Of a stretch of DNA of 64,000 nt, positions 1-64,000 are shown piece after piece. The translations under genes were made by a program, and so were the position numbers. Where the stretch lies: assembly GCA_963668695.2 (NCBI GenBank), contig CAXXLQ010000004.1, positions 2,208,001-2,272,000 on the forward strand, read 5' to 3'. Source of the stretch: Vicinamibacteria bacterium (lineage in GTDB: Bacteria; Acidobacteriota; Vicinamibacteria; Marinacidobacterales; Marinacidobacteraceae). Positions within the stretch are counted from its first letter, which is position 1. The number at the start of each line of letters is the position of its first letter. Below the pieces are notes generated by a model. The model saw only the letters and a list, made by a program, of their open reading frames with translations. It did no database searches and was not told the DNA's origin.

Positions 1-469
1 CGCCGCCCGCGGTCTTGAGGCAGAGGTCCGTTGCCGAGTTGTCGCTGATGAGCAGCATCAGCTCCATCAGGTTCCGGATGGAGAGCGAGACGCCGGGATC
101 GTCGAAGAGCCGGCCCAGGATCCCGCTGCCCGGCGAGAGGTCGGAGAGGTCCAGCTCGATCATGTGGTCGAGGCCGAATTCGCCCTCGTCCACCCGGTGA
201 AGCAACTCCATGGCGATGGGGACCTTGTAGGTGCTCGCCATCGGGAAGGCCTCGTCCGGATGGAGGTAGGCGGTCCGTCCGGACTCGAGGTGGACGGCGG
301 CCAGCCCGAGCTTGCCCCCAAAAAGCTGGTCGAGGCGCCCCCATTCCTCCTCGAGGGCGGTCTCGGTGCCGGTCTGGGCGAGCGCGAGCGGCGCGGCCAG
401 CAGTGTGGCCAACGCGGCGGCGGTGATCCGGCCGGCGGTGCGGCCAAGGAGCGGAGTGCGGTTTCGCAT
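1..469 (-). CDS. Class A beta-lactamase / serine hydrolase, 3' part outside the window
   Basis: Not in the ORF track. Manual translation from ATG at 469: signal peptide, GGKLGLAAVHLESG, FPMASTYK (SxxK) and MLLISDNSATD (SDN motif). Confidence 0.88.
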   Translation of the reverse strand, partial: MRNRTPLLGRTAGRITAAALATLLAAPLALAQTGTETALEEEWGRLDQLFGGKLGLAAVHLESGRTAYLHPDEAFPMASTYKVPIAMELLHRVDEGEFGLDHMIELDLSDLSPGSGILGRLFDDPGVSLSIRNLMELMLLISDNSATDLCLKTAGG

Positions 470-563
470 GGTGACGGTGCCTCCCGTACGCGCTTGAGGG
501 AAAGGCAAGAGTACCAAGGGGGTGGGGCGGCGCTTCCTTATCCCCGCCGTCCCGTTTCGGTCG

Positions 564-2747
564 TCACTGGCCGGTGCACAGAGGCGGCTCGTCGTACTGG
601 ATGAGGCTGTTCACCCATGCGGCGAACTCGGGAGTGTCCGGTATGCAAACGCTCGCGTTGTTGGCGGCTCTGAAGGAAAAGAGTCTCAACTGCAGGAGGC
701 TTTCCGGGACGGGGCCCGTCAGCAGGTTGTGGTTCAGCATCAAGTTGAGGAGCCTCCCGAGATTGCCGAGTTCTTCCGGAATCGGTCCGGTCAGCCTGTT
801 GTTCCACAGTACGAGCGTCAGGAGGGTGGTGATGTCCCCGAGTTCGGGCGGGACGGAGCCGGTCAAGTTGTTGAAGCCGAGGTCCAGTGAGGTCAGGCTG
901 AGGTCGCCAAGCTCCCGAGGGATGCTGCCGCTCAAGCCGTTCCCGCCAAGATTCAGGTCAGTCAGCGTCGTCATGGCGCCAATCTCACGAGGGATGGGCC
1001 CGGTCAGGTTGTTGTGACCGAGGTCCAGTTTGCCGAGGTTGGGGAGTTCGGTCAGCTCGATGGGGATACGGCCCGTCAGGTCGTTGTAACCGACGTCCAG
1101 GCGTACCAAATTGGTCAGCTCACCGAGTTCGGTTGGGATGGTGCCGATCAGTTCGTTGGAACTGAGGTTCAGATCGCTCAGGCTGGAGAGTTTGCCGATT
1201 TCGGGAGGGATTCGACCCGTCAACCCGATACTGCTGGGGCCTGGCCGCCAGTTCCGGTGGAGGTCCAGACTCTCCAGCCTTGAGAGGTCGCCGATCTCTG
1301 GTGGAAGCCGGCCCTTCAGATTGTTGATTGGTAGCGATAGCGAGACGACTCGCCCGATCCTGTTCGCAACGACCCCGTACCAATCGTCGAGTGGTGCGTC
1401 GGTCAGCCAGTTCTCGTTCCGATCCCAGTTGTCTCCGCCAGCCGCCTCGTACAGCGCTACGAGAGCGGCTCGGTCAGGGTTGGAAACCACTGTAGCCACA
1501 AAGCTCTGTTGCGCCTCCAGTCCCTGAAGGTCGCGAGCGGTCACCGTGATGGTGGACCGTCCCTCGCCGACCGCGGTCACCGTGAGCGTGCTTCCCGCCA
1601 AGGAGACGGTGGCCACTTCACGGTCTGATGTTGCTGCCGTGTACGTCAGTGAGTCGCCGGGATCCCTGAAGTAGGTGGACACGTCGATGACGAAGGCCGG
1701 CTGGCCGAGGCCCATCGCCTGGTCGGGGATGTTGCTGACGGTCTCGGGGGCCTGATTCCCTTCGACCATCACCCGGACACTCTGCATCGCCGCGAGGCCA
1801 CCGGCGTCGCTGGCCGTAACCGTTATGGTCGCCGTTCCATCGCCAACCGCGGTGATTGTCACCGTCTCGGCCGAAACACTGGCCGCGGCCACGCCGGCGT
1901 CCGAGGTGGCGACCGTATAGTTCATCGTTTCTCCATCGGGCTCGACGAAGTATCGGGACGCGATCACCGTGGCGGTCCGGCCGATGATGAGGGATGCCTC
2001 CGGGATCGCCCGGAACGTTGCTATCGGCTGATGATTGTTGCCGCTGTGTTCGGCCTCCGTCGCCATGATGGGCCCGGCAACGACCGTCCCATCCACCATG
2101 CTGCAGAAGTCATTCCTGAAGCAGGTGTAGCGAATCCCCTCTTCTTCGATGTATCCCCGGGGACCTAGGTGTATCGACACGATGTCCGAATAGCTGTACG
2201 TGGCGTCACGATTGAAGTCCGGAATCCAAAAGCCGGCGGGCCAGGTAGGGATCCGGTCGCCGGAGTTGTAGGTCTGGGCCTCGGTCGATTGCACCGTGAC
2301 GCTGACGAGCTGCGTTGCCGTCAGGCCTCCGGGGTCGCTCGCCGTCACGGTCACCGTCGCGGTTCCGGCAGCGGCCGCGGTGAGGGTCAGCACGCTGCCG
2401 GAGACGCTTGCCTGGACGACAGCGGTGTTGTCCGATACGGCGCGGTAGGAGAGGGCGTCGCCGTCGGGGTCCGCGAAGTTGTCGGCAACGTTCAGACTCG
2501 TTGGGGCGCCGCCCAGGGTCAACACCTGTTCGGGAATGGTCCCCACCGCTGTAGGCGCGCGGTTTGCGGCAGGTGCGGGCGCCGACGGAACGCTCGGTGC
2601 GGGCGCCGGGGAACTGCCGCTGTCGCCGCCGCAGGCGCCGCCGAGCAGCAGGACGCCGATCGGCAGCGCGAACGATCGGCGCCACCAGAAGTCGTGACTG
2701 CCGTTCCTTATCGGAATGGTCGCGGGGCTTCTTGTCTCGGGGGTCAT
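564..2747 (-). CDS. Surface lipoprotein with three Ig/cadherin-like repeats and C-terminal 24-aa plant-type LRRs
   Basis: Lipobox LLGGAC, three NxxP...F.DPDG..L.Y...S...ATxTVTAxDxxGL repeats, DRAALVALY...W cap, then LxxLxLxxNxLxGxIP repeats. Start taken at ATG 2747 inside ORF 564..3188. Confidence 0.88.
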   Translation of the reverse strand: MTPETRSPATIPIRNGSHDFWWRRSFALPIGVLLLGGACGGDSGSSPAPAPSVPSAPAPAANRAPTAVGTIPEQVLTLGGAPTSLNVADNFADPDGDALSYRAVSDNTAVVQASVSGSVLTLTAAAAGTATVTVTASDPGGLTATQLVSVTVQSTEAQTYNSGDRIPTWPAGFWIPDFNRDATYSYSDIVSIHLGPRGYIEEEGIRYTCFRNDFCSMVDGTVVAGPIMATEAEHSGNNHQPIATFRAIPEASLIIGRTATVIASRYFVEPDGETMNYTVATSDAGVAAASVSAETVTITAVGDGTATITVTASDAGGLAAMQSVRVMVEGNQAPETVSNIPDQAMGLGQPAFVIDVSTYFRDPGDSLTYTAATSDREVATVSLAGSTLTVTAVGEGRSTITVTARDLQGLEAQQSFVATVVSNPDRAALVALYEAAGGDNWDRNENWLTDAPLDDWYGVVANRIGRVVSLSLPINNLKGRLPPEIGDLSRLESLDLHRNWRPGPSSIGLTGRIPPEIGKLSSLSDLNLSSNELIGTIPTELGELTNLVRLDVGYNDLTGRIPIELTELPNLGKLDLGHNNLTGPIPREIGAMTTLTDLNLGGNGLSGSIPRELGDLSLTSLDLGFNNLTGSVPPELGDITTLLTLVLWNNRLTGPIPEELGNLGRLLNLMLNHNLLTGPVPESLLQLRLFSFRAANNASVCIPDTPEFAAWVNSLIQYDEPPLCTGQ

Positions 2748-3033
2748 GTGGACACCGACAGTACAGCCATCGCGTTGCCAACGCACGCCGCCGGGAAATT
2801 TCACCATTGTGAATGGGTCTACCAAGACCGGGCAAGATCTGGCCGGGCTGACCGCATGTGAGCGGTCAATCCGGCTCGCCGCCGCGCCAAACGGGGGAGC
2901 CCCCCGGTGGGGTTCACCGAGGGGCGTGAATGGATCACCGTGCGTCGGGTCGCTCATCGCCGCCGGAACAGGCACGGGGAACGGGCGTAGCCGGAGGGAG
3001 TCGCGGTACGAAGATTGCTTGCTCAACAGCGAG

Positions 3034-3693
3034 ATGCGGGGTTCGGTTCTTCTGGCTGCGGGCCTGCTTGCGGTTTCCGCCGCCGCGGAAGCGCAGGAAA
3101 CCCCTCGCGTCCTCGAAGTCACCCTCGCCGACCTCGACGAAGACTCGCTGGACTTCCTGATCGGCTGGGAACGCTGGAAGAGCGACATCCTGGACCTCGC
3201 GTCCGATGGTTATGCGCGGTTCACGTTCGTGCCGCTCCTGGCGGTCGAGCCGGGCCTGCCCGCGGGCGGCCGGTTCAGCGGGCGGATCCTCAGCGGGGGA
3301 ATCCTCAGCGGAGGAATCCTTGCGGCTTCCGAACGGCGGGCCACGCTGCGGCGATCCCGGCCGAACCGCCCGATCAGAACCGCCCGCGCCCCTCGCGACG
3401 GAGCGTCCGACCGGGGACGCCCCCGTCCTCCGCGCGGGCTGGCTCCTCTCGGTAAGCCGCCCCGCTTCGCCCCGCCCGGACCCCGGAACACGGGACGCGC
3501 TCCGGCGCGGGGACCTCGCGAACTCGGAGCGCCGACGCCGCGAGGCGGCAGCCGGGGAGGCGCCAGCGGCGCCTCCACCGGGAGAGCCCCCACCGGAAGC
3601 GCAAAACCGCGCGGCTCCTCCCCGCGGCCCCGGGGACCGGCCGCCGTTTCCCGAAGCGGAGCCGACCGCAGAAATCCCCGCCCGCACCGGTAA
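3034..3693 (+). CDS. Hypothetical secreted protein with low-complexity R/P/G tail
   Basis: ATG 3034 gives MRGSVLLAAGLLAVSAAAEAQ (signal peptide with AxA site). A 15-bp tandem repeat encodes ILSGG x2-3. Confidence 0.45.
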   Translation: MRGSVLLAAGLLAVSAAAEAQETPRVLEVTLADLDEDSLDFLIGWERWKSDILDLASDGYARFTFVPLLAVEPGLPAGGRFSGRILSGGILSGGILAASERRATLRRSRPNRPIRTARAPRDGASDRGRPRPPRGLAPLGKPPRFAPPGPRNTGRAPARGPRELGAPTPRGGSRGGASGASTGRAPTGSAKPRGSSPRPRGPAAVSRSGADRRNPRPHR

Positions 3694-3769
3694 AATCACG
3701 CGTTCCCCGCTACGAGCGGGGCGATTGCGGCCGGATGTGATTCCGGTCCTGAACTTCCGGAGATGTGCG

Positions 3770-6700
3770 ATGCGCAGGCGATTCCCTTCTTTCCTCCTCC
3801 TGGCCCTCGCGGCGCTGATCGCGGCGCCCGCCGCGGCCCAGCCCGACACGGACCTGCTGGCCACCATGCAATACCGCATGGTCGGCCCCTCGCGGGGCGG
3901 CCGGGTCACCGCGGTGGCGGGCCACCGGTCCCATCCCGGGACCTTCTACATGGGCGCCACCGGGGGCGGCGTCTGGAAGACCACGGACTACGGTCACAAC
4001 TGGGTCCCGATCTCCGACGGCGCCTTCAAGAGCCCCTCCATCGGCGCCATCGCGGTGGCGGACAGCGATCCGAACATCGTCTACGTGACCACCGGCTCGG
4101 ACGGCCTGCGCAGCAACGTCATCATGGGGAAGGGGGTCTACCGGTCCGACGACGCCGGCAAGACCTGGCGCAGCCTGGGTCTCGAGGACACCGGCAACTC
4201 CGGCGCCGTCCTCATCCATCCGGAAGATCCCGATACCGCCTGGGTGGCGCAAATCGGGAATCCCTTCGCGGCGAACCCCGAACGCGGGGTCTACCGCACG
4301 AAGGACGGCGGGGAGAACTGGGAGCTCGTGCTCTTCGTGTCCGAGCAGACCGGGGCCGTGGACCTCGAGTTCAAGCCCGGCGACCCGGACACGATCTACG
4401 CCTCCATGTGGGAGGCCGAGAGGAAGCCCTGGACCATCCGTTCGGGCGGCATGGAGGGCGGGGTCCATCGCTCGCGGGACGGCGGGGACACCTGGGAGCA
4501 GCTCGAGAACGGGCTCCCGACGGGACTCCGCGGCAAGTCGGACCTCGCGGTCTCGCCGGCCGACTCCTCCCGAGTCTACGTGCTCATCGAGGCGCCGGGC
4601 AGCGAAGGCGGCGTGTTCCGCTCGGATGACGAAGGGGACACCTGGCGGCAGGTGAGCGACTTCCAGCCGATCCGCAACCGGCCCTTCTACTACAACAACC
4701 TCCACGCCGATCCGACCGATGCGGACACCCTCTGGGGCATGGCCGAGGGGTACTTCAAGTCCACCGACGGCGGCGTCACCTGGGAGCGGAAGTTCACCCC
4801 GCACGGTGACAACCACGACCTCTGGATCAACCCCGACAACCCGGACATCCAGATCCAGTCGAACGACGGCGGCGCGAACATCACCCTCGACGGGGGCGAG
4901 ACCTGGTCCACCCAGGAAAACCAGCCCACCGCCGAGCTCTACCAGGTCGACGTGAGCGACAGCTTCCCCTACCGGCTCTACGCCGGCCAGCAGGACAACT
5001 CCACGATCTCGGTGCCGAGCTACCCGCCCCACTCCCGCCCCGGCGGGCATACCGCGCACTGGGAGGCGATCGGCGGCTGCGAGACCGGCCCGGCGGTCCC
5101 GAAGCCGGGAGATCCGGACGTCGTCTACGCGAACTGCAAGGGCCGTTTCGGCCTCTACAACATGCGGACCGGACAGGAGGAGCAGTACTACGTCGGGTTC
5201 TCGAACATATACGGACACAACCCCAAGGACCTCCAGTACCGCTTCCAGCGGACGGTCCCGATCCATGTCTCGCCGCACGACCCGAACCGGGTCTTCCACG
5301 CCTCGCAGTACGTCCACGTCACCGAGAACGGGGGACGCACCTGGCGGACCATCTCTCCCGACCTCACCGCCTTTACCCCGGAAACGCAGGTGGTCTCCGG
5401 CGACCCGATCACCCTCGACGTGACCGGAGAGGAGCACTTTGCGGTGCTCTACGACGTCCAGGAATCCCCCCACGAGGAGGGGGTCATCTGGGCGGGGGCC
5501 AACGACGGGCCCATTCACGTGACCCGCGACGGCGGCCGGACCTGGAAAGAGGTCACTCCGCCGGAACTCGGCCCCTACGGCAGGGTGCAGAACATCGAGG
5601 TCTCGCCCCACGACCCGGCGAAGGCGTATGCCGCGGTCCTGCGTTACCAACTCGGCGACTCCACGCCGCACGCCTACCGGACGAACGATTACGGCGAGAC
5701 CTGGACCCGTATCACGGATGGGACCAACGGGGTGCCGAACGACCACCCGGTGCGCGTGGTGCGCGAGGACCCGGACCGCGAGGGACTGCTCTACCTCGGA
5801 ACGGAATGGGGGATGTTCATCTCCTTCGATGACGGGGCGAGCTGGACCTCCTTCCAGCAGAACCTGCCGTTGACGCCGATCACCGACATCAAGGTCGTCG
5901 AGAAGGATCTCGCCATCTCCACCATGGGGCGCAGCTTCTGGATCCTCGACGACATCGCCCCGCTGCACGAAGCGCCGCCCGCCGGCGAGACGCACTTGTT
6001 CCAACCGCGCGACGAGATTCGCTTCCGCGCTGGGAGAGGGGGCTTCGCTGCTGCGGCGCCGGCGGACCCCGAGTATCCGACGCCCGGTCCCCGGATTACC
6101 TACCGGCTGGCCGCGGACGTCGACAGTGTGCGGATCGACGTCCGCGACGAGAACGGGGATCTGGTCCGGAGCCTCGAGAGCGCCGGTTCCGGTGAGGAAA
6201 CCGCGATGACCCAGGGCATGCGCGCTCCGGGAATGATGCGGCGAGGCGCGCCGGCGGTGCCGACCGGCGCCGGCGTCCACCGCCTCACCTGGGACATGCG
6301 GCACGAGGGGGCCAAAGACGGCGAAGGCAATGTCTCCGGACGGGGCGCGCTGGCGGCGCCCGGCCGGTACACCGTGGAGCTGACCGCCGGGGGGCAGACC
6401 ATGGCTCGCAGTTTCCGCCTGCGGATGGATCCCCGCATTGTGAAGGAAGGCTGGGTCACCGCGGAACACGTCCGCGACCAGGTGGCGCTCGCCCTGAAGG
6501 CCCGCGACGCGCTGTCCCAGGCCCGGATGGCGGCCGCCCGGCTGGAAGCGGCGATGGAGAGCGGGGGCAGCGACGAACTCCAGGCGATCCACGAGGAGCT
6601 GGTCGCCCGCCCGCGGCGCTATTCGCAGCCGATGCTGATGGACCAGCTCAGCTATCTCGCTTCGAACCTGGATGCCGCCGACCAGCCGCCCGGGCGGGAC

Positions 6701-6784
6701 GCGGTGGAGCGTTACGATGAGTTGCGCGGGCAGCTCGACGACCTCCTGAAGCGCTTGTCCGACGCCGGCGTGGCCGGGGAATGA
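3770..6784 (+). CDS. Secreted VPS10/BNR-repeat glycosyl hydrolase-like protein
   Basis: Signal peptide, YRMVGPSRGGRV, repeated SxDGGxTW Asp-boxes, HGDNHDLWI, GGCETG, TMGRSFWILDD. Confidence 0.9.
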   Translation: MRRRFPSFLLLALAALIAAPAAAQPDTDLLATMQYRMVGPSRGGRVTAVAGHRSHPGTFYMGATGGGVWKTTDYGHNWVPISDGAFKSPSIGAIAVADSDPNIVYVTTGSDGLRSNVIMGKGVYRSDDAGKTWRSLGLEDTGNSGAVLIHPEDPDTAWVAQIGNPFAANPERGVYRTKDGGENWELVLFVSEQTGAVDLEFKPGDPDTIYASMWEAERKPWTIRSGGMEGGVHRSRDGGDTWEQLENGLPTGLRGKSDLAVSPADSSRVYVLIEAPGSEGGVFRSDDEGDTWRQVSDFQPIRNRPFYYNNLHADPTDADTLWGMAEGYFKSTDGGVTWERKFTPHGDNHDLWINPDNPDIQIQSNDGGANITLDGGETWSTQENQPTAELYQVDVSDSFPYRLYAGQQDNSTISVPSYPPHSRPGGHTAHWEAIGGCETGPAVPKPGDPDVVYANCKGRFGLYNMRTGQEEQYYVGFSNIYGHNPKDLQYRFQRTVPIHVSPHDPNRVFHASQYVHVTENGGRTWRTISPDLTAFTPETQVVSGDPITLDVTGEEHFAVLYDVQESPHEEGVIWAGANDGPIHVTRDGGRTWKEVTPPELGPYGRVQNIEVSPHDPAKAYAAVLRYQLGDSTPHAYRTNDYGETWTRITDGTNGVPNDHPVRVVREDPDREGLLYLGTEWGMFISFDDGASWTSFQQNLPLTPITDIKVVEKDLAISTMGRSFWILDDIAPLHEAPPAGETHLFQPRDEIRFRAGRGGFAAAAPADPEYPTPGPRITYRLAADVDSVRIDVRDENGDLVRSLESAGSGEETAMTQGMRAPGMMRRGAPAVPTGAGVHRLTWDMRHEGAKDGEGNVSGRGALAAPGRYTVELTAGGQTMARSFRLRMDPRIVKEGWVTAEHVRDQVALALKARDALSQARMAAARLEAAMESGGSDELQAIHEELVARPRRYSQPMLMDQLSYLASNLDAADQPPGRDAVERYDELRGQLDDLLKRLSDAGVAGE

Positions 6785-6980
6785 GCAGCCCGTGGAAAAG
6801 CACCCCGCTCTGGTTCCGGATGACAGTCGCGCCGGCGACACCGGTTCTTTCTCGTGCGCGGTGCTTTCCCCACGGGGTGATGTCGCGGATCGCGTTGCGA
6901 TCCGCGACATCGGTTTTCGTGCCGAGGGGAAACCCCTCCCCACACCCCTCCTCCGCGGCGCTCCGCACCGCGAGCGGGGG
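6785..6980. repeat. Structured intergenic element with family B-like terminal inverted repeats plus hairpins
   Basis: GCAGCCCGTGGAAAAGCACC...GGTGCTTTCCCCACGGGGTG directly after the TGA stop; same end type as 15278-15713. Followed by hairpin GTCGCGGATCGC-GTT-GCGATCCGCGAC. Confidence 0.55.
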
Positions 6981-7021
6981 CCGGCAGACTTTCGCTACAA
7001 CCAGTTAGGCGGGGCGGGGTA

Positions 7022-8266
7022 GTGGAAAACGGCGCGTCGGAGCTGCGGATCAACGGTCCCCGCCTCCTCGACTCGCTCGCCCGGCTCGCCGAGATCGGCG
7101 CCACCCCCGAGGGGGGCGCCGAGCGGCTGGCCTTTACCGCCGAGGACGGTGCGGGCCGTGACCTCGTTCGTTCGTGGATGGAAGACGCCGGTCTCGAGGT
7201 CCGGGTGGACGGGATCGGGAACATCGTCGGCCGACGGGCCGGGGACGATCAGGACGCGGCGCCGGTGATGCTCGGATCCCACATCGACACGGTCGGCAAT
7301 GGCGGCCGGTACGACGGGAATCTGGGAGTGCTGGCGGCGCTCGAAGTCGCGCGCACGCTGAACGACGGGGGTGTCCGCACCCGCCGCCCCCTGGAGGTCG
7401 CGATCTTTTCCAACGAAGAGGGCTCGCGCTACCACCCCGACATGCTGGGGAGCCTCGTCTATTCCGGTGGGCTCGACCTCGAGATCGCCTGGGCGCTCCG
7501 GAGCCCCGACGGGACGCGGACGCTCCGGGAAGAACTCGAAGCGATCGGTTACCTGGGGGACGCGCCGCTACCCGGGCCGGTGCCGGCGGCCTACGCCGAA
7601 CTCCACATCGAGCAGGGGCCGGTGCTCGAGGCCGAGAACATCGAGTTCGGCGCCGTGACCGGCGTTCAGGGGATCCTGTGGGAGGAGATCACCCTCACCG
7701 GGGCGTCGAACCATGCCGGCACCACCCCGATGCGGTTTCGCCACGACACGGGTGTGGTGGCCGCGGAGGCCGTGCTGTTGGCCAGGAAGCTGACCCGGGA
7801 GATTCCTGGCCAGGTGGCGACCGTCGGCCGGATGGCCTTCTCTCCCGGCCTGACCAATGTGGTGCCCGGCCGGGCGGTGTTCACGCTGGACATCCGAAAT
7901 CCCGATCCCGAGCGGCTGGGCCGTGCCGAAGACGACTTCTTTGACGGGCTCCGGGCCGCCGCCGAGCGCGAGGGGGTACGGATCGAACGGCGGGAACTTG
8001 CACGCTTCGGTCCTGCGGTCTTTGACGAACGGGTCATCTCGCTGGTCGAAGAAGCGGCGGCCGCGCTCGGAGGATCCTGCCGCAGGATTCCCTCGGGGGC
8101 GGGGCATGACGCCCAGATGCTCTCCCGGGTATGCCCCACCGGAATGATTTTCGTGCCTTCGGTGGATGGCATCAGTCACAACCCGAAGGAGTTCACCCGC
8201 GACGAGCACGTCACTGCCGGCGGGAACGCACTCCTGCTGGTCGCCTCCGGTCTCCTGAAGTCGTAG
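7022..8266 (+). CDS. M20 Zn-dependent amidohydrolase (allantoate amidohydrolase / N-carbamoyl-L-amino acid hydrolase family)
   Basis: GSHIDTV, GRYDGNLG, NEEG, ELHIEQGPVL, NHAGTTPM, SGAGHDA, GISHNP motifs. Confidence 0.92.
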   Translation: MENGASELRINGPRLLDSLARLAEIGATPEGGAERLAFTAEDGAGRDLVRSWMEDAGLEVRVDGIGNIVGRRAGDDQDAAPVMLGSHIDTVGNGGRYDGNLGVLAALEVARTLNDGGVRTRRPLEVAIFSNEEGSRYHPDMLGSLVYSGGLDLEIAWALRSPDGTRTLREELEAIGYLGDAPLPGPVPAAYAELHIEQGPVLEAENIEFGAVTGVQGILWEEITLTGASNHAGTTPMRFRHDTGVVAAEAVLLARKLTREIPGQVATVGRMAFSPGLTNVVPGRAVFTLDIRNPDPERLGRAEDDFFDGLRAAAEREGVRIERRELARFGPAVFDERVISLVEEAAAALGGSCRRIPSGAGHDAQMLSRVCPTGMIFVPSVDGISHNPKEFTRDEHVTAGGNALLLVASGLLKS

Positions 8267-8308
8267 TTTTCAGGTAGTGTTAGGTTCAGATTACGCCGCA
8301 ATCCGGCG

Positions 8309-8337
8309 TTCACGGAACAGCAGCCGTGTGATAGCGT
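8309..8337 (+). promoter_or_regulatory. Possible sigma70 promoter of the 97-aa gene
   Basis: TTCACG-17 nt-TAGCGT with an extended -10 TG, about 40 nt upstream of ATG 8378. Confidence 0.3.
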
Positions 8338-8377
8338 TTCTCTCTCAACTGAGGTGCCGGGAGGCTTAGGGGGGACC

Positions 8378-8671
8378 ATGGCAGGCAAAGCAGATGTTGC
8401 CAAAGCGCTCGCCGAGAAACACGGCGTCAAGTACAACCGCGGCAGGGGTCCCGACATCCGGACGGACAAGATCACGATCAACGTCGAGACGGCGCGCACC
8501 TTGGGTACCGCGTGCGGCAGGCTCCGTGGTTTCCGGGGTCCCGTGTACGTGGCTTGCGCAAACGACGCCGATATCGAATACGCCAAGGACATCATCGTGG
8601 GAAAGACCGTCGGTCTCATGAACAACAAGGGCCGCATCCTCAAGAAATCCACCCGCGGCCGTTGGCCCTGA
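8378..8671 (+). CDS. Small basic hypothetical protein (97 aa), possible degenerate PD-(D/E)XK fold
   Basis: G-rich SD-like sequence before the ATG, strong GC3 codon bias, GPDIR...INVET motif. Confidence 0.7.
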   Translation: MAGKADVAKALAEKHGVKYNRGRGPDIRTDKITINVETARTLGTACGRLRGFRGPVYVACANDADIEYAKDIIVGKTVGLMNNKGRILKKSTRGRWP

Positions 8672-8672
8672 C

Positions 8673-9350
8673 GTCGAGCGGTCCGGGAGCGGGGGCTTAG
8701 TTCTCCATCGGTTCGGAACGCGGCGACCGTCTACGTCAAGCCCCCGCTCCCGAACCGCCCGGCGCTTCGCGCCGGCAATCGAAACTTCCTTGCCCGCCTC
8801 CGGCGGGCGGCGGCAAGTTCCGATTGGTCGTTACTTTTTGTGTGAAAGGGGAGAATCCCCCCTTTCACACATTCCCCCGAAAACGCGGGCAGCGAACGGA
8901 GTTCGCTGCCATCAGTTTTTTGCGCGCTCGGCTAAGCGCCGCCAACAGCAGATGGCGCGCTGGCCCGGGAACGCCGGACCTCTGGTCGGCACCAGGTCGA
9001 GCGGTCGCCGGACGGGGCCTTGATCTGGTGTAGCGTTCGGTCGTGGTTCTGGTTGGAGTTGGGGCCCCGTCCGGGGACCGCCCGGCGCTTCGCGCCGGCC
9101 TTCCGAAGTGCGGCGAGAGCCGCACGGAGATCCCGGAGCGGGAGGGGTTGGGGTCGGGGCACCCGACTCCCAGCCGCTCCTGGCTCGGGAATCGAAACTT
9201 CCTTGCCCGCCTCCGGCGGGCAGAGGCAAGTTCCGATTGGTCGTTGTTGATTTGTGAAAGCGGGGGTGCCCCCCTTTCACACTTTCCCCCCGGTCACGCG
9301 GGCAGCGAACGGAGTCCGCTGCCATTGTTTCTTACGCGCTCGGCTGAGGC
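8673..9350 (+). repeat. Family A multi-hairpin repeat, two tandem units
   Basis: 81-nt variable-loop hairpins at 8678-8758 and 9001-9081, each followed by CCGGCGCTTCGCGCCGG and shared downstream hairpin modules. Confidence 0.85.
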
Positions 9351-9361
9351 GCATCAGCCAC

Positions 9362-9870
9362 GTATCCCATCTCGAACCCAACCATCCGTAGCGACGCGTC
9401 CCTAGTAGTGCGCTTTCCGACCCCGGTGATGGCGTGCACCAGCCTCACACCGCCACTCATCACCAATTGGAGCGCCGGTCAGGAGCGCCGGTCTTCAGGC
9501 CCCCACCGGGAGAACTGGCCAGCATCGCGGCCGCAGGCACGCGAAACTCACGTCCTGTTCACTCCTATTGCACCGACCTAGTCGGGGACGGCGAATCGCA
9601 CGGCTAGCCACCCCCCACGGCGCAGCGACGATCCGCCGTCAACCTCCAGGGCTAGCGACAGCGGAACCGCGTAGGTCCGTCCGTTGTCCCGGTGCCGGGA
9701 AGGCCACCGCCACCACCCGATCTCCAACCCCCAACTATCCGTAGCGACACCGCTCCTACAGTGCGCCGTGCAATCCCGCGTCACGGCGTGCACCAGCCTC
9801 ACACCGCCACTCATCACCCATTGGAGCGCCGACCTCCGGCCCGCATCGCCCGCCGAGAGGCGGGCGATAC
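9362..9870. repeat. Degenerate ~115-bp direct repeats ending in GGAG-type REP (family C-associated)
   Basis: 9365-9478 and 9716-9831 share GGCGTGCACCAGCCTCACACCGCCACTCATCACC.ATTGGAGCGCCG. A diverged reverse-complement copy lies at ~51150-51260. Confidence 0.7.
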
Positions 9871-9946
9871 GGCGTAGCGCCGACTCCCTCGGGCCCCTCA
9901 ACGGAGGCCCGTACTTGGTAGATTCCCACTCCGACAGGACAACACC

Positions 9947-10105
9947 TTGGCGAGCGATACCGCGGCGGAAGCACACAGCAGGCTCTGGGTCTTCGGCCCG
10001 GCACGGGACCTCCTGCTGCTGGTCGCCACCCCGATCCTGATCCTGCCCCTCGCCCTGGCCCTCGGGGGCAGGTTCGGCCGGTACTTCAGGCCCCACTGGC
10101 TGTAG
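9947..10105 (+). pseudogene. 5' fragment of a membrane-protein gene
   Basis: AGGA then TTG; reads MASDTAAEAHSRLWVFGPARDLLLLVATPILILPLALALGG and runs into the antisense strand of the truncated TonB receptor. Confidence 0.55.
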
Positions 10106-11139
10106 CCGATCAGCTCGTCCTTCTCGGAGAGTGCCATGTTCACCTTGGTGTAGTAGTTGCGGAGGATCGCCTCTTCCTGGATCTCATTCGGATCGACACC
10201 CGAGATGGCCCGGTGGGTCAGGTTGTTGTTGTAGGCGAGGAAGAACCAGGCCTTGTCCGTCCAGAGCGGGCCGCCCACGTCGGCGTGCGCCTCCCAGTAG
10301 GTGAGCATGTGGTTCGTGCCCGCGCCCCGGCTCTCGAGCTCGGAGGTGAGGTTGTCGCCCACGAAACCCTCGCCGAGGTAGTCCGCATAGAGCAACGACG
10401 AAACCTCGTTACCGCCGGTCTTGATGTCCATCACGATCGTGTTCCCGGCCCAGGCGTTTTCCACGTCCGCGCCGGCGTTCGAGATGTTGAACTGGTTGAC
10501 GGTCAGGCTGTCCATGTAGAAGCCGAAACCGCCGGTGCTGAAGTTGGAGTCCACGCCGTCAATGACGATGCGGTTCTGGTTCCGGAGCCCGAAAGCGTCG
10601 AACCCGGACTGCTGCGCCTTGTGAGAGCCCGCCACGTCGAAGCCGCGCATCCGGATACCCGGGGTGAGCGCCAGCATGGCGTGGGGATCGGTGGAGTTCG
10701 GAACCTCCAGGATCGCCGTGTCATCGAAGGTGCCCCCGAAGCGGCTGGACTTGACGTCCACCACCGGGGACTCCCCGGTCACGGTCACCGTCTCTGCGAC
10801 GGCTGCCACCCCGAGGGTCTGGTTCACCGTGAAGGTCTGCCCCGTGTTGACGGTTACGCCTTCGCGGACGACGGTACCGAAGCCGCCCAGCTCGAAGGTC
10901 ATCGTGTAGCTGCCGGCAGGGAGACCCTGGAACCGGAACGAGCCGTCCACGTCGGTGACGGCGACGCGGCTGCCGAGAAGCCCGGGGGATTCGAGGGTCA
11001 CCGTGACCCCCGGAAGGACGAGCCCCTGCTCGTCCCGCGCGACCCCGTCGAGTCTTCCGGCGGTGATCTGGGCGGCGAGCGACGCCGGGATCAGGAGCAG
11101 CGCGGCGACCGCCACGGATCGCAGCAGAGTTCGTTTCAT
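10070..11139 (-). pseudogene. Truncated TonB-dependent receptor with N-terminal carboxypeptidase-regulatory-like domain
   Basis: AGGAGG SD, signal peptide, G.V.DEQGLVLPGVTVT, ETVTVTGESPVVDV, plug and first barrel strands (GGPLWTDKAWFF). Protein-like sequence ends after ~355 aa, far short of the usual ~900-1000 aa. Confidence 0.8.
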
Positions 11140-11213
11140 GGGCAAGGCCCTCCTTGACGAGAGGCGATTTGGCTCAAAACTCTATGGGACAACACGAACC
11201 GAGGTCGAAATTC

Positions 11214-11266
11214 GCAAGTCGCGCACCAGGGACCGCTTTTCGAAGACTCATCATAAGTCATTGAAA
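11214..11266 (-). promoter_or_regulatory. Candidate sigma54 -24/-12 promoter with upstream IHF-like site
   Basis: Minus strand TGGTGCGCGACTTGC (GG-N10-GC) at 11228-11214 and TTTCAATGACTTA (one mismatch to WATCAANNNNTTR) at 11266-11254, upstream of the TonB receptor gene. Confidence 0.4.
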
Positions 11267-11390
11267 AAACGAAAGTTGTGTGCCGTCTGAGCGATGGCCT
11301 GTTTCCATTCTCCAAAAAGTTGAATTTCGCTTCGGATTCCCGTTCCCGAAATGGGACGCGTGGAAGCAGGCAAGCTCCATAATTCCCCGC

Positions 11391-12230
11391 GTGAAGCACC
11401 GCACGGCTTCTCCCGAACTCCGGACCCGCCTCGGCGTCGCTCCGCGCATCAACCCGGAGGTTGAGGTTCGAACCAGGGTGGGGTTTCTGCGGGCCTACCT
11501 CGTTGCGAGCCGGCAGCGGAGCCTGTGGCTCGCCGTCTCCGGCGGCGTGGATTCGGCGCTCACCGGGCGGCTTTGTTCCCTCGCGGTCGCCGCCGCCAAC
11601 CGGGACGGGGCGGCGTTGTGTTTCGTGGCGGTGCGGCTTCCCTACGGGAGGCAGCGCGATGCAGCCGATGCCGACCGGGTTCTGAAGTGGATCGAACCCT
11701 CGGAAGTGGTCAGCGTGAATATCAGGAGGGCGGTCACGGCCCTGGAAGCGTCACTCCCGAGAGTCCAGCTGGATGCCAGCTCCCAAGCGTCCTGCGACTA
11801 CGCCCGCGGAAACACCAAGGCCCGGATGCGAATGGCGGTGCAGTACCACCTCGCGAACCTGGACGGCGGCCTGGTCGTGGGGACGGATCATTCCGCGGAG
11901 GCGCTCGTCGGGTTTTTCACCAAGTTCGGTGACGGAGGAGCGGACCTGTGTCCGCTCTTCGGGCTGAGCAAACGGCAGGTACGCCAGTTGGCGACCTATC
12001 TGGGAGCGCCGCCCGAGATCGTGGACAAGGAACCCACCGCCGACCTCGAGGATCTGCGTCCGGGCCTACCCGACGAGGAGGCCCTCGGGATCAGCTACCA
12101 GGAGATCGACGACTATCTGGAGGGACTCCCGGTACCCGTTGCCGTTGCCGACCGGATCGAGGCGATCCACCGCGCCACCGAGCACAAACGGCGCGGACCG
12201 GTGGTCCCGCAGGATACGTGGTGGCGGTAG
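11391..12230 (+). CDS. nadE: NH3-dependent NAD+ synthetase
   Basis: SGGVDS, GNTKARMRM, GTDHSAE, GFFTKFGDG, PTADLE, TEHKR. Start codon uncertain. Confidence 0.95.
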   Translation: MKHRTASPELRTRLGVAPRINPEVEVRTRVGFLRAYLVASRQRSLWLAVSGGVDSALTGRLCSLAVAAANRDGAALCFVAVRLPYGRQRDAADADRVLKWIEPSEVVSVNIRRAVTALEASLPRVQLDASSQASCDYARGNTKARMRMAVQYHLANLDGGLVVGTDHSAEALVGFFTKFGDGGADLCPLFGLSKRQVRQLATYLGAPPEIVDKEPTADLEDLRPGLPDEEALGISYQEIDDYLEGLPVPVAVADRIEAIHRATEHKRRGPVVPQDTWWR

Positions 12231-12238
12231 GGGCCAAG

Positions 12239-12590
12239 GTCGGGCGGTCCGGAAGGGGGGCGCCTGACCGGAACGACAGCCGAACGTTAGTTCTCTTGGT
12301 GGGTGCGCCCCCCTTCCGAACCGCCCGGCGCTTCGCGCCGGCTTCCGAAGTGCGGCGAGAGCCGCACGGAGACCCCGGAGCGGGAGGGGTTGGGGTCGGG
12401 GGACCCGACTCCCAGCCCCTCCTGGCTCGGGAATCGAAACTCCCTTGCGCGCCTTCGGCGCGCGGCGGCGAGTTCCGATTGGTCGTTGTTGATTTGTGAA
12501 AGGGGAGAATTCCCCCTTTCACGCATTCCCCCGAAATCGTCGGCAGCGAACGGAGTTCGCTGCCATTTGTTTCTTCGCGCGGTTGGCCGT
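12239..12590 (+). repeat. Family A multi-hairpin repeat, complete unit
   Basis: 81-nt variable-loop hairpin at 12244-12324 followed by all conserved hairpin modules. Confidence 0.85.
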
Positions 12591-12642
12591 ACGCCACATT
12601 TCCTGAAGCGCGGGGACGGCTTGCACCGCCCCGCGTAGCGGG

Positions 12643-12795
12643 GCGGAAGCGCGTAGTGTTGATCCCTCTTCGGGTGCTGGAGGGGCGCTGGCCTGCCCGG
12701 TGGCGTGAGGCTGGAGGGAGACTACGCGCTTCCGCCGTCGCTGGCCGTGAGGATGGACGGCGCGGCCTTCGCTCGCCTGCGGCGGGCGAAGCGCC
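12643..12795. repeat. Inverted repeat and hairpin downstream of the thioesterase gene
   Basis: GCGGAAGCGCGTAGT...ACTACGCGCTTCCGC (15-bp IR, ~63-nt loop) and TTCGCTCGCC-TGC-GGCGGGCGAA. Confidence 0.5.
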
Positions 12796-12796
12796 C

Positions 12797-13399
12797 CTAC
12801 GCCTGCTGGAGGAGGTAGGTCGCCAGACCGGCGGCGACCACGCGGTCGTTGTCTTCCACGACTTCGATGCGGCAGGAAACGAGCGTGCGGCCCTTCCGCA
12901 CCACCTCGCCGATGGCCAGGAGGTCGCCCTGAACCACCCCCAGGATGTTCACCTTGTATTCCACCAGGCGGATTCCCACCGCGGGGGCCACGGAAGCGGC
13001 GGCGAGGTGCCCGGCGGCCACGCAGAGCGTGCCGATGATTCCTCCCTCAAGCGGACCGGGTTCGGTATTTCTGGTCTCGCCGGGAAGATGGATCCGGGAA
13101 ACACCGTTGTCGGCGTAGTCGAGCCGGAGCCCCGTCTGCCCTGCGATCGGGGCGTTATCGAGTTCTTTTTGCAAACGGCGGCGCAGCGTCAGCCGTTCGC
13201 GCCCGTAGCCGCTCTCGGTCGGTTCGGATTCGCTCAGCACGACCGGTTCGAACTCACGGACCGGATCGGGTCCCGTGTTCGTGGACTTGGCTTCCACCGC
13301 GCCACGGCGGCGTGCGTGGAAGGACTCGGCGGCCGACCGCGTACGCCGGGGAGGGCTTTCGGCCTGCGCTGTGCGCGTGCCGGAGTCGGAGTTGCTCAA
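12797..13399 (-). CDS. PaaI-family hotdog thioesterase-like protein
   Basis: N..GPLEGGII.TL, VEYKVNIL, GEVVRKGRTL, VAAGLATY. N-terminus and start uncertain. Confidence 0.75.
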   Translation of the reverse strand: MSNSDSGTRTAQAESPPRRTRSAAESFHARRRGAVEAKSTNTGPDPVREFEPVVLSESEPTESGYGRERLTLRRRLQKELDNAPIAGQTGLRLDYADNGVSRIHLPGETRNTEPGPLEGGIIGTLCVAAGHLAAASVAPAVGIRLVEYKVNILGVVQGDLLAIGEVVRKGRTLVSCRIEVVEDNDRVVAAGLATYLLQQA

Positions 13400-13599
13400 C
13401 GGATTCGCTCCCCTCGATCGGAGGTCCAGATCCCCCCAGCCGCCGAATCAGCCACAGCAACGCCTAGCGCAAGAGGGGAGCGAAATACAACCGGAAGCCG
13501 AAACCACCGGCCAGTGACGAAGATCACCTAACCGGCCATGTTACCACCGGAAAACGATCCCGGCGCGTAACATTCCGGTTTCTCGACCGGAAGAAAGCA

Positions 13600-15039
13600 A
13601 TGAATCATAATACCAACGAAGCCTTCGACCTCGTGGTCATCGGGAGCGGCCCCGGAGGCTACGTGGCCGCCCTGAAGGCCCGGGCCGCCGGACTACGGAC
13701 GGCGATCGTGGAGAAGGAAGAGCGCTTCGGCGGCACCTGTCTTCACGTCGGCTGCATTCCGAGCAAGGTGTTCCTTCATACCGCGTCGCTGCTCGACGAG
13801 ATCCGGGCGGCGAACAAGGTCGGCATCACGGTGGCGGATCCGGCCCTCGATTGGAACGGACTGAAGCGCCGCAGTCGCCGGGTGATCGCCAAACTCGCCG
13901 GCGGCGTTTCGCTGCTTTTGAAGCGCGCGGGTGTCGAAACAGTTCGGGGATTCGGGAGACTGGCCGGTCCCGGTCGGGTCGAGGTCATCCCCGCGGAATC
14001 CGCCGAGGCGGGCGCCGCGCCCGGGGAGGCAGTGCGGTTCCTCAGTACTCGCAATGTGATCCTCGCGACCGGTTCCGAGGCCAGGACGCTGCCCTTCCTG
14101 CCGGTGGACGGCGATCGGATACTGACCAACGCGGAGATGTTCTCGCTTGATGAGCTTCCCGCCCGGTTAGGCATCATCGGGGCCGGGGCGGTGGGCGCGG
14201 AGTTTGCCTCCATGTTCCGTAGCTACGGCTCCCGCGTGGAACTCTTCGAGGTGCTGCCCCGCGTGCTGCCGCTCGAAGATGCTGAAGTCTCCGAAGTGGT
14301 GGGCAGGGCGTTTCGCAAACGGAAGATCCAGGTGCGAACCGAAGCCCGAGTGGAGGCCGCCGACGTCGTGGAAACGGGCGTTCAGGTCCGCTACCGCGTG
14401 GGTGAGGAGACCACGACAGCCGAATACGACCGGCTGCTGGTAGCGGTGGGCCGGGCTCCGCGGACGACGGATATCGGGCTCGAGACCGTCGGAGTCGAGC
14501 TGGAAAGGGGCGGCTTCATCCCGGTGGACTTAGCGTGCCGGACCAGGGCGCAAGGCGTCTTCGCCATCGGGGACGTCTTGGGGAGCGCCCAGCTGGCCCA
14601 CGTGGCCTCCGCCGAGGCGGAGGTGGCGGTAGCGACCATCGCCGGCCAGGACGTTCGGCCCCTTCGGCGGGACCGGATGCCGGCGGCCACCTACTGCGTA
14701 CCGGAGGTCGGCTCGGTCGGGCTTACCGAGGAAGCGGCCGCCGCTGCCGGTCACGAGATCCGGGTGGGCCGCTTCCCATTCGCCGCGAACAGCAAGGCGA
14801 ACATCCTGGGAGATCCGACCGGTTTCGTGAAGGTGGTCGCCGAGGCGCGCTATGGAGAGGTGCTCGGAGTCCACATCGTCGGCCCGCACGCCACCGACCT
14901 GATCGCCGAAGCGGTGGTCGCGCTCGAGCACGAAGCGACCCTGGAGTCGCTCGCGCGCAGCGTCCATCCTCACCCCACGCTTTCCGAAGCGGTGTCCGAA
15001 GCGGCGCTCGCTGCTTCCGGCACGCCCCTTCACGTTTAA
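13600..15039 (+). CDS. lpdA: Dihydrolipoyl dehydrogenase (E3)
   Basis: GSGPGGY, GGTCLHVGCIPSK redox motif, GAGAVG, HPHPTLSE. Confidence 0.96.
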   Translation: MNHNTNEAFDLVVIGSGPGGYVAALKARAAGLRTAIVEKEERFGGTCLHVGCIPSKVFLHTASLLDEIRAANKVGITVADPALDWNGLKRRSRRVIAKLAGGVSLLLKRAGVETVRGFGRLAGPGRVEVIPAESAEAGAAPGEAVRFLSTRNVILATGSEARTLPFLPVDGDRILTNAEMFSLDELPARLGIIGAGAVGAEFASMFRSYGSRVELFEVLPRVLPLEDAEVSEVVGRAFRKRKIQVRTEARVEAADVVETGVQVRYRVGEETTTAEYDRLLVAVGRAPRTTDIGLETVGVELERGGFIPVDLACRTRAQGVFAIGDVLGSAQLAHVASAEAEVAVATIAGQDVRPLRRDRMPAATYCVPEVGSVGLTEEAAAAAGHEIRVGRFPFAANSKANILGDPTGFVKVVAEARYGEVLGVHIVGPHATDLIAEAVVALEHEATLESLARSVHPHPTLSEAVSEAALAASGTPLHV

Positions 15040-15713
15040 CAGCCTGTGGCGAAACCAACGCGGCCCAGTTCTCCCGGTGGGGGCTCGACCGGCGATCCAT
15101 CCCGGCTGAACCACTGCGCTTCGCTGCGTTCTGCGTTGCGTTTCGGTCGAAATACACCCGGGCCAGTTCTCCCGGTGGGGGCTCCTCCCTCACGCGCCTT
15201 GTCAGTCGGGCGTCTCGCCCCCGCCGGGAGAACTGGCCAACCTCGGCGCTCACGTGGGTTTCACCACCGGCTGTTAGCAGCCCGTGGACAAAGTGAACCG
15301 GCATTTGAGCCGCGATCCATCCCGGCCAAACAGCCTGTGATGAAACCCACGCGGCCCAGTTCTCCCGGTGGGGGCTCGGCCGGCGAACCATCCCGGCTGA
15401 CCGCGTCGCTTCGCGCCGCTCATCGTTGCGTTTCGGTCGAAATACACCCGGGCCAGTTCTCCCGGTGGGGGTTCCTCCCTCACGCGCCTTGTCAGTCGGG
15501 CGTCTCACCGGCCTCGGCTCTCACGCGGGTTCCACCACCGGCTGTTCACCGCCCCGCTTCGCGGTGCTCATCGTTGCGCATCGGTCGGAATACGCTTGGT
15601 ATTCCTCCCTTGCGCGCCTTGTCAGCCGGGCCCCCACCGGGAGGACTGGCCCCACCGGGAGAACTGAGCCTCGCCGCTCTCGGTGCTCCCCCCACTTTAT
15701 CCACGGGCTGCTG
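15037..15713. mobile_element. Family B MITE, two adjacent or composite copies between lpdA and lipB
   Basis: TA-ACAGCCTGTGGCG...CACCACCGGCTGT-TA, then GCAGCCCGTGGACAAAGTG...CACTTTATCCACGGGCTGC, sharing the internal modules of the other copies. Confidence 0.8.
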
Positions 15714-16460
15714 ATGCGCCATTCGGGCGAGGCCGGCGCCAGTACCCCCGCAGCACCGCCGCTCTGGCGACTCGACGTGCGGCCGCTCGGCTACCGTCGC
15801 GCCTGGGAGTTGCAGCGGGAACTGGTCGGACGTCGGCAGCGGGAAGAAATCCCGGATGTACTTCTTCTCACCGAGCATCCGCCGGTTTTCACGCTGGGGA
15901 AGAGCGCCCACCGCGAACACCTCCTGGCGCCGCCGGCAGAACTCGCCGGTCGGGGCGCCGAGGTGATCGAGACGGATCGTGGCGGAGACGTGACCTTTCA
16001 CGGCCCCGGCCAGCTCGTCGCTTACCCGATCGTGCATCTGGCCGGCTGGAAGAAAGACGTCCACGCCTACCTGCGGGCGCTGGAGGCGGCCGCCATCGAA
16101 ACGGCGGCGTGGTTCGGGACGGCGGCGACGCGCCGTGAGGGGCTGACCGGGGTGTGGTGCTGCGCCGGAGGCGCTCCCCGCAAACTGGCTTCGATCGGGG
16201 TCCGGGTGTCGCGCTGGGTGGCCTCGCACGGCCTGGCTCTCAACGTGACCACCGATCTCGGCTGGTTCTCGCACATCGTGCCGTGCGGCATCCGGGATTC
16301 GGCGACCACCTCGCTCGAGCTCGAAACCGCGCGCTCGCTCACGGTGGACGCGGTGGCGGATCGGCTGGCGGTCTCGCTCGCCGGCGTCATGGGGCGCCGG
16401 ATTGCGGCCGCGCCGGATTCCTTCGCCGCCGAGTTCGGCTGCTCGCGCGCGCCTTCGTAG
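15714..16460 (+). CDS. lipB: Lipoyl(octanoyl) transferase
   Basis: EHPPVFTLG, DRGGDVTFHGPGQLVAYP, KLASIG, SHGLALNV, IVPCG. Confidence 0.95.
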   Translation: MRHSGEAGASTPAAPPLWRLDVRPLGYRRAWELQRELVGRRQREEIPDVLLLTEHPPVFTLGKSAHREHLLAPPAELAGRGAEVIETDRGGDVTFHGPGQLVAYPIVHLAGWKKDVHAYLRALEAAAIETAAWFGTAATRREGLTGVWCCAGGAPRKLASIGVRVSRWVASHGLALNVTTDLGWFSHIVPCGIRDSATTSLELETARSLTVDAVADRLAVSLAGVMGRRIAAAPDSFAAEFGCSRAPS

Positions 16461-16483
16461 GGGAACCCACCGCCAGGAACGCC

Positions 16484-17464
16484 GTGCCCGTCACCTACTT
16501 CGAGGCCATCCGCCGGGCGCTGCGCTCGGAGATGGAACGCGATCCCCGGGTGATCCTGCTCGGCGAAGACATCGGACTCTACGGCGGTGCCTTCCGTTTG
16601 ACGGACGGCTTCCTCGATGACTTCGGACCGGAGCGGGTACTCGACACTCCAATCAGCGAGGAGGGATTCACCGGGGTTGCCGTGGGCGCGGCGCTTGCCG
16701 GATTCCGTCCGGTCGTGGAGTTCCAGTTCATGGATTTCATCGCGAGTGCGTTCAACATGGTCACGAACTTCGCCGCGAAGAGCCGCTACCGCGCCGGCGC
16801 GGCAGTTCCCATCGTGCTTCGCGGCCCTTCCGGCGCCGGAGTCCGCGCCGGACCGTTCCATTCACAAAGTCCCGAGGCCCACTTTGCCCACACTCCGGGG
16901 ATCAAGGTGGTGGCGCCCGCGACCGCGCCGGACGCCGCGGGCCTCCTCCGGGCCGCGATCCGCGACGACGATCCGGTTCTGTTCCTCGAGCACAAACGGC
17001 TCTATCGGAGCCTCCGGGTTCCAGATGACGAGTTCGAGCGAGCGCCGGAAGTGATTCCCTTGGGAAGAGCGGCGATTCGGCGGGCAGGGGACGCACTCAC
17101 GATCGCCTCCTACGGGGCGGCGGTATGGATGGCGCTCGAGGCCGCGGAACGACTGGCTGCCGAGGGGGTCGAGGCGGAGGTGCTGGACCTGCGCTGTCTG
17201 GTCCCGCTCGATCGGGAGGCGGTCTTCGATTCCGTCCGGCGCACCAGCCGGTTGCTGGTGCTCCACGAGGCCAACCTGACCGGGGGTTTCGGCGGCGAGA
17301 TCGCAGCGCTGGCCGCCGAACACCTCTTCGGTGATCTGGACGCGCCAGTGACCCGGATCGCGGCGGCCGATACCCCGGTGCCCTATGCCGCGGAACTCGA
17401 GGATGCGGTGCTGCCGAACGCCACCCAGGTCGTCGAAGCGGCGCGCCGGTTGGTGCGGTACTGA
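16484..17464 (+). CDS. 2-oxo acid dehydrogenase E1 beta subunit
   Basis: GEDIG..GG.F, DTPISE, EFQFMDF, GPFHSQSPE, FLEHKRLY. GTG start at 16484. Confidence 0.93.
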   Translation: MPVTYFEAIRRALRSEMERDPRVILLGEDIGLYGGAFRLTDGFLDDFGPERVLDTPISEEGFTGVAVGAALAGFRPVVEFQFMDFIASAFNMVTNFAAKSRYRAGAAVPIVLRGPSGAGVRAGPFHSQSPEAHFAHTPGIKVVAPATAPDAAGLLRAAIRDDDPVLFLEHKRLYRSLRVPDDEFERAPEVIPLGRAAIRRAGDALTIASYGAAVWMALEAAERLAAEGVEAEVLDLRCLVPLDREAVFDSVRRTSRLLVLHEANLTGGFGGEIAALAAEHLFGDLDAPVTRIAAADTPVPYAAELEDAVLPNATQVVEAARRLVRY

Positions 17465-17539
17465 TTCCCAGGCCTGCTCTTGGCGAGGCAGTCCTGACCA
17501 GCGCCCCGTTCCGGTGGCGTACAGCGGTCCGAGCCGAGA

Positions 17540-17785
17540 AGCGGCTGCCGGCAGCGAACTTTGTTCGCTGCCCGCGTTATCGGGGGAAAGTGTGAAAGGG
17601 GGGATTCTCCTCTTTCACAAGAAGGTAACGACAAATCGGAACTCGCCGCCGCGCGCGGGGAGCGCGCAAGGGAGTTTTGATTTGCGGCGCGCAGCGCCGG
17701 GCGGTCCGGGCACGGGGCGAACCAAGCAGACCCATGCCACGAAACACCACCGGCAATGCTGGTGCGCCCCGTTCCCGGACCGCTA
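17540..17785 (-). repeat. Family A multi-hairpin repeat (minus orientation, abutting the lipA stop)
   Basis: 83-nt variable-loop hairpin at 17701-17783 plus reverse-complement copies of the AATC...GATT, GTGAAAG...CTTTCAC and GGCAGCGAAC...GTTCGCTGCC modules. Confidence 0.8.
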
Positions 17786-18706
17786 GGGGATCTGGTTCGC
17801 GGCGTGGTACGAACTTCTCACCAGCGGGCCCGCCTCCACGTGACGGAGCCCGATCGCCTTGCCCCGCTCGGCAACCGCGCGGAACTCGTCCGGCGGGACA
17901 AAGCGCTCGACGGGCAGATGCGCGGGAGTGGGCTGGAGGTATTGGCCCGCGGTGAGAATGTCCACGGAATTCCGCACGAGGTCTGCCATTAGCGAATCCA
18001 GTTCGTCGGCGGTCTCCCCGAGTCCGAGCATCACTCCGGTCTTGGTGAGCGCTTCCGGCCGGAGTTCCTTGGCGCGGCGGAGCAGGTCCAGCGAGCGCTG
18101 GTAGCGGGCGCCGGGACGGACGGCCTTGTAGAGGCGCGGCACCGTTTCCACGTTGTGGTTGAGGACCTCCGGGGCCTCCGCCATCACGATGGCGAGCGCC
18201 GCCGCATCCCCCTGGAAATCCGGAATCAACACCTCGACGGTGGTTTCCGGACAGCGCCGCCGGACCGCGCGGATGGTTTCTGCGAAGATTCCGGCGCCCC
18301 CGTCGGCGAGGTCGTCGCGGTTCACCGAAGTGATCACCGCATGGCGGAGATCCATGAGTTCGACGGCGTCCGCGACCCGCTCGGGTTCCTCGAGATCGAG
18401 GCCCACCGGGCGCCCGGTGGTCACTGCGCAGAACCGGCAGGCACGCGTGCAGATGTCACCCAGGATCATGAACGTCGCGGTTCCCTGGCCCCAGCATTCC
18501 GCGACGTTCGGGCAGCGCGCCTCTTCGCACACCGTGTGGAGGTTCTTCTCGCGAAGCAGCCTTCTGAGGCGCGCCCAGGCGGGGCCGGAGGGCATCCGCA
18601 CCTTGAGCCAATCCGGCCGGGGATGGCGCGCGGGTTTCGGTCCCGCTCCGGCGGTGGGGCTCAGCCCCGATCCGATGACCGGCAGGGGAACGACGGCGCC
18701 TGTCAA
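17783..18706 (-). CDS. lipA: Lipoyl synthase
   Basis: CEEARCPNVAEC, CTRACRFC, NHNVETV, VRSSYHA. Confidence 0.97.
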   Translation of the reverse strand: MTGAVVPLPVIGSGLSPTAGAGPKPARHPRPDWLKVRMPSGPAWARLRRLLREKNLHTVCEEARCPNVAECWGQGTATFMILGDICTRACRFCAVTTGRPVGLDLEEPERVADAVELMDLRHAVITSVNRDDLADGGAGIFAETIRAVRRRCPETTVEVLIPDFQGDAAALAIVMAEAPEVLNHNVETVPRLYKAVRPGARYQRSLDLLRRAKELRPEALTKTGVMLGLGETADELDSLMADLVRNSVDILTAGQYLQPTPAHLPVERFVPPDEFRAVAERGKAIGLRHVEAGPLVRSSYHAANQIP

Positions 18707-20088
18707 GGACGGAGGTCGCCCTCGGGCCAGTTTTCGAGGCGGGACTTCACGGCCGCCATGAACTGGTCCGCGACCGCGCCGTCGATCAGGCGATGGTCGA
18801 ACGACAGCGCCAGGAACACCATGGAACGCACCGCGATGGCGTCCCCGTCCACGACCACCGGCCGCTTGTGAACGCCCCCGACTCCCAGAATCGCGACCTG
18901 CGGTTGGGCGATGATGGGAGTGCCGAAGAGCGCCCCGAAGGGACCCGGGTTCGTGATCGTAAAGGTGCCGCCCTGAACCTCGTCAGGGGTAAGCCCCCCG
19001 GTGCGGGCCCGCTTGGCCAGATCGGTGATTCCCCGGGCCAGCCCCATGAAGTTCCTTTCGTCGGCGCGCGCGAGTACCGGCACGATGAGCCCGTCCGGAA
19101 GGGCAACGGCGATGCCCAGATTCACGTTCCGGTGGTACACGACGTGGTCATCGCCGAGCGAAGCGTTCAGGACCGGGAACTCGCCGAGCGCGTCAATCGT
19201 CGCCTGGGCGAAGAACGGCATCAGGGTGAGCCGCACGCCGGCGCGCTCCTCGAAGGCCGTCCCGTTCGAGGCCCGGACGGCGACCACCCGCGACACGTCG
19301 ACCTCGAACACCGTGGTGACGTGAGCCGAGGTCCGGCGGGAGCGGATCATGTGATCGGCAATGGACCGCCGCATGTGGGAGAGTGGTTCGGTCCGGTCGC
19401 TTTCCGAGGCTTCCGGAACCTCGGGAAACGGCTCGGCTGGAACCAGGGCAGGCGTCGGAACGTCGTCGCTCGTCTCCGCCGGGGGCGCGGCGGGAGCCGG
19501 GAGCGGTTCGACCGCCGCGGGTTCCGGAGGAGCGGAGGGAGCGGCGGTTTCGGCCTGGGCTGCATCGCGGCCTTCCAGGAAGGCGAGCATGTCCTGTTTG
19601 CTGACCCGTCCGCCTTCGCCGGTCCCGGGAATGCTGGCGAGGTCCACGCCCTGTTCCCGCGCCATGCGCCGCACGAGCGGCGAACTGCGCGGCTGACGGC
19701 CGACGCTCTTGGCGCGCGCCCCCTCCCCATCGAGCGAGGGCGCCGGCGCTTCGGAGGCGGCCTCGCCGCCGCCGTCATCGGTCTCCGGAGCACCGGCCGG
19801 TGTCGGTTCGCCCGCCGGCTCCTGCGGTTCGCCGGGGGACCAGACTTCGCCTTCCGCCGCAATCCGGCCGACGACGGTGTTCACCGTGACGGTTTCGCCC
19901 TCCGGAACCAGGATCTCTACGAGACGCCCGGTGAGCGCCGCGGGAACCTCGGTATCCACCTTGTCGGTCGCGATGTCGAAGAGGGGATCATCCCGTTCGA
20001 CGGTGTCGCCGACCGCGACCCGCCACTTGGTGATCGTCCCCTCGGTGATGCTCTCGCCCATCTGGGGCATGATGATGTCGCTGGGCAC
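18703..20088 (-). CDS. 2-oxo acid dehydrogenase E2 dihydrolipoamide acyltransferase
   Basis: Lipoyl domain PQMGES...TDKV, E3-binding SSPLVRRMARE...GTG.GGRVSK.D, catalytic DHRLIDG. Confidence 0.95.
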   Translation of the reverse strand: MPSDIIMPQMGESITEGTITKWRVAVGDTVERDDPLFDIATDKVDTEVPAALTGRLVEILVPEGETVTVNTVVGRIAAEGEVWSPGEPQEPAGEPTPAGAPETDDGGGEAASEAPAPSLDGEGARAKSVGRQPRSSPLVRRMAREQGVDLASIPGTGEGGRVSKQDMLAFLEGRDAAQAETAAPSAPPEPAAVEPLPAPAAPPAETSDDVPTPALVPAEPFPEVPEASESDRTEPLSHMRRSIADHMIRSRRTSAHVTTVFEVDVSRVVAVRASNGTAFEERAGVRLTLMPFFAQATIDALGEFPVLNASLGDDHVVYHRNVNLGIAVALPDGLIVPVLARADERNFMGLARGITDLAKRARTGGLTPDEVQGGTFTITNPGPFGALFGTPIIAQPQVAILGVGGVHKRPVVVDGDAIAVRSMVFLALSFDHRLIDGAVADQFMAAVKSRLENWPEGDLRP

Positions 20089-20126
20089 GGGTCGGGAATT
20101 CTATTGCGAGCGGAGTGGCGGCTTCC

Positions 20127-22139
20127 TCACCCCACCGGGAGGTGTAGCGACAGGAACTCGAGAATCTTCTCCAGGAAGGCGTAGGCGGCGCCCCGATCGG
20201 TCTCCCAACGGAGGACCGCACGGCCGGCGTCACCGCGGAAATACAGCTCAACGAACGGGTAATCGCTGCGCGACCGCAACTCCTCCAGGAAATCGCTCTT
20301 GGCTGCGAGCGGGACCTCCGGTGTTTCCTCGCCGTGAAAGGACAGGAGTGGCGCCTGAACCGCGGCTCCCGCGCCGTTCAGCGACAGTCGACGGTAGTTC
20401 TCGAGGTTTCCGCGGATCGGTCCGAGTTCCCGCTCCAGGAAGGCGCGGCGCTCCGGGTCGAGTGCGCCGTATAGCGTGCGCGGGTCGGCGAACCCCAGGG
20501 CCTCTACGCCGCAGACGAAGGCATCCGGGTGACGCGCAAGCGCCGCCAGCGCCAGGAAGCCGCCGTACTCCATGCCGAAGATGCAGGCCGCATCCGGGGA
20601 AATATCCGGAAACGCCTGCGCGGCGCGGGTGGCTGCAACCAGATCTTCAAGGTCCGAGGCCCCCCAATCGCCGTCATTGAGCGCGGCGAATGCGGCGCCG
20701 CGTCCCCCCGTGCCCCGCACGTTGGGTGCGAGGACCGCATAGCCCCTCGCGGTGAGCAACTGCACGATGGGATCGAACCCGTTCCGCCACGCATCTCCCG
20801 CCTTGCCCCGAACGTGGACGAGCAGGGGCGCCGGCGCGGGCTCCGACGCCGCGGCGGGCCGGTAAAGGAACGCCCCCACGGTGACTCCCTCGTCCCGCTC
20901 GATCTCGATCCGCTCCGGCCGGGAAAAGCTCCGCACGTCGACTTCGGGAAACAGGGTGTCCGTGATCCGCTCGCGCCCCCCGGTGATGGGGAAGGACCAC
21001 ACGTCGCGGGGAAAGGCCGGCGCCTCATGAAGCGCGAAAAGTCTGCTGCCGTCGCGGCTCCAGCGGAGGCCGCGCGCGACGCCGGCGCCGCGGGTCACGA
21101 TCCGGACCCGCCCGGCCGCGCTCCAGCGTCCGTTTTCGTCGCGCTCAAGGCGCGACCGGTGGATGCGCCGGCTGCCGCGATCGGCCTCGATCCAGGCAAC
21201 TTCGAGTTCTCCGGCCGCACTTCCGGCGGGGCGGAAACGGGGTTCCGCAAGGTCGCGGTCCCCGGCAAGGAGAGGGTAGGGTGGGGCCGTGCCGTCGGCT
21301 GGCGCGAAGTACACGGCGTCGAACCCGCCGTCCGGGCATTCGGGGGTGCAGGTGGTTCCGCTTGCCCACGCGAGGCCGACGCCGTCCGGCGTCCAGTCGG
21401 GCAACCCGCGCACCAGACGGCCGCTTCCGGAAGTCACCACCACCGGCCCGGCCCCCGCTTCCACCGCCAGCACCGCCAGTTCCCGCCCGTCGCCGGAAGC
21501 GAAGCTGTAGGCGATCCGGCGTCCGTCCGACGACCAGACCGGCGGGCCCTCCTCCCCGGGATGGTTCGTGAGCCGCCGCGCGGGGCCACCGTCCACCGGC
21601 ACGAGCCAGATGTCCTGCCCCGTGTCGGGCCTGCTCTCCGGGCCGCTGCCGGGCGCCCGCCGGCCGACGAATGCGATCCGCTTCCCGGCTGGATCCACCG
21701 CCGGGGAGCGCGCCGCGAGCTCCGGCCCGGTCAGGGGCTCCGGTTCCCCCCCGAGAGCCAGCAGGAAGAGGCGGCCGGCTTCCAGTTCGTCACCGCGCGG
21801 CCGGCGTCCTGACACGAAGACGACGGACATTCCGTCACCGAGAAACCGTGGCCCCGAGTCCCAGCGCCGGCCCTCGGTGAGCGGGCCCGGGCGGGCGCCG
21901 GCGGCGGCGAGGAAGAGGGTCGAACGGTTCCGGGTGGATGCCGCGAGGACCACCCGGCGGCCGTCCGCGGACGCATCGAAGTCGAGCGCCTGCGGAAGGC
22001 CGAGGGCCGTATTGAGCGCAAGCTGCTGGTCCGGCTCGATGAGTTGCGCCTGCGGCGCCTGCCGCGCTTCCGCCGCGGCCGATCCGGCGGTGCAAAGCAG
22101 AAGGGCCGCGGCGCCGGCCCAACCCGCGGGACGCTTCAT
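20127..22139 (-). CDS. S9 (prolyl oligopeptidase / acylaminoacyl peptidase) family protein with TolB-like propeller, catalytically degenerate
   Basis: Signal peptide, P.WS.DG repeats, GYAVLAPNVRG.GGRG, WG..DLED. The nucleophile elbow reads GMEYGG. Confidence 0.85.
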   Translation of the reverse strand: MKRPAGWAGAAALLLCTAGSAAAEARQAPQAQLIEPDQQLALNTALGLPQALDFDASADGRRVVLAASTRNRSTLFLAAAGARPGPLTEGRRWDSGPRFLGDGMSVVFVSGRRPRGDELEAGRLFLLALGGEPEPLTGPELAARSPAVDPAGKRIAFVGRRAPGSGPESRPDTGQDIWLVPVDGGPARRLTNHPGEEGPPVWSSDGRRIAYSFASGDGRELAVLAVEAGAGPVVVTSGSGRLVRGLPDWTPDGVGLAWASGTTCTPECPDGGFDAVYFAPADGTAPPYPLLAGDRDLAEPRFRPAGSAAGELEVAWIEADRGSRRIHRSRLERDENGRWSAAGRVRIVTRGAGVARGLRWSRDGSRLFALHEAPAFPRDVWSFPITGGRERITDTLFPEVDVRSFSRPERIEIERDEGVTVGAFLYRPAAASEPAPAPLLVHVRGKAGDAWRNGFDPIVQLLTARGYAVLAPNVRGTGGRGAAFAALNDGDWGASDLEDLVAATRAAQAFPDISPDAACIFGMEYGGFLALAALARHPDAFVCGVEALGFADPRTLYGALDPERRAFLERELGPIRGNLENYRRLSLNGAGAAVQAPLLSFHGEETPEVPLAAKSDFLEELRSRSDYPFVELYFRGDAGRAVLRWETDRGAAYAFLEKILEFLSLHLPVG

Positions 22140-22179
22140 TCCGGAAGCGTAGTCTCCCGTCCGCATGGCCCCCGGCCCG

Positions 22180-23195
22180 GCAGCCTGTGGTGGAACGCCA
22201 CGCGGCCCAGTTCTCCCGGTGGGGGCTCGGCCGGCGATCCATCCCGGCCAACAGTCGGTGATGAAACCCACGCGGCCCAGTCTCCCGGTGGGGGCTCGGC
22301 CGGCGATTCATCCCGGCCAAACAACCGGTGGTTCTCCCGGTGGGGGCTCGGCCGGCGATTCATCCCGGCCAAACAACCGGTGGTGGAACCCACGCGGCCC
22401 AGTTCTCCCGGTGGGGGCTCGGCCGGCGATCCATCCCGGCCAAACAACCGGTGGTGGAACCCACGCGGCCCAGTTCTCCCGGTGGGGGCTCGGCCGGCGA
22501 TCCATCCCGGCCAAACAACCGGTGGTGGAACCCACGCGGCCCAGTTCTCCCGGTGGGGGCTCGGCCGGCGATCCATCCCGGCTGAACCGCGTCGCTGCGC
22601 GCCGCTCATCGTTGCGTTTCGGTCGAAATACACGCGGTATTCCTCCCTCACGCGCCTTGTCAGCCGGGCGCCTCCCCGGCCTCGGCGCTCACGCGGGTTC
22701 CACCACCGGCTGTTCACCGCGTCGCTGCGCGCCGCTCGTCGTTGCGTTTCGGTCGAAATACACCCGGGCCAGTTCTCCCGGTGGGGGCTCCTCCCTCACG
22801 CGCCTTGTCAGCCGGACCCCCACCGGGAGAACTGCGCCTCCCCGGCCTCGGCGCTCACGCGGGTTCCACCACCGGCTGTTCACCGCGTCGCTGCGCGCCG
22901 CTCGTCGTTGCGTTTCGGTCGAAATACACCCGGGCCAGTTCTCCCGGTGGGGGCTCCTCCCTCACGCGCCTTGTCAGCCGGACCCCCACCGGGAGAACTG
23001 GGCCTCCCCGGCCTCGGCGCTCACGCGGGTTCCACCACCGGCTGTTCACCGCGTCGCCGCGCGCCGCTCGTCGTTGCGTTTCGGTCGAAATACACCCGGG
23101 CCAGTTCTCCCGGTGGGGGCTCCTCCCTCACGCGCCTTGTCAGCCGGGCGCCTCCCCGGCCTCGGCGCTCACGCGGGTTCCACCACAGGTTGCTA
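22180..23195. mobile_element. Family B MITE expanded by tandem 71-bp and 166-bp repeats
   Basis: Ends GCAGCCTGTGGTGG and CCACCACAGGTTGCTA; 71-bp units at 22370, 22441 and 22512 (plus degenerate ones); 166-bp period from ~22689. Confidence 0.85.
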
Positions 23196-23247
23196 GACGG
23201 AATCGGGCGCGATAATGCGGGAAGTCCGCCGCACGAACCACCGTTTC

Positions 23248-24888
23248 ATGAGTCCTTCCCATCCGCCCATCCGCTTCGAGTCCCATCCGTCGCGCTACCG
23301 GCACTGGAGTCTCGAGACCGAGGGCAACATCGGCTGGCTGACGCTTCAGGTGGACGAGGCCGGCGGCATCCGGCCCGGGTACTCGCTCAAGCTCAACAGC
23401 TACGACCTGGGGGTGGACATCGAACTCGCGGACGCCGTGGAACGGCTGCGGTTCGAGCACCCGGAAGTCGGGGCGGTGGTGATCCGGAGCGGGCTCGACC
23501 GGGTGTTCTCCTCGGGGGCCAACATCTTCATGCTGGCCGGCTCTTCCCACGGATTCAAGGTGAACTTCTGCAAGTTCACGAACGAAACCCGACTCGCCAT
23601 CGAGGACGCGAGCCGGGGGAGCGGCCAGAAATACCTGGCCGCGCTTTCCGGCACCACCGCCGGGGGCGGCTACGAACTCGCGCTGGCCTGCGACGAGATC
23701 CTCCTCGCGGACGATGGCAGTTCGGCCGTCTCGCTGCCGGAGGTGCCACTGCTCGGAGTGCTCCCGGGAACCGGCGGGCTGACCCGGATCCTCGACAAAC
23801 GCGGGGTGCGGCGGGACCGCGCCGACGTGTTCGCCACCCTCGCCGAGGGGATCCGGGGCCGCCGCGCGTTGGAATGGGGTCTGGTGGACGGCCTCGCGCC
23901 GCGGAGCCGCTTCGACGAGCGGATTCGCGAGCGGGCGGCGGCGCTGGTCCCGTCGTGGGGCCGGGCGAAGCGAGGAGTGGTTCTGGAACCCCTCGAGCCC
24001 GAGGAGGGACCCGACTCCATCCGCTATCGCCATTTGGAACTCCGCCTCGACCGCGGCGCCCGGACCGCCACCCTGACCGTGCACGCCCCGGAGGACCCGT
24101 TCCCCGAGGACCGGGCGGCACTCGAGGCGGCCGGATCCTCGCTCTGGCACCTGCGGATGGCGCGGGAACTCGACGACGCGCTTTGCCGACTGCGTTTCAA
24201 CGAGCCGGAACTCGGCGTGATCCTTCTCCGGGTCGCGGGCGACCCCGACGCCGTTCGAGAGGCGGACAAACGGCTCGAAGGGTTCGGCGCGGGGGGGCTC
24301 GCCGGGGAGACCCGCTTGCGGGTGGGGCGGGCGCTCCGCCGGCTCGACCAGACCGCCCGGAGCTTCTTCGCGGTGGGGGAGCCCGGCGAAAGGTTCGTCG
24401 GAACCCTCGCGGAACTCGCGTTCGCCGCCGACCGCTCCTACCTCTGCGACGATCCGGACCGTCCCGCGGGGATCGAGGTCACCGCGCTGAACCTCGGCGC
24501 CTATCCAATGGGAAACGGCCTCTCGCGGCTTGAGACCCGGTTCTACGGAAAGTCCGATTGGGTCGAAAGTCTCCGGTGGCACGGTCCGGTCAGCGCTGCC
24601 GAGGCCGAGAAACTCGGCCTCGCCACCTTCGCCCCCGACGATCTCGACTGGGAGGACGAACTGCGGGTGGCCATCGAAGAGCGCGCCCGCTTCTCTCCGG
24701 ACGCGCTCACCGGGATGGAGGCGTCGCTCCGCTTTGCCGGCCCGGAAACCATGGAGACCCGGATCTTCGGACGCCTTTCGGCCTGGCAGAACTGGATCTT
24801 CCAGCGGCCGAACGCCATGGGCGAGCGCGGTGCGCTGACCATGTACGGGCGGCCCGAACGGGCCTCCTTCGACTGGGAACGAACGTGA
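23248..24888 (+). CDS. boxC: 2,3-epoxybenzoyl-CoA dihydrolase
   Basis: GYSLKLNSYDLGVDIELADA, KVNFCKFTNETR, LPEVPLLGVLPGTGG, IFGRLSAWQNWIFQRPNA. Confidence 0.95.
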   Translation: MSPSHPPIRFESHPSRYRHWSLETEGNIGWLTLQVDEAGGIRPGYSLKLNSYDLGVDIELADAVERLRFEHPEVGAVVIRSGLDRVFSSGANIFMLAGSSHGFKVNFCKFTNETRLAIEDASRGSGQKYLAALSGTTAGGGYELALACDEILLADDGSSAVSLPEVPLLGVLPGTGGLTRILDKRGVRRDRADVFATLAEGIRGRRALEWGLVDGLAPRSRFDERIRERAAALVPSWGRAKRGVVLEPLEPEEGPDSIRYRHLELRLDRGARTATLTVHAPEDPFPEDRAALEAAGSSLWHLRMARELDDALCRLRFNEPELGVILLRVAGDPDAVREADKRLEGFGAGGLAGETRLRVGRALRRLDQTARSFFAVGEPGERFVGTLAELAFAADRSYLCDDPDRPAGIEVTALNLGAYPMGNGLSRLETRFYGKSDWVESLRWHGPVSAAEAEKLGLATFAPDDLDWEDELRVAIEERARFSPDALTGMEASLRFAGPETMETRIFGRLSAWQNWIFQRPNAMGERGALTMYGRPERASFDWERT

Positions 24889-24891
24889 TCC

Positions 24892-26298
24892 ATGTCCGAA
24901 CTTGACTCCCGCATTCCGAACAACGTGGCTCTGTCCCACGACCCGCGCCTGCAGCGGGCGCTATTGCGGTGGCAACCCGCCTTCCTTAACTGGTGGAAGG
25001 AGATGGGGCCGGAGGGCTTTCAGGGAGACGACGTGTTGCTGCGGACCGCGGTTTCGGTGGAACCGTCGGGCTGGTCGCACTTCGACTACGTGCGGATGCC
25101 GGACTACCGCTGGGGCATCTTCCTCGCCCCGCCGGAGGAGGATCGCCGGATCGGGTTCGGCGACCTCGCCGGCCGGCCCGTGTGGCAGGAGGTTCCCGGC
25201 GAGTTCCGGACCGACCTCCGCCGCTTGATCGTCACTCAGGGAGACACCGAGCCGGCGAGCGTCGAGCAGCAGCGCCAACTGGGGAAGACCGCCCCGAGCC
25301 TCTACGACCTCCGGAACCTTTTCCAGGTGAACGTGGAGGAAGGGCGACACCTGTGGGCGATGGTGTACCTGCTGCACTCGTACTTCGGCCGCGACGGCCG
25401 GGAGGAGGCGGACGCCCTGCTGGAACGGTCGAGCGGCGACGCCGACCGGCCGCGGATCCTGCAGGCGTTCAACGAACCGTGCGACGACTGGCTGAACTTC
25501 TATCTGTTCACCATGTTCACCGACCGGGACGGCAAGTACCAGCTCCTCGCGCTCGCCGAGAGCGCCTTCGATCCCCTGTCGCGCACCACCCGCTTCATGC
25601 TCACCGAAGAGGCGTTCCACATGTCGGTGGGGGAGACCGGAGTGGGACGCATCGTGGAGCGCACCGCCGAGGTGATGGCGGCCGGCCACGACGATCCCCA
25701 AGAAGCCGGGGTCTTCGATCTGCCCCTCATCCAGCGCCACATCAACTTCTGGTTCAGCGCTTCGCTCGATCTCTTCGGCGGGGAGGTTTCCTCGAACGCC
25801 GCCCACTACTTCGCGAACGGCCTGAAGGGACGGGCGCGGGAGTCCAGCCGAAAGGACCACACCGCGCTCGACGGGGTGTATCGGATGTCCCTGCTCGAGG
25901 ACGGGGAGCTTCGCGAGCGCGAGGTCCCGCTCCGAAACGCCATGAACGAGGTGCTCCGCGACGACTACGTTCGGGACTGCGAACGCGGTTTGGCGCGCTG
26001 GAACAAGATCCTGGAGAAGGCGGGGCTCGGGGAGCGGCTGAGCCTGCCGAGCCGCCGGTTCCACCGGCAGATCGGCGCCTACTCCGGCCACCGATTCGAC
26101 CCCGCCGGCGACCTGATCGACGAGGAGGTCTGGCAGCGGGAATGCGACCGCTGGCTGCCGACCGCGGACGACCGGGAGTACGTGAAGCGGCTCATGGTTC
26201 CGGTGTACGAGCCGGGGAAGATGGCGTACTGGATCGCTCCGCCGAGGAGCGGGGTGGACGGCAAGCCGATCGGCTACGAATACGTCCGGCGTTCCTGA
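24892..26298 (+). CDS. boxB: Benzoyl-CoA 2,3-epoxidase subunit B (di-iron)
   Basis: QGDTEPASVEQQ, VNVEEGRHLWAM, FTDRDGKYQL, TEEAFHM. Confidence 0.96.
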   Translation: MSELDSRIPNNVALSHDPRLQRALLRWQPAFLNWWKEMGPEGFQGDDVLLRTAVSVEPSGWSHFDYVRMPDYRWGIFLAPPEEDRRIGFGDLAGRPVWQEVPGEFRTDLRRLIVTQGDTEPASVEQQRQLGKTAPSLYDLRNLFQVNVEEGRHLWAMVYLLHSYFGRDGREEADALLERSSGDADRPRILQAFNEPCDDWLNFYLFTMFTDRDGKYQLLALAESAFDPLSRTTRFMLTEEAFHMSVGETGVGRIVERTAEVMAAGHDDPQEAGVFDLPLIQRHINFWFSASLDLFGGEVSSNAAHYFANGLKGRARESSRKDHTALDGVYRMSLLEDGELREREVPLRNAMNEVLRDDYVRDCERGLARWNKILEKAGLGERLSLPSRRFHRQIGAYSGHRFDPAGDLIDEEVWQRECDRWLPTADDREYVKRLMVPVYEPGKMAYWIAPPRSGVDGKPIGYEYVRRS

Positions 26299-26305
26299 AC
26301 GCCGT

Positions 26306-27484
26306 ATGCCAATGGAGATCGTCCTCGCCGGAGCCCGGCGCACCCCGATCGGCCGGTTCGGAGGCTCCCTCGCTTCGCTGAGCGCGCCGGAGCTGGGAGC
26401 GGCCGCGGCCCGCAGCGCTCTCGAAGCCGCCGGCGTCCCCGCCGAGGCGGTGGACGAGGTCATCTTCGGCAACGCCCGGCAGGCCGGGGTCGGTCCGAAT
26501 CCCGCCCGTCAGGTCGGGCGGCGGGCCGGTCTCGCGGACCGGGTGCCGGCCCGGACCGTGAACCAGGCGTGCGCCTCGGGACTCCGGGCGATTCTGGACG
26601 CCGCCGCTTCCGTTCGGCTGGGAGACGCCGGGGTGGTCCTCGCCGGGGGCACCGAGAGCATGAGCAACACCCCTTTCCTGCTTCCGTCGGTCCGCTGGGG
26701 GCAACGGTTCGGCGACGGCTCGCTCGACGACGGGATGTACCGCGACGGTTTTCATTGCCCGCTCGCGGATCAGCTCATGGGCGAGACCGCGGAAACGCTG
26801 GCCGACCAGTACGGCCTCTCCCGCGACGAATGCGACCGCTATGCGGCGGCCAGCCAGAACCGCGCCGAGGCGGCGCGCTCGACGGGGCGCTTCGACGCCG
26901 AGATCGCTCCGGTTCGGATCGAGACCCGCCGGGGTGAGGGAGAGGTCGGCAGCGACGAGCACCCCCGCGACGGCGTGACGCCGGAGTCACTGGCGAAACT
27001 CCGGCCCGTGTTCCGGAAGGACGGGGTGGTCCACGCCGGGAACTCCTCGGGCATTACCGACGGCGCCGCGGCGGTGGTCGTGCTTTCCGCGGACCGGGCG
27101 GCCGAGCTTGGGGTTCGGCCGATGGCGCGCCTGGTGGGGTACGCGACCGCGGGCGTGGACCCCCGGGTGATGGGCATCGGACCGGTTCCGGCGGTACGCG
27201 ACCTCCTGGCCCGCACCGGGGAGAGTCTGGACAACGTGGCGCTCGTGGAGTTGAACGAGGCGTTCGCTCCCCAGGTCCTCGCTTGCGCCCGGGATCTGGA
27301 CCTCGATCCCGAGCGGCTGAACGTGAACGGCGGCGCCATCGCCCTCGGCCATCCCATCGGCGCCACCGGGGCGCGGATCGTCGTCACGCTGCTGCACGAG
27401 ATGGAGCGGCGCGATGTGCGGTACGGCATTGCCACGCTATGCGTCAGCGGCGGCATGGGTGTGGCGGCGCTGCTGGAGCGTTGA
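26306..27484 (+). CDS. Acetyl-CoA C-acyltransferase (thiolase)
   Basis: NQACASG, ELNEAFA, NGGAIALGHPIGATG, LCVSGGMG. Confidence 0.95.
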   Translation: MPMEIVLAGARRTPIGRFGGSLASLSAPELGAAAARSALEAAGVPAEAVDEVIFGNARQAGVGPNPARQVGRRAGLADRVPARTVNQACASGLRAILDAAASVRLGDAGVVLAGGTESMSNTPFLLPSVRWGQRFGDGSLDDGMYRDGFHCPLADQLMGETAETLADQYGLSRDECDRYAAASQNRAEAARSTGRFDAEIAPVRIETRRGEGEVGSDEHPRDGVTPESLAKLRPVFRKDGVVHAGNSSGITDGAAAVVVLSADRAAELGVRPMARLVGYATAGVDPRVMGIGPVPAVRDLLARTGESLDNVALVELNEAFAPQVLACARDLDLDPERLNVNGGAIALGHPIGATGARIVVTLLHEMERRDVRYGIATLCVSGGMGVAALLER

Positions 27485-27930
27485 GCGGTTCGGAAGGGGG
27501 GCTCTCCAGCATGGTGACAATGGAAGGTGAGCCGGGGAACCGGTGAGCCCCCCTTCCGAACCGCCCGGCGCTTCGCGCCGCGCCGACCCATCGAGCGGTC
27601 CGGAAGCGGGAGCACATCTCTGACCCCGTTCGGGTTGTCGAGCGAGAGCGAGTTGAGCCCCCGCTCCCGAACCGCCCGGCGCTTCGCACCGCGTTTCCGA
27701 AGTGCGGCGAGAGCCGCACGGAGACCCCGGAGCTGGAGGGCTGGGGTCGGGGGACCCGACTCCCAGCCCCTCCTGGCTCGGGAATCGAAACTCCCTTGCG
27801 CGCCTGCGGCGCGCGACGGCGAGTTCCGATTCGTCGTTACCGATTATGAAAGGGGGGAATCCCCCCTTTCACACTTTCCCCCGAATACGCGGGCAGCGAA
27901 CAGAGTTCGCTGCCATGAGTTTTTGCTCGC
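27482..27930 (+). repeat. Family A repeat with two tandem variable-loop hairpins
   Basis: Hairpins at 27485-27564 (80 nt) and 27595-27675 (81 nt) with different loops, then the full module series. Confidence 0.85.
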
Positions 27931-27948
27931 TTGGTGGTGCGTCTACAC

Positions 27949-28204
27949 GGGAACGCCGGTGTTCACACCGGCACCGGGAGAACTGGCCAGCATCGCGGCC
28001 GAAGGCCGCGAGACTCCCGCCGCCACGCTCGCCGATTAACCCGGCCGATGCGGGGACGGCGAAACGCCGTGCGGACGCGTGGGTGGCGTTGGGCCATCCT
28101 CGTTGCCTGCTGCGCCATGCGGGGATTGGCGACGGGAGTTTCGCTCCCCTGCGGGGAGTGATGCTGGCCAGTTCTCCCGGTGGGGGCCTGAAGACCGGCG
28201 CTCC
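27949..28204. repeat. Family C REP doublet (REPIN-like)
   Basis: GGAACGCCGGTGTTCACACCGGCA...TGAAGACCGGCGCTCC; interior closely matches 50939-51156. Confidence 0.8.
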
Positions 28205-28210
28205 TGGGCC

Positions 28211-29269
28211 TTATCTCCTGAAGTAGTCCACCTGCCACTGGCGGACCGCGCGGTTGTGCTCCCGGAGGGAGCGGCTGAACACGTGGGTTCCGTCGTTTCT
28301 GGAGACGAAATAGAGAAAGTCGGTTTCGGCGGGTTCCAGCACCGCGTCGAGCGCCGCTATCCCGAACGAAGCGATGGGTCCGGGGGGGATTCCGCTGACC
28401 CGGTAGGTGTTGTACGGCGAATCGATGTCCAGATCGCGCCTCCTGATGTTGTTCCCGGTATCACCCGCCCGCCGCATCGCGAAGAGCACGGTGGGGTCGG
28501 ACTGAAGAGGCATCCCGCGCTCGAGCCGGTTCCAGAAGACCGAGGCGATCGTGACGTGCTCGCCGGCGCTTCCGGTCTCCTTTTCGACGATGGAGGCCAG
28601 GGTGGCGATTTCGCGCAGGGAGCGGCCGCGCTCCTCTGCCCGGCGGCGCCGCCGGGCCGTCCAGAGCGCCCGGAACTGGCCGACCAGTACCGCGGCGACC
28701 TGTTCCGGATCGGCCTCCGGGGGTAGCCGGTAGGTGCTGGGAAAGAGGTATCCCTCGAGGTCTTCCGCTTCGGGGTCGAGGTCACCGATGAGATGTCGGG
28801 CGGCCTCCGGGTCCGAAAAGACGGCCAGGAGCGCGTCCGGATCCCCGGCTCCCCGCTCGGCGAGCAGGGTCGCGGTGGTTTGCTTGTCGAGACCCTCGGG
28901 GACCGTGACCGGCAGGGTCGCGACCTCTCCCTCCACGATCCGGCCGATCACTTCGGCGGGTGAAAGAGGACCCTCGAAGCGATAAAGACCCGCCTGCAGG
29001 CGACTGCCCAGTTCCGCCCTCGTGACTCCCCAGAGGAAGAGCTCTCGGTCGGCGACGATCCCCGAGGCCTCCAGGCGGTTTGCGATGGACTCCGCGGTTG
29101 AGCCCCGCCCCACCCGGAAGAGCACCGCGCCCCGGTGCGCGGCATAGGGGCGGTGAAGCGCCTCTTCCAGCGGTCCCAGGTGGAAACTCTGGTACGCCAA
29201 CAGTCCGGCGGCCGCGACTCCGCCGCTTGCCGTCAAGACGAGCGCGAACCGCCAAACGCGGCGGGACAT
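28211..29269 (-). CDS. mltG: Endolytic transglycosylase MltG (YceG)
   Basis: LEGYLFPSTY, LASIVEKET, LQSDPTV, SPYNTY..G.PPGPI, YFVS.NDGTH.FS. Confidence 0.95.
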   Translation of the reverse strand: MSRRVWRFALVLTASGGVAAAGLLAYQSFHLGPLEEALHRPYAAHRGAVLFRVGRGSTAESIANRLEASGIVADRELFLWGVTRAELGSRLQAGLYRFEGPLSPAEVIGRIVEGEVATLPVTVPEGLDKQTTATLLAERGAGDPDALLAVFSDPEAARHLIGDLDPEAEDLEGYLFPSTYRLPPEADPEQVAAVLVGQFRALWTARRRRRAEERGRSLREIATLASIVEKETGSAGEHVTIASVFWNRLERGMPLQSDPTVLFAMRRAGDTGNNIRRRDLDIDSPYNTYRVSGIPPGPIASFGIAALDAVLEPAETDFLYFVSRNDGTHVFSRSLREHNRAVRQWQVDYFRR

Positions 29270-29310
29270 TGATCTTCCCCCGGGGTCTTCCCCCGGGCCG
29301 CTCCGGCGTC

Positions 29311-30621
29311 TCAGCGAGAGCCTTGCTCCCCCGCCCGGCGCCGCTCGAGAGCCCGGATCGCCAAGTCCAGCTCCGGGTCGTCCTTGTCAAGATCCCCGGG
29401 TTCGACATCGAGATCCGCGGGACCCAGGCTGGGTGTCACCCCGACCCCCAGGATGTCCTCTCCATCCGTCCCCCTGATGTGGGCGGTGGAAAGGAGGATC
29501 GCGTCACCCTCCGGGAGTTCGATGAGTTCGGGGCGCCCCGTCCGGCCCGCGGTGCGTCCACCGACCACATCCGCCTCGTCCCGGGACTTGAGGGCTGCGG
29601 CGAGCACTTCGCCAGGGCACACCGTGCTCCGGTTCACGAGCACGGCGAGCGGCCCTTCGAACCCGGGCTCGCCAGCCGGTGTTTCAAGAGCAACCGACGA
29701 CTCTTCACCCTCGGCCGAACGCTCGACGAGTCGGGCCACGGTGCCCTGCATGAATACGCCGGCGGCTTCGACCCCGGCTTCGCAAACGCCGACACTTCCG
29801 CGGCTTCCGCGAAGGTCGAGCGCCAGGCTTTCCGCCCCGCTGTCCTTGAGCGACTGAACGGCGGCTGCCAGTTGAGCCGGCGTCTCTTCGTGAAAACGTC
29901 GGATCTGGAGCAGCCCGACGCCTGCATCCAGCATTCGGTGTTCCACCGGAGGGTCGGGGAGCACGGCCCGCGCGAGGGTGACGACCCGCGACTCCGAGTC
30001 CGTGGCGTCCCGAAGCGTCAGTTCCACGGGGGTGTCCGGCTCTCCGGAGAGAAGCAACAGCGCGACCGGAATCCGGAGTTCTCGAGTGTTCTGGCCGTCA
30101 ATCGCCGTGATCGCGACGCCGCGCTCGATCCCCGCTCCCGCCGCCGGCGACCCGGGCAGCACATCGTCCACGTGCAGGTAATACCGCTTCTGAAGGCCGA
30201 CCCCCACGCTGGCGCTGGCCGACGCGCGATTGCGGTAGCGGGCGAGGTCGGCGATGCTGAGGTAGGCGCTGTCCGGATCAAGGGCTTCGAAAATCCCCCG
30301 GACCGCCCCGTCCATCAGGAACGCCGGATCCACCGGCTCCAGGTATTGGTCGCGGATGAGCATCAAAGCGCCGCTGAACACCTCGATCGCTTCGTACACC
30401 GACTCCTGGACGAGAGCCCCCGCTTCCGCACCTCCTCCGCCCGCCGGCCCGGCCGCGGCCACCAGGGGTGCGGCGCGACCCGCACTCTCAGGGGCAAGGC
30501 GACCCAGGACGACCACCGCCGCAGCCGCGATCAGGATGGCGGCGAAGGCTTTCCGGCGCGATCCGGGCCGCCCGCCCGAAGCCGGCGGGCGGGCGGAGGA
30601 CCCCGGGCTAATGGAGATCAG
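29311..30621 (-). CDS. S41/CtpA-like PDZ peptidase, catalytically degenerate
   Basis: LDPDSAYL, PDZ (PGSPAA.AGI..G), LDLRG, GPLAVLVN, GVTP. 5' end extended to a CTG overlapping the upstream stop so that the RRK+TM segment is included. Confidence 0.85.
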   Translation of the reverse strand: MISISPGSSARPPASGGRPGSRRKAFAAILIAAAAVVVLGRLAPESAGRAAPLVAAAGPAGGGGAEAGALVQESVYEAIEVFSGALMLIRDQYLEPVDPAFLMDGAVRGIFEALDPDSAYLSIADLARYRNRASASASVGVGLQKRYYLHVDDVLPGSPAAGAGIERGVAITAIDGQNTRELRIPVALLLLSGEPDTPVELTLRDATDSESRVVTLARAVLPDPPVEHRMLDAGVGLLQIRRFHEETPAQLAAAVQSLKDSGAESLALDLRGSRGSVGVCEAGVEAAGVFMQGTVARLVERSAEGEESSVALETPAGEPGFEGPLAVLVNRSTVCPGEVLAAALKSRDEADVVGGRTAGRTGRPELIELPEGDAILLSTAHIRGTDGEDILGVGVTPSLGPADLDVEPGDLDKDDPELDLAIRALERRRAGEQGSR

Positions 30622-32234
30622 GATCCGGACACCTCGAACTCAACCATTTCCGTGATCGACCCTCCGCCCACCGTGTCCCTCACGGTGATCTCGGCGGTGT
30701 ATGCGCCCGCTTCGAAATCCTCACGGCGGCCGTCAGCGAAAAGCCGGGAAAGGGGAACATCCACGATGGCGATCGCCAGTTCCGCGGAGGCCAGGTTGAA
30801 CGCCGTCGGGTTGTAGCGCAGGTACTGCTTGCCGTCCTTCTTGAAGGTGATCTGCCAGGTCAGGTTGGGCTGGCCGCTCGCGTCGTATCCGTAGGCGTTG
30901 AAGACCAGGCGCAGGTTGCCGCCCGGCGAGTACACGGGAGAAATCTGCGGAGTGAAGTGGAATCCTCCGACCAGGAGCGCTCTGCCGGGCTCCGGCGTGA
31001 AGTCTTCCACGCGCGAGCCGTCCGAAAACCGCGCCACCGACGACAGCATGAAATCACCGCTGCCGAAGTCGGGGCTTTCGATTTCCCGGGTGATTGTCCC
31101 GTGGATCTGGGTGGCCGGGTCGAGGAACCCGACATAGACCGAATAGGCGCCGGGCGCCATCTGCATCGGCATCTCCGCAATCGTCGGACCGCCCGCCGGT
31201 CCCTTCGTAACCTCGACGCTGCGCTCGTCGTAACCGATCACCGTCCCGAGGGCGTCCACGACGTTGTAGAACACCTGGAGCGAGGCCTTGTCGCCGTTCC
31301 AGGAGATGGAGTCCGCATCCAGTTCGAAGATCGCGGCCACGTAGGTGTCTCCGGCGTTCGAGCGGAAGAACGAGAAGTTGGCGTCGATTCCGATGTCGGT
31401 GCTCGGCTCGCCGCCAGCCCGGAGCGCATTCAGGATCGTCTTGCCCGGGCTGTTCGGGTCCAGGAGCGCCCTCGTTTCGGCGCCGAAGAGATCCTCGACG
31501 TCGGGGAGCTTGCCCTCCGCGTTCAGGGTGAAGTTGATCTGGCTCGGCCAAATGATCTGCCGCGCCCGCGCCCGCTCGATCGCGGCCTCGATCTCGTCGT
31601 TGCGGATCAAACGCATCCCGAGGTTCGTGGTTCGAAATTCGAGTTCCATGCCGGCGGGAAGACCGCGCTCGGGGTTCGGGACGTAGCTGAACTTCATTCC
31701 GGTGCCTGGACCACCGCCCATGCCGCCACCGGGGCCGCCGCCACCGCCGGCGCCCACGCCTCCGCCACTCTCCCCGAGCGGGTTCTCGCCGGTCGCGCCC
31801 GCGGGCGGCCGTGCGCCACCCGGTCCGGCGCTCCGTCCTCCGGTCCGCTCCCGGTTGTCCGGTGGGCCGAAGAGCAGCATCACGAGCGCCATGTCGGTCC
31901 GGGAGCCCTTCTGGCCGCGCTGTCCGAACTGGTCGTCGGCCTGCTCGCGCCAGTTCTTGAACTGGTCTTCGGCCCGGTCCGGGTCATGCGGGTTCTGGCT
32001 GCGGCGTGCCCAGAAGTGCTCCTTGAAGCGGTCCCGCTCGCCGCGCGGGAGCGACTCGAACGCCTGCTGCTCCTGAGCGGTCATGATCGGCTCGATCTCT
32101 TCGAGCCAACGCCGGTCGCCCCGGCTCAGGTTGTCCTGGGCAAGGGCGGGGAGGACGAGCGCGAGTATCGCAATCGCGGCGGAACCTGCCGTAACGAGGG
32201 AAAGGCGGGGGGCAACCCGCGTCTGCTCAGGCAT
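30618..32234 (-). CDS. GWxTD-domain secreted protein
   Basis: WLEEI.PIMT..E...F...ER..F...FW.RR and GSRTDM..V.LLFGPPD; C-terminal Ig-like domains. Confidence 0.82.
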   Translation of the reverse strand: MPEQTRVAPRLSLVTAGSAAIAILALVLPALAQDNLSRGDRRWLEEIEPIMTAQEQQAFESLPRGERDRFKEHFWARRSQNPHDPDRAEDQFKNWREQADDQFGQRGQKGSRTDMALVMLLFGPPDNRERTGGRSAGPGGARPPAGATGENPLGESGGGVGAGGGGGPGGGMGGGPGTGMKFSYVPNPERGLPAGMELEFRTTNLGMRLIRNDEIEAAIERARARQIIWPSQINFTLNAEGKLPDVEDLFGAETRALLDPNSPGKTILNALRAGGEPSTDIGIDANFSFFRSNAGDTYVAAIFELDADSISWNGDKASLQVFYNVVDALGTVIGYDERSVEVTKGPAGGPTIAEMPMQMAPGAYSVYVGFLDPATQIHGTITREIESPDFGSGDFMLSSVARFSDGSRVEDFTPEPGRALLVGGFHFTPQISPVYSPGGNLRLVFNAYGYDASGQPNLTWQITFKKDGKQYLRYNPTAFNLASAELAIAIVDVPLSRLFADGRREDFEAGAYTAEITVRDTVGGGSITEMVEFEVSGS

Positions 32235-32375
32235 GAGGCCTCCTGATGCTGGAGCGCCCACCAGGCCGAGGATCCACCCCGGACCGGACGCGCAAAAGCC
32301 GTGGAATTTCCGTGAAAGAATACGTCCGCAGAGGGTTCCCTGCAAGCCTCGAAAGCCACGCTATACTCGATTTCG

Positions 32376-33611
32376 ATGTCGTCTTCAATACCCCTGTCAC
32401 CGCGCTGGTTTGGCTTGGCCGCTGGCGGGCTCCTGCTCACCGGGCTGGTGCTCGGACCCCTGGGCTGCGGAACGGTGCCCAAGCGCACCTGGACGGTGGA
32501 AGAGATCCGGGCGGACCTGAATCACCGGATCACTCCCGACGTGCTGGCCCAGGTCGAGATTCCCTTCGAGATCGACGACGAAATCCGTGAACTCGCAGTT
32601 CGGGTCACCGAGAACCTCCGGGGCGACAAGGAAAAGATGCGGGCCATCGTCCGGGCGATTCGGCAGCACACCGGCGGGACCATTTCCTACGACTGGCTTT
32701 CCAACAAGACGGCGAAGAGCGTCTTCGAGGAAGGACGCGGTAACTGTCTGGCGTACACGAACCTCTTCGTCGGGATGTCCCGGGCGGTGGGGGTGGATGC
32801 CGTTTATGTGGATGTCACCACCATCGAGAAGGTCACCAGGGAAGCCGAGGTCATCGTCAACAGTGGTCACATCACCGGCGGCATCAAGGACGGGCCCGAC
32901 CTGATCTTCGTGGACTTCACCGCGAACCCCGAGCGCGAATACGCGGGGGCGAAGATCATCGATGACTTCGAGGCCATTTCGAACTTCTACAACAACCAGG
33001 GCTTCCTCTACGGCTATTTCGCCGAAGCGCTGGTGGACCAGGGAGGCTTCGACCCCATGGCCCGGGAAATCGAGATGTATGAGTTGGCGCTCTCGATACG
33101 GCCCAACTTCAACCGTGCCCGGAACAACCTCGGGGTCGCTTACAAGCGGCGCGGCCGGGTCGACGCTGCGATCGAGCAGTATCAATTGGCCCTCGACATC
33201 GAACCGGACTTCACCGAAGCCCGCGCCAACCTGGCGAGCGCCTACTACTCTCAGGGGCACATCGAAAAGGCGGTCCAGGAGTTCCAGCTTGCGGCGCGGA
33301 CCGACGGACGCAACGCGTACGTGGTGTATCACCTCGGGGTCCTGCACTACCACCAGGGCAAATACCGTCAGGCGGCCGACTATTTCCGTAAGGCGATTTC
33401 GCGGGACCGCCAGATGGCCGACGCCCGGTTCTTCCTCGGCGAGACGCTCATGAAACTCGGCGACGAGGACAAGGCCATGCGCGAATACGAGCGGGCGATC
33501 GAGATCGATCCGAACTACATCTCGGCGCGCGCCAAGCTCGATCTGCTGCGGGACGCGCAGCGGGCGCGTTCCCGAAGTGGGAAATCCGGGCCCGACGCTC
33601 CTCACCGCTGA
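32376..33611 (+). CDS. Lipoprotein with transglutaminase-like domain and TPR repeats
   Basis: Lipobox PLGC, TA..VF..GRGNCL.YTNLFV, SGHI, then several A.NNLG/A..NLA TPR motifs. Confidence 0.85.
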   Translation: MSSSIPLSPRWFGLAAGGLLLTGLVLGPLGCGTVPKRTWTVEEIRADLNHRITPDVLAQVEIPFEIDDEIRELAVRVTENLRGDKEKMRAIVRAIRQHTGGTISYDWLSNKTAKSVFEEGRGNCLAYTNLFVGMSRAVGVDAVYVDVTTIEKVTREAEVIVNSGHITGGIKDGPDLIFVDFTANPEREYAGAKIIDDFEAISNFYNNQGFLYGYFAEALVDQGGFDPMAREIEMYELALSIRPNFNRARNNLGVAYKRRGRVDAAIEQYQLALDIEPDFTEARANLASAYYSQGHIEKAVQEFQLAARTDGRNAYVVYHLGVLHYHQGKYRQAADYFRKAISRDRQMADARFFLGETLMKLGDEDKAMREYERAIEIDPNYISARAKLDLLRDAQRARSRSGKSGPDAPHR

Positions 33612-33635
33612 CGGCGCCCCGCACACCCCTTTTCC

Positions 33636-35411
33636 TTGCGCGTCGAAGGAAACACGGCGGGGCTCAAGTCCCGCGACCGGAAGGTATTGGAGCGCCTCAG
33701 CCGGCGGAGTTTGCCGCCGGCCGCGCTTCTGACCCGGGAGTTTGCCCGGCAGCTCGCGGGGATCTCCCACACGATTCGGCGTCAGGTGGGAGCTCTCGTG
33801 GACCGGCGCGGCACGATCACCTGGGTAGGAGTGGGGGACGCCCGCCGCATCGAACTGCCGGACCTGAAACGGCAGCGCGCGGCGGGCCGGCGGTTGCGGG
33901 GGTTGCGGTTTGTCCATACCCATCTGGCGGGAGAACCGCTGACGCGTGATGACCTCGCGGACCTCGTCCTCCTCCGGTTGGATCTGATGGCGGCCGTCAC
34001 GGTCGGCGAGGACGGACTGCCCGGCGTCGTCCATGTCGCCCACCTGAAGCCTCCCGGACGTCAAGGGAACGCCGCCAGCCCTCCCGGTGGGGGCCTTCAG
34101 ACCGGCACCGCCGCCCGGGGGGCGGCGAAAGCGAAAGAAGAAGATGAAACACCGTGGGAACTGCTGCCGCCCGTCGCCCCGAGTCAGTTGGACCTCGACT
34201 GCACCTCGCTCCTCGCCGACCTGGAGCGGGCCTTCGCGCGATTTGCGCCGGAGCGCCCGGGTCGGAAGTTCTCGGGACGCGCGATTCTGGTCGGGGTGGG
34301 GGAGAGATCGCTCCCGCTCGAGAACGTGATGGAGGAACTGGGTGAACTGGCCCGGGATGCGGGTCTCGAAGTTGTCGACTCTCTCGTGCAGCGCCGGCCT
34401 CGCCTCGACCCCCGTACCCTGGTCGGTCGAGGCAAGCTCGAAGCGCTCGTGATCCGGGCTCTCGACCGGGGCGCCGACCTGATCCTGTTCGCGTGCGACC
34501 TGAGTCCCTCTCAGACGCGCAACATTTCCCAGGCCACCGATCTCAAGGTCCTCGACCGCACCCAGTTGATCCTGGACATCTTTGCGCGGCGCGCGACGAG
34601 CCGGGAGGGGAAGCTGCAGGTCGAACTCGCCCAACTGCGTTACCGATTGCCGCGGCTGGTCCAGCGGGATACGTCGCTGTCTCGTCTGGCTGGCGGCATC
34701 GGGGGCCGGGGTCCGGGCGAGACCCGCCTCGAGGTGGACCGGCGGCGCACGCGCGAGAGGATCGCCCGCCTGCAGCGCGATCTGGCCCAGGTCGCGGTGA
34801 CGCGCGACGTGCGCCGGAAGCGGCGCGATGTCCGCGGCCTTCCGGTGGTCTCCCTGGTCGGTTACACGAACGCCGGGAAATCAACGCTGCTCAATCGGTT
34901 GACCCGAAGTCATGTGGCTGCCGGCAATCGGATGTTCGAGACCCTCGATCCCACGAACCGGCGGCTCCGGGTGCCCGTGGAGCGGGAAGTGCTGCTCGCT
35001 GACACGGTTGGCTTCATCCACGACCTGCCCGAAGACCTCATCGAGTCGTTTCGCGGCACGCTCGAAGAAATCTCGGCGGCATCCCTGCTGCTGCAGGTGG
35101 TTGATGCCTCGAGTTCCCGCCTCGACTCTCGCGCTGCTGCCGTCGAGAGCCTGCTCGGCGATCTTGGATTCCTCGAGATGCCCCGGATCGTACTGTTCAA
35201 CAAGGTGGACCGGCTCGATGAGGCGGCCCGGGCGGCTCTCCCGCACCGTCTCGCGGGGGCGGAAACCTGGCACGTTTCCGGGACTACCGGCGAGGGGCTT
35301 CAGGAGCTGGTCGGCGAGATCGCACGGCTCATTCCGATGAAGCCGGCGGGTATTGCCCCGGCGTTTCCGCCTCGAACGGTTCCGGAGAGGAATCCGCTAC
35401 TCCTTCGCTAA
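33636..35411 (+). CDS. hflX: GTPase HflX (long form with N-terminal extension)
   Basis: DRTQLILDIFA, GPGETRLE.DRR, GYTNAGKS, FETLDPT, DTVGF, NKVD. Confidence 0.96.
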   Translation: MRVEGNTAGLKSRDRKVLERLSRRSLPPAALLTREFARQLAGISHTIRRQVGALVDRRGTITWVGVGDARRIELPDLKRQRAAGRRLRGLRFVHTHLAGEPLTRDDLADLVLLRLDLMAAVTVGEDGLPGVVHVAHLKPPGRQGNAASPPGGGLQTGTAARGAAKAKEEDETPWELLPPVAPSQLDLDCTSLLADLERAFARFAPERPGRKFSGRAILVGVGERSLPLENVMEELGELARDAGLEVVDSLVQRRPRLDPRTLVGRGKLEALVIRALDRGADLILFACDLSPSQTRNISQATDLKVLDRTQLILDIFARRATSREGKLQVELAQLRYRLPRLVQRDTSLSRLAGGIGGRGPGETRLEVDRRRTRERIARLQRDLAQVAVTRDVRRKRRDVRGLPVVSLVGYTNAGKSTLLNRLTRSHVAAGNRMFETLDPTNRRLRVPVEREVLLADTVGFIHDLPEDLIESFRGTLEEISAASLLLQVVDASSSRLDSRAAAVESLLGDLGFLEMPRIVLFNKVDRLDEAARAALPHRLAGAETWHVSGTTGEGLQELVGEIARLIPMKPAGIAPAFPPRTVPERNPLLLR

Positions 35412-35593
35412 CAGCCTGTGGTGGAACCCGGGTGAGCGCCGAGGCCGGTGAGGCGCCCGGCTGACAAGGCGCGTGAGGGAGGAATACCTAGTGTATTTCG
35501 ACCGAAACGCAACGATGAGCGGCGCGAAGCGACGCGGTTCAGCCGGGATGGATCGCCGGCCGAACGCCGCCTGGGTTTCACCACAGGCTGTTA
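35409..35593. mobile_element. Family B MITE, 185-bp core copy between hflX and rsgA
   Basis: TA-ACAGCCTGTGGTGGAACCC...GGGTTTCACCACAGGCTGT-TA. Confidence 0.85.
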
Positions 35594-36561
35594 AGGCCGC
35601 CTGCCTCCCGGGAGAGGCGAATCAGGCTCTCGTAGCGGGCCGGGTCGGCCTTTCCGGCGGTGACCGCCGCCCGGACCGCGCAATCGGGTTCGGTCCGATG
35701 GGAACAGTCGGGGAAGCGGCAGTCGTCGGCGTAGGGGGCCAGATCGGGATGGGCGGTCCGGATGCGCGTCGCTGTCAGCCCGTCGAGGCCGAGCGCGCGG
35801 ATGCCCGGGGTGTCCACCAGCTCGCCTCCACCCGGAAGCGGGATCAGTTCGGCTGCCGTCGTGGTGTGGCGGCCCCTACCTCTGCGATCGAGTCCGCCGC
35901 TCCGCCGGCCGGGCACCCCGAGCGCCGCGAGCAGTTCGGTTTTCCCGACTCCCGAGTGGCCGAAGAGCACAGCCCGGCCGCGCGCCACACCGCTCCGGAA
36001 GGCCTCGATCCCCTCTCCGCTGCGCGTGCTCGTCCGATGGACTTCGAGTTCCAGCCGGCGATAGGGAACGAGATCGTGGGCAAGTCTGACGATTTCGTGT
36101 TCGCCTGCGAGATCGAGCTTGTTGAAGACGAGGACCGGGGTGACGCCCGCATCGAACGCGACCACCAGGGACCGGTCGAGGAAACCCGTCCGGTACGGCG
36201 GTTCCAAAAAAGCCGAGACGATGTAGCAGCGATCGAGATTGGCCGCGAACACGTGCATTTCCCGGCGTTCGGGTGGTCCGACAGCTCGGCGGAGCGCGTT
36301 GTGCCGGGGACGCACCGCGGTGATGCGCCCACTGGAGGTTCCCGTTCGGGAGGCGTGCGGTCGGCCCGGTTCGATCTCCTCGACGAGGACTTCATCCCCC
36401 ACCACGGCGGCGGCCCCGTCCGGGCGGGTATCTCCCCGGCTGAAGAGGCGCCCCCCGAGGGAGCAGCGCCAAAGGGATTCCGGCTCGCCGTGCGCGCCGG
36501 GCGGGAGCCGGACCATCGCTCCCTTTCGGCTCACCCGGATCACGGTCCCGGAGCGCTCCAT
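35578..36561 (-). CDS. rsgA: Ribosome small subunit-dependent GTPase A
   Basis: OB fold VVGDEV, NKLD, GHSGVGKT, GRHTTT, DTPG, CRFPDCSHRTEPDC Zn site. Confidence 0.95.
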   Translation of the reverse strand: MERSGTVIRVSRKGAMVRLPPGAHGEPESLWRCSLGGRLFSRGDTRPDGAAAVVGDEVLVEEIEPGRPHASRTGTSSGRITAVRPRHNALRRAVGPPERREMHVFAANLDRCYIVSAFLEPPYRTGFLDRSLVVAFDAGVTPVLVFNKLDLAGEHEIVRLAHDLVPYRRLELEVHRTSTRSGEGIEAFRSGVARGRAVLFGHSGVGKTELLAALGVPGRRSGGLDRRGRGRHTTTAAELIPLPGGGELVDTPGIRALGLDGLTATRIRTAHPDLAPYADDCRFPDCSHRTEPDCAVRAAVTAGKADPARYESLIRLSREAGGLNSLW

Positions 36562-36580
36562 CGGTAGGATGCTAACTTCC

Positions 36581-38125
36581 GTCGAGCGGTCCGGAAGGGG
36601 GGCGCCTGTTCTGTTTGAGGGTTCGTGGCGGAGCTTGATTGGAGCTGCGCCCCCTTCGTGTCGAGCGGTCCGGGAGGGGGGCGTCCGTTCCGTTGGGGGT
36701 TCGTGGCGGAGCTTGATTGCAGCTGCGCCCCCCTCCCGAACCGCCCGGCGCTTCGCGCCGGGTTTCCGGAGTGCGGCGAGAGCCGCACGGAGACCCCGGA
36801 GCAGGAGGGGTTGGGGTCGGGGGACCCGACTCCCAGCCGCTCCTGGCTCGGGAATCGCAACTCCCTCGTGCGCCGGAGGCGCACTTCGGCGAGTTCCGAT
36901 TCGTAGTTGCGTTTTTGTGAACGGGGGGCGGTAGCCCCCCTTTCACGCTTTCCCCCCGGTCAGGCGGGCAGCGAACGGAGTTCGCTGCCATTGTTTTTGC
37001 TCGTTCAGGGCATCGACATCGACTGTGTGTCAATGGGCTTCGAAAATGTCCCACTTTCTTGGAGTGATTGTGTGCCGACGGAGGGGAGGGTTGACGGGAT
37101 CCGGAGGGGTTTCGGCCGGATAGGCGGCGGGGGATGAGTTCGGGGATGGGCGCGTCGGGCGCGGACGGAGTTCGCTGCCGTTGTTTTTTGCGCGCTCGCC
37201 TAAGCGCCGCCAACAGCAGATGGCGCGCAGGCCCGGGAACGCCGGTCTTCAGACCGGCACCGCGGCCCGGAGGGCCGCGAAACCGCGTGTAGCCGTTCCT
37301 CCGGATGGCGCGCTGACCCCGGAACGCCCGGCGCTCCGCGCCGCGCTTCCGGAGTGCGGCGAGAGTCGCACGGAGACCCCGGAGCAGGAGGGGTTGGGGT
37401 CGGGGAACCCGACTCCTGGCCGCTCCGTAGCTCGGGCTTCCGAAGTGGGGCGCGAGCCGCACGGAGACCCCGGAGCAGGAGGGGTTGGGGTCGGGGAACC
37501 CGACTCCTGGCCGCTCCTGGCTCGGGAATCGAAACTTCCTTGCGCGCCTCCGGCGCGCGGTGGCGAGTTCCGATTGGTCGTTTCCTTCTTGTGAAAGGGG
37601 GGCGATGGCCCCCCTTTCGCACCTTCCCCCCTCGTGTCGAGCGGTCCGGAACCGGGGCCCATAGACGGGATCGGTGGACTGGTGCCTTCTGAGCTGGAAC
37701 GAGGGGCCCCGTTCCCGAACCGCCCGGCGCTTCGCGCCGGCAATCGCAACTCCCTTGCGCGCCTCCGGCGCGCGGTGGCGAGTTCCGATTGGTCGTTGTC
37801 AATTTGTGAACGGGGGGCAGTGGCCCCCCTTTCACACTTTCCCCCCTCGTGTCGAGCGGTCCGGAACCGGGGCCCATAGACGGGATCGGTGGACTGGTGC
37901 CTTCTGAGCTGGAACGAGGGGCCCCGTTCCCGAACCGCCCGGCGCTTCGCGCCGGCAATCGCAACTCCCTTGCGCGCCTCCGGCGCGCGGTGGCGAGTTC
38001 CGATTGGTCGTTGTCAATTTGTGAACGGGGGGCAGTGGCCCCCCTTTCACACTTTCCCCCCGGTCATGCGGGCAGCGAACCGGAGGTTCGCTGCCGTCAG
38101 TTTCTTGCTTGCTCCGCGCCGCGCC
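36581..38125 (+). repeat. Large family A cluster (~1.5 kb) including a 215-bp tandem duplication and a family C REP
   Basis: Variable-loop hairpins at 36586 (truncated), 36665-36744, 37641-37723 and 37856-37938; REP at 37235-37287. Confidence 0.88.
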
Positions 38126-38355
38126 GCGCACGGCGTGGACGCCGAGTGGCGTTATGGCTCACGTCTCGGCAATGACTCCATCGGGCATAGTGGCGTGCAG
38201 CCACCGGAACCCCGAACTCCGCCCGTTCTTCCCGTCCGTCCGGCCATTTATGGGCGCCGCGTGGCAGCCAGGTAAGTTCAAGTGGTCACTGCTGCTTTCG
38301 CTGCTCCGTGCGGGCAGTTGCGGCTGGTCGGTAGACCGTTCTTCGGAGTCCGCGT

Positions 38356-38991
38356 TTGGATTCTCGTACGTGCTACCTTTCCAAAGTTGTGCCAGAAGCG
38401 TCGGGGAATCTTGTATCCGTATCCACGATAACGGCCCTGCCCGCCGTACGCCGAGGGGTCTTGGCCGTGTTGCTCCTCGTTGCGGGTGGGCTTGAAGCAT
38501 CAACCGTCCGGCATCTGCCAATCGACCAGATGGCCCGCCGGGCCGACCAGATCTTCACGGGTGAGGTCGTAGGAATCACGAGTCAGATGAATGCCCGGCG
38601 CACCGGCATCCACACCTTCGTCACCGTTGCCGTCGACGAGTATCTGAAGGGGGGGCGCCGCGATTTGCTGACGCTGAGGATCCTGGGCGGAGAGGCCGAG
38701 GGTTACCGGCTGGTAGTGCCGGGATCCCCGGTATTCCGTCTTGGCGAGGAGGTCCTCGTCTTCAGCGACGGCGGCGCCGGCCGGATCCCGACGGTGCTGG
38801 GGATGGCGGCCGGGAAATTCACGATGGAGCGCGACCCGGCGACCGGAGAACAGCTCCTCGCGCGGTCCCTCGCCGGCCTGACGCTCAAGGATCCCGGCGG
38901 AGTTCCGGTGGACGCCCGTGCGGCCCGATCCGAGGGGCCTGCCTCGCTCGACGACGTGCGGCGCATCGTGCGTGACGCCTTGGCCCAGTGA
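38356..38991 (+). CDS. Secreted hypothetical protein preceding the matrixin gene (start uncertain)
   Basis: Signal-like segment, AD.I..G.V, I.T.VT..V.EYLKG, GG...G....PG.P.F..GEEVLVF; GTGA-coupled to the next gene. Confidence 0.7.
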   Translation: MDSRTCYLSKVVPEASGNLVSVSTITALPAVRRGVLAVLLLVAGGLEASTVRHLPIDQMARRADQIFTGEVVGITSQMNARRTGIHTFVTVAVDEYLKGGRRDLLTLRILGGEAEGYRLVVPGSPVFRLGEEVLVFSDGGAGRIPTVLGMAAGKFTMERDPATGEQLLARSLAGLTLKDPGGVPVDARAARSEGPASLDDVRRIVRDALAQ

Positions 38992-39998
38992 CGAAGTCCC
39001 TTTCTGCCGCGCGCCTGCCCCGGTGGCTCACCGGAACGCTGGTTGTCGCACTTGCCGCGTCCGGCGGGATCCCGATTGCTTCCGGATACCAGTTGATCCG
39101 GGGGCCGAGTTTCGTCTGGGCCTCTGGCCTGCGTCCGGTGGGGTACTGGGTGGCCAACGTGCCCGACAACTGGATGACCGTGGACGAGGTGGTGGCCGAG
39201 ACGAGGGCCGCATTCGACACCTGGGCTGCCCCCGAAGAGGTCGGTTTCTCGTTTTCCTACCGTGGCAAGACCAACCAGCGCCCCTTCGAGTTCTTCGACA
39301 GGACGAACACGGTCGGCTTCACGACCCGGGAACACATGGCCGAGCTGGGTCTCTCCGACATCACGCTGTCCGTGACGAGCTGGCTCACTGTCATCGAGAC
39401 GGGTGCCATCGCCGAGTCCGACATCATCGTGAACCCGGCCTACAACTGGACGGATACGCCGGAACGCGGAGGTTGGGACTACCAATCCACGATGGTTCAC
39501 GAAGCTGGCCACTTCCTGGGGCTGGGCCATTCCGGCGTCGGGCGCCGATCCGAAGGCGCGTTGCTCACCGGCTCGTCCGTAATGTGGCCGTACGGTTTCG
39601 GAAGCGGCACCTCGCTTGGGCGAACCCTCACTGCCGATGACATCACCGGGGCGTCGCTCCTTTATCCCGGTTTGGCCGCGAAGACCGGAAGTATTCGGGG
39701 TGTAATCCGCCGCCCTTCGGGAGAGGCCGTCCGCTACGCCCACGTCGTCGCTTACGAGCCCCTGCTCGACCACACGGTGGGCGGTTGGGGCGACGAAGCG
39801 GGGAACTACGAAATCGCCGGCCTGCCGAACGGGAACTACGTGCTGCGAGCGAACCCGATACCCGTAAGTCACGGCGCCCGCGCCTACTTCTTCCCTTTCG
39901 GCGCCGCCGATCACGATTTCAGCGTCACCGTCCATCCGCATCTGGTGAGGGTTGCCGACGGGACGGCCACCGAGATCAACCTCGAGGTCGGTCAGTGA
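38988..39998 (+). CDS. Matrixin (M10-like) zinc metalloprotease with carboxypeptidase-regulatory-like C-terminal domain
   Basis: HEAGHFLGLGHS, Met-turn SVMWP, LTADDI.G...LYP. Confidence 0.88.
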   Translation: MTKSLSAARLPRWLTGTLVVALAASGGIPIASGYQLIRGPSFVWASGLRPVGYWVANVPDNWMTVDEVVAETRAAFDTWAAPEEVGFSFSYRGKTNQRPFEFFDRTNTVGFTTREHMAELGLSDITLSVTSWLTVIETGAIAESDIIVNPAYNWTDTPERGGWDYQSTMVHEAGHFLGLGHSGVGRRSEGALLTGSSVMWPYGFGSGTSLGRTLTADDITGASLLYPGLAAKTGSIRGVIRRPSGEAVRYAHVVAYEPLLDHTVGGWGDEAGNYEIAGLPNGNYVLRANPIPVSHGARAYFFPFGAADHDFSVTVHPHLVRVADGTATEINLEVGQ

Positions 39999-40813
39999 AT
40001 CTGCGGCGACTGAGGTCTGCCGCGCCATTGGTTGTACTGACGGCGGTCCCATTCGCCGCGTTCCCCTCGGAGAAGAGCGCGGGACGCCACTCCGAAGAGT
40101 CCGTGGCCCATGACCCCGAATCCGGCCGGCTCCGGGACATTCTCCAGAGCCTCCGGGAGGCATCCGAAACAGCTTCCGGCGTCGCCCAGACCGGACCTGC
40201 CCGTCAGGGTCCGGTTTTCTCGCAACCAGGCGACTGGACGCATGCTGAAGCGGCCATCGTGATCGGGAGCCAACTGGTGGACCAGGATCTGGGATTTTCC
40301 AGGAACATTTTTCAGACGGTTTCGGGTGAGGCTTCCGATGTCGGGTTCGGCCAGCACCTTGGCGCCCGCGGCGCCTTCTTCGTGAACCGCTATCTCGGAG
40401 CGGAAGCCGGTTTTACTCGAACGACGACCGAGTTCGAGTTCTCTGTCACGGATGAGGAAGCCGGAGTCATCTTCTTTCGAGAGCCCCTTGAGCAGGTAAG
40501 TCAGGAGGCTTCGGTATCGGCCGTGGCGCAGTGGCCGCGCGCCGCTGTCACTCCCTACGCGGTGGTGGGTTACGCGTGGCGAACCTCGGAGATCGAAGGA
40601 GGGGAGGCCATGGAGTCGGGAGCCGTCGTTTTCGGATTCGGGATCAAGGTGCCCTTCCCGCGGATTCCGGTTTCGCTTGCCTTCGACTACCGATACATCG
40701 AGTACCGGGATGAAGAGGGTGATGTGTTGCGGCTCGCCGAAGGGGGGATGGGAAGCCCCACTGTTTCCGCGCTGACCCTCGGCGTGGTCGTCCGCCTCAA
40801 CGTGAACCGATAG
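39995..40813 (+). CDS. Outer-membrane beta-barrel (OmpA/Ail-like) protein
   Basis: Signal peptide, amphipathic strands, TPYAVVGYA, FGFGIKV, FDYRY; GTGA overlap with the matrixin gene. Confidence 0.7.
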   Translation: MNLRRLRSAAPLVVLTAVPFAAFPSEKSAGRHSEESVAHDPESGRLRDILQSLREASETASGVAQTGPARQGPVFSQPGDWTHAEAAIVIGSQLVDQDLGFSRNIFQTVSGEASDVGFGQHLGARGAFFVNRYLGAEAGFTRTTTEFEFSVTDEEAGVIFFREPLEQVSQEASVSAVAQWPRAAVTPYAVVGYAWRTSEIEGGEAMESGAVVFGFGIKVPFPRIPVSLAFDYRYIEYRDEEGDVLRLAEGGMGSPTVSALTLGVVVRLNVNR

Positions 40814-40859
40814 CCCGGTCGGATCGGATCGGCTTCGGCCCCGCTGCCGGGAGACGGCG

Positions 40860-41909
40860 TCAGCGGACCGGCGGCGTGTCGGGAAGGCCGCGGGTGAGCA
40901 GTTTGAAGAGGAGCCCCAACGCGAAGTTCGAACGCGCGAAGATGTTGCTGACGACGACGACCGCGCCGACGCTGCGTCGAGACACCTTCACCTCCCGTCC
41001 GGTCGTAAACGCGGGTGTTCGCCGTATTCGCTGCAGGGTGAGGACCGCGATGCCCAGGGGCCACAGACAGGACCGCCGAATCCCGGTTTCCCCGGCAGGA
41101 AGGATCAGGATGTAACGGAGCGCATTGGCGAGATGCCGCCGCGTGATCGCCACCAGTTCCATCAACCCCGCTACGAAGCCGGGGTCCGCTCGCCCGGGAG
41201 AAAGAGAGCGGAGTTCCACTCCGGCCGCACCGAAGACGTCACGCGGCAGCCAGCAGACTCCGCGGCGGTGGTCTTCCCAGATGTCCTTCAGGATGTTGAT
41301 CAGCTGCAGTCCCTGTCCGAAGGACACCGACAGGGCCAGAAGCTCGCGCCGCCGCTTCGCGATCTCGGCGGAGTAGTCGCAGAACAACGCGGTGAGGGTT
41401 TCCCCGACCACGCCGGCGACGTGATAGCAGTAACGCTCCAGTTGGGCAACGTCCCGCAGCCCCTCGGCGGTGGCGCTCCGCTGAAACTCCACCATGCCGA
41501 GCGTCATGATGCGGACACAGCGCTGGATTGCCGACTGCTGTGGCGCGCTGAACCGGGCGGTGACCCTCAGGACTCGCGGGGTATTGGCCACCAGGTCCCG
41601 CTCGCTCTCGGTGGTGGCCGAAGAAAGCAGCGCCCCCAGCTCGTCGGCAAAGACGGTCGGGTCGCCCTCCCCGGCCACCAGTTCGACGTAGCGGTTCGAG
41701 AAGGCCGCCTTTTGGTCCGGAGAGAGGGCGGGCTCGTCCTCGATGGTGTCGGCGATCCGGCAGAGGAGGTACAGGTTGCCCACGGCGTCGTACAGCTTTC
41801 CCGGTAGCGCCTTGATGGTGAATGCGAAGCTGCGCGCGACCCCATCCAGACTTCGCTGCTGGTAGGCGAGATCGCGGTCTTCCGGACGCGGCGCAGAGTG
41901 CAGGGTCAT
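40860..41909 (-). CDS. Squalene synthase (farnesyl-diphosphate farnesyltransferase)-like protein
   Basis: [45 protein letters not shown]. Confidence 0.88.
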
Positions 41910-42016
41910 CGGGCAGGGGGCTTCACGATCTCATGCCCAGCCATCCTGCCGCACAACGTCGCCGTACTGTACCAACGGCTGGAGCCCCCGCCGGGATCCG
42001 GCGGGGAAAGATCGCC

Positions 42017-42201
42017 TAGCAGCCTGTGGTGAAACTCACGTGAGCGCCGAGGTCGGTGAGGCGCCCGTCCGACGAGGCGCGTGAGGGAGGAATACCGGGT
42101 GTATTTCGACCGAAACGCAACGAAGAACGGAGCGAAGCGGAGTGGTTCGGGCGGGATGCATCGCCGGCCGAACGCCGCGTGGGTTTTGCCACAGGCTGCT
42201 A
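42017..42201. mobile_element. Family B MITE, 185-bp core copy
   Basis: TA-GCAGCCTGTGGTGAAAC...GTTTTGCCACAGGCTGC-TA; overlaps the TAG stop of the MBL gene. Confidence 0.85.
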
Positions 42202-43806
42202 GGGCTCGAGCTGCTCCAGCGCCGCGAGGAAGTCGCTCCAAGGCACCGGCTCCCCGTGCACCGGGGCCAGCGTCTCCACGTCCAGGTGCATGCGCTCCAC
42301 CTGCGTATGCAGGGCGCGCATCGACGGCAGCTGCGCCTCCTTCGGCGGTTCGTGGGTGTCGAACAGGTCGGCCTGGAACGCGATGCGCTCGGCCGGCAGG
42401 TACGCCATCAGCATCCCGGCGACGTGTCGTAGCGGCTGCACGTAGTAGACGCGCAGGATCCGGGAGTCGTCGGTGATGACGTAGTTCTCCTGGATCGCCT
42501 CGTAGTTGTAGCCCTCGGCCAGCTCGGTCGGCGGCCACCTGGAGACGATGTCCGGCCTGATCGTTCTCGGCTCGTAGGTCAGCACATCGCGGTTCAGGAA
42601 CTCCAGGTTGAGGATGTGGGTGACGATGGTCGATCCGATGTGCAGGTACGTGCGCAGCCCCCCGATGTGGTCGAAGTGCGGGTGGGACGCGATCACCCAG
42701 CGGATCGGCTTGTCCGGGGCCAGCTGCGTAATCCGGTCGATGACCTTCAGGCTCCGCTCCTCGTCGCCGGGGGCTTCGAAGACCGCCACGAAGTCGCTGA
42801 ACTCCACCAGGTAGCTGTTGGCGGGACCACCGCCGAGCCGATACACGCCGTCGGCGATCTCGTCGACCGTTACCTCGGTGGACCAGTCCGCCTCGGCCAC
42901 CGACTCCGGCACCGGCACCGCGTCGCCGCACTCGTTGGGCCGGATGTCCGCGAACGTGCCGCCGTAGGCGTTATGCCCGGTGCTCTGTCGGTAGAACTGC
43001 CAGTTGTCGTCCCAGCCCTGGTGCGAGTGCCAGTCGGTCGGCCACTTGATGTTGCCGAACGAGACGTGATTCGTGGACTCGTGCTCGATGTTGAAGTCGC
43101 CCAGGACGGGGATGTTCACCGTCGTCTTGAGCCGTTGAATCTGATTCCGGGAGTTGATCGTGGCGTCCACCCGGTACTTGCCGAACATGGTGATCGCGAC
43201 GACGTGCATCTTCTTGGGGCTCACGACGTTGCCGTCGCGGCCCTTCTCGATCTGTTCCCAGCGCCAGAATGCCACCGGATTCGCGCCCGGCAGGCGGGAC
43301 GCCTTGACGAACCCGTGCGGGTTGAGCCACATGTCGAGCTGGTACACCTCGGCGATTTCGGGCGGCACCGCGACCGGCGGGCCGTCGCCGTCCAGGTGCC
43401 ACGAGAACTCGCCGGCGGTGACGTGCGTCTGCCGCGTCTCCTTCTGGGTTGGCGTGCCGCCGCGCCAGCCGAGACCGTACTTCCAGGACGCCGGCGCCAT
43501 GCCCGGTTGCCGGTCGAACGTCTCCACACTCGTGCCGGCTTCCCAGTTGATGACGCGCGTGTAGTTCGCCAGCGCGTCGATGCGCGGCCAGTCGATGTTG
43601 ACGGCGTTCTCGAATGTCTGGCCCACCGCGCCGGCGTAGCCGCTGCCGGAGAACGTGATGCAGCGCAGGTCGGCCTCGCCGATCTCCTCGGCGACGGCGG
43701 CGAGAAGGGGAGCCGGATCGACGTAGCCCGGCGGAAACTCCTGGGCCGCCAGTGGATTCACCCCCAGCATGAGCAGCGCGAGGTTGCCGGCAAGACGCCT
43801 CGCCAT
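42199..43806 (-). CDS. Secreted protein with C-terminal metallo-beta-lactamase-fold domain
   Basis: Signal peptide, SHPHFDHIGG (HxHxDH), FQADLF, PVHG. Confidence 0.85.
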   Translation of the reverse strand: MARRLAGNLALLMLGVNPLAAQEFPPGYVDPAPLLAAVAEEIGEADLRCITFSGSGYAGAVGQTFENAVNIDWPRIDALANYTRVINWEAGTSVETFDRQPGMAPASWKYGLGWRGGTPTQKETRQTHVTAGEFSWHLDGDGPPVAVPPEIAEVYQLDMWLNPHGFVKASRLPGANPVAFWRWEQIEKGRDGNVVSPKKMHVVAITMFGKYRVDATINSRNQIQRLKTTVNIPVLGDFNIEHESTNHVSFGNIKWPTDWHSHQGWDDNWQFYRQSTGHNAYGGTFADIRPNECGDAVPVPESVAEADWSTEVTVDEIADGVYRLGGGPANSYLVEFSDFVAVFEAPGDEERSLKVIDRITQLAPDKPIRWVIASHPHFDHIGGLRTYLHIGSTIVTHILNLEFLNRDVLTYEPRTIRPDIVSRWPPTELAEGYNYEAIQENYVITDDSRILRVYYVQPLRHVAGMLMAYLPAERIAFQADLFDTHEPPKEAQLPSMRALHTQVERMHLDVETLAPVHGEPVPWSDFLAALEQLEP

Positions 43807-43988
43807 GGTTCTCGGGCTCTGGAGCATGTCTCTACGTGTGTCCAGAGGATCTACGCGGTGCCGACGCTCAACCTTGGCAGCGCGCTGCAATCCGCCGGCT
43901 GCATGTCGTGGCCGACCGGCGAGGGCGAGGTCCTCGCGGGTGGCGTACCGGACATCGAGAACGGCCTACAATTAGATTCCAAGGGCTA

Positions 43989-44060
43989 GCCGGTGTAGCT
44001 CAGGGGTAGAGCAGCTGATTCGTAATCAGCAGGTCGGTGGTTCAAATCCACTCGCCGGCT
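43989..44060 (+). tRNA. tRNA-Thr(CGT), CCA not encoded
   Basis: Cloverleaf GCCGGTG/CGCCGGC, anticodon arm GCTGA-TTCGTAA-TCAGC, GGTTCAAATCC T-arm; TACAAT about 20 nt upstream. Confidence 0.95.
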
Positions 44061-44473
44061 CAGCCGCCCGTCTCTCCCGGGCGGAATCTCGTCCAGACCG
44101 CCTGGACGACGAACGCCAGACCGAGCGCGGCCAGGATGGGCGTCCCGCCCAGCAGCAGGATGCCGGGTGGGCCGAGCAGGCCCCCGAACACGCTGCCGAG
44201 AGCCGAAAAGGGAACGGCAACAAACCAGAGCGCGATCGGAACCCTGGCGTTCATCCGGAAGCGACGCAGGGTCCAGATCAGCGGTAGGGCGAAGACGCAA
44301 CCGGCCGCATAGGCGAAGAACAACCCCGAGATCAGCGCGGCGGCATCCATCCGGGACACCGACCTGTCTTCCACGAGCAGGAGGCGGCCCAGAGCAACCA
44401 CCACGAACACGCTGGTGTAGGCCGCGCCGTACCCGAGGCAGGCGCGGTAACGGGGTAGCTGCGGGGGGGGCAT
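44060..44473 (-). CDS. Small integral membrane protein (~4 TM)
   Basis: Four hydrophobic segments from ATG 44473; its stop abuts the tRNA 3' end. Confidence 0.6.
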   Translation of the reverse strand: MPPPQLPRYRACLGYGAAYTSVFVVVALGRLLLVEDRSVSRMDAAALISGLFFAYAAGCVFALPLIWTLRRFRMNARVPIALWFVAVPFSALGSVFGGLLGPPGILLLGGTPILAALGLAFVVQAVWTRFRPGETGG

Positions 44474-44618
44474 CAGAACCTCGGGGGGACTTTCCCGTCG
44501 AGAATACTGCGCGGCGCGGGTCCGGGTTCCGCCGCGAGCCGCGGGGAGCCGGGCGGCACGTGCGTTCCCACCGAGAAGGTTGAATCGCGCTAGGACGGCC
44601 CTGCGTCTCCCGCGCTCC

Positions 44619-45642
44619 TCAGAGCGGTTCCACGGCGAGCTTTTCGAGTCTGGCGCCCAGGCTTCGGAGGTCGTCGACATCTCCCATGACGATCAGGGTG
44701 TCTCCGCTCTCGAGCCGTTGGTTCCCGCGCGGGGCGATCGTCATTTCCTCCCCGTCCCTTTCGATGCCCAGGACGAGGACGATGCGGTCTTTGCCCAACG
44801 GGGACTCGGCGATTGTTTTTCCCGCGAAGCCGGATTCGGGGGTCACCAGAATTTCTCCGGCTCCGAAGCCCCGGTGGGTCATCTCGGTGATTCCGTGCAA
44901 CAGGCGATGGGTGCCTGAGCTGCAAAGGTTCCGGACCACAACCCGGCTGGCGGTGGTGTGCGGGGAAATCACGTCTTCGGCGGCGGCCCCGGCCCGTTCC
45001 AGATTCGCGCGGGAGCGGTCTTCCTCGGATCGGGCGATCACCCGGATTTCGGGACGCAGCGCCTTGGCGGTCATGGTGATCGACAGGTTGTCCCCGTCGT
45101 TGGGCAGCAGGGTCACGATCGCCGACGCCCGTCCTACCCCGGCCTGTTCGAGTGTCGCTTCGACCGTGGCGTCCCCCTCGATTGCCCCCACTCCCTGGCG
45201 GGTCGCCAACTGAACGCCAGCCGTCGTCGTTTCGATGACGCATACCGGGTTGTCATGCTGCCTGAGGCCGGCAACCCCGCTGCCCCATTCTTCCGAAACC
45301 GCAGACGATGATGTGATTCTTCATGCGCCGGATTCTCCTTTCCTGCCGCCGCTTCGGCGCCTCCATGATGCGTTCTCCGAGAGCCCCGAGCGCGTAGCCC
45401 AGGGTCGCCACCCCACCGAGGATAAGACCGATGGCGAACAGCCGCCCGGCATCCGACAGCGGCCGGACCTCCTCGAACCCCACGGTGGAGAGGGTGATCA
45501 CCGTCATGTAGAAGGCGTCGAGGGTGTCCCACTCTTCGATCCACATGAATCCGATCGTGCCGGCGACGAGCACGCCGACGGCGGCGCCGGTGGCGGCGCC
45601 AAAGGGCCAGCGGGCGCGCAGCCAGTGCCGGAGAACCGTCAT
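44619..45642 (-). pseudogene. TrkA/RCK-gated potassium channel (MthK/Kch-like), frameshifted
   Basis: Pore TLSTVGFEE and HIIVCGFGRMG in one frame; PVCVIE, GDAT...L..AG and TrkA-C in another. Shift at the C4 run 45275-45278. Confidence 0.85.
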
Positions 45643-45742
45643 GGATCGCTCCTGCTGGATGGTGTCCGGCAAACGCAGCCTGGAGGTGAGCCCGTGTGCG
45701 GTGCGCTCACCGGGGTTTCCCCACGGAGACAAAGGTTCATGG

Positions 45743-45788
45743 AACCGGACGTCAAACCGGACATCAAACCAGACATCAAACCAGACTG
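45743..45788. repeat. 12-bp tandem repeat (AACC[G/A]GAC[G/A]TCA) x~4
   Basis: aaccggacgtca aaccggacatca aaccagacatca aaccagact. Confidence 0.75.
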
Positions 45789-45868
45789 GGGGCTGGGCGC
45801 AGTGGCGTCGCTCCTGGGCGAGTACCCAAGCCTTCCGACCCGGGGAGCAACCCGGGTCCGGAATCCGG

Positions 45869-45943
<75 letters not shown>

Positions 45944-45960
45944 TCCGGATTGGGTCGGCG

Positions 45961-45990
45961 ACTTTACATTCTGGGATAGGGATCTGTCAA
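45961..45990 (-). promoter_or_regulatory. sigma70-like promoter of tRNA-fMet
   Basis: TTGACA-18 nt-TAAAGT on the minus strand, ending about 17 nt before the tRNA. Confidence 0.6.
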
Positions 45991-46253
45991 AGCCTCGTAT
46001 CCGAACACGGTCCCGGTCCCGGCCCTGCGCACGATGAAGAGACTCAACTTCGGTTTCATCGAATCAACGACTTCCTGGCGTCGCGCCGGTCGACAGCCGT
46101 CGATGGCCCTGGCTCGCGCCCTGATCACACAGCGTTTCCGGAGCCCGTGGAGCCCGGATGGCGAGTTACTATGAAAAAGAGATCCGGCGTGAGACTGGCC
46201 GCGCGCTCGGCGCTCCTTCCGCCCACCCACCTGCCGGTTTCCCGAGTGCGTTC

Positions 46254-47261
46254 GTGACTGTCCCCGATCCGGAGTCCCTGCTTTCCGAGGCGGAAGTCTC
46301 GGAAGCGGTCGGGGCGTTATTCCGCCTCGACCAGGAGCGGGACGTTGAGGCATGGCGAACCGAGCACCTCGGACGAAAGTCGCGACTCGTTCTTTCGCTT
46401 CGCGCCCTCGGACGTCTCGATCCCTCCCGCCGGGCCGCCGTCGGTCGGTTGTTGAACGATGCGAAGACCCGCCTCGGAGAGGCCCTGCAGGCGAAACAGG
46501 CCGAACTGAAGGCCCGTCGGACACAGGATCTGGCATCGCTCGACGTGAGTCTTCCCGGGCGCCCGCTTCCTTCCGGCGGACTCCATCCCATCACGAGGAC
46601 GGAGCGCGCCATCGTGGCCGCCTTCGCTTCGATGGGGTTCCACGTGATCGAGGGACCTGAGGTCGAACTCGAGTACTACAACTTCGACGCTCTCCGGATC
46701 CCGGCGGACCACCCCGCGCGGGACGCGATGGACACGTTTTACCTCGAAAGCCCCGACGGCGGGACGCCGCTCCTGCTACGCACCCATACCTCACCGAACC
46801 AGATCCGCTATATGGAGCAGCACGAGCCACCAATCCGTCTCATCGCTCCCGGACGCACGTACCGGAACGAGGCCACCGACGCAACCCACGAGTGGATGAT
46901 CACGCAGACGGAGGTCCTGGCAGTGGACCGGGGCCTCACCCTCGCGCACCTCAAGGGCACGCTGTACGAGTTCGCCCGGCATCTGTTCGGTGAGGACCGG
47001 GAGATCCGTTTCCGCTGTGACTACTTTCCTTTCGTGGAGCCCGGAGTCGAGGTCTCGATCAGTAGCCCCGACGGTTGGATCGAAATCCTCGGAGCCGGCA
47101 TGGTGCATCCCGAGATCCTCGCCAACATGGGGTACGACCCGGAGATTTACACCGGATTCGCCGCAGGTCTCGGCGTGGAGCGGATCGCGATGCTCCGGCA
47201 CGGGATCCGGGACATCCGACGCTTTTACGAAAACGATCTTCGTTTCCTTCGCCAGTTTTAG
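46254..47261 (+). CDS. pheS: Phenylalanine-tRNA ligase alpha subunit (start uncertain)
   Basis: NFDAL.IP.DHPARD..DTFY, LRTHTSP.Q, YFPFVEP, EILGAGMVHP, GLGVERIAM. Confidence 0.97.
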   Translation: MTVPDPESLLSEAEVSEAVGALFRLDQERDVEAWRTEHLGRKSRLVLSLRALGRLDPSRRAAVGRLLNDAKTRLGEALQAKQAELKARRTQDLASLDVSLPGRPLPSGGLHPITRTERAIVAAFASMGFHVIEGPEVELEYYNFDALRIPADHPARDAMDTFYLESPDGGTPLLLRTHTSPNQIRYMEQHEPPIRLIAPGRTYRNEATDATHEWMITQTEVLAVDRGLTLAHLKGTLYEFARHLFGEDREIRFRCDYFPFVEPGVEVSISSPDGWIEILGAGMVHPEILANMGYDPEIYTGFAAGLGVERIAMLRHGIRDIRRFYENDLRFLRQF

Positions 47262-47515
47262 CAGCCTGTGGTGAAACCCAAGCGGCCCAGTTCTCCCGGT
47301 GGGGGCTCGAGCGGCGATCCATCCCGTCTGAACCATGTCGCTTCGCGCCGCTCATCGTTGCGTTTCGGTCGGAATACACCCGGGCCAGTTCTCCCGGTGG
47401 GGGCTCCTCCCTCACGCGCCTTGTCAGCCGGGCCCCCACCGGGAGAACTGGCCCCACCGGGAGAACTGGGCCTCGCCGCTCTCGGCGCTCACCCGGGTTC
47501 CACCACAGGCTGCTA
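47259..47515. mobile_element. Family B MITE between pheS and pheT
   Basis: TA-GCAGCCTGTGGTGAAACCC...GGGTTCCACCACAGGCTGC-TA, carrying four 20-mer inserts. Confidence 0.88.
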
Positions 47516-47519
47516 GGTT

Positions 47520-49955
47520 ATGCGCGTCCCGCTCCGGTGGCTGGAAACCATGGTTTCCCTGCCGGAAGACGTCGAGGCTCTCGCCCATCGGTTGACCCTG
47601 GCGGGTCTCGAAGTCACGGACATCGAACAACTCGGCGGCGACTGGGACCTGGTGGTGGTCGGGCGGGTTCTGGAGGTGCGTCCCCATCCCGATGCCGACC
47701 GCCTCCGCCTGGTGACCGTGGACAAGGGAGGGGAGCATCAGACGGTCGTCTGCGGGGCGCCGAACGTCGCCCCCGGACAGGACATCGCCTTTGCGTCCGA
47801 GGGGGCGATGCTCACCGACCCCCGGACCGGCAGCGCGCGCAAACTGAAGAAATCGCGCATTCGCGGCGTGGTGTCCGGAGGGATGGTGTGTTCGGAAGCG
47901 GAACTGGGGCTGTCCGTCGAACATGAGGGGATCCTGGTACTCGACACCTCCCGCCCGCCGGGCACTCCGCTCGGTGAGGTCCTCGGAGACCGGGTCTTCG
48001 TATTCGACCTCACGCCGAACCGCGCAGATGCCCTTTGTGTTCTGGGGGTGGCCCGCGAGGTCTCAGCGCTTACCGGTGCCTCCTTGACGCCACCGGACGT
48101 CTCGACGCCGCGGCCGGGGCCCGCCATCGCTGGGCGCGCCTCGGTCGAGATTGCCGCCCCGGATCTTTGCCGCCGCTTCACCCTGGCGCTGATCGAGGAT
48201 GTCGAGATCGCCCCTTCTCCTCCGTGGATGCAGGAACGGCTCACCGCTGCGGGCATGCGTCCGATCAACAACCTGGTGGACATCACCAACTACGTGATGC
48301 TCGAACTGGGTCAGCCGGTCCATGCCTTCGACTACGACACTGTCCGCGACCATCACATCATCGTTCGGCGGGCCGCGGCGGGGGAAACCTTGACCACCCT
48401 GGACGGCAAGACGCGGCAACTGGAGCCCGACCGGCTGGTCATCGCGGATCCTGGCGGAGCCATCGCACTCGCTGGCGTGATGGGGGGTCTCGAGACCGAG
48501 ATTACGGATTCCACCCGGAATGTCCTCCTTGAAGTCGCGAACTTCGAGCAGGCGAACGTGCGCCGAACGGCCCGCGCCTTCGACCTGTTTTCGGACGCCG
48601 CGCGGCGCTTCGCGTGGGGACTTCCTCCGGAACTGCCGGCCATCGCTTCCGCGCGGGTGTGCCGGCTGCTCACGGAACACGCTGGGGGACGCGTTGCGGC
48701 GGGCATGGTGGATGCGTGGCCCGCGCCCGAGCCTCGCGTCCACGTCCAGCTGCGCCGGTCACGGATCGCGCAGGTTCTGGGGATGGAGATTTCCCGGGAG
48801 GCGGTGCGTTCCGCTCTGGACGACCTCGGGTTCGAAGTGGAAGAGCAGGGGGAATCGCTTTCGGTCGGGGTGCCCTATTGGCGCCGCGACGTACGGGTTC
48901 CCGACGACCTGGTGGAAGAAGTGGCGCGCATCGCGGGGTACGACGACCTGCCCGCCGCTCCGCTCGCCGGCGCAATTCCCCATCATCCGCCGCTTCCCGC
49001 CCGCGAGCTTCGTGAGCGGGCGCGGGACCTCGCCTCGGAAGCCGCGCTCTTTGAAGTGCAGACGTACTCGCTCATATCGGATGCAGATCTCGCCGCGGTG
49101 ACGCCGCCCGAGATGCGCCAGGTTCCCCTCCTCAAGGTTCAGAACCCGCTGGGAGAGGCCCGGGACACGCTGCGGACGTCGCTTCGACCCGGGATTTTGC
49201 GCGCCGGTGCTCGCAACCTGGCCCGGGGAGCCAAGGCGGTACGCTTCTTCGAAGTCGGAAGGTCCTATCACTCCACGGTGGCGAACGGTGACGGCCGGCC
49301 GGAGGAGCGGGAACAGGCGGTGGCGCTCGTCGTCGGGGTCCGAATGGATCGCTTCGGAAATCCGACAGACGAGGCGTTGGACTTCTTCGACGCCAAGGCA
49401 ACGCTCGAGCATGTCCTCGCCGGCCTGCGAACCTCGCCCAGCTTCCGGCCGTCATCCGCGTTCGGTTTCCTCGGCGGGCGGACCGCGGAGGTCACGGTGG
49501 AAGGAAGCGTGGTCGGGGTGCTCGGCCAGGTCGACCCCGAAGTTGCCGCCGTTTTTGGAGTCGAACAGGACGCCTTCCTCTGGGAACTGGACCTTGCGAC
49601 GCTGCTGGCGGCCGTTCCGGACATGACCAAGCCGACAATTGCGACTCCGCTGCCACGTCACCCGTCCGCCGTCGAAGATTTCGCTTTGCTTGTCGGCCCG
49701 GAAGTGCTGGCCGAGGATCTCGTGCGGGAGGCGCTCGGGCATCCGCTGGTCGTGGACGCTCGGGTCTTCGACGACTATCTGCTTGACGAGCCGGCCGCCG
49801 TGGGCGGGGAAGTGCGGAGAAGATCCCTCGGCATCTCCGTCCGATACCAGGCGCGAAACCGGACGCTGAACGACAGCGACATTGCCAAGGTGCGGCGCAC
49901 CATCCTCAAGCGACTGAAGGTGAACCACGGTGCGGTCGTCCGCGAACGCGGCTGA
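47520..49955 (+). CDS. pheT: Phenylalanine-tRNA ligase beta subunit
   Basis: HPDADRL, VCGAPN, TPNRADAL, VDITNYV, LAGVMGG, DLVEEVARI.GYD, anticodon-binding RTL.D domain. Confidence 0.97.
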   Translation: MRVPLRWLETMVSLPEDVEALAHRLTLAGLEVTDIEQLGGDWDLVVVGRVLEVRPHPDADRLRLVTVDKGGEHQTVVCGAPNVAPGQDIAFASEGAMLTDPRTGSARKLKKSRIRGVVSGGMVCSEAELGLSVEHEGILVLDTSRPPGTPLGEVLGDRVFVFDLTPNRADALCVLGVAREVSALTGASLTPPDVSTPRPGPAIAGRASVEIAAPDLCRRFTLALIEDVEIAPSPPWMQERLTAAGMRPINNLVDITNYVMLELGQPVHAFDYDTVRDHHIIVRRAAAGETLTTLDGKTRQLEPDRLVIADPGGAIALAGVMGGLETEITDSTRNVLLEVANFEQANVRRTARAFDLFSDAARRFAWGLPPELPAIASARVCRLLTEHAGGRVAAGMVDAWPAPEPRVHVQLRRSRIAQVLGMEISREAVRSALDDLGFEVEEQGESLSVGVPYWRRDVRVPDDLVEEVARIAGYDDLPAAPLAGAIPHHPPLPARELRERARDLASEAALFEVQTYSLISDADLAAVTPPEMRQVPLLKVQNPLGEARDTLRTSLRPGILRAGARNLARGAKAVRFFEVGRSYHSTVANGDGRPEEREQAVALVVGVRMDRFGNPTDEALDFFDAKATLEHVLAGLRTSPSFRPSSAFGFLGGRTAEVTVEGSVVGVLGQVDPEVAAVFGVEQDAFLWELDLATLLAAVPDMTKPTIATPLPRHPSAVEDFALLVGPEVLAEDLVREALGHPLVVDARVFDDYLLDEPAAVGGEVRRRSLGISVRYQARNRTLNDSDIAKVRRTILKRLKVNHGAVVRERG

Positions 49956-50931
49956 CGGGAAACAGTCTCCCGCGGAACTGATCGCCGCTTCGCCCGCCAT
50001 GCGGGCATTGCTCACCGAAGCCGGGCGGATTGCCCACTTTGACGTACCGGTACTCATCGAGGGGGAAACGGGCTCCGGGAAGGAACTGCTCGCCCGCTAT
50101 CTGCACGCCCGCAGTCGACGGCGTCGGCAGCCCCTCGTTGCCGTGAATTGCGGGGCGCTTCCCGACGAATTGCTGGAGGCCGAGTTCTTCGGACATGCCC
50201 GGGGAGCGTTCACCGGCGCGGATTCCGCCCGCCCGGGGCTTCTGGAAGCCGCGGACGGTGGCACCCTGTTTCTGGACGAGGTCGGAGACCTGTCTCCGCG
50301 GGGGCAGGGGCTCCTGCTGCGGGCGCTCCAGGAGCGAGAGTTCCGGCGGGTGGGCGAAATCCGGTTGCGACGATCCGACTTCCGCCTGGTCGCAGCGACG
50401 CACCGACCCCTCGCCGAACTGGCGGCCGCGGGTCGTTTTCGCTCCGATTTGTTCTATCGGCTGAGCGTCGTCCGTCTCCGGCTGCCGCCGCTCCGTGAGA
50501 GGAAAGGCGAGTTTCCCGAGCTTGCCGCCGCACTCCTGTTGCGGCTGGCCGAGCGGCACGGGCTCCCGTTGCCCCGGCTTTCCGACGAGGCTCTCGAGGT
50601 ACTCACCCGCCGCGATTGGCCGGGGAACGTCCGCGAGCTGGAATCGGTCCTTGCCGGCGCGCTCTTGCGGCAGCCCGAAGTCACGGCGATTCGTCCGGAG
50701 ATGGTGGCGGGGCCGCCGACGCTCCCTAACGATCCCGTTGAGACTCCCCCGGAGCCCCTCCTTTCGGTCCTGGAAATCCGCAGACTGGTTGTCGCGCGAG
50801 CGGCCTTCGAGCGGATTGTGTTGTTGCGCGCGCTTCGCCGCGCCGCCGGAAGCCGCGCTCGCGCCGCGCGGGAACTGGGCATCTCGCGCCAGGGGTTGTG
50901 GCAGAAGCTTCGCCGACACGGGATCGGGTAG
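49930..50931 (+). CDS. Sigma54-dependent enhancer-binding protein (AAA+ and Fis HTH) lacking an N-terminal sensory domain
   Basis: GETGSGKE, FGHARGAFTGA, FLDEVG, FRSDLFYRL, WPGNVREL, AARELGISRQGLW. Confidence 0.88.
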   Translation: MRSSANAADGKQSPAELIAASPAMRALLTEAGRIAHFDVPVLIEGETGSGKELLARYLHARSRRRRQPLVAVNCGALPDELLEAEFFGHARGAFTGADSARPGLLEAADGGTLFLDEVGDLSPRGQGLLLRALQEREFRRVGEIRLRRSDFRLVAATHRPLAELAAAGRFRSDLFYRLSVVRLRLPPLRERKGEFPELAAALLLRLAERHGLPLPRLSDEALEVLTRRDWPGNVRELESVLAGALLRQPEVTAIRPEMVAGPPTLPNDPVETPPEPLLSVLEIRRLVVARAAFERIVLLRALRRAAGSRARAARELGISRQGLWQKLRRHGIG

Positions 50932-50938
50932 GGGGCTG

Positions 50939-51260
50939 GGAGCGCCGGTCTTCAGACCGGCATCGCGGCCGAAGGCCGCGAGACGCCCACCGCTCGGTTC
51001 GCCGACTAAACCGGGCCTATCCGGGGACGGCGAAACGTCGTGCGGACGCGTGGGTGGCACTGCGCCATCCTCGTTGCCTGCTGCGCCATGCGGGGATTGG
51101 CGACGGGAGTTTCACTCCCCTGCGGGGAGCGATGCCGGTCTGAAGACCGGCGCTCCAATTGGGGACGGGTGGCAGTCTGAGGCCGGTGCGTGCCGGAGGG
51201 GTGATTGGAGAGCGCACGGCGGGAGGCGCGTCGCGCAGGGAGGTGGGAGTTGGAGAGGGG
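50939..51260. repeat. Family C REP doublet (REPIN-like) plus flanking module
   Basis: GGAGCGCCGGTCTTCAGACCGGCATCGC...GCGATGCCGGTCTGAAGACCGGCGCTCC terminal inverted repeats at 50939-51156. Confidence 0.85.
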
Positions 51261-51311
51261 GCGTGGGTGTTCACATACCCTATTCGGCTCATATCCATCC
51301 GGAGAAACCGC

Positions 51312-54269
51312 ATGATCCACCGCGCCCTTCTGCTCCTCGCTCTCAGCCTCGTTCTCCTGCCTGCTGCTCCCGCAGCCGCGCAGCCGGCGGGCGACCCGGA
51401 GCCGTTCCCCGTCATGGACGACCTGCCGCTCCGCTCGATCGGACCGGCGGTGATGGCGGGCCGGGTATCCGACCTCGCCGTGGTCCCGGGCCGGCCGCAC
51501 GAGTTCTACGTCGCTACCGCGTCCGGCGGTCTGTTCCGGACCCGGAATAACGGCGCGACGTGGGATGCGCTGTTCGATCGCTTCGGGACGACCTCGATCG
51601 GGGCGGTAGCGCTCTCCCCATCCGATCCGGCGACGGTCTGGGTAGGAACCGGCGAGCCGGCGAACCGGCAGAGTTCCTCGTTCGGCGACGGGGTGTACGT
51701 GTCCTTCGATGGGGGGGACTCCTTCCGCCACGCCGGCCTCGAGGAAACCGAACACATCGGGCGGATCGTTCCTGATCCGGATCAGCCGCGCCGCGCGTTC
51801 GTGGCCGCGCTCGGGCCGCTCTGGCGCTCCGGTGGTCAGCGAGGCGTCTTCCGGACCGAGGATGGCGGCGCTACCTGGGAGCAGGTTCTCGAGATCTCCG
51901 CTGACACCGGGGTGGTGGATCTCGAGATGGACCCCCGGAATCCGGCCATCCTCTACGCTGGCGCCTACACCCGGCGCCGGACTCCCTGGGGGTTCAACGG
52001 CGGGGGATCGGAAGGTGGCATCTTCCGGACCACGGACGGCGGAGACACCTGGGAGCGCCTCACGGAAGGGCTCCCGGAGGGCCCCGTCGGCCGCATCGGC
52101 CTGGAGATCGCCGGCTCCGATCCACTGAGCGTGTTTGCTCTCGTCGAGCACGCCACCGATTCGGGTCTCTACCTGTCGCGCGACCGTGGTGCCTCCTGGG
52201 AAAAGATCTCGGACCTGAACCCGCGCCCGATGTACTACTCGCACGTCGAGGTGGACCCGACGGACATCCGCCGGGTCTACGTGCTCGGCTCGCAGGTCCA
52301 CCTCTCGGACGATGGCGGGCGTACGTTCCGGACGAACCGGGACATGACCCCGACCTATGACATCGGGGTCCACGGCGACCACCACGCCCTCTGGATCGAT
52401 CCGGACGAGCCCGCGCACCTGATTCTCGGGAACGACGGCGGGATCTACGAGTCGTGGGACCGGGCGGTCACCTGGAGAAAGATCAACAACATCCCGCTCA
52501 CCCAGTTCTATGCGATCTCGCTCGACATGGAGACGCCGTACAACATCTACGGGGGAGCCCAGGACACCCATTCCTGGGTCGGACCCTCCGCTACCCGCAA
52601 CCAGGCCGGCATCCTCAACAGCGATTGGCGCCAGACGAACTTCGGTGACGGGATGGACCAGGAAGCCGTTCCGCGGGAATCGGGCATCGCGCTGGTGTCT
52701 TCCCAAAACGGCAACATCGTCCGGTTCGACACGGCCACCGGAAACCGGACCACCGTCCGTCCGTTTCCGGAAGAGGACGCGGACCGCTACCGCTTCCACT
52801 GGCTCTCCCCGATGGCGAGTTCTCCGCACACCGCGGGGAGGGTGTATTTCGGCGGCAACCGCCTGTTCCTGTCGGATGATCTCGGCAGCGAGTGGCGCGC
52901 CACCGACGATCTGACGCTGCGCGAGGACCGCAGCGAGCTTCCCATCCTCGGTGTGCTGCCCGCCGAGGGGATGCTCTCGATGCACGACGGGGTCAGCGAC
53001 TGGGGCACCCTGACGACCCTGGCGGAATCACCGCTGGTGCCTGGTCTGCTCTACGTCGGATCGGACGACGGGCGCCTCGCCCGTTCGGACGACGACGGCC
53101 ACAACTGGGAGTTTCTGGAGGCCAGTCTCCCGCTCGAGGCGCTTCGCGCGACCATCAGCCGCGTTACGCCTTCGGCGCACCAGGAGGACCGGGTCTACGT
53201 GGGTGTGGATCGCCACCACCTTGGAGACTTCGCGCCGTACATCTTCGTTTCCGAAGATCGAGGAGCGAGTTTCGCTCCCATTGGTGGCGGGCTGCCGCGG
53301 GGATGGGTGAACGACGTCGTGGAGCACCCGCTGAGGGAGAACCTCCTGGTGGCGGGGACCGAGGTCGGGGCTTTCCTGTCCTTCGATCGGGGAGCCTCGT
53401 GGATGAGAGTGGGCGGAGGCCTTCCGCATGTTCCCGTGGATGACATCGAGATCCATCCCCGGGATCGCGATCTGGTCCTTGGAACCCACGGGCGTTCGAT
53501 CTACATCCTCGACGACAGTGCGCCCCTCGCCTGGCACGATCCGACCGCCGGCGAAGCGGAGTTGTTCGAGCCCCGCCCAGCCCTGGTGTTCCTGCCCTGG
53601 AAGCACGAAAGCTACGAGGCGCAGGCCCGCTATGCCGGGGAGAACCCACCAACCGGAGCCCTTCTCACCGTGTTTCTCCCCGACGCTGACGAATCATCTC
53701 CGGCCCTTGAAATCCGGGATTCCTCCGGAGAAGTGGTCGCGCGACCGGGGGTCACGGCGCGGGCCGGCTTCCAGCGGATCGTCTGGGATCTGCGCGCCGG
53801 GGAGGCCCAAGAAGACGCACCCGGCATTTGCGGCGAACCGCCGCCCCGGGTTCCTGCCGGGATCTATGAAGTTCGCCTGAACGGGGTGGGAGATGTTTCC
53901 CCGGTTCCGCTCGAAGTAAGGCTCGACCCTTCGGTTACGGTGAGCGAGACCGCCTATGCCCAGCGCGCGGCGTTCCTGGCGGAAATCCACGGCGCCATCC
54001 GGGAAGCCTGCCGGGTGGGCGCGTCGGCCGGAGACCCGGACGCTCTTCCCGACGCGGCGCGGGAAGCGCTCCGCGAGCTTCGCCCCGACGGCGGCTTCCG
54101 GAACCCCTCGACCCTCTCACGCCTGGGTCGGCTCTACGGCGAGTTCACCGGGGACGGAGTCCGACAAGGGACGCTGGATGCGCCTACGGTCATCCACCAC
54201 CGCCGCTTCGAGGCCTTGCGGGCGCGTCTCGAGGAGGCCATCCGAACGGTCAGTAGCCTGTCGCGGTGA
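51312..54269 (+). CDS. Secreted VPS10/BNR-repeat glycosyl hydrolase-like protein
   Basis: GGAG SD, signal peptide, RSIGPAVMAGRVSD, Asp-boxes, HGDHHALWIDP, GTHGRSIYILDD. Confidence 0.9.
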   Translation: MIHRALLLLALSLVLLPAAPAAAQPAGDPEPFPVMDDLPLRSIGPAVMAGRVSDLAVVPGRPHEFYVATASGGLFRTRNNGATWDALFDRFGTTSIGAVALSPSDPATVWVGTGEPANRQSSSFGDGVYVSFDGGDSFRHAGLEETEHIGRIVPDPDQPRRAFVAALGPLWRSGGQRGVFRTEDGGATWEQVLEISADTGVVDLEMDPRNPAILYAGAYTRRRTPWGFNGGGSEGGIFRTTDGGDTWERLTEGLPEGPVGRIGLEIAGSDPLSVFALVEHATDSGLYLSRDRGASWEKISDLNPRPMYYSHVEVDPTDIRRVYVLGSQVHLSDDGGRTFRTNRDMTPTYDIGVHGDHHALWIDPDEPAHLILGNDGGIYESWDRAVTWRKINNIPLTQFYAISLDMETPYNIYGGAQDTHSWVGPSATRNQAGILNSDWRQTNFGDGMDQEAVPRESGIALVSSQNGNIVRFDTATGNRTTVRPFPEEDADRYRFHWLSPMASSPHTAGRVYFGGNRLFLSDDLGSEWRATDDLTLREDRSELPILGVLPAEGMLSMHDGVSDWGTLTTLAESPLVPGLLYVGSDDGRLARSDDDGHNWEFLEASLPLEALRATISRVTPSAHQEDRVYVGVDRHHLGDFAPYIFVSEDRGASFAPIGGGLPRGWVNDVVEHPLRENLLVAGTEVGAFLSFDRGASWMRVGGGLPHVPVDDIEIHPRDRDLVLGTHGRSIYILDDSAPLAWHDPTAGEAELFEPRPALVFLPWKHESYEAQARYAGENPPTGALLTVFLPDADESSPALEIRDSSGEVVARPGVTARAGFQRIVWDLRAGEAQEDAPGICGEPPPRVPAGIYEVRLNGVGDVSPVPLEVRLDPSVTVSETAYAQRAAFLAEIHGAIREACRVGASAGDPDALPDAAREALRELRPDGGFRNPSTLSRLGRLYGEFTGDGVRQGTLDAPTVIHHRRFEALRARLEEAIRTVSSLSR

Positions 54270-54993
54270 GCACTGCCGCTGTGCGGCGGGGGCGCTCATC
54301 CGTGCCCAGGGCCTTTATGGCGGCGCGGAGACGGGCGAGATCCGCGGGGCGATCCACGTCCCAGGAACCGGACAGTTCCCCCAGGCTGATGCCGGCTTCG
54401 GCGGCGGCGGCGCGGGTGGCCTCCCGAACCGCGCCGGTGCCCCAGGGAATCCCGGCGAAGAGGCGGTCGAGGGCGCCTCGCGGAATCCGGTTTGGAGCCA
54501 CGCCGATCAGGACATAGCCGCCGTCTTCGGCTGGGACGAGCACGACGTCCTTGGCCGCCAGGGTGCGGAACCCGGCTTCCACCAGCGAAGCCGCGAGCAG
54601 CGGCGCGTCCGCACCGATGATGACGAGGCGGCGCACGCCGTCCCGCCGGGCGTCCCGAGCCGCGCGGGTGAGCCGTTCACCGAGATCGCCGGACCCTTGG
54701 GGAATCACCGTCCAGGCCGCGGGAATGTCCAACGCGCCGGCTGACGGATCCCCGTCACAGCGCACTTCGAGCGACAGGGCCTCCGGTCGCTCGAGAGCGG
54801 GATCGTCCGTGCCGAAGACCCGAGCGAAACGCTCCAGAACGTCTTCGGTCATCGCTCGCTGGAGCGCCGCCGCCTCGGCCGGGGTAAGAGGAGGGACCAG
54901 GCGGGTCTTGGCTTTGCCGGGCACGGGTACCCGCGTGAAGACCGCCAGGCGGCGGCTGGCGCCGGCGTCGTGGGTTTGCTCCGTCGATGTCAG
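54250..54993 (-). CDS. DUF2064 / TIGR04282-like glycosyltransferase-fold protein
   Basis: VFTRVP.PGKAKTRL, Q..GDLGERL, IIGADAP, PAEDGGYVLIG, IPWGT, DVDRPADL. CTG start inferred. Confidence 0.88.
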   Translation of the reverse strand: MTSTEQTHDAGASRRLAVFTRVPVPGKAKTRLVPPLTPAEAAALQRAMTEDVLERFARVFGTDDPALERPEALSLEVRCDGDPSAGALDIPAAWTVIPQGSGDLGERLTRAARDARRDGVRRLVIIGADAPLLAASLVEAGFRTLAAKDVVLVPAEDGGYVLIGVAPNRIPRGALDRLFAGIPWGTGAVREATRAAAAEAGISLGELSGSWDVDRPADLARLRAAIKALGTDERPRRTAAVLTATGY

Positions 54994-55018
54994 AAGCGCT
55001 CCCCGACGCGCGGCGGAA

Positions 55019-57238
55019 TCACCGGCCGACCCGGGCCTCCGCGGCGCCCCAGTTCCCCATGTCGTCCTCCACTTTCACGATCGCCGAACCGGCGCCCTCC
55101 GGGAAATCGTCCAGTCGGGCGTCGTAGTTCTCGCTCGCTGAGTCGGCGATCCCGTCCACCGGACGCACCACCCGCGCGGGGCCGCCGTCCACGGAGACCG
55201 AGGCCCGCCGGATCGGACTTCCGGTATCGCTGGCGCGGAACCGGATCGTGCCGTCAACGCCCACCGTCAGGTCGGAAATGACCGGAGGGGTGTTGTCCAC
55301 CGTGAAGGATCGACTGACCCGGGTCCCCGTCATGGTTTCGCCGGGAGGGTTGTCAGGCGAATCCTCGGCCTCGATCCGGAGTTCATAGCGCCCGTCGGGC
55401 ATCGTGGAGGTGTCCCAGGCGACGATGGTTTCGGAGAGCGCGGACCGGAGGGGTTGCCACGGCACATCTCCCTGGCGCCGGTACGAGATCCGGTAGCGAA
55501 GCCGATCCCCATTGGGATCCTCCGCCCGGAAAGTGGCGGTGCGCACTCCGGGCAGATAAAGCTGGCGTCCGCTCCCGGCCGGCAGCGCCGAACCCGACTG
55601 CCCCCGCCGGGCGGCATCGGTCACCTCCGGCCGGTTCTCCATTCCCTGAAGGCGTGGTGCCGAACTGTTCAGCATTTCTTCGAATGCGAGTCCGGGAGGA
55701 TGGAGGGTGATTCCGGTCACCCGCGGAGCCAGGTTGACGGGGAGATACGCCGCTTCGAGTGAGGCCAGCTCCGGCGAAGAGCTGCCGTCCGAGCGCAGGA
55801 TCGCGCGCCACTGCAGAAAACGCGCGGCGGGGCTCGCAATGGCGGCGTCCGCCGCGGCCGGCACCCAGTCGCTCCAGGTGTCGTCGGGTTCCTCCGAGTT
55901 CCCCGTCCGGGTCTCGACGTTCACGGCGGAGCCGGGGGGAGTCCGGACATCCCAGGAGATACGGCCGAAACTGGCCGCGCCGCCGGCGTCCAGAACCCGC
56001 GAGAGGTATCGGCCCTCGGTGCGCGGGGACGCCGAAAGTTCGAGCACCCTTCCAGGATTCGACGCGCCGAGCAGCGTTACTCCCCCCTCGGACACTGCTG
56101 CGGTGACCTGCTCCGAATCGGCCCGGAACAGGAGGGTGACGTCGCCGTCACGCGTGACGCGATACACCCGCCCGCGGTCGCCGGTTCCCAGCAGGAGACG
56201 TTCGTCGCGGAGCATCGCGAGGGATAGCGGCCGGTCGGTGGTGGACTCCCAGATCGTCTGGGCTGCCCCGCTGGGCGCGATGCGGTAGAGCGCGCCCGCC
56301 GGTCCATTCGTCGATGCTGCAGGTTGTCCGAGCGTCGCGCCCCCGCTCGCTGTCGCGAGCATCGGGAAGGAAGTCGCGGCCACCACCCCCGCGCTGGGGG
56401 AAGAAACATCGGACGGCATCGGCGCCGCTACCGCGCCCGCACCCGCGCCTCCACCGGAATCCGCCACCGCGGCGGCGAAGACTTCGCCGGCGGCATTCAG
56501 CGCCAGAGCCCGGATCTCCGCGAAGGGACTGTCGTAGAGCGCCATGGCTCCCGATGCGCTGTCGATCCGAAAGACGATGCCGGATGGTTCCGTTCCGAGG
56601 TGGATCGTGCCGTCGGGCGCGCGATGGAGCGCCGTTACGTTTTCGTCGCTCGTGGTGAAGATCGTCTCCGCACCTCCCGAGGGTTGCACCCGGATCACGG
56701 AAGCCGGCATTCCGGTCGCGACCAGGACGCTGCCTCCGGGTTCGGGGACGATCGCCCAGATGTAGCGAGCTTCCGGCTGGTAGAAAACCCCTCGCTCCCC
56801 CCCGGGCAGGATGCGCTGCACACTCCCCCCTGGTGCGGTAGCGAAATAGACGGTGCCGTCGGCGGCTACCGCTACTGCGTGGATTCCGACTTCGCCGGTG
56901 TCGGCAAGTACCTCGGATGCTCCTTCCCGAATCCGGATCAGCGTTCCCTGCGCTCCCCCGCCGGCGATCACCCCGCCCGAGCCGTCCGGGGCCACCGACC
57001 ACACGAAGGGCTCTTCGGACTCGTGAAGGTTCCGCAGCGCCGGAGCCAGCCGGACCTGACCCTCCGGGCCGATACTCACTCCGTCGCTCTCCCCGGCAAG
57101 GAAATCTCCCGAGGTCTCGAAGCGCCAGAAGTCCCGGCTCCCCGCGAGGCTCAACCCCGCCGCCGTGGCTACGAGCAGCGCTGCGAGAGCGCGGCGCCGC
57201 CAGGCATTCGAACTTCGAGGGTTGAGACTGGCCTTCAT
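55019..57238 (-). CDS. Secreted beta-propeller protein with C-terminal FN3/Ig-like domain
   Basis: W.....DF..GE..GVS..P.G...LAP N-terminus, repeated propeller blades, DPNGD.L.Y, DG.Y, VDNTPP; ATGA-coupled to the S55 gene. Confidence 0.8.
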   Translation of the reverse strand: MKASLNPRSSNAWRRRALAALLVATAAGLSLAGSRDFWRFETSGDFLAGESDGVSIGPEGQVRLAPALRNLHESEEPFVWSVAPDGSGGVIAGGGAQGTLIRIREGASEVLADTGEVGIHAVAVAADGTVYFATAPGGSVQRILPGGERGVFYQPEARYIWAIVPEPGGSVLVATGMPASVIRVQPSGGAETIFTTSDENVTALHRAPDGTIHLGTEPSGIVFRIDSASGAMALYDSPFAEIRALALNAAGEVFAAAVADSGGGAGAGAVAAPMPSDVSSPSAGVVAATSFPMLATASGGATLGQPAASTNGPAGALYRIAPSGAAQTIWESTTDRPLSLAMLRDERLLLGTGDRGRVYRVTRDGDVTLLFRADSEQVTAAVSEGGVTLLGASNPGRVLELSASPRTEGRYLSRVLDAGGAASFGRISWDVRTPPGSAVNVETRTGNSEEPDDTWSDWVPAAADAAIASPAARFLQWRAILRSDGSSSPELASLEAAYLPVNLAPRVTGITLHPPGLAFEEMLNSSAPRLQGMENRPEVTDAARRGQSGSALPAGSGRQLYLPGVRTATFRAEDPNGDRLRYRISYRRQGDVPWQPLRSALSETIVAWDTSTMPDGRYELRIEAEDSPDNPPGETMTGTRVSRSFTVDNTPPVISDLTVGVDGTIRFRASDTGSPIRRASVSVDGGPARVVRPVDGIADSASENYDARLDDFPEGAGSAIVKVEDDMGNWGAAEARVGR

Positions 57239-59049
57239 CGGGATTCCACCTGCAAGGTCAACTGACGGGATCCGGTGACCGTGGCGTCAAAATCGAGGTG
57301 CCCCTCCCAGAGCACCGACGCTGGAAGCTCCCGGGTAAGCCCGCCCGAGGAGTCTCGCGAAAGCACGGATCGGACGCTTGGCGGCAGGGAGGGCAGATAC
57401 TCGCCGCCGACCACCGCCGCACTTCGCCCGGATTCCACGAGTCGCACGTAGAGACGACTCTGCCGGCGGTGGCGGCCGATGGCGCGAAAGATCTGTTCCA
57501 CCCTGGTCGGAGTGCCCGTGACACCCTGGCGCTGGTCTGCAAGCGCCACCGAAAGAGCGTCCGCCACGAGCAGGGTCAGACGACTGCCGGCGGCGCTGCG
57601 GGGGATCGGCACCTCCAACTCACGGATCGCTTCGGCCCCCCGGAAATCCTTTACGGCAACCCGGAGGGTGGCGGTGTCCCCGGGGCGGACCCGTGACGAT
57701 CGCAGCCAGGCGCGGGTCACGGTTGCGGCGTGGGCCTCTTCACTGGCGGAGATCTCCACCTCGATGTCCCGAACCGGAATGCGTTCGACCGGGTTCCCGA
57801 GGAGCAGGGCGAGTGGCGCGGCAACGAGGGAGGCGGCGCTGGTGAGGACCCCCGCACCCCCGGAGCCGAAGACGTCCTCGACGGTAAGCGTTCGCCCGCC
57901 GGCAATGCCGATGCGGGCGGCGAGCCGGATGGTCTGAGTCCCCGCGGGCCGTTCTTCCTGGGAAAGGATGGACACCAGGCCGGAGAAGGCCAACAGCGGA
58001 CTGAACAGGTCGTGATCGACGAGCTCCAGGTTGTAGTCGCGCCGGCCGCCGCGGCTGCCCTGGACCTGGACGCGCATCGGGATGGTCCGGGCGCGAGCCC
58101 CGAGCTTTCCCCGAACTCCGGTGGCCCGGTCTTGCTGCCAGACGCCGATCGTCGCCCCGGCGCTCGCCAGCCGGAACGAGTTGGAGAGCGAGGCTACGCT
58201 CGCTTCCACCCGGGCCTGCTGCATCGGGATGGAGATGGTGCCGAGACCGGTGAACGGATGGCCGAAGGCGAAGACCTCCCCGGTGGCCTCGTCCACATGG
58301 GTCACCGTTCCGCTCGCCATCAGCACCATGTCGCCCCCGATGAGCGTGGCGCCTACCGGGCTCCCGGGACTCAATTTCGGAACGGCGGTTTGTTGCGAGG
58401 CGCCGGCGCCCGCCGTTCCGGTCAGCCCCCCCGGAGCCAGCTCCATTCCGAGCTGCCGGAATAGCGGGGCCAGGACCCGATGGGCGGCGGGGCTGAGGCC
58501 GCTCGCGGTCACTGGCGCCCGAATGGGGAGCAACTGCCTGCCGTCGTTCTCGATGCCAACTTCCGGGACGGGAATCGGATCGAAGGACGGTTCCCCGGCG
58601 GACGAAAAGCGCAGTGTCGGGGCGGGAGCGACACCGGACGAGGTCCCCGCCCCGAGGGGCATTTCGGTGAAGCGAACCATCTCCTCGAAGGGAGTGATCC
58701 CGCAGATGGCGTCCTTCGCGAAGGGGAAGGCGTACGCCACGGCGCCGAGCAGCCGCCCGTCCACATAGACCGGGCTCCCGCTCATCCCCTGAATGACCCC
58801 GGTGTGGGCGAGCGGACCGCCCGACAGGTTCGCGAGCACGATACTGCGACCCGGCATCGCGCCCCTCAGCACTCCGACGATCTCCACCCCGAAGGTCTCC
58901 ACCTCCTCGCCCGAAAAGACGGTGCGGCCTTCCCCCACCATCCCCGGCCGCACTTCGTCGAGCGGCAGGATGGCGGGCTGGGCGGTGGCGTCCGGTGCGA
59001 GCCCGGCCAATACGGCGAGAAGGCACGCCCCGCGAAGATGGGCTCTCAA
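57235..59049 (-). CDS. SpoIVB-like peptidase S55 domain protein
   Basis: GMVGEGRTVFSG, GVIQGMSGSPVYVDG, GTVT, AFGHPF. Confidence 0.88.
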   Translation of the reverse strand: MRAHLRGACLLAVLAGLAPDATAQPAILPLDEVRPGMVGEGRTVFSGEEVETFGVEIVGVLRGAMPGRSIVLANLSGGPLAHTGVIQGMSGSPVYVDGRLLGAVAYAFPFAKDAICGITPFEEMVRFTEMPLGAGTSSGVAPAPTLRFSSAGEPSFDPIPVPEVGIENDGRQLLPIRAPVTASGLSPAAHRVLAPLFRQLGMELAPGGLTGTAGAGASQQTAVPKLSPGSPVGATLIGGDMVLMASGTVTHVDEATGEVFAFGHPFTGLGTISIPMQQARVEASVASLSNSFRLASAGATIGVWQQDRATGVRGKLGARARTIPMRVQVQGSRGGRRDYNLELVDHDLFSPLLAFSGLVSILSQEERPAGTQTIRLAARIGIAGGRTLTVEDVFGSGGAGVLTSAASLVAAPLALLLGNPVERIPVRDIEVEISASEEAHAATVTRAWLRSSRVRPGDTATLRVAVKDFRGAEAIRELEVPIPRSAAGSRLTLLVADALSVALADQRQGVTGTPTRVEQIFRAIGRHRRQSRLYVRLVESGRSAAVVGGEYLPSLPPSVRSVLSRDSSGGLTRELPASVLWEGHLDFDATVTGSRQLTLQVESR

Positions 59050-59194
59050 GGTCGGATCCTGGAAAGGCGGAATGCTACCGCCCGTGTCCGGAGTTTCCGG
59101 CGCATCCGAGGAGGAACGGGCTCCCGGCCAACGAGAGACCGGGTACCGGACCGGTCTTCGGGGAGCCGCGGCGCTCGGCGACGCCGGACCGCGT

Positions 59195-59441
59195 TAACAG
59201 CCGGTGGTGAAACCCACGCGGGTTCCACCACCGGCTGCTAACAGCCTGTGGCAAGACCCACGCGGCGTTCGACGGGCGATGCATCCCGTCTGATCCGCCC
59301 CGCTTTGCGGGGCTCTGCGTTGCGCTTCGGTCGAAATACACCCGGTATTCCTCCCTCACGCGCCTTGTCAGCCGGACCCCCACCGGGAGAACTGGGCCTC
59401 GCCCGTCTCGGCGCTCACGTGGGTTTCACCACAGGCTGTTA
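59195..59441. mobile_element. Family B: 46-bp TIR-only mini-element followed by a full copy
   Basis: TAACAGCCGGTGGTGAAACCCACGCGGGTTCCACCACCGGCTGCTA shares its TA with the next copy, which ends ...CACAGGCTGTTA. Confidence 0.85.
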
Positions 59442-59954
59442 AGGCGCCTGGGCGGCTGACAGTGGGCGCAGAACCCGATAGCAATTGTCCATCCAGCCGT
59501 CGTATTGGGCGCTCGTGTTCGCGCCTGCGAGTGCGGCTTCATATCCCCGGTCGGGATTGCGAAGAAAGCGCCAGGCCCGGAAGTGGTCGTCGCAGGTGTC
59601 CGCCAAATACTGCGACTCGGCTCCGGCAAGCTGGGCCCGGACGGTATCCACGCCGTCCTGGGTGGTGTCGCCGGCGACCATGGCCACCGACACCATGACC
59701 ACGAGGACCTCGATGCACTCCTGGTAGGCGACCAGCGCGACTGATTGGCCGAGCTGGTCCCGATACTGGATGGGGATCTGCTGGGCCGCCGTCTCGGCAA
59801 GCATCAGGCAGGTGTCGCGCAGCGGACCGTCCCCGCCGGGAAGGGTCGTCGGATCGGGGGCCATGTCTTGCGGAAGCATCGTCTGAAGCGTCTGACAGCC
59901 GAGTCCGCCCAGCAGGAGCAGGGAAGCGATGAGTCTCAGGATCCGTTCCTCCAT
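59439..59954 (-). CDS. Hypothetical helical lipoprotein with four further cysteines
   Basis: Lipobox LGGLGC and good codon bias; its stop overlaps the MITE TA. Confidence 0.65.
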   Translation of the reverse strand: MEERILRLIASLLLLGGLGCQTLQTMLPQDMAPDPTTLPGGDGPLRDTCLMLAETAAQQIPIQYRDQLGQSVALVAYQECIEVLVVMVSVAMVAGDTTQDGVDTVRAQLAGAESQYLADTCDDHFRAWRFLRNPDRGYEAALAGANTSAQYDGWMDNCYRVLRPLSAAQAP

Positions 59955-60056
59955 CCGCAGGGGAGCCGCACGCATTCGACGTGCCAGAACAGTTCCAGCG
60001 CGACGGAAGATAACCGCGAATCTTCCCGAGTCCTACACTTTCCGGTGTCCCGCACC

Positions 60057-61112
60057 ATGTCCGACGATCGCTACTCCCGCCAGACGCTCTTCCCCGGCAT
60101 CGGCCCGGAAGGGCAGCAGCGTCTGGCCCGCAGTCGGGTCCTGGTGGTGGGGGCCGGAGCCCTCGGCTCCGCCTCGCTCGACATGCTGGTGCGGGCTGGA
60201 GTCGGGACCGTGCGGTTCGTCGACCGTGACACAGTCGAGACTTCGAACCTGCAGCGGCAATCGCTCTACGATGAGGAGGACGCCCGGGAAGGGAGGCCCA
60301 AGGCGGAGAGCGCCCGGCGACGGCTCGCGGCGGTCAATTCGGAGGTGAAACTCGAACCGCTGGCGCTCGATCTCCACGCCGGGAACATCCGCGAAGTCAT
60401 GGAAGGGATGGACCTGGTGCTCGACGCCACCGACAACTTCGAGACGCGCTACCTCATCAACGACGCCGCCGTCGCCACCGGAACGCCGTGGATCTACGCC
60501 GCCTGCGTCGGCAGCTACGGGATGACCCTCACTGTGCTTCCGGGCCACACCGGGTGCCTGCGCTGCGTGGTCCCCGATGTCCCGCCACCCGGCGTGTCCC
60601 CGACCTGCGACACCGCGGGGGTGATCGCACCGGCGGTGCAGGCGGTGGCGTCCTACGCGGTGACCGAGGCCCTGAAACTGCTGGCGGGTCGGATGAACGC
60701 GCTGGCGACCGGGATCTGGCACCTCGACGTATGGGAGCGAACCGCCTATCGCATGGAGATCGGGGATCCGGACCCCGATTGCCCGGCCTGCGGACGGCGT
60801 GAGTTCCCTTTCCTCGACGGAGATGCGGGCGGGACCCTGCTGACTCTTTGCGGACGCAACGCCGTCCAGGTGCGCCCGGCCGCTTCGTCGGCTCCCGCCG
60901 GCGCGGCGAACCCGGACTTCCTCGACCGGCTGGGTGGCCGGCTCGGGGAGTTGCCGGAGGTGCGGGACTCGCTGCGGGTCACCGGTCACCTCCTCCAGTT
61001 CGAGGTCGCCGGACGGCGACTGGTGGTCTTCCCCGACGGGCGGGCGATCGTTCACGGCAGCGGCGATCCGGCGGAGGCCCGGACGCTCGTCTCACGCTAC
61101 ATCGGGAATTAA
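60057..61112 (+). CDS. ThiF/MoeB-family adenylyltransferase
   Basis: RYSRQ, GAGALG, DRD.VE.SNLQRQ, TDNF.TR, CLRC, TCDTAG, CPAC, LCGRNAVQ. Confidence 0.92.
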   Translation: MSDDRYSRQTLFPGIGPEGQQRLARSRVLVVGAGALGSASLDMLVRAGVGTVRFVDRDTVETSNLQRQSLYDEEDAREGRPKAESARRRLAAVNSEVKLEPLALDLHAGNIREVMEGMDLVLDATDNFETRYLINDAAVATGTPWIYAACVGSYGMTLTVLPGHTGCLRCVVPDVPPPGVSPTCDTAGVIAPAVQAVASYAVTEALKLLAGRMNALATGIWHLDVWERTAYRMEIGDPDPDCPACGRREFPFLDGDAGGTLLTLCGRNAVQVRPAASSAPAGAANPDFLDRLGGRLGELPEVRDSLRVTGHLLQFEVAGRRLVVFPDGRAIVHGSGDPAEARTLVSRYIGN

Positions 61113-61294
61113 CAGCCTGTGGTGAAACTCAGGCGGCGTTCGAGCGGCGACGCATCCCGGCTGAACCGCGCCGCTTTGCGGCGCTCGGCGTTGCGTTTCG
61201 GTCGAAATACACTCGGTATTCCTCCCTCACGCGCCTTGTCAGCCGGGCGCCTCCCCGCTCTCGGCGCTCACCCGGGCTCCACCACAGGCTGTTA
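61110..61294. mobile_element. Family B MITE, 185-bp core copy between the MoeB-like gene and hisZ
   Basis: TA-ACAGCCTGTGGTGAAAC...CTCCACCACAGGCTGT-TA. Confidence 0.85.
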
Positions 61295-61297
61295 ACC

Positions 61298-62398
61298 ATG
61301 AAGCCGACCGATTCGCTGCTTCGCGCTCCCTCCGGGGCGATCACCCATGTGGGGGCGGCCGCGCGCCGCCGCCGGCAGGTCGAAGAGATCGCCGCCGCGG
61401 TATTCCGCGGTTGGGGCTACGAAGAGATCCTCCTGCCGCTCTTCGATCACGCGGAGGTATTCGCTCGTGGCGGTGGGCGCTGGTCCGAGCGCTCCAGCTA
61501 CCGGTTCACCGAAGGAGGGGATCTGCTCGCTCTCCGCGCCGACTTCACGGCGCTCGCGGCGCGGGCCGCGGTGACCCGTCTGCCCCGTGAAGCGGAGCGG
61601 CTCTTCTACCGTGGCGAGGTGGTGCGGCGACCGGGGCGCGGGCTCGGTCCCTCGGCTTTCCGGGAGGTGGGAGTGGAGCATTTCGCTGCCGGCCCGAGGG
61701 CGGATCTGGAGGTTCTGATGGTGGCCCTCGAAGTCCTCGAGCGCCTCGGGATAGACGGGTTCGTCTTCACTCTGGGGCACGCCGGCTACCCGCTGGGTCT
61801 TCTGGATGAGGCGCTCTCCGGGGCCGCCGATCGGGATGAGCGGCGCGCGGAAGCGCTCCGGGGCCTCTGGCGGCGCGACCCGTCCCGGATCCGGTCGGCG
61901 CTCGGAGCCGGCGCCGCGCCGCTCGTTCAGATGCTTGAGCTCTTCGGGGGGAAGGAGGTGCTGGAGGAGGCGGCGCGGAGCCGGCTCCCCGAGCGCGGCC
62001 GACAGGCGGCCAGCGAGCTCGCCAGGATCGCCCGGGTGCTCGAAGAGCTGGGTCTCTCCGACCGGTTCCGGTTCGATCTGGCCGAGCTCCGGGGCTTCGA
62101 CTACTACACCGGACTCATCTTCGAGATCCACGCTCCCGGCGCCGGGCAGGAGATTGGGGGAGGGGGCCGCTACAACGACCTGCTCGCGAACTTCGGCGAT
62201 CCGCGCCCGGCGGTGGGATTCTCCCTGTCGGTGGACCGGCTGGCCGGGATCCTCCCGGAATCCCCGGAACCCGCCCACGGCGGGGTCGAATCGATCGAGC
62301 GGGGACCGGACACGGAGATTGGGCTGGCCGCCCGCTTCCGGGCGGCCCGCGCCGCCCGGACCCGGGGCGCGCACATCCGTTTCAGGCCCGCGGGCTGA
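61298..62398 (+). CDS. hisZ: ATP phosphoribosyltransferase regulatory subunit
   Basis: WGYEEI..P.F, LALRADFT, RLFYRGEV, DYYTGLIF, GGGRYNDLL..FG..RPAVGFS. Confidence 0.88.
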   Translation: MKPTDSLLRAPSGAITHVGAAARRRRQVEEIAAAVFRGWGYEEILLPLFDHAEVFARGGGRWSERSSYRFTEGGDLLALRADFTALAARAAVTRLPREAERLFYRGEVVRRPGRGLGPSAFREVGVEHFAAGPRADLEVLMVALEVLERLGIDGFVFTLGHAGYPLGLLDEALSGAADRDERRAEALRGLWRRDPSRIRSALGAGAAPLVQMLELFGGKEVLEEAARSRLPERGRQAASELARIARVLEELGLSDRFRFDLAELRGFDYYTGLIFEIHAPGAGQEIGGGGRYNDLLANFGDPRPAVGFSLSVDRLAGILPESPEPAHGGVESIERGPDTEIGLAARFRAARAARTRGAHIRFRPAG

Positions 62399-62414
62399 GC
62401 CCGGCAGCCGGCAA

Positions 62415-62897
62415 CTAGCCGACGGAGCAGTCGACGACGTCGCAGCGAATGGTGACCGCCTCGCAGCCCGGCGTTACTACCGCGAGTTCGAGAGTTCCGA
62501 TCCACTCGATCGTCAACTGCCAACCGGGTCCCGCCCCGGTGGCGGGCCCGAATTTCCGGATGGTCGCCGCGCTCGGCGCGGGGTGCGACCATCCCGGCCG
62601 ATAGGGCGAAAGGACTTCGACGGCAGTCTCCGAACTCAGGTCGTTCAGCTCGAACACACCGCGGGGAATCCCCATCGTGGGGTCGGGGATTCCTCGATGA
62701 TCCGCCGAGATGGACAGATCGCCACATGGATCGGAGGATGGAGGAACCGGTTCCGGCGCGGGGGTTGGGGTGGCCGGGGGTGGAGCGGGGACGGGTCCTC
62801 CCACCGAACCCGACTCCCCGCATCCCGAAAGCGAGCCGCCAAGCAGAAGCACAACCAACACGGACGGCCGGACGGGGCGAGGTCGGGGACTGGTCAA
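62415..62897 (-). CDS. Cys-containing lipoprotein
   Basis: Lipobox LSGC, Pro-rich linker, C-terminal W.G.LEL.V..PGC..V..RC....C. Confidence 0.7.
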   Translation of the reverse strand: MTSPRPRPVRPSVLVVLLLGGSLSGCGESGSVGGPVPAPPPATPTPAPEPVPPSSDPCGDLSISADHRGIPDPTMGIPRGVFELNDLSSETAVEVLSPYRPGWSHPAPSAATIRKFGPATGAGPGWQLTIEWIGTLELAVVTPGCEAVTIRCDVVDCSVG

Positions 62898-63901
62898 GGG
62901 GGGGCTCGCCTTGGTCCGCGGATCGCCGGACCCCGTGTTTCGGTGACTTCGCCCGCTCGAACCTCGACAAAGCGCCAGTGGTCCCGTAGGTCCTGGTCAA
63001 CCGTCTGAAAGAAGTAGTAGTTGCGACTGCGGATCGGACGGATTATCAGCACGTTCCGGCCCGGAGGGACGCCCTCGACGAGGAAGCGGCCCTGTCGGTC
63101 GGAGAACGCCCCAGGACCGTCGCGGGCGCTTCCGCCGGAGACGTTCATTGTCTGGACGTAGGCGTACGCGATCGGAGATCCCTCCTCGTCGGTCAACTCC
63201 CCCCGGACGGCACCGTGCGAAGCGGTGAATCCGGGCGGCGGATACAGCACCGACACGCCCGAAATGTCGTCGGCGGTGAGCTCGTTATCGCGATGTCCGT
63301 CGGACATCACCGGATCGGGAGTCGTCGCCGAGAAGCGTTCGGTGTGCCCCAGGCCCAGGCAGTGGCCGATCTGGTGCAGGATCCACGCCTCCAACCACGG
63401 GGCGCTGTCGTTTTTTTCGAGAGCCATAGGGTTCAGCTCGATGTCGCAGCCGGTGATCACTCCATTGCGAATCGTCGTGGAATTGACCGCCGGCGGCGCG
63501 CGCGACTCCAGCAGCAGCGGGAAGCTGGAGACGCCGATGGTATTGAGTCCGTCGGTAGTGGAAGCCCAATTTCGGTTGACCGTCTCGTCCTCGAGAAACA
63601 ACCGGATCGTTGCGGGGGGGACATGGGTCCAGCGCCAGAGCGCGCGCCGGGCCGTTTCTTGCCACTCCCCGTTTCTCCAGAATCGGAGGCCGTCGTCGTT
63701 CCCGTTCTCGAGCAACCGGAAGGCGACGGACCGGTTGTCCTCAGCCCAGCGCGGGGCCTCGGCGGACGTGACGACTCGCTGCCGGGCGTCCCGGAAGGAG
63801 TAGGCGAGACCGAGGGGCACGGCCAGGGCGAACGCGGCGAGTCCCGCCAACCCGACGCCGGCGGCCCGCAGCACACCGGTTCCGGCTCGCGCGCGCCGCA
63901 T
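62894..63901 (-). CDS. Matrixin-like metalloprotease homolog with HQxxH (catalytic Glu replaced by Gln)
   Basis: CDIELNP, LHQIGHCLGLGH, PVMS, LTADDISGVSVLYP; same architecture as 38988..39998. Confidence 0.8.
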   Translation of the reverse strand: MRRARAGTGVLRAAGVGLAGLAAFALAVPLGLAYSFRDARQRVVTSAEAPRWAEDNRSVAFRLLENGNDDGLRFWRNGEWQETARRALWRWTHVPPATIRLFLEDETVNRNWASTTDGLNTIGVSSFPLLLESRAPPAVNSTTIRNGVITGCDIELNPMALEKNDSAPWLEAWILHQIGHCLGLGHTERFSATTPDPVMSDGHRDNELTADDISGVSVLYPPPGFTASHGAVRGELTDEEGSPIAYAYVQTMNVSGGSARDGPGAFSDRQGRFLVEGVPPGRNVLIIRPIRSRNYYFFQTVDQDLRDHWRFVEVRAGEVTETRGPAIRGPRRAPP

Positions 63902-63905
63902 GTCG

Positions 63906-64000
63906 CTATCCGGCGCAGCCCCGCGGGTTACAGCGCACGACGACCACCGGGCAGCCGGGGGGCACGATCTCCAGCTCCAGATCCCCCAGCCAGTCCAGGG
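63906..64000 (-). CDS. 3' end of a paralog of the 62415..62897 lipoprotein (partial)
   Basis: Manual translation LDWLGDLELEIVPPGCPVVVVRCNPRGCAG* aligns with IEWIGTLELAVVTPGCEAVTIRCDVVDCSVG*. Confidence 0.7.
   Translation of the reverse strand, partial: LDWLGDLELEIVPPGCPVVVVRCNPRGCAG

Follow-up and report, generated by a model that had tools for sequence, protein, structure and literature searches.

REP and BIME elements of E. coli and other Enterobacteria are high-copy extragenic palindromes, which occur together with other conserved motifs in mosaic clusters behind genes. Protection of mRNA 3' ends, attenuation and control of translation were proposed as their roles, and gene conversion was reportedly suggested for the evolution of REPs by Higgins et al. 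in 1988, as the title of that work indicates. The REPINs of Pseudomonas are REP doublets, which form hairpins and are moved by RAYTs (REP-associated tyrosine transposases). Correia elements of Neisseria, ERIC/IRU and the pneumococcal RUP and BOX elements are MITE-like repeats carrying terminators or hairpins, and they are co-transcribed with neighbouring genes. For E. coli, a passage in PMC12306157, citing Liang et al., places 260 of 496 REPs no more than 15 nt from a stop codon, a position at which they stall ribosomes.

Here, a repeat termed family A was analysed in a Vicinamibacteria genome (91.7% completeness), beginning with a window, i.e. the whole stretch of DNA analysed, of 64,000 nt. 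Family A is a new example of a familiar bacterial repeat type and not a guide-RNA system. With moderate confidence, we regard it as a lineage-specific gene-end cassette with neutrally drifting loops, a non-coding, hairpin-forming and modular intergenic repeat of the REP/BIME type. Three ordered units make up the family. U1 consists of a GC-rich stem of ~19 bp with a loop of ~40 nt (an 80-nt hairpin), followed by an invariant mini-hairpin. The optional U2 comprises two hairpins and is frequently amplified in tandem. U3 has three hairpins, the last one with the form of a canonical intrinsic terminator. The copies located in the window were as follows:

8674..8774, plus strand: U1, hairpin 8678-8758 (81 nt) and mini-hairpin CCGGCGC-TTC-GCGCCGG (nhmmer profile, fold)
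8776..8918, plus strand: U3, three hairpins, the last one terminator-like, GGCAGCGAAC-GGA-GTTCGCTGCC with a T run (8888-8910) (profile, terminator scan, fold)
8997..9097, plus strand: U1, hairpin 9001-9081 (profile, fold)
9100..9188, plus strand: U2, hairpins GTGCGGC-GAGA-GCCGCAC and GGAGCGG..GGGGTCGGG..CCCGACTCC..CCGCTCC (profile, fold)
9188..9330, plus strand: U3, terminator-like hairpin at the end (profile, fold)
12240..12571, plus strand: U1 12240-12340, U2 12342-12430, U3 12430-12571 (profile)
17547..17785, minus strand: U1 17685-17785, then U3 17547-17682 (profile)
27482..27922, plus strand: U1 27482-27580, U1 27591-27691, U2 27694-27781, U3 27781-27922 (profile)
36581..36996, plus strand: truncated U1 ~36581-36620, U1 36661-36760, U2 36763-36851, U3 36851-36996 (profile)
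37305..38103, plus strand, array, first part: 3' fragment of U1 37305-37343, U2 37346-37434, U2 37437-37525 (profile)
37305..38103, plus strand, array, middle: U3 positions 1-118 (37525-37648), U1 37637-37739 (profile)
37305..38103, plus strand, array, end: U3 positions 2-118 (37741-37863), U1 37852-37954, full U3 37956-38103

All nine complete hairpins listed in an earlier note on this DNA were recovered at the coordinates given there. With lengths of 80-83 nt they fold strongly, at -41.8 to -58.0 kcal/mol, and in the alignment each is followed by CCGGCGCT(T/G)CGC(G/A)CCG, as had been described. The truncated copy at 36581-36620 and the 3' fragment at 37305-37343 were found in addition. The composite 8997-9335 forms a string of hairpins when folded as RNA (z = -6.6); for 8674-8925, folded as DNA, z = -9.1 was obtained. 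The order given earlier for the further hairpins could be confirmed, and modules are wholly present or wholly absent with clean edges. A Pfam scan of 44 window ORFs agreed with the earlier note in detecting no cas, RT or transposase families. At the gathering score, Rfam yielded two tRNAs only for the window and no match for family A; at E <= 1, the matches were restricted to miRNA-precursor models with 23-28 bits, compared to cut-offs of 106-150.

The nhmmer profile search of the genome detected 333 units at 139 loci, always co-oriented and in the order U1-(U2)n-U3. Leaving out duplicated assembly blocks, which are included in these numbers, about 80 U1, 117 U2 and 102 U3 are found at 127 loci. 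The U1 profile alone gave 83 matches, and 130 of the 139 loci show no overlap with called genes. Clusters of the ordered units are mosaic, with the unrelated repeat REP-C interspersed. The length of the U1 hairpin is tightly kept (79-81 nt in 54 of 77 genome copies, range 78-92, mode 81), and its 5' border is sharp, at TCGAGCGGT. Within the genus, each of the 15 other genomes contains family A; it was also found in 4 of 12 searched genomes of the family's other genera, and in none of 123 genomes of the other families of the class. The range comprises three genera of one Vicinamibacteria family.

The 5' side of the element is docked to gene ends. Among 73 leading U1, 34 start between -1 and +15 nt from the stop codon of a co-oriented gene or from the end of a co-oriented tRNA, and only two at 16-104 nt; six of the docked U1 lie behind tRNAs. 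In the window, where the neighbours of family A are housekeeping genes, the U1 at 8674 begins 2 nt past the TGA of ORF 8354-8671, and at 12240..12571 the hairpin begins 13 nt past the stop of the gene for NAD synthase (end 12230). At 17547..17785, the first U1 bases overlap with the TAG of the gene for lipoyl synthase (17783-18706, minus strand), and at 27482..27922 GCGGT directly adjoins the TGA of the gene for thiolase (end 27484). The U1 at 8997..9097 is preceded by a REP-C copy (8967-8992). Locus 36581..36996 is not situated behind a co-oriented gene, as rsgA (35578-36561) is encoded on the minus strand; one window locus lies upstream of a divergent gene. For the 59 loci with U1...U3, the upstream feature is co-oriented in 42, 31 of them within -27..+12 nt, and on the opposite strand in 17; docking is thus not universal. 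No docking was seen at the 3' edge of these loci, where the medians to the next feature are 252 and 318 nt. This next feature is on the opposite strand at 30 of the 59 loci compared to 28% for all gene ends (p = 2e-4). By its position, family A appears to be placed at the ends of transcription units. REP-C also docks with its 5' side to stop codons (25/145 versus 0/92 for the 3' side), hence docking may be a feature of this genome in general rather than a function of U1.

The terminal hairpin of U3 has a 10-bp stem with seven GC pairs and a T-rich tail. Both are kept in 93 U3 copies, and the change GGCAGC/GCTGCC to GGCGGC/GCCGCC is compensated. In the terminator scan of positions 8001-28000 of the window, U3 hairpins were the three best terminator-like sites. 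The end of U3 has the sequence features of an intrinsic (Rho-independent) terminator, and termination is predicted. We infer that the cassette would be transcribed as the 3' tail of the preceding gene or tRNA. At 0-15 nt past the stop codon, U1 would form a strong stem-loop, which could act as a barrier to 3' exonucleases and might influence the ribosome at termination, as has been described for E. coli REPs this near to the stop; U3 would then end transcription. The earlier note had mentioned neither the polar docking to gene ends, nor the terminator at the 3' end, nor the ordered grammar of three units.

That the stems change on both arms together, as claimed before, is supported far above chance. 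In 44 U1 sequences, 96.8% of the cells of the stem alignment pair, compared to 85.4% in shuffles, and slid controls reached only 39-52%. Changes on both sides occur in 10 of 17 stem pairs, in 104 cells versus 31.9 expected, a value reached by 0 of 500 shuffles. Pairing may be maintained because selection acts on the folded strand or because one arm serves as the template for repair of the other. At position 6 of the U1 stem, 34 of 70 copies have a sense-strand C.A mismatch; since the opposite strand would have a U.G pair there, folding of the sense strand is not favoured for U1. One U3 hairpin contains two conserved sense-strand G.U pairs (58/74 and 38/71 copies), and G.U exceeds A.C in U2 and U3 (226:98 and 248:133). 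These G.U pairs point to folding of the sense strand in U2 and U3.

According to the earlier note, the loops are unrelated apart from local duplications. This does not hold: for 55 of 77 genome loops, another loop elsewhere in the genome scores higher than the 99.9th percentile of a shuffled null. The loops fall into dispersed subfamilies with 13, 10, 7, 5 and fewer members, which recur in other species and diverge gradually, and 24 of the 77 are singletons. At four of eight orthologous sites the loops are 86-98% identical, with coding flanks at 94-97%; at the remaining four, they are no more alike than unrelated loops. At a tRNA-Leu locus represented by two assembly haplotypes the flanks are identical, and the hairpins differ at ~40% of positions, with three compensated stem pairs. 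The second proposal of the earlier note, a non-autonomous structured repeat with neutrally drifting loops, fits the four sites with 86-98% identity, although no mobilising enzyme, target-site duplication or clean empty site was found in the searches described below. In the gene-end cassette reading the loop would carry no information and drift. Copies would spread and be replaced through some copying process, through exchange between the conserved borders of the units (recombination or gene conversion) and through unequal crossing-over, which would build the arrays.

It is possible, though rather unlikely, that family A is instead a selfish, non-autonomous MITE-like element, moved in trans by a transposase and retained at tolerated or targeted insertion sites, with terminator and hairpins lacking a host function. 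The occurrence of the same loop subfamilies at unrelated loci and the sharp 5' border fit this, as does the tendency of related U1 loops to carry related U3 units (identity 0.837 versus 0.788, permutation p ~0.004). Copies are strongly clustered on the chromosome, at 2.0-2.4 Mb, with 45% of U1 in 10% of its length, a pattern more suggestive of local spread than of functional selection. Presence and absence vary between species and between near-identical assembly haplotypes, and IS630-type transposases are present in the genome. Furthermore, the composite ends share an inverted match, though only of ~7 nt (TCGAGCG...CGCTCGG, by eye); the U1 arms are inverted repeats. However, neither the 83 5' junctions listed nor the aligned sites showed a shared flanking target-site duplication; U2 lies between CGGC and CGGG, for which microhomology would be just as good an explanation. 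A clean empty site was not seen in the alignments of the four best candidates, where the relatives carry a truncated U1 or other repeats. Neither a coding insert between U1 arms nor a consistent arm-to-arm spacing of 0.3-4 kb was seen in the genome studied and 400 kb each of two relatives (G001, G004), and in self-BLAST of the genome no IS of 1-2.5 kb occurred in several copies. Docking and orientation, which are strictly polar, also require more than tolerance of insertions.

A doubtful variant is that U1 serves as a replaceable hairpin cap at the 3' ends of genes and tRNAs. A dedicated process would place and renew it, swapping the interior and leaving the flanks untouched; a recombinase specific for hairpins might carry this out, or template switching from copy to copy, coupled to replication. 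The tRNA-Leu haplotypes, the four orthologous sites with dissimilar loops and the polar docking of a second, unrelated repeat point in this direction.

Movement by RAYT, with the U1 arms as inverted REPs of a REPIN-like element, is more improbable still. The two conserved inverted arms, the variable spacer, the high copy number and the extragenic position would agree with it, and 13 of the 15 further genomes in the genus have one or two Y1_Tnp genes. However, the genome studied (91.7% complete), G004 and G015 gave no Y1_Tnp match and all carry many copies. None of six examined RAYT loci holds U1; five hold a different repeat, GGA[AG]CGCCGG-loop-CCGGCA, which at two loci stands in inverted arrays on both sides, the classical RAYT-REP arrangement. 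The U1 arms themselves are not palindromes (by eye).

The earlier note had also considered a structured RNA or ssDNA with a guide or spacer, in which a constant scaffold presents a locus-specific 40-nt loop for target recognition. The fixed hairpin length, the conserved foot and top around a variable loop and the singleton loops agree with this, but the reading is already largely refuted and we consider it very improbable. Most loops belong to diverging subfamilies of homologues common to loci and species, which the note itself had named as evidence against a guide, and orthologous loops and their flanks drift about equally fast. The proposed searches gave nothing beyond chance: against the host genome outside the family, loops scored the same bits as shuffled loops, and no match was obtained to phages and plasmids or, in an anchor-only search, to viral contigs. 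A consistently linked gene was not found either: no RAYT or RT is linked to family A, no TnpB exceeded the cut-off, the window contains no cas gene, and the only IS110 lies within another repeat. Equally improbable is an attC-like folded recombination site, whose hairpin interior is exchanged as a cassette by a site-specific recombinase: U1 does lie right behind ORF stops with conserved ends, a length-constrained variable centre and a recurrent stem mismatch, and interiors differ sharply between genomes or haplotypes with identical or 95-97% identical flanks, but RYYYAAC/GTTRRRY core sites are absent from the conserved ends of the alignment (by eye), and the copies lie chromosome-wide behind housekeeping genes and tRNAs, not in cassette arrays.

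Family A reveals no new kind of system. An uncultured marine lineage of Acidobacteria, which is probably host-associated, has its own analogue of the enterobacterial REP/BIME elements, which bears on the long-standing debate about repeats of this type being selfish, useful or both. For annotation, it is relevant that gene callers and assemblies fail on these stretches. Near-identical haplotypes vary in copy number and in their hairpin alleles, which could be used for strain typing.

Compared to the known systems, integron attC sites share with U1 the folding, the position right behind ORFs, the conserved ends, the variable centre and a recurrent stem irregularity, but U1 lacks core sites and cassette arrays, and its neighbours in the window are housekeeping genes. 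Correia, ERIC/IRU, RUP and BOX elements are, like family A, small dispersed non-coding repeats with long hairpins and terminators or processing sites. In contrast to these, neither a target duplication (TA or other) nor a partner IS was found for family A, and the modular order and the stop-codon docking set it apart. REPINs of Pseudomonas resemble U1 as hairpins of ~80-110 nt with conserved arms, a less conserved middle and diverging copy populations, whereas U1 has no RAYT association, its arms are not palindromic REPs (by eye), and it is fused to further units.

REP/BIME elements are closest: they share with family A the high copy number, the extragenic palindromes, the mosaic clusters behind genes and similar proposed roles, but there is no sequence similarity. 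REPs have 20-40 nt, and the U1 hairpin is far longer (78-92 nt with a 40-nt loop). Unlike in REP/BIME, the units are fixed in order and end in a predicted true terminator, and U1 does not flank the RAYTs of the lineage, which are tied to another repeat. To our knowledge, no cognate enzyme of U1 has been described. About half of the copies lie within 15 nt of the upstream stop in both, judging for E. coli by the above passage of PMC12306157. Stop-codon docking in two unrelated repeat families of one genome, at the frequency which that passage gives for E. coli, suggests a general rule.

Family A is built from ordered units. By BLAST against the genome and its relatives, the composite at 8996-9345 of the window splits into three units with a 4-nt overlap at the joints. 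U1 consists of the long hairpin and a mini-hairpin (CCGGCGC-TTC-GCGCCGG), the optional U2 (~90 nt) of two hairpins and U3 (~145 nt) of three. With iterated nhmmer profiles and after removal of overlapping hits, 83 U1, 143 U2 and 107 U3 were found at 139 loci of the source genome (G000); 80 U1, 117 U2 and 102 U3 at 127 loci are left if duplicated blocks are excluded. Units of a locus share one orientation; the only exception is an inverted U2 at a single locus. The ordered series of modules described in the earlier note was confirmed as U1-(U2)n-U3, sometimes repeated in tandem; exceptions are four mixed loci with U2 after U3. Most frequently a locus consists of U1-U3 (33 loci), a single U2 (24), a single U3 (18) or a U2 array with a maximum of nine units.

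The duplicated blocks inflate the repeat counts of G000 slightly, and counts are given with and without them where relevant. The assembly comprises 4.10 Mb (67% GC) in four contigs, with 91.7% completeness and 9.3% contamination; the window corresponds to C4:2208001-2272000. The following blocks were found on its contigs C1, C3 and C4:

Duplicated blocks in the G000 assembly
C1 and C4:310-389 kb: duplicated block, ~99.5% identity (self-BLAST)
C4:13-123 kb and C4:3783-3897 kb: duplicated block, ~99% identity
C3 and C4:3505-3527 kb: duplicated block, 97.6% identity

Large duplicated blocks of 97.6-99.5% identity together with this contamination suggest co-assembled strain haplotypes. At G000:C4:2803874-2826790, beyond the window, lies a 23-kb tandem array (period ~351 nt, 89-94% identity), possibly a giant repetitive gene.

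All nine U1 hairpins which the earlier note had placed in the window were found there, with lengths of 80-83 nt and folding energies of -41.8 to -58.0 kcal/mol. The 3' anchor, the conserved sequence at the 3' side of the hairpin, occurs 101 times in G000 (at most 3 mismatches), and 77 of these are preceded at 78-92 nt by a complementary 5' arm. Most of the 77 hairpins measure 78 (2), 79 (13), 80 (15), 81 (26) or 82 nt (4); longer ones have 83 (8), 84 (3), 86 (1), 91 (3) or 92 nt (2). The claimed co-variation of both stem arms could be shown as well. In 70 non-redundant copies, 17.96 of 20 positions pair with the copy's own arm vs 14.79 with arms from different copies, and at each of stem positions 8-13 and 18-19 two or three types of Watson-Crick pair occur. 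An alignment of 44 sequences was examined in addition, comprising eight of the nine window copies (the duplicate 37852-37954 was excluded) and, from loci in other genomes, 36 of 37 non-redundant copies; the latter were selected by an exact 3' anchor, hence the invariance of the anchor there is partly by construction. Here 96.8% of cells are paired vs 85.4% in shuffles. Changes on both sides were detected in 10 of 17 stem pairs (104 cells vs 31.9 expected, equalled in none of 500 shuffles), and sliding the partner by 1-3 columns as control lowered pairing to 39-52%. An Rfam search yielded nothing relevant to Family A, neither at the gathering cut-off nor at E <= 1. The sole Rfam matches in the window are two tRNA genes at 43989-44060 (plus strand) and 45869-45943 (minus strand); no Family A unit follows either.

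Composites are strings of hairpins and fold far better than shuffled sequences (z = -6.6 as RNA, z = -9.1 as DNA). The end of U3 is formed by GGCAGCGAAC-NNN-GTTCGCTGCC and a T-rich tail behind it. These end hairpins are the three top-scoring terminator-like sites in 8001-28000 of the window. The feature is kept in 93 U3 copies, including a compensated variant GGCGGC...GCCGCC. In one U3 hairpin, two G.U pairs of the sense strand are conserved, and U2 and U3 show a two-fold excess of G.U over A.C. Both observations favour folding of the sense strand for these two units. U1 was excluded from these strand counts, since its profile-column alignment is not structural. At stem position 6 of U1, 34 of 70 copies read C.A on the sense strand; contrary to U2 and U3, this mismatch points to folding of the opposite strand.

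The position of U1 relative to genes was examined with our own codon-usage gene caller (82% coding) and the 57 tRNAs found by ARAGORN. Of the 73 U1 copies at the head of a locus, 34 begin within -1 to +15 nt of where a co-oriented gene ends; the distance is 16-104 nt for only 2 and more than 200 nt for 16. Four further copies overlap the upstream gene by 22-33 nt, probably due to called ORFs extending into the hairpin. Six U1 are docked to tRNA genes (Val, His, two Leu, two Ser). In several copies the stop codon substitutes for the first bases of U1 (cTGAGCGGT, ccTAGCGGT). For loci running from U1 to U3, a co-oriented upstream feature was found in 42 of 59, in 31 of these at -27 to +12 nt from the first base of the unit. 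At the 3' edge the median distance to the next feature is 252-318 nt, and this feature lies on the opposite strand in 30/59 loci vs 864/3089 (28%) of all gene ends (p = 2e-4). Four ORFs of the window have a docked U1: those for NAD synthase, a thiolase and lipoyl synthase, and one small unknown ORF. Nothing unusual was seen in the 40 remaining ORFs scanned, and, as stated in the earlier note, no cas, RT or transposase family is present.

As the earlier note had proposed, a gene consistently linked to the copies (RAYT, IS110, TnpB or RT) was searched for, and none was linked to U1. RAYT genes, the transposases associated with REPs (Y1_Tnp), occur in one or two copies in 13 of 15 other genomes of the genus, with none in G004 and G015; in G000 no Y1_Tnp (RAYT/IS200) match was detected. 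None of six RAYT loci examined in relatives carries U1. Five of them carry another short palindrome, REP-C (GGA[AG]CGCCGG-loop-CCGGCA), and in two loci the RAYT gene is flanked on either side by inverted arrays of REP-C. RAYT was therefore rejected as the driver of Family A, being absent from G000 and flanked by REP-C in the relatives. Because of the inverted arrays around the RAYT gene, REP-C is the true REP of this lineage. It was located as follows:

Occurrence of REP-C
Window 8967-8992: REP-C copy
G000, genome-wide: at least 202 REP-C copies
L092-L096: loci with REP-C

The 5' side of REP-C lies at most 15 nt from a stop codon in 25/145 cases, the 3' side in 0/92. As REP-C docks with the same polarity as U1, docking to stop codons may be a general property of hairpin repeats in G000.

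The single IS110-family gene of G000 is located inside a REP-C hairpin (locus L097, G000:C4:480899-484372). The element spans about locus positions 1190-3000 and has GGTC at both junctions. Such a pattern of insertion and junctions is known for IS110 elements that target REPs. With its sole copy within REP-C, IS110 was rejected as a partner of Family A. Matches to IS630-type DDE_3 occur at three places in G000, and self-BLAST revealed no multi-copy IS of 1-2.5 kb. A search for an autonomous parent bounded by U1 arms, covering G000 and 400 kb each of the relatives G001 and G004, gave no consistent long arm spacing; the search for the 5' motif was loose, and its 514 hits are mostly due to chance. 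A further repeat family was observed at 15000-15700 and 22100-23200 of the window; its tandem units measure 71 and 166 nt, and its inverted ends are CCCCACCGGGAGAACTG / CAGTTCTCCCGGTGGGG. TnpB (no match over the cut-off in G000) and RT (none in G000) were rejected as partners.

The guide or spacer reading of U1 was based on loops which appeared to be specific for each locus. This did not hold: 55 of 77 loops in G000 have a relative above an identity of 0.604, the 99.9th percentile of a shuffled null. Single-linkage clustering gave clusters of 13, 10, 7 and 5 loops, four of 3 and three of 2, with 24 singletons. Cluster members are scattered over the chromosome, a weak consensus runs through the loop in a multiple alignment, and these loop subfamilies were found again in other species. 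The loops thus align as a gradually diverging sequence, which the earlier note had itself listed among the findings that would refute its proposal. Searches for targets were likewise empty. In the host genome, searched after masking of the family copies, real and shuffled loops reached the same median of 28.2 bits, and the sole two outliers are partial family copies left unmasked. Two window loci gave no match in 50,697 phage records and one window locus none in 72,556 plasmid records; in viral contigs, searched with the 3' anchor only, the anchor was absent. The feature as such is real, and its interpretation as a guide or spacer is rejected.

To investigate turnover, upstream flanks (250 nt) of the U1 copies in G000 were matched to 400 kb from each of the related genomes G001 and G004. 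At eight site pairs both genomes have a complete hairpin. Four of these pairs show loops with 86-98% and coding flanks with 94-97% identity; in the other four, loop identity is 43-58%, no better than for unrelated loops (null mean 48%). Behind the ORF ending at 8671 of the window, U1 is present in five of six species with differing stem and loop types, one stem type being common to G008 and G010; in the sixth species REP-C follows immediately past the stop codon. At further sites the relatives contain a shortened U1, REP-C, other repeats, or a U1 that a deletion has joined to the terminator of U3. No clean empty site was found among the four best-matched sites aligned with G001 and G004, where truncated U1 or other repeats are located. 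The aligned sites show no target-site duplication, and the U1 junctions no TA duplication. Behind the thiolase gene at 27484 of the window, G000 and G001 carry U1. At the orthologous site of G004 a 51-nt stretch (GCGGTCC...GGACCGC) lies directly past the stop codon, which may be a U1 remnant or precursor.

The haplotype blocks of G000 provide natural near-isogenic comparisons. Between C1 and C4 (99.5% identical), one clean presence/absence difference concerns a U2 located between ...GCGCCGGC and AATCG, with CGGC and CGGG at its borders. In one of these haplotypes U1 is joined to position 118 of U3, and an identical joint was found in the window array. The hairpins of C3 and C4 behind the same tRNA-Leu differ at ~40% of positions between flanks identical on both sides, with compensated stem pairs (GTGG/CCAC vs CCAG/CTGG). 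Inspection of the sequences by eye led to the rejection of an interior inversion as the cause of this difference. If distant copies have related loops, their U3 units are also slightly more alike (identity 0.837 vs 0.788, p ~0.004). Replacement of the hairpin interiors suggests that copies interact by gene conversion or template switching, and the arrays of Family A suggest unequal crossing-over.

Family A has a narrow distribution. When public genomes were scanned for exact occurrences of the 3' anchor, 30 stretches matched, all in records labelled as MAGs of Candidatus Marinacidobacterium, Vicinamibacteria or Acidobacteriota. The composite is present in 15/15 other genomes of the genus and in 4/9 genomes from other genera of the family, and was not found in 16 genomes of two other families of the order. 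The covariance model proposed in the earlier note was built for U1. Of 151 genomes from across the class, 20 gave a match: G000, 15/15 others of the genus, and 3/3 and 1/1 in two sister genera. No match was obtained in eight genomes from other genera of the family or in 123 from 18 other families. In G000, the region C4:2.0-2.4 Mb contains 36/80 U1 and 36/102 U3, with U2 distributed differently. By GC skew this hot zone lies mid-replichore; hence, a link to origin or terminus and a replication-linked orientation were rejected. In G001, the closest relative (C17:2400000-2406400, loci L085 and L086), ~16 kb separate two genes vs 1.1 kb in G000, and the extra sequence is filled largely by tandem U1-U3 arrays.

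No paper naming the genus was found. In literature listings on Acidobacteria, sponges, symbionts, repeats and MITE, no paper on such repeats appeared. Anatomy, docking and terminator fit a REP/BIME-like gene-end cassette, which is most likely what Family A is; transcription with the upstream gene is predicted. Bacterial repeats of this kind are well known, and Family A is a member not described before. For E. coli, a study cited in PMC12306157 is quoted there with 260 of 496 REPs at most 15 nt from a stop codon, and with stalled ribosomes and lowered translation for REPs near the stop. In docking frequency, U1 matches the E. coli REPs (34/73 vs 260/496).
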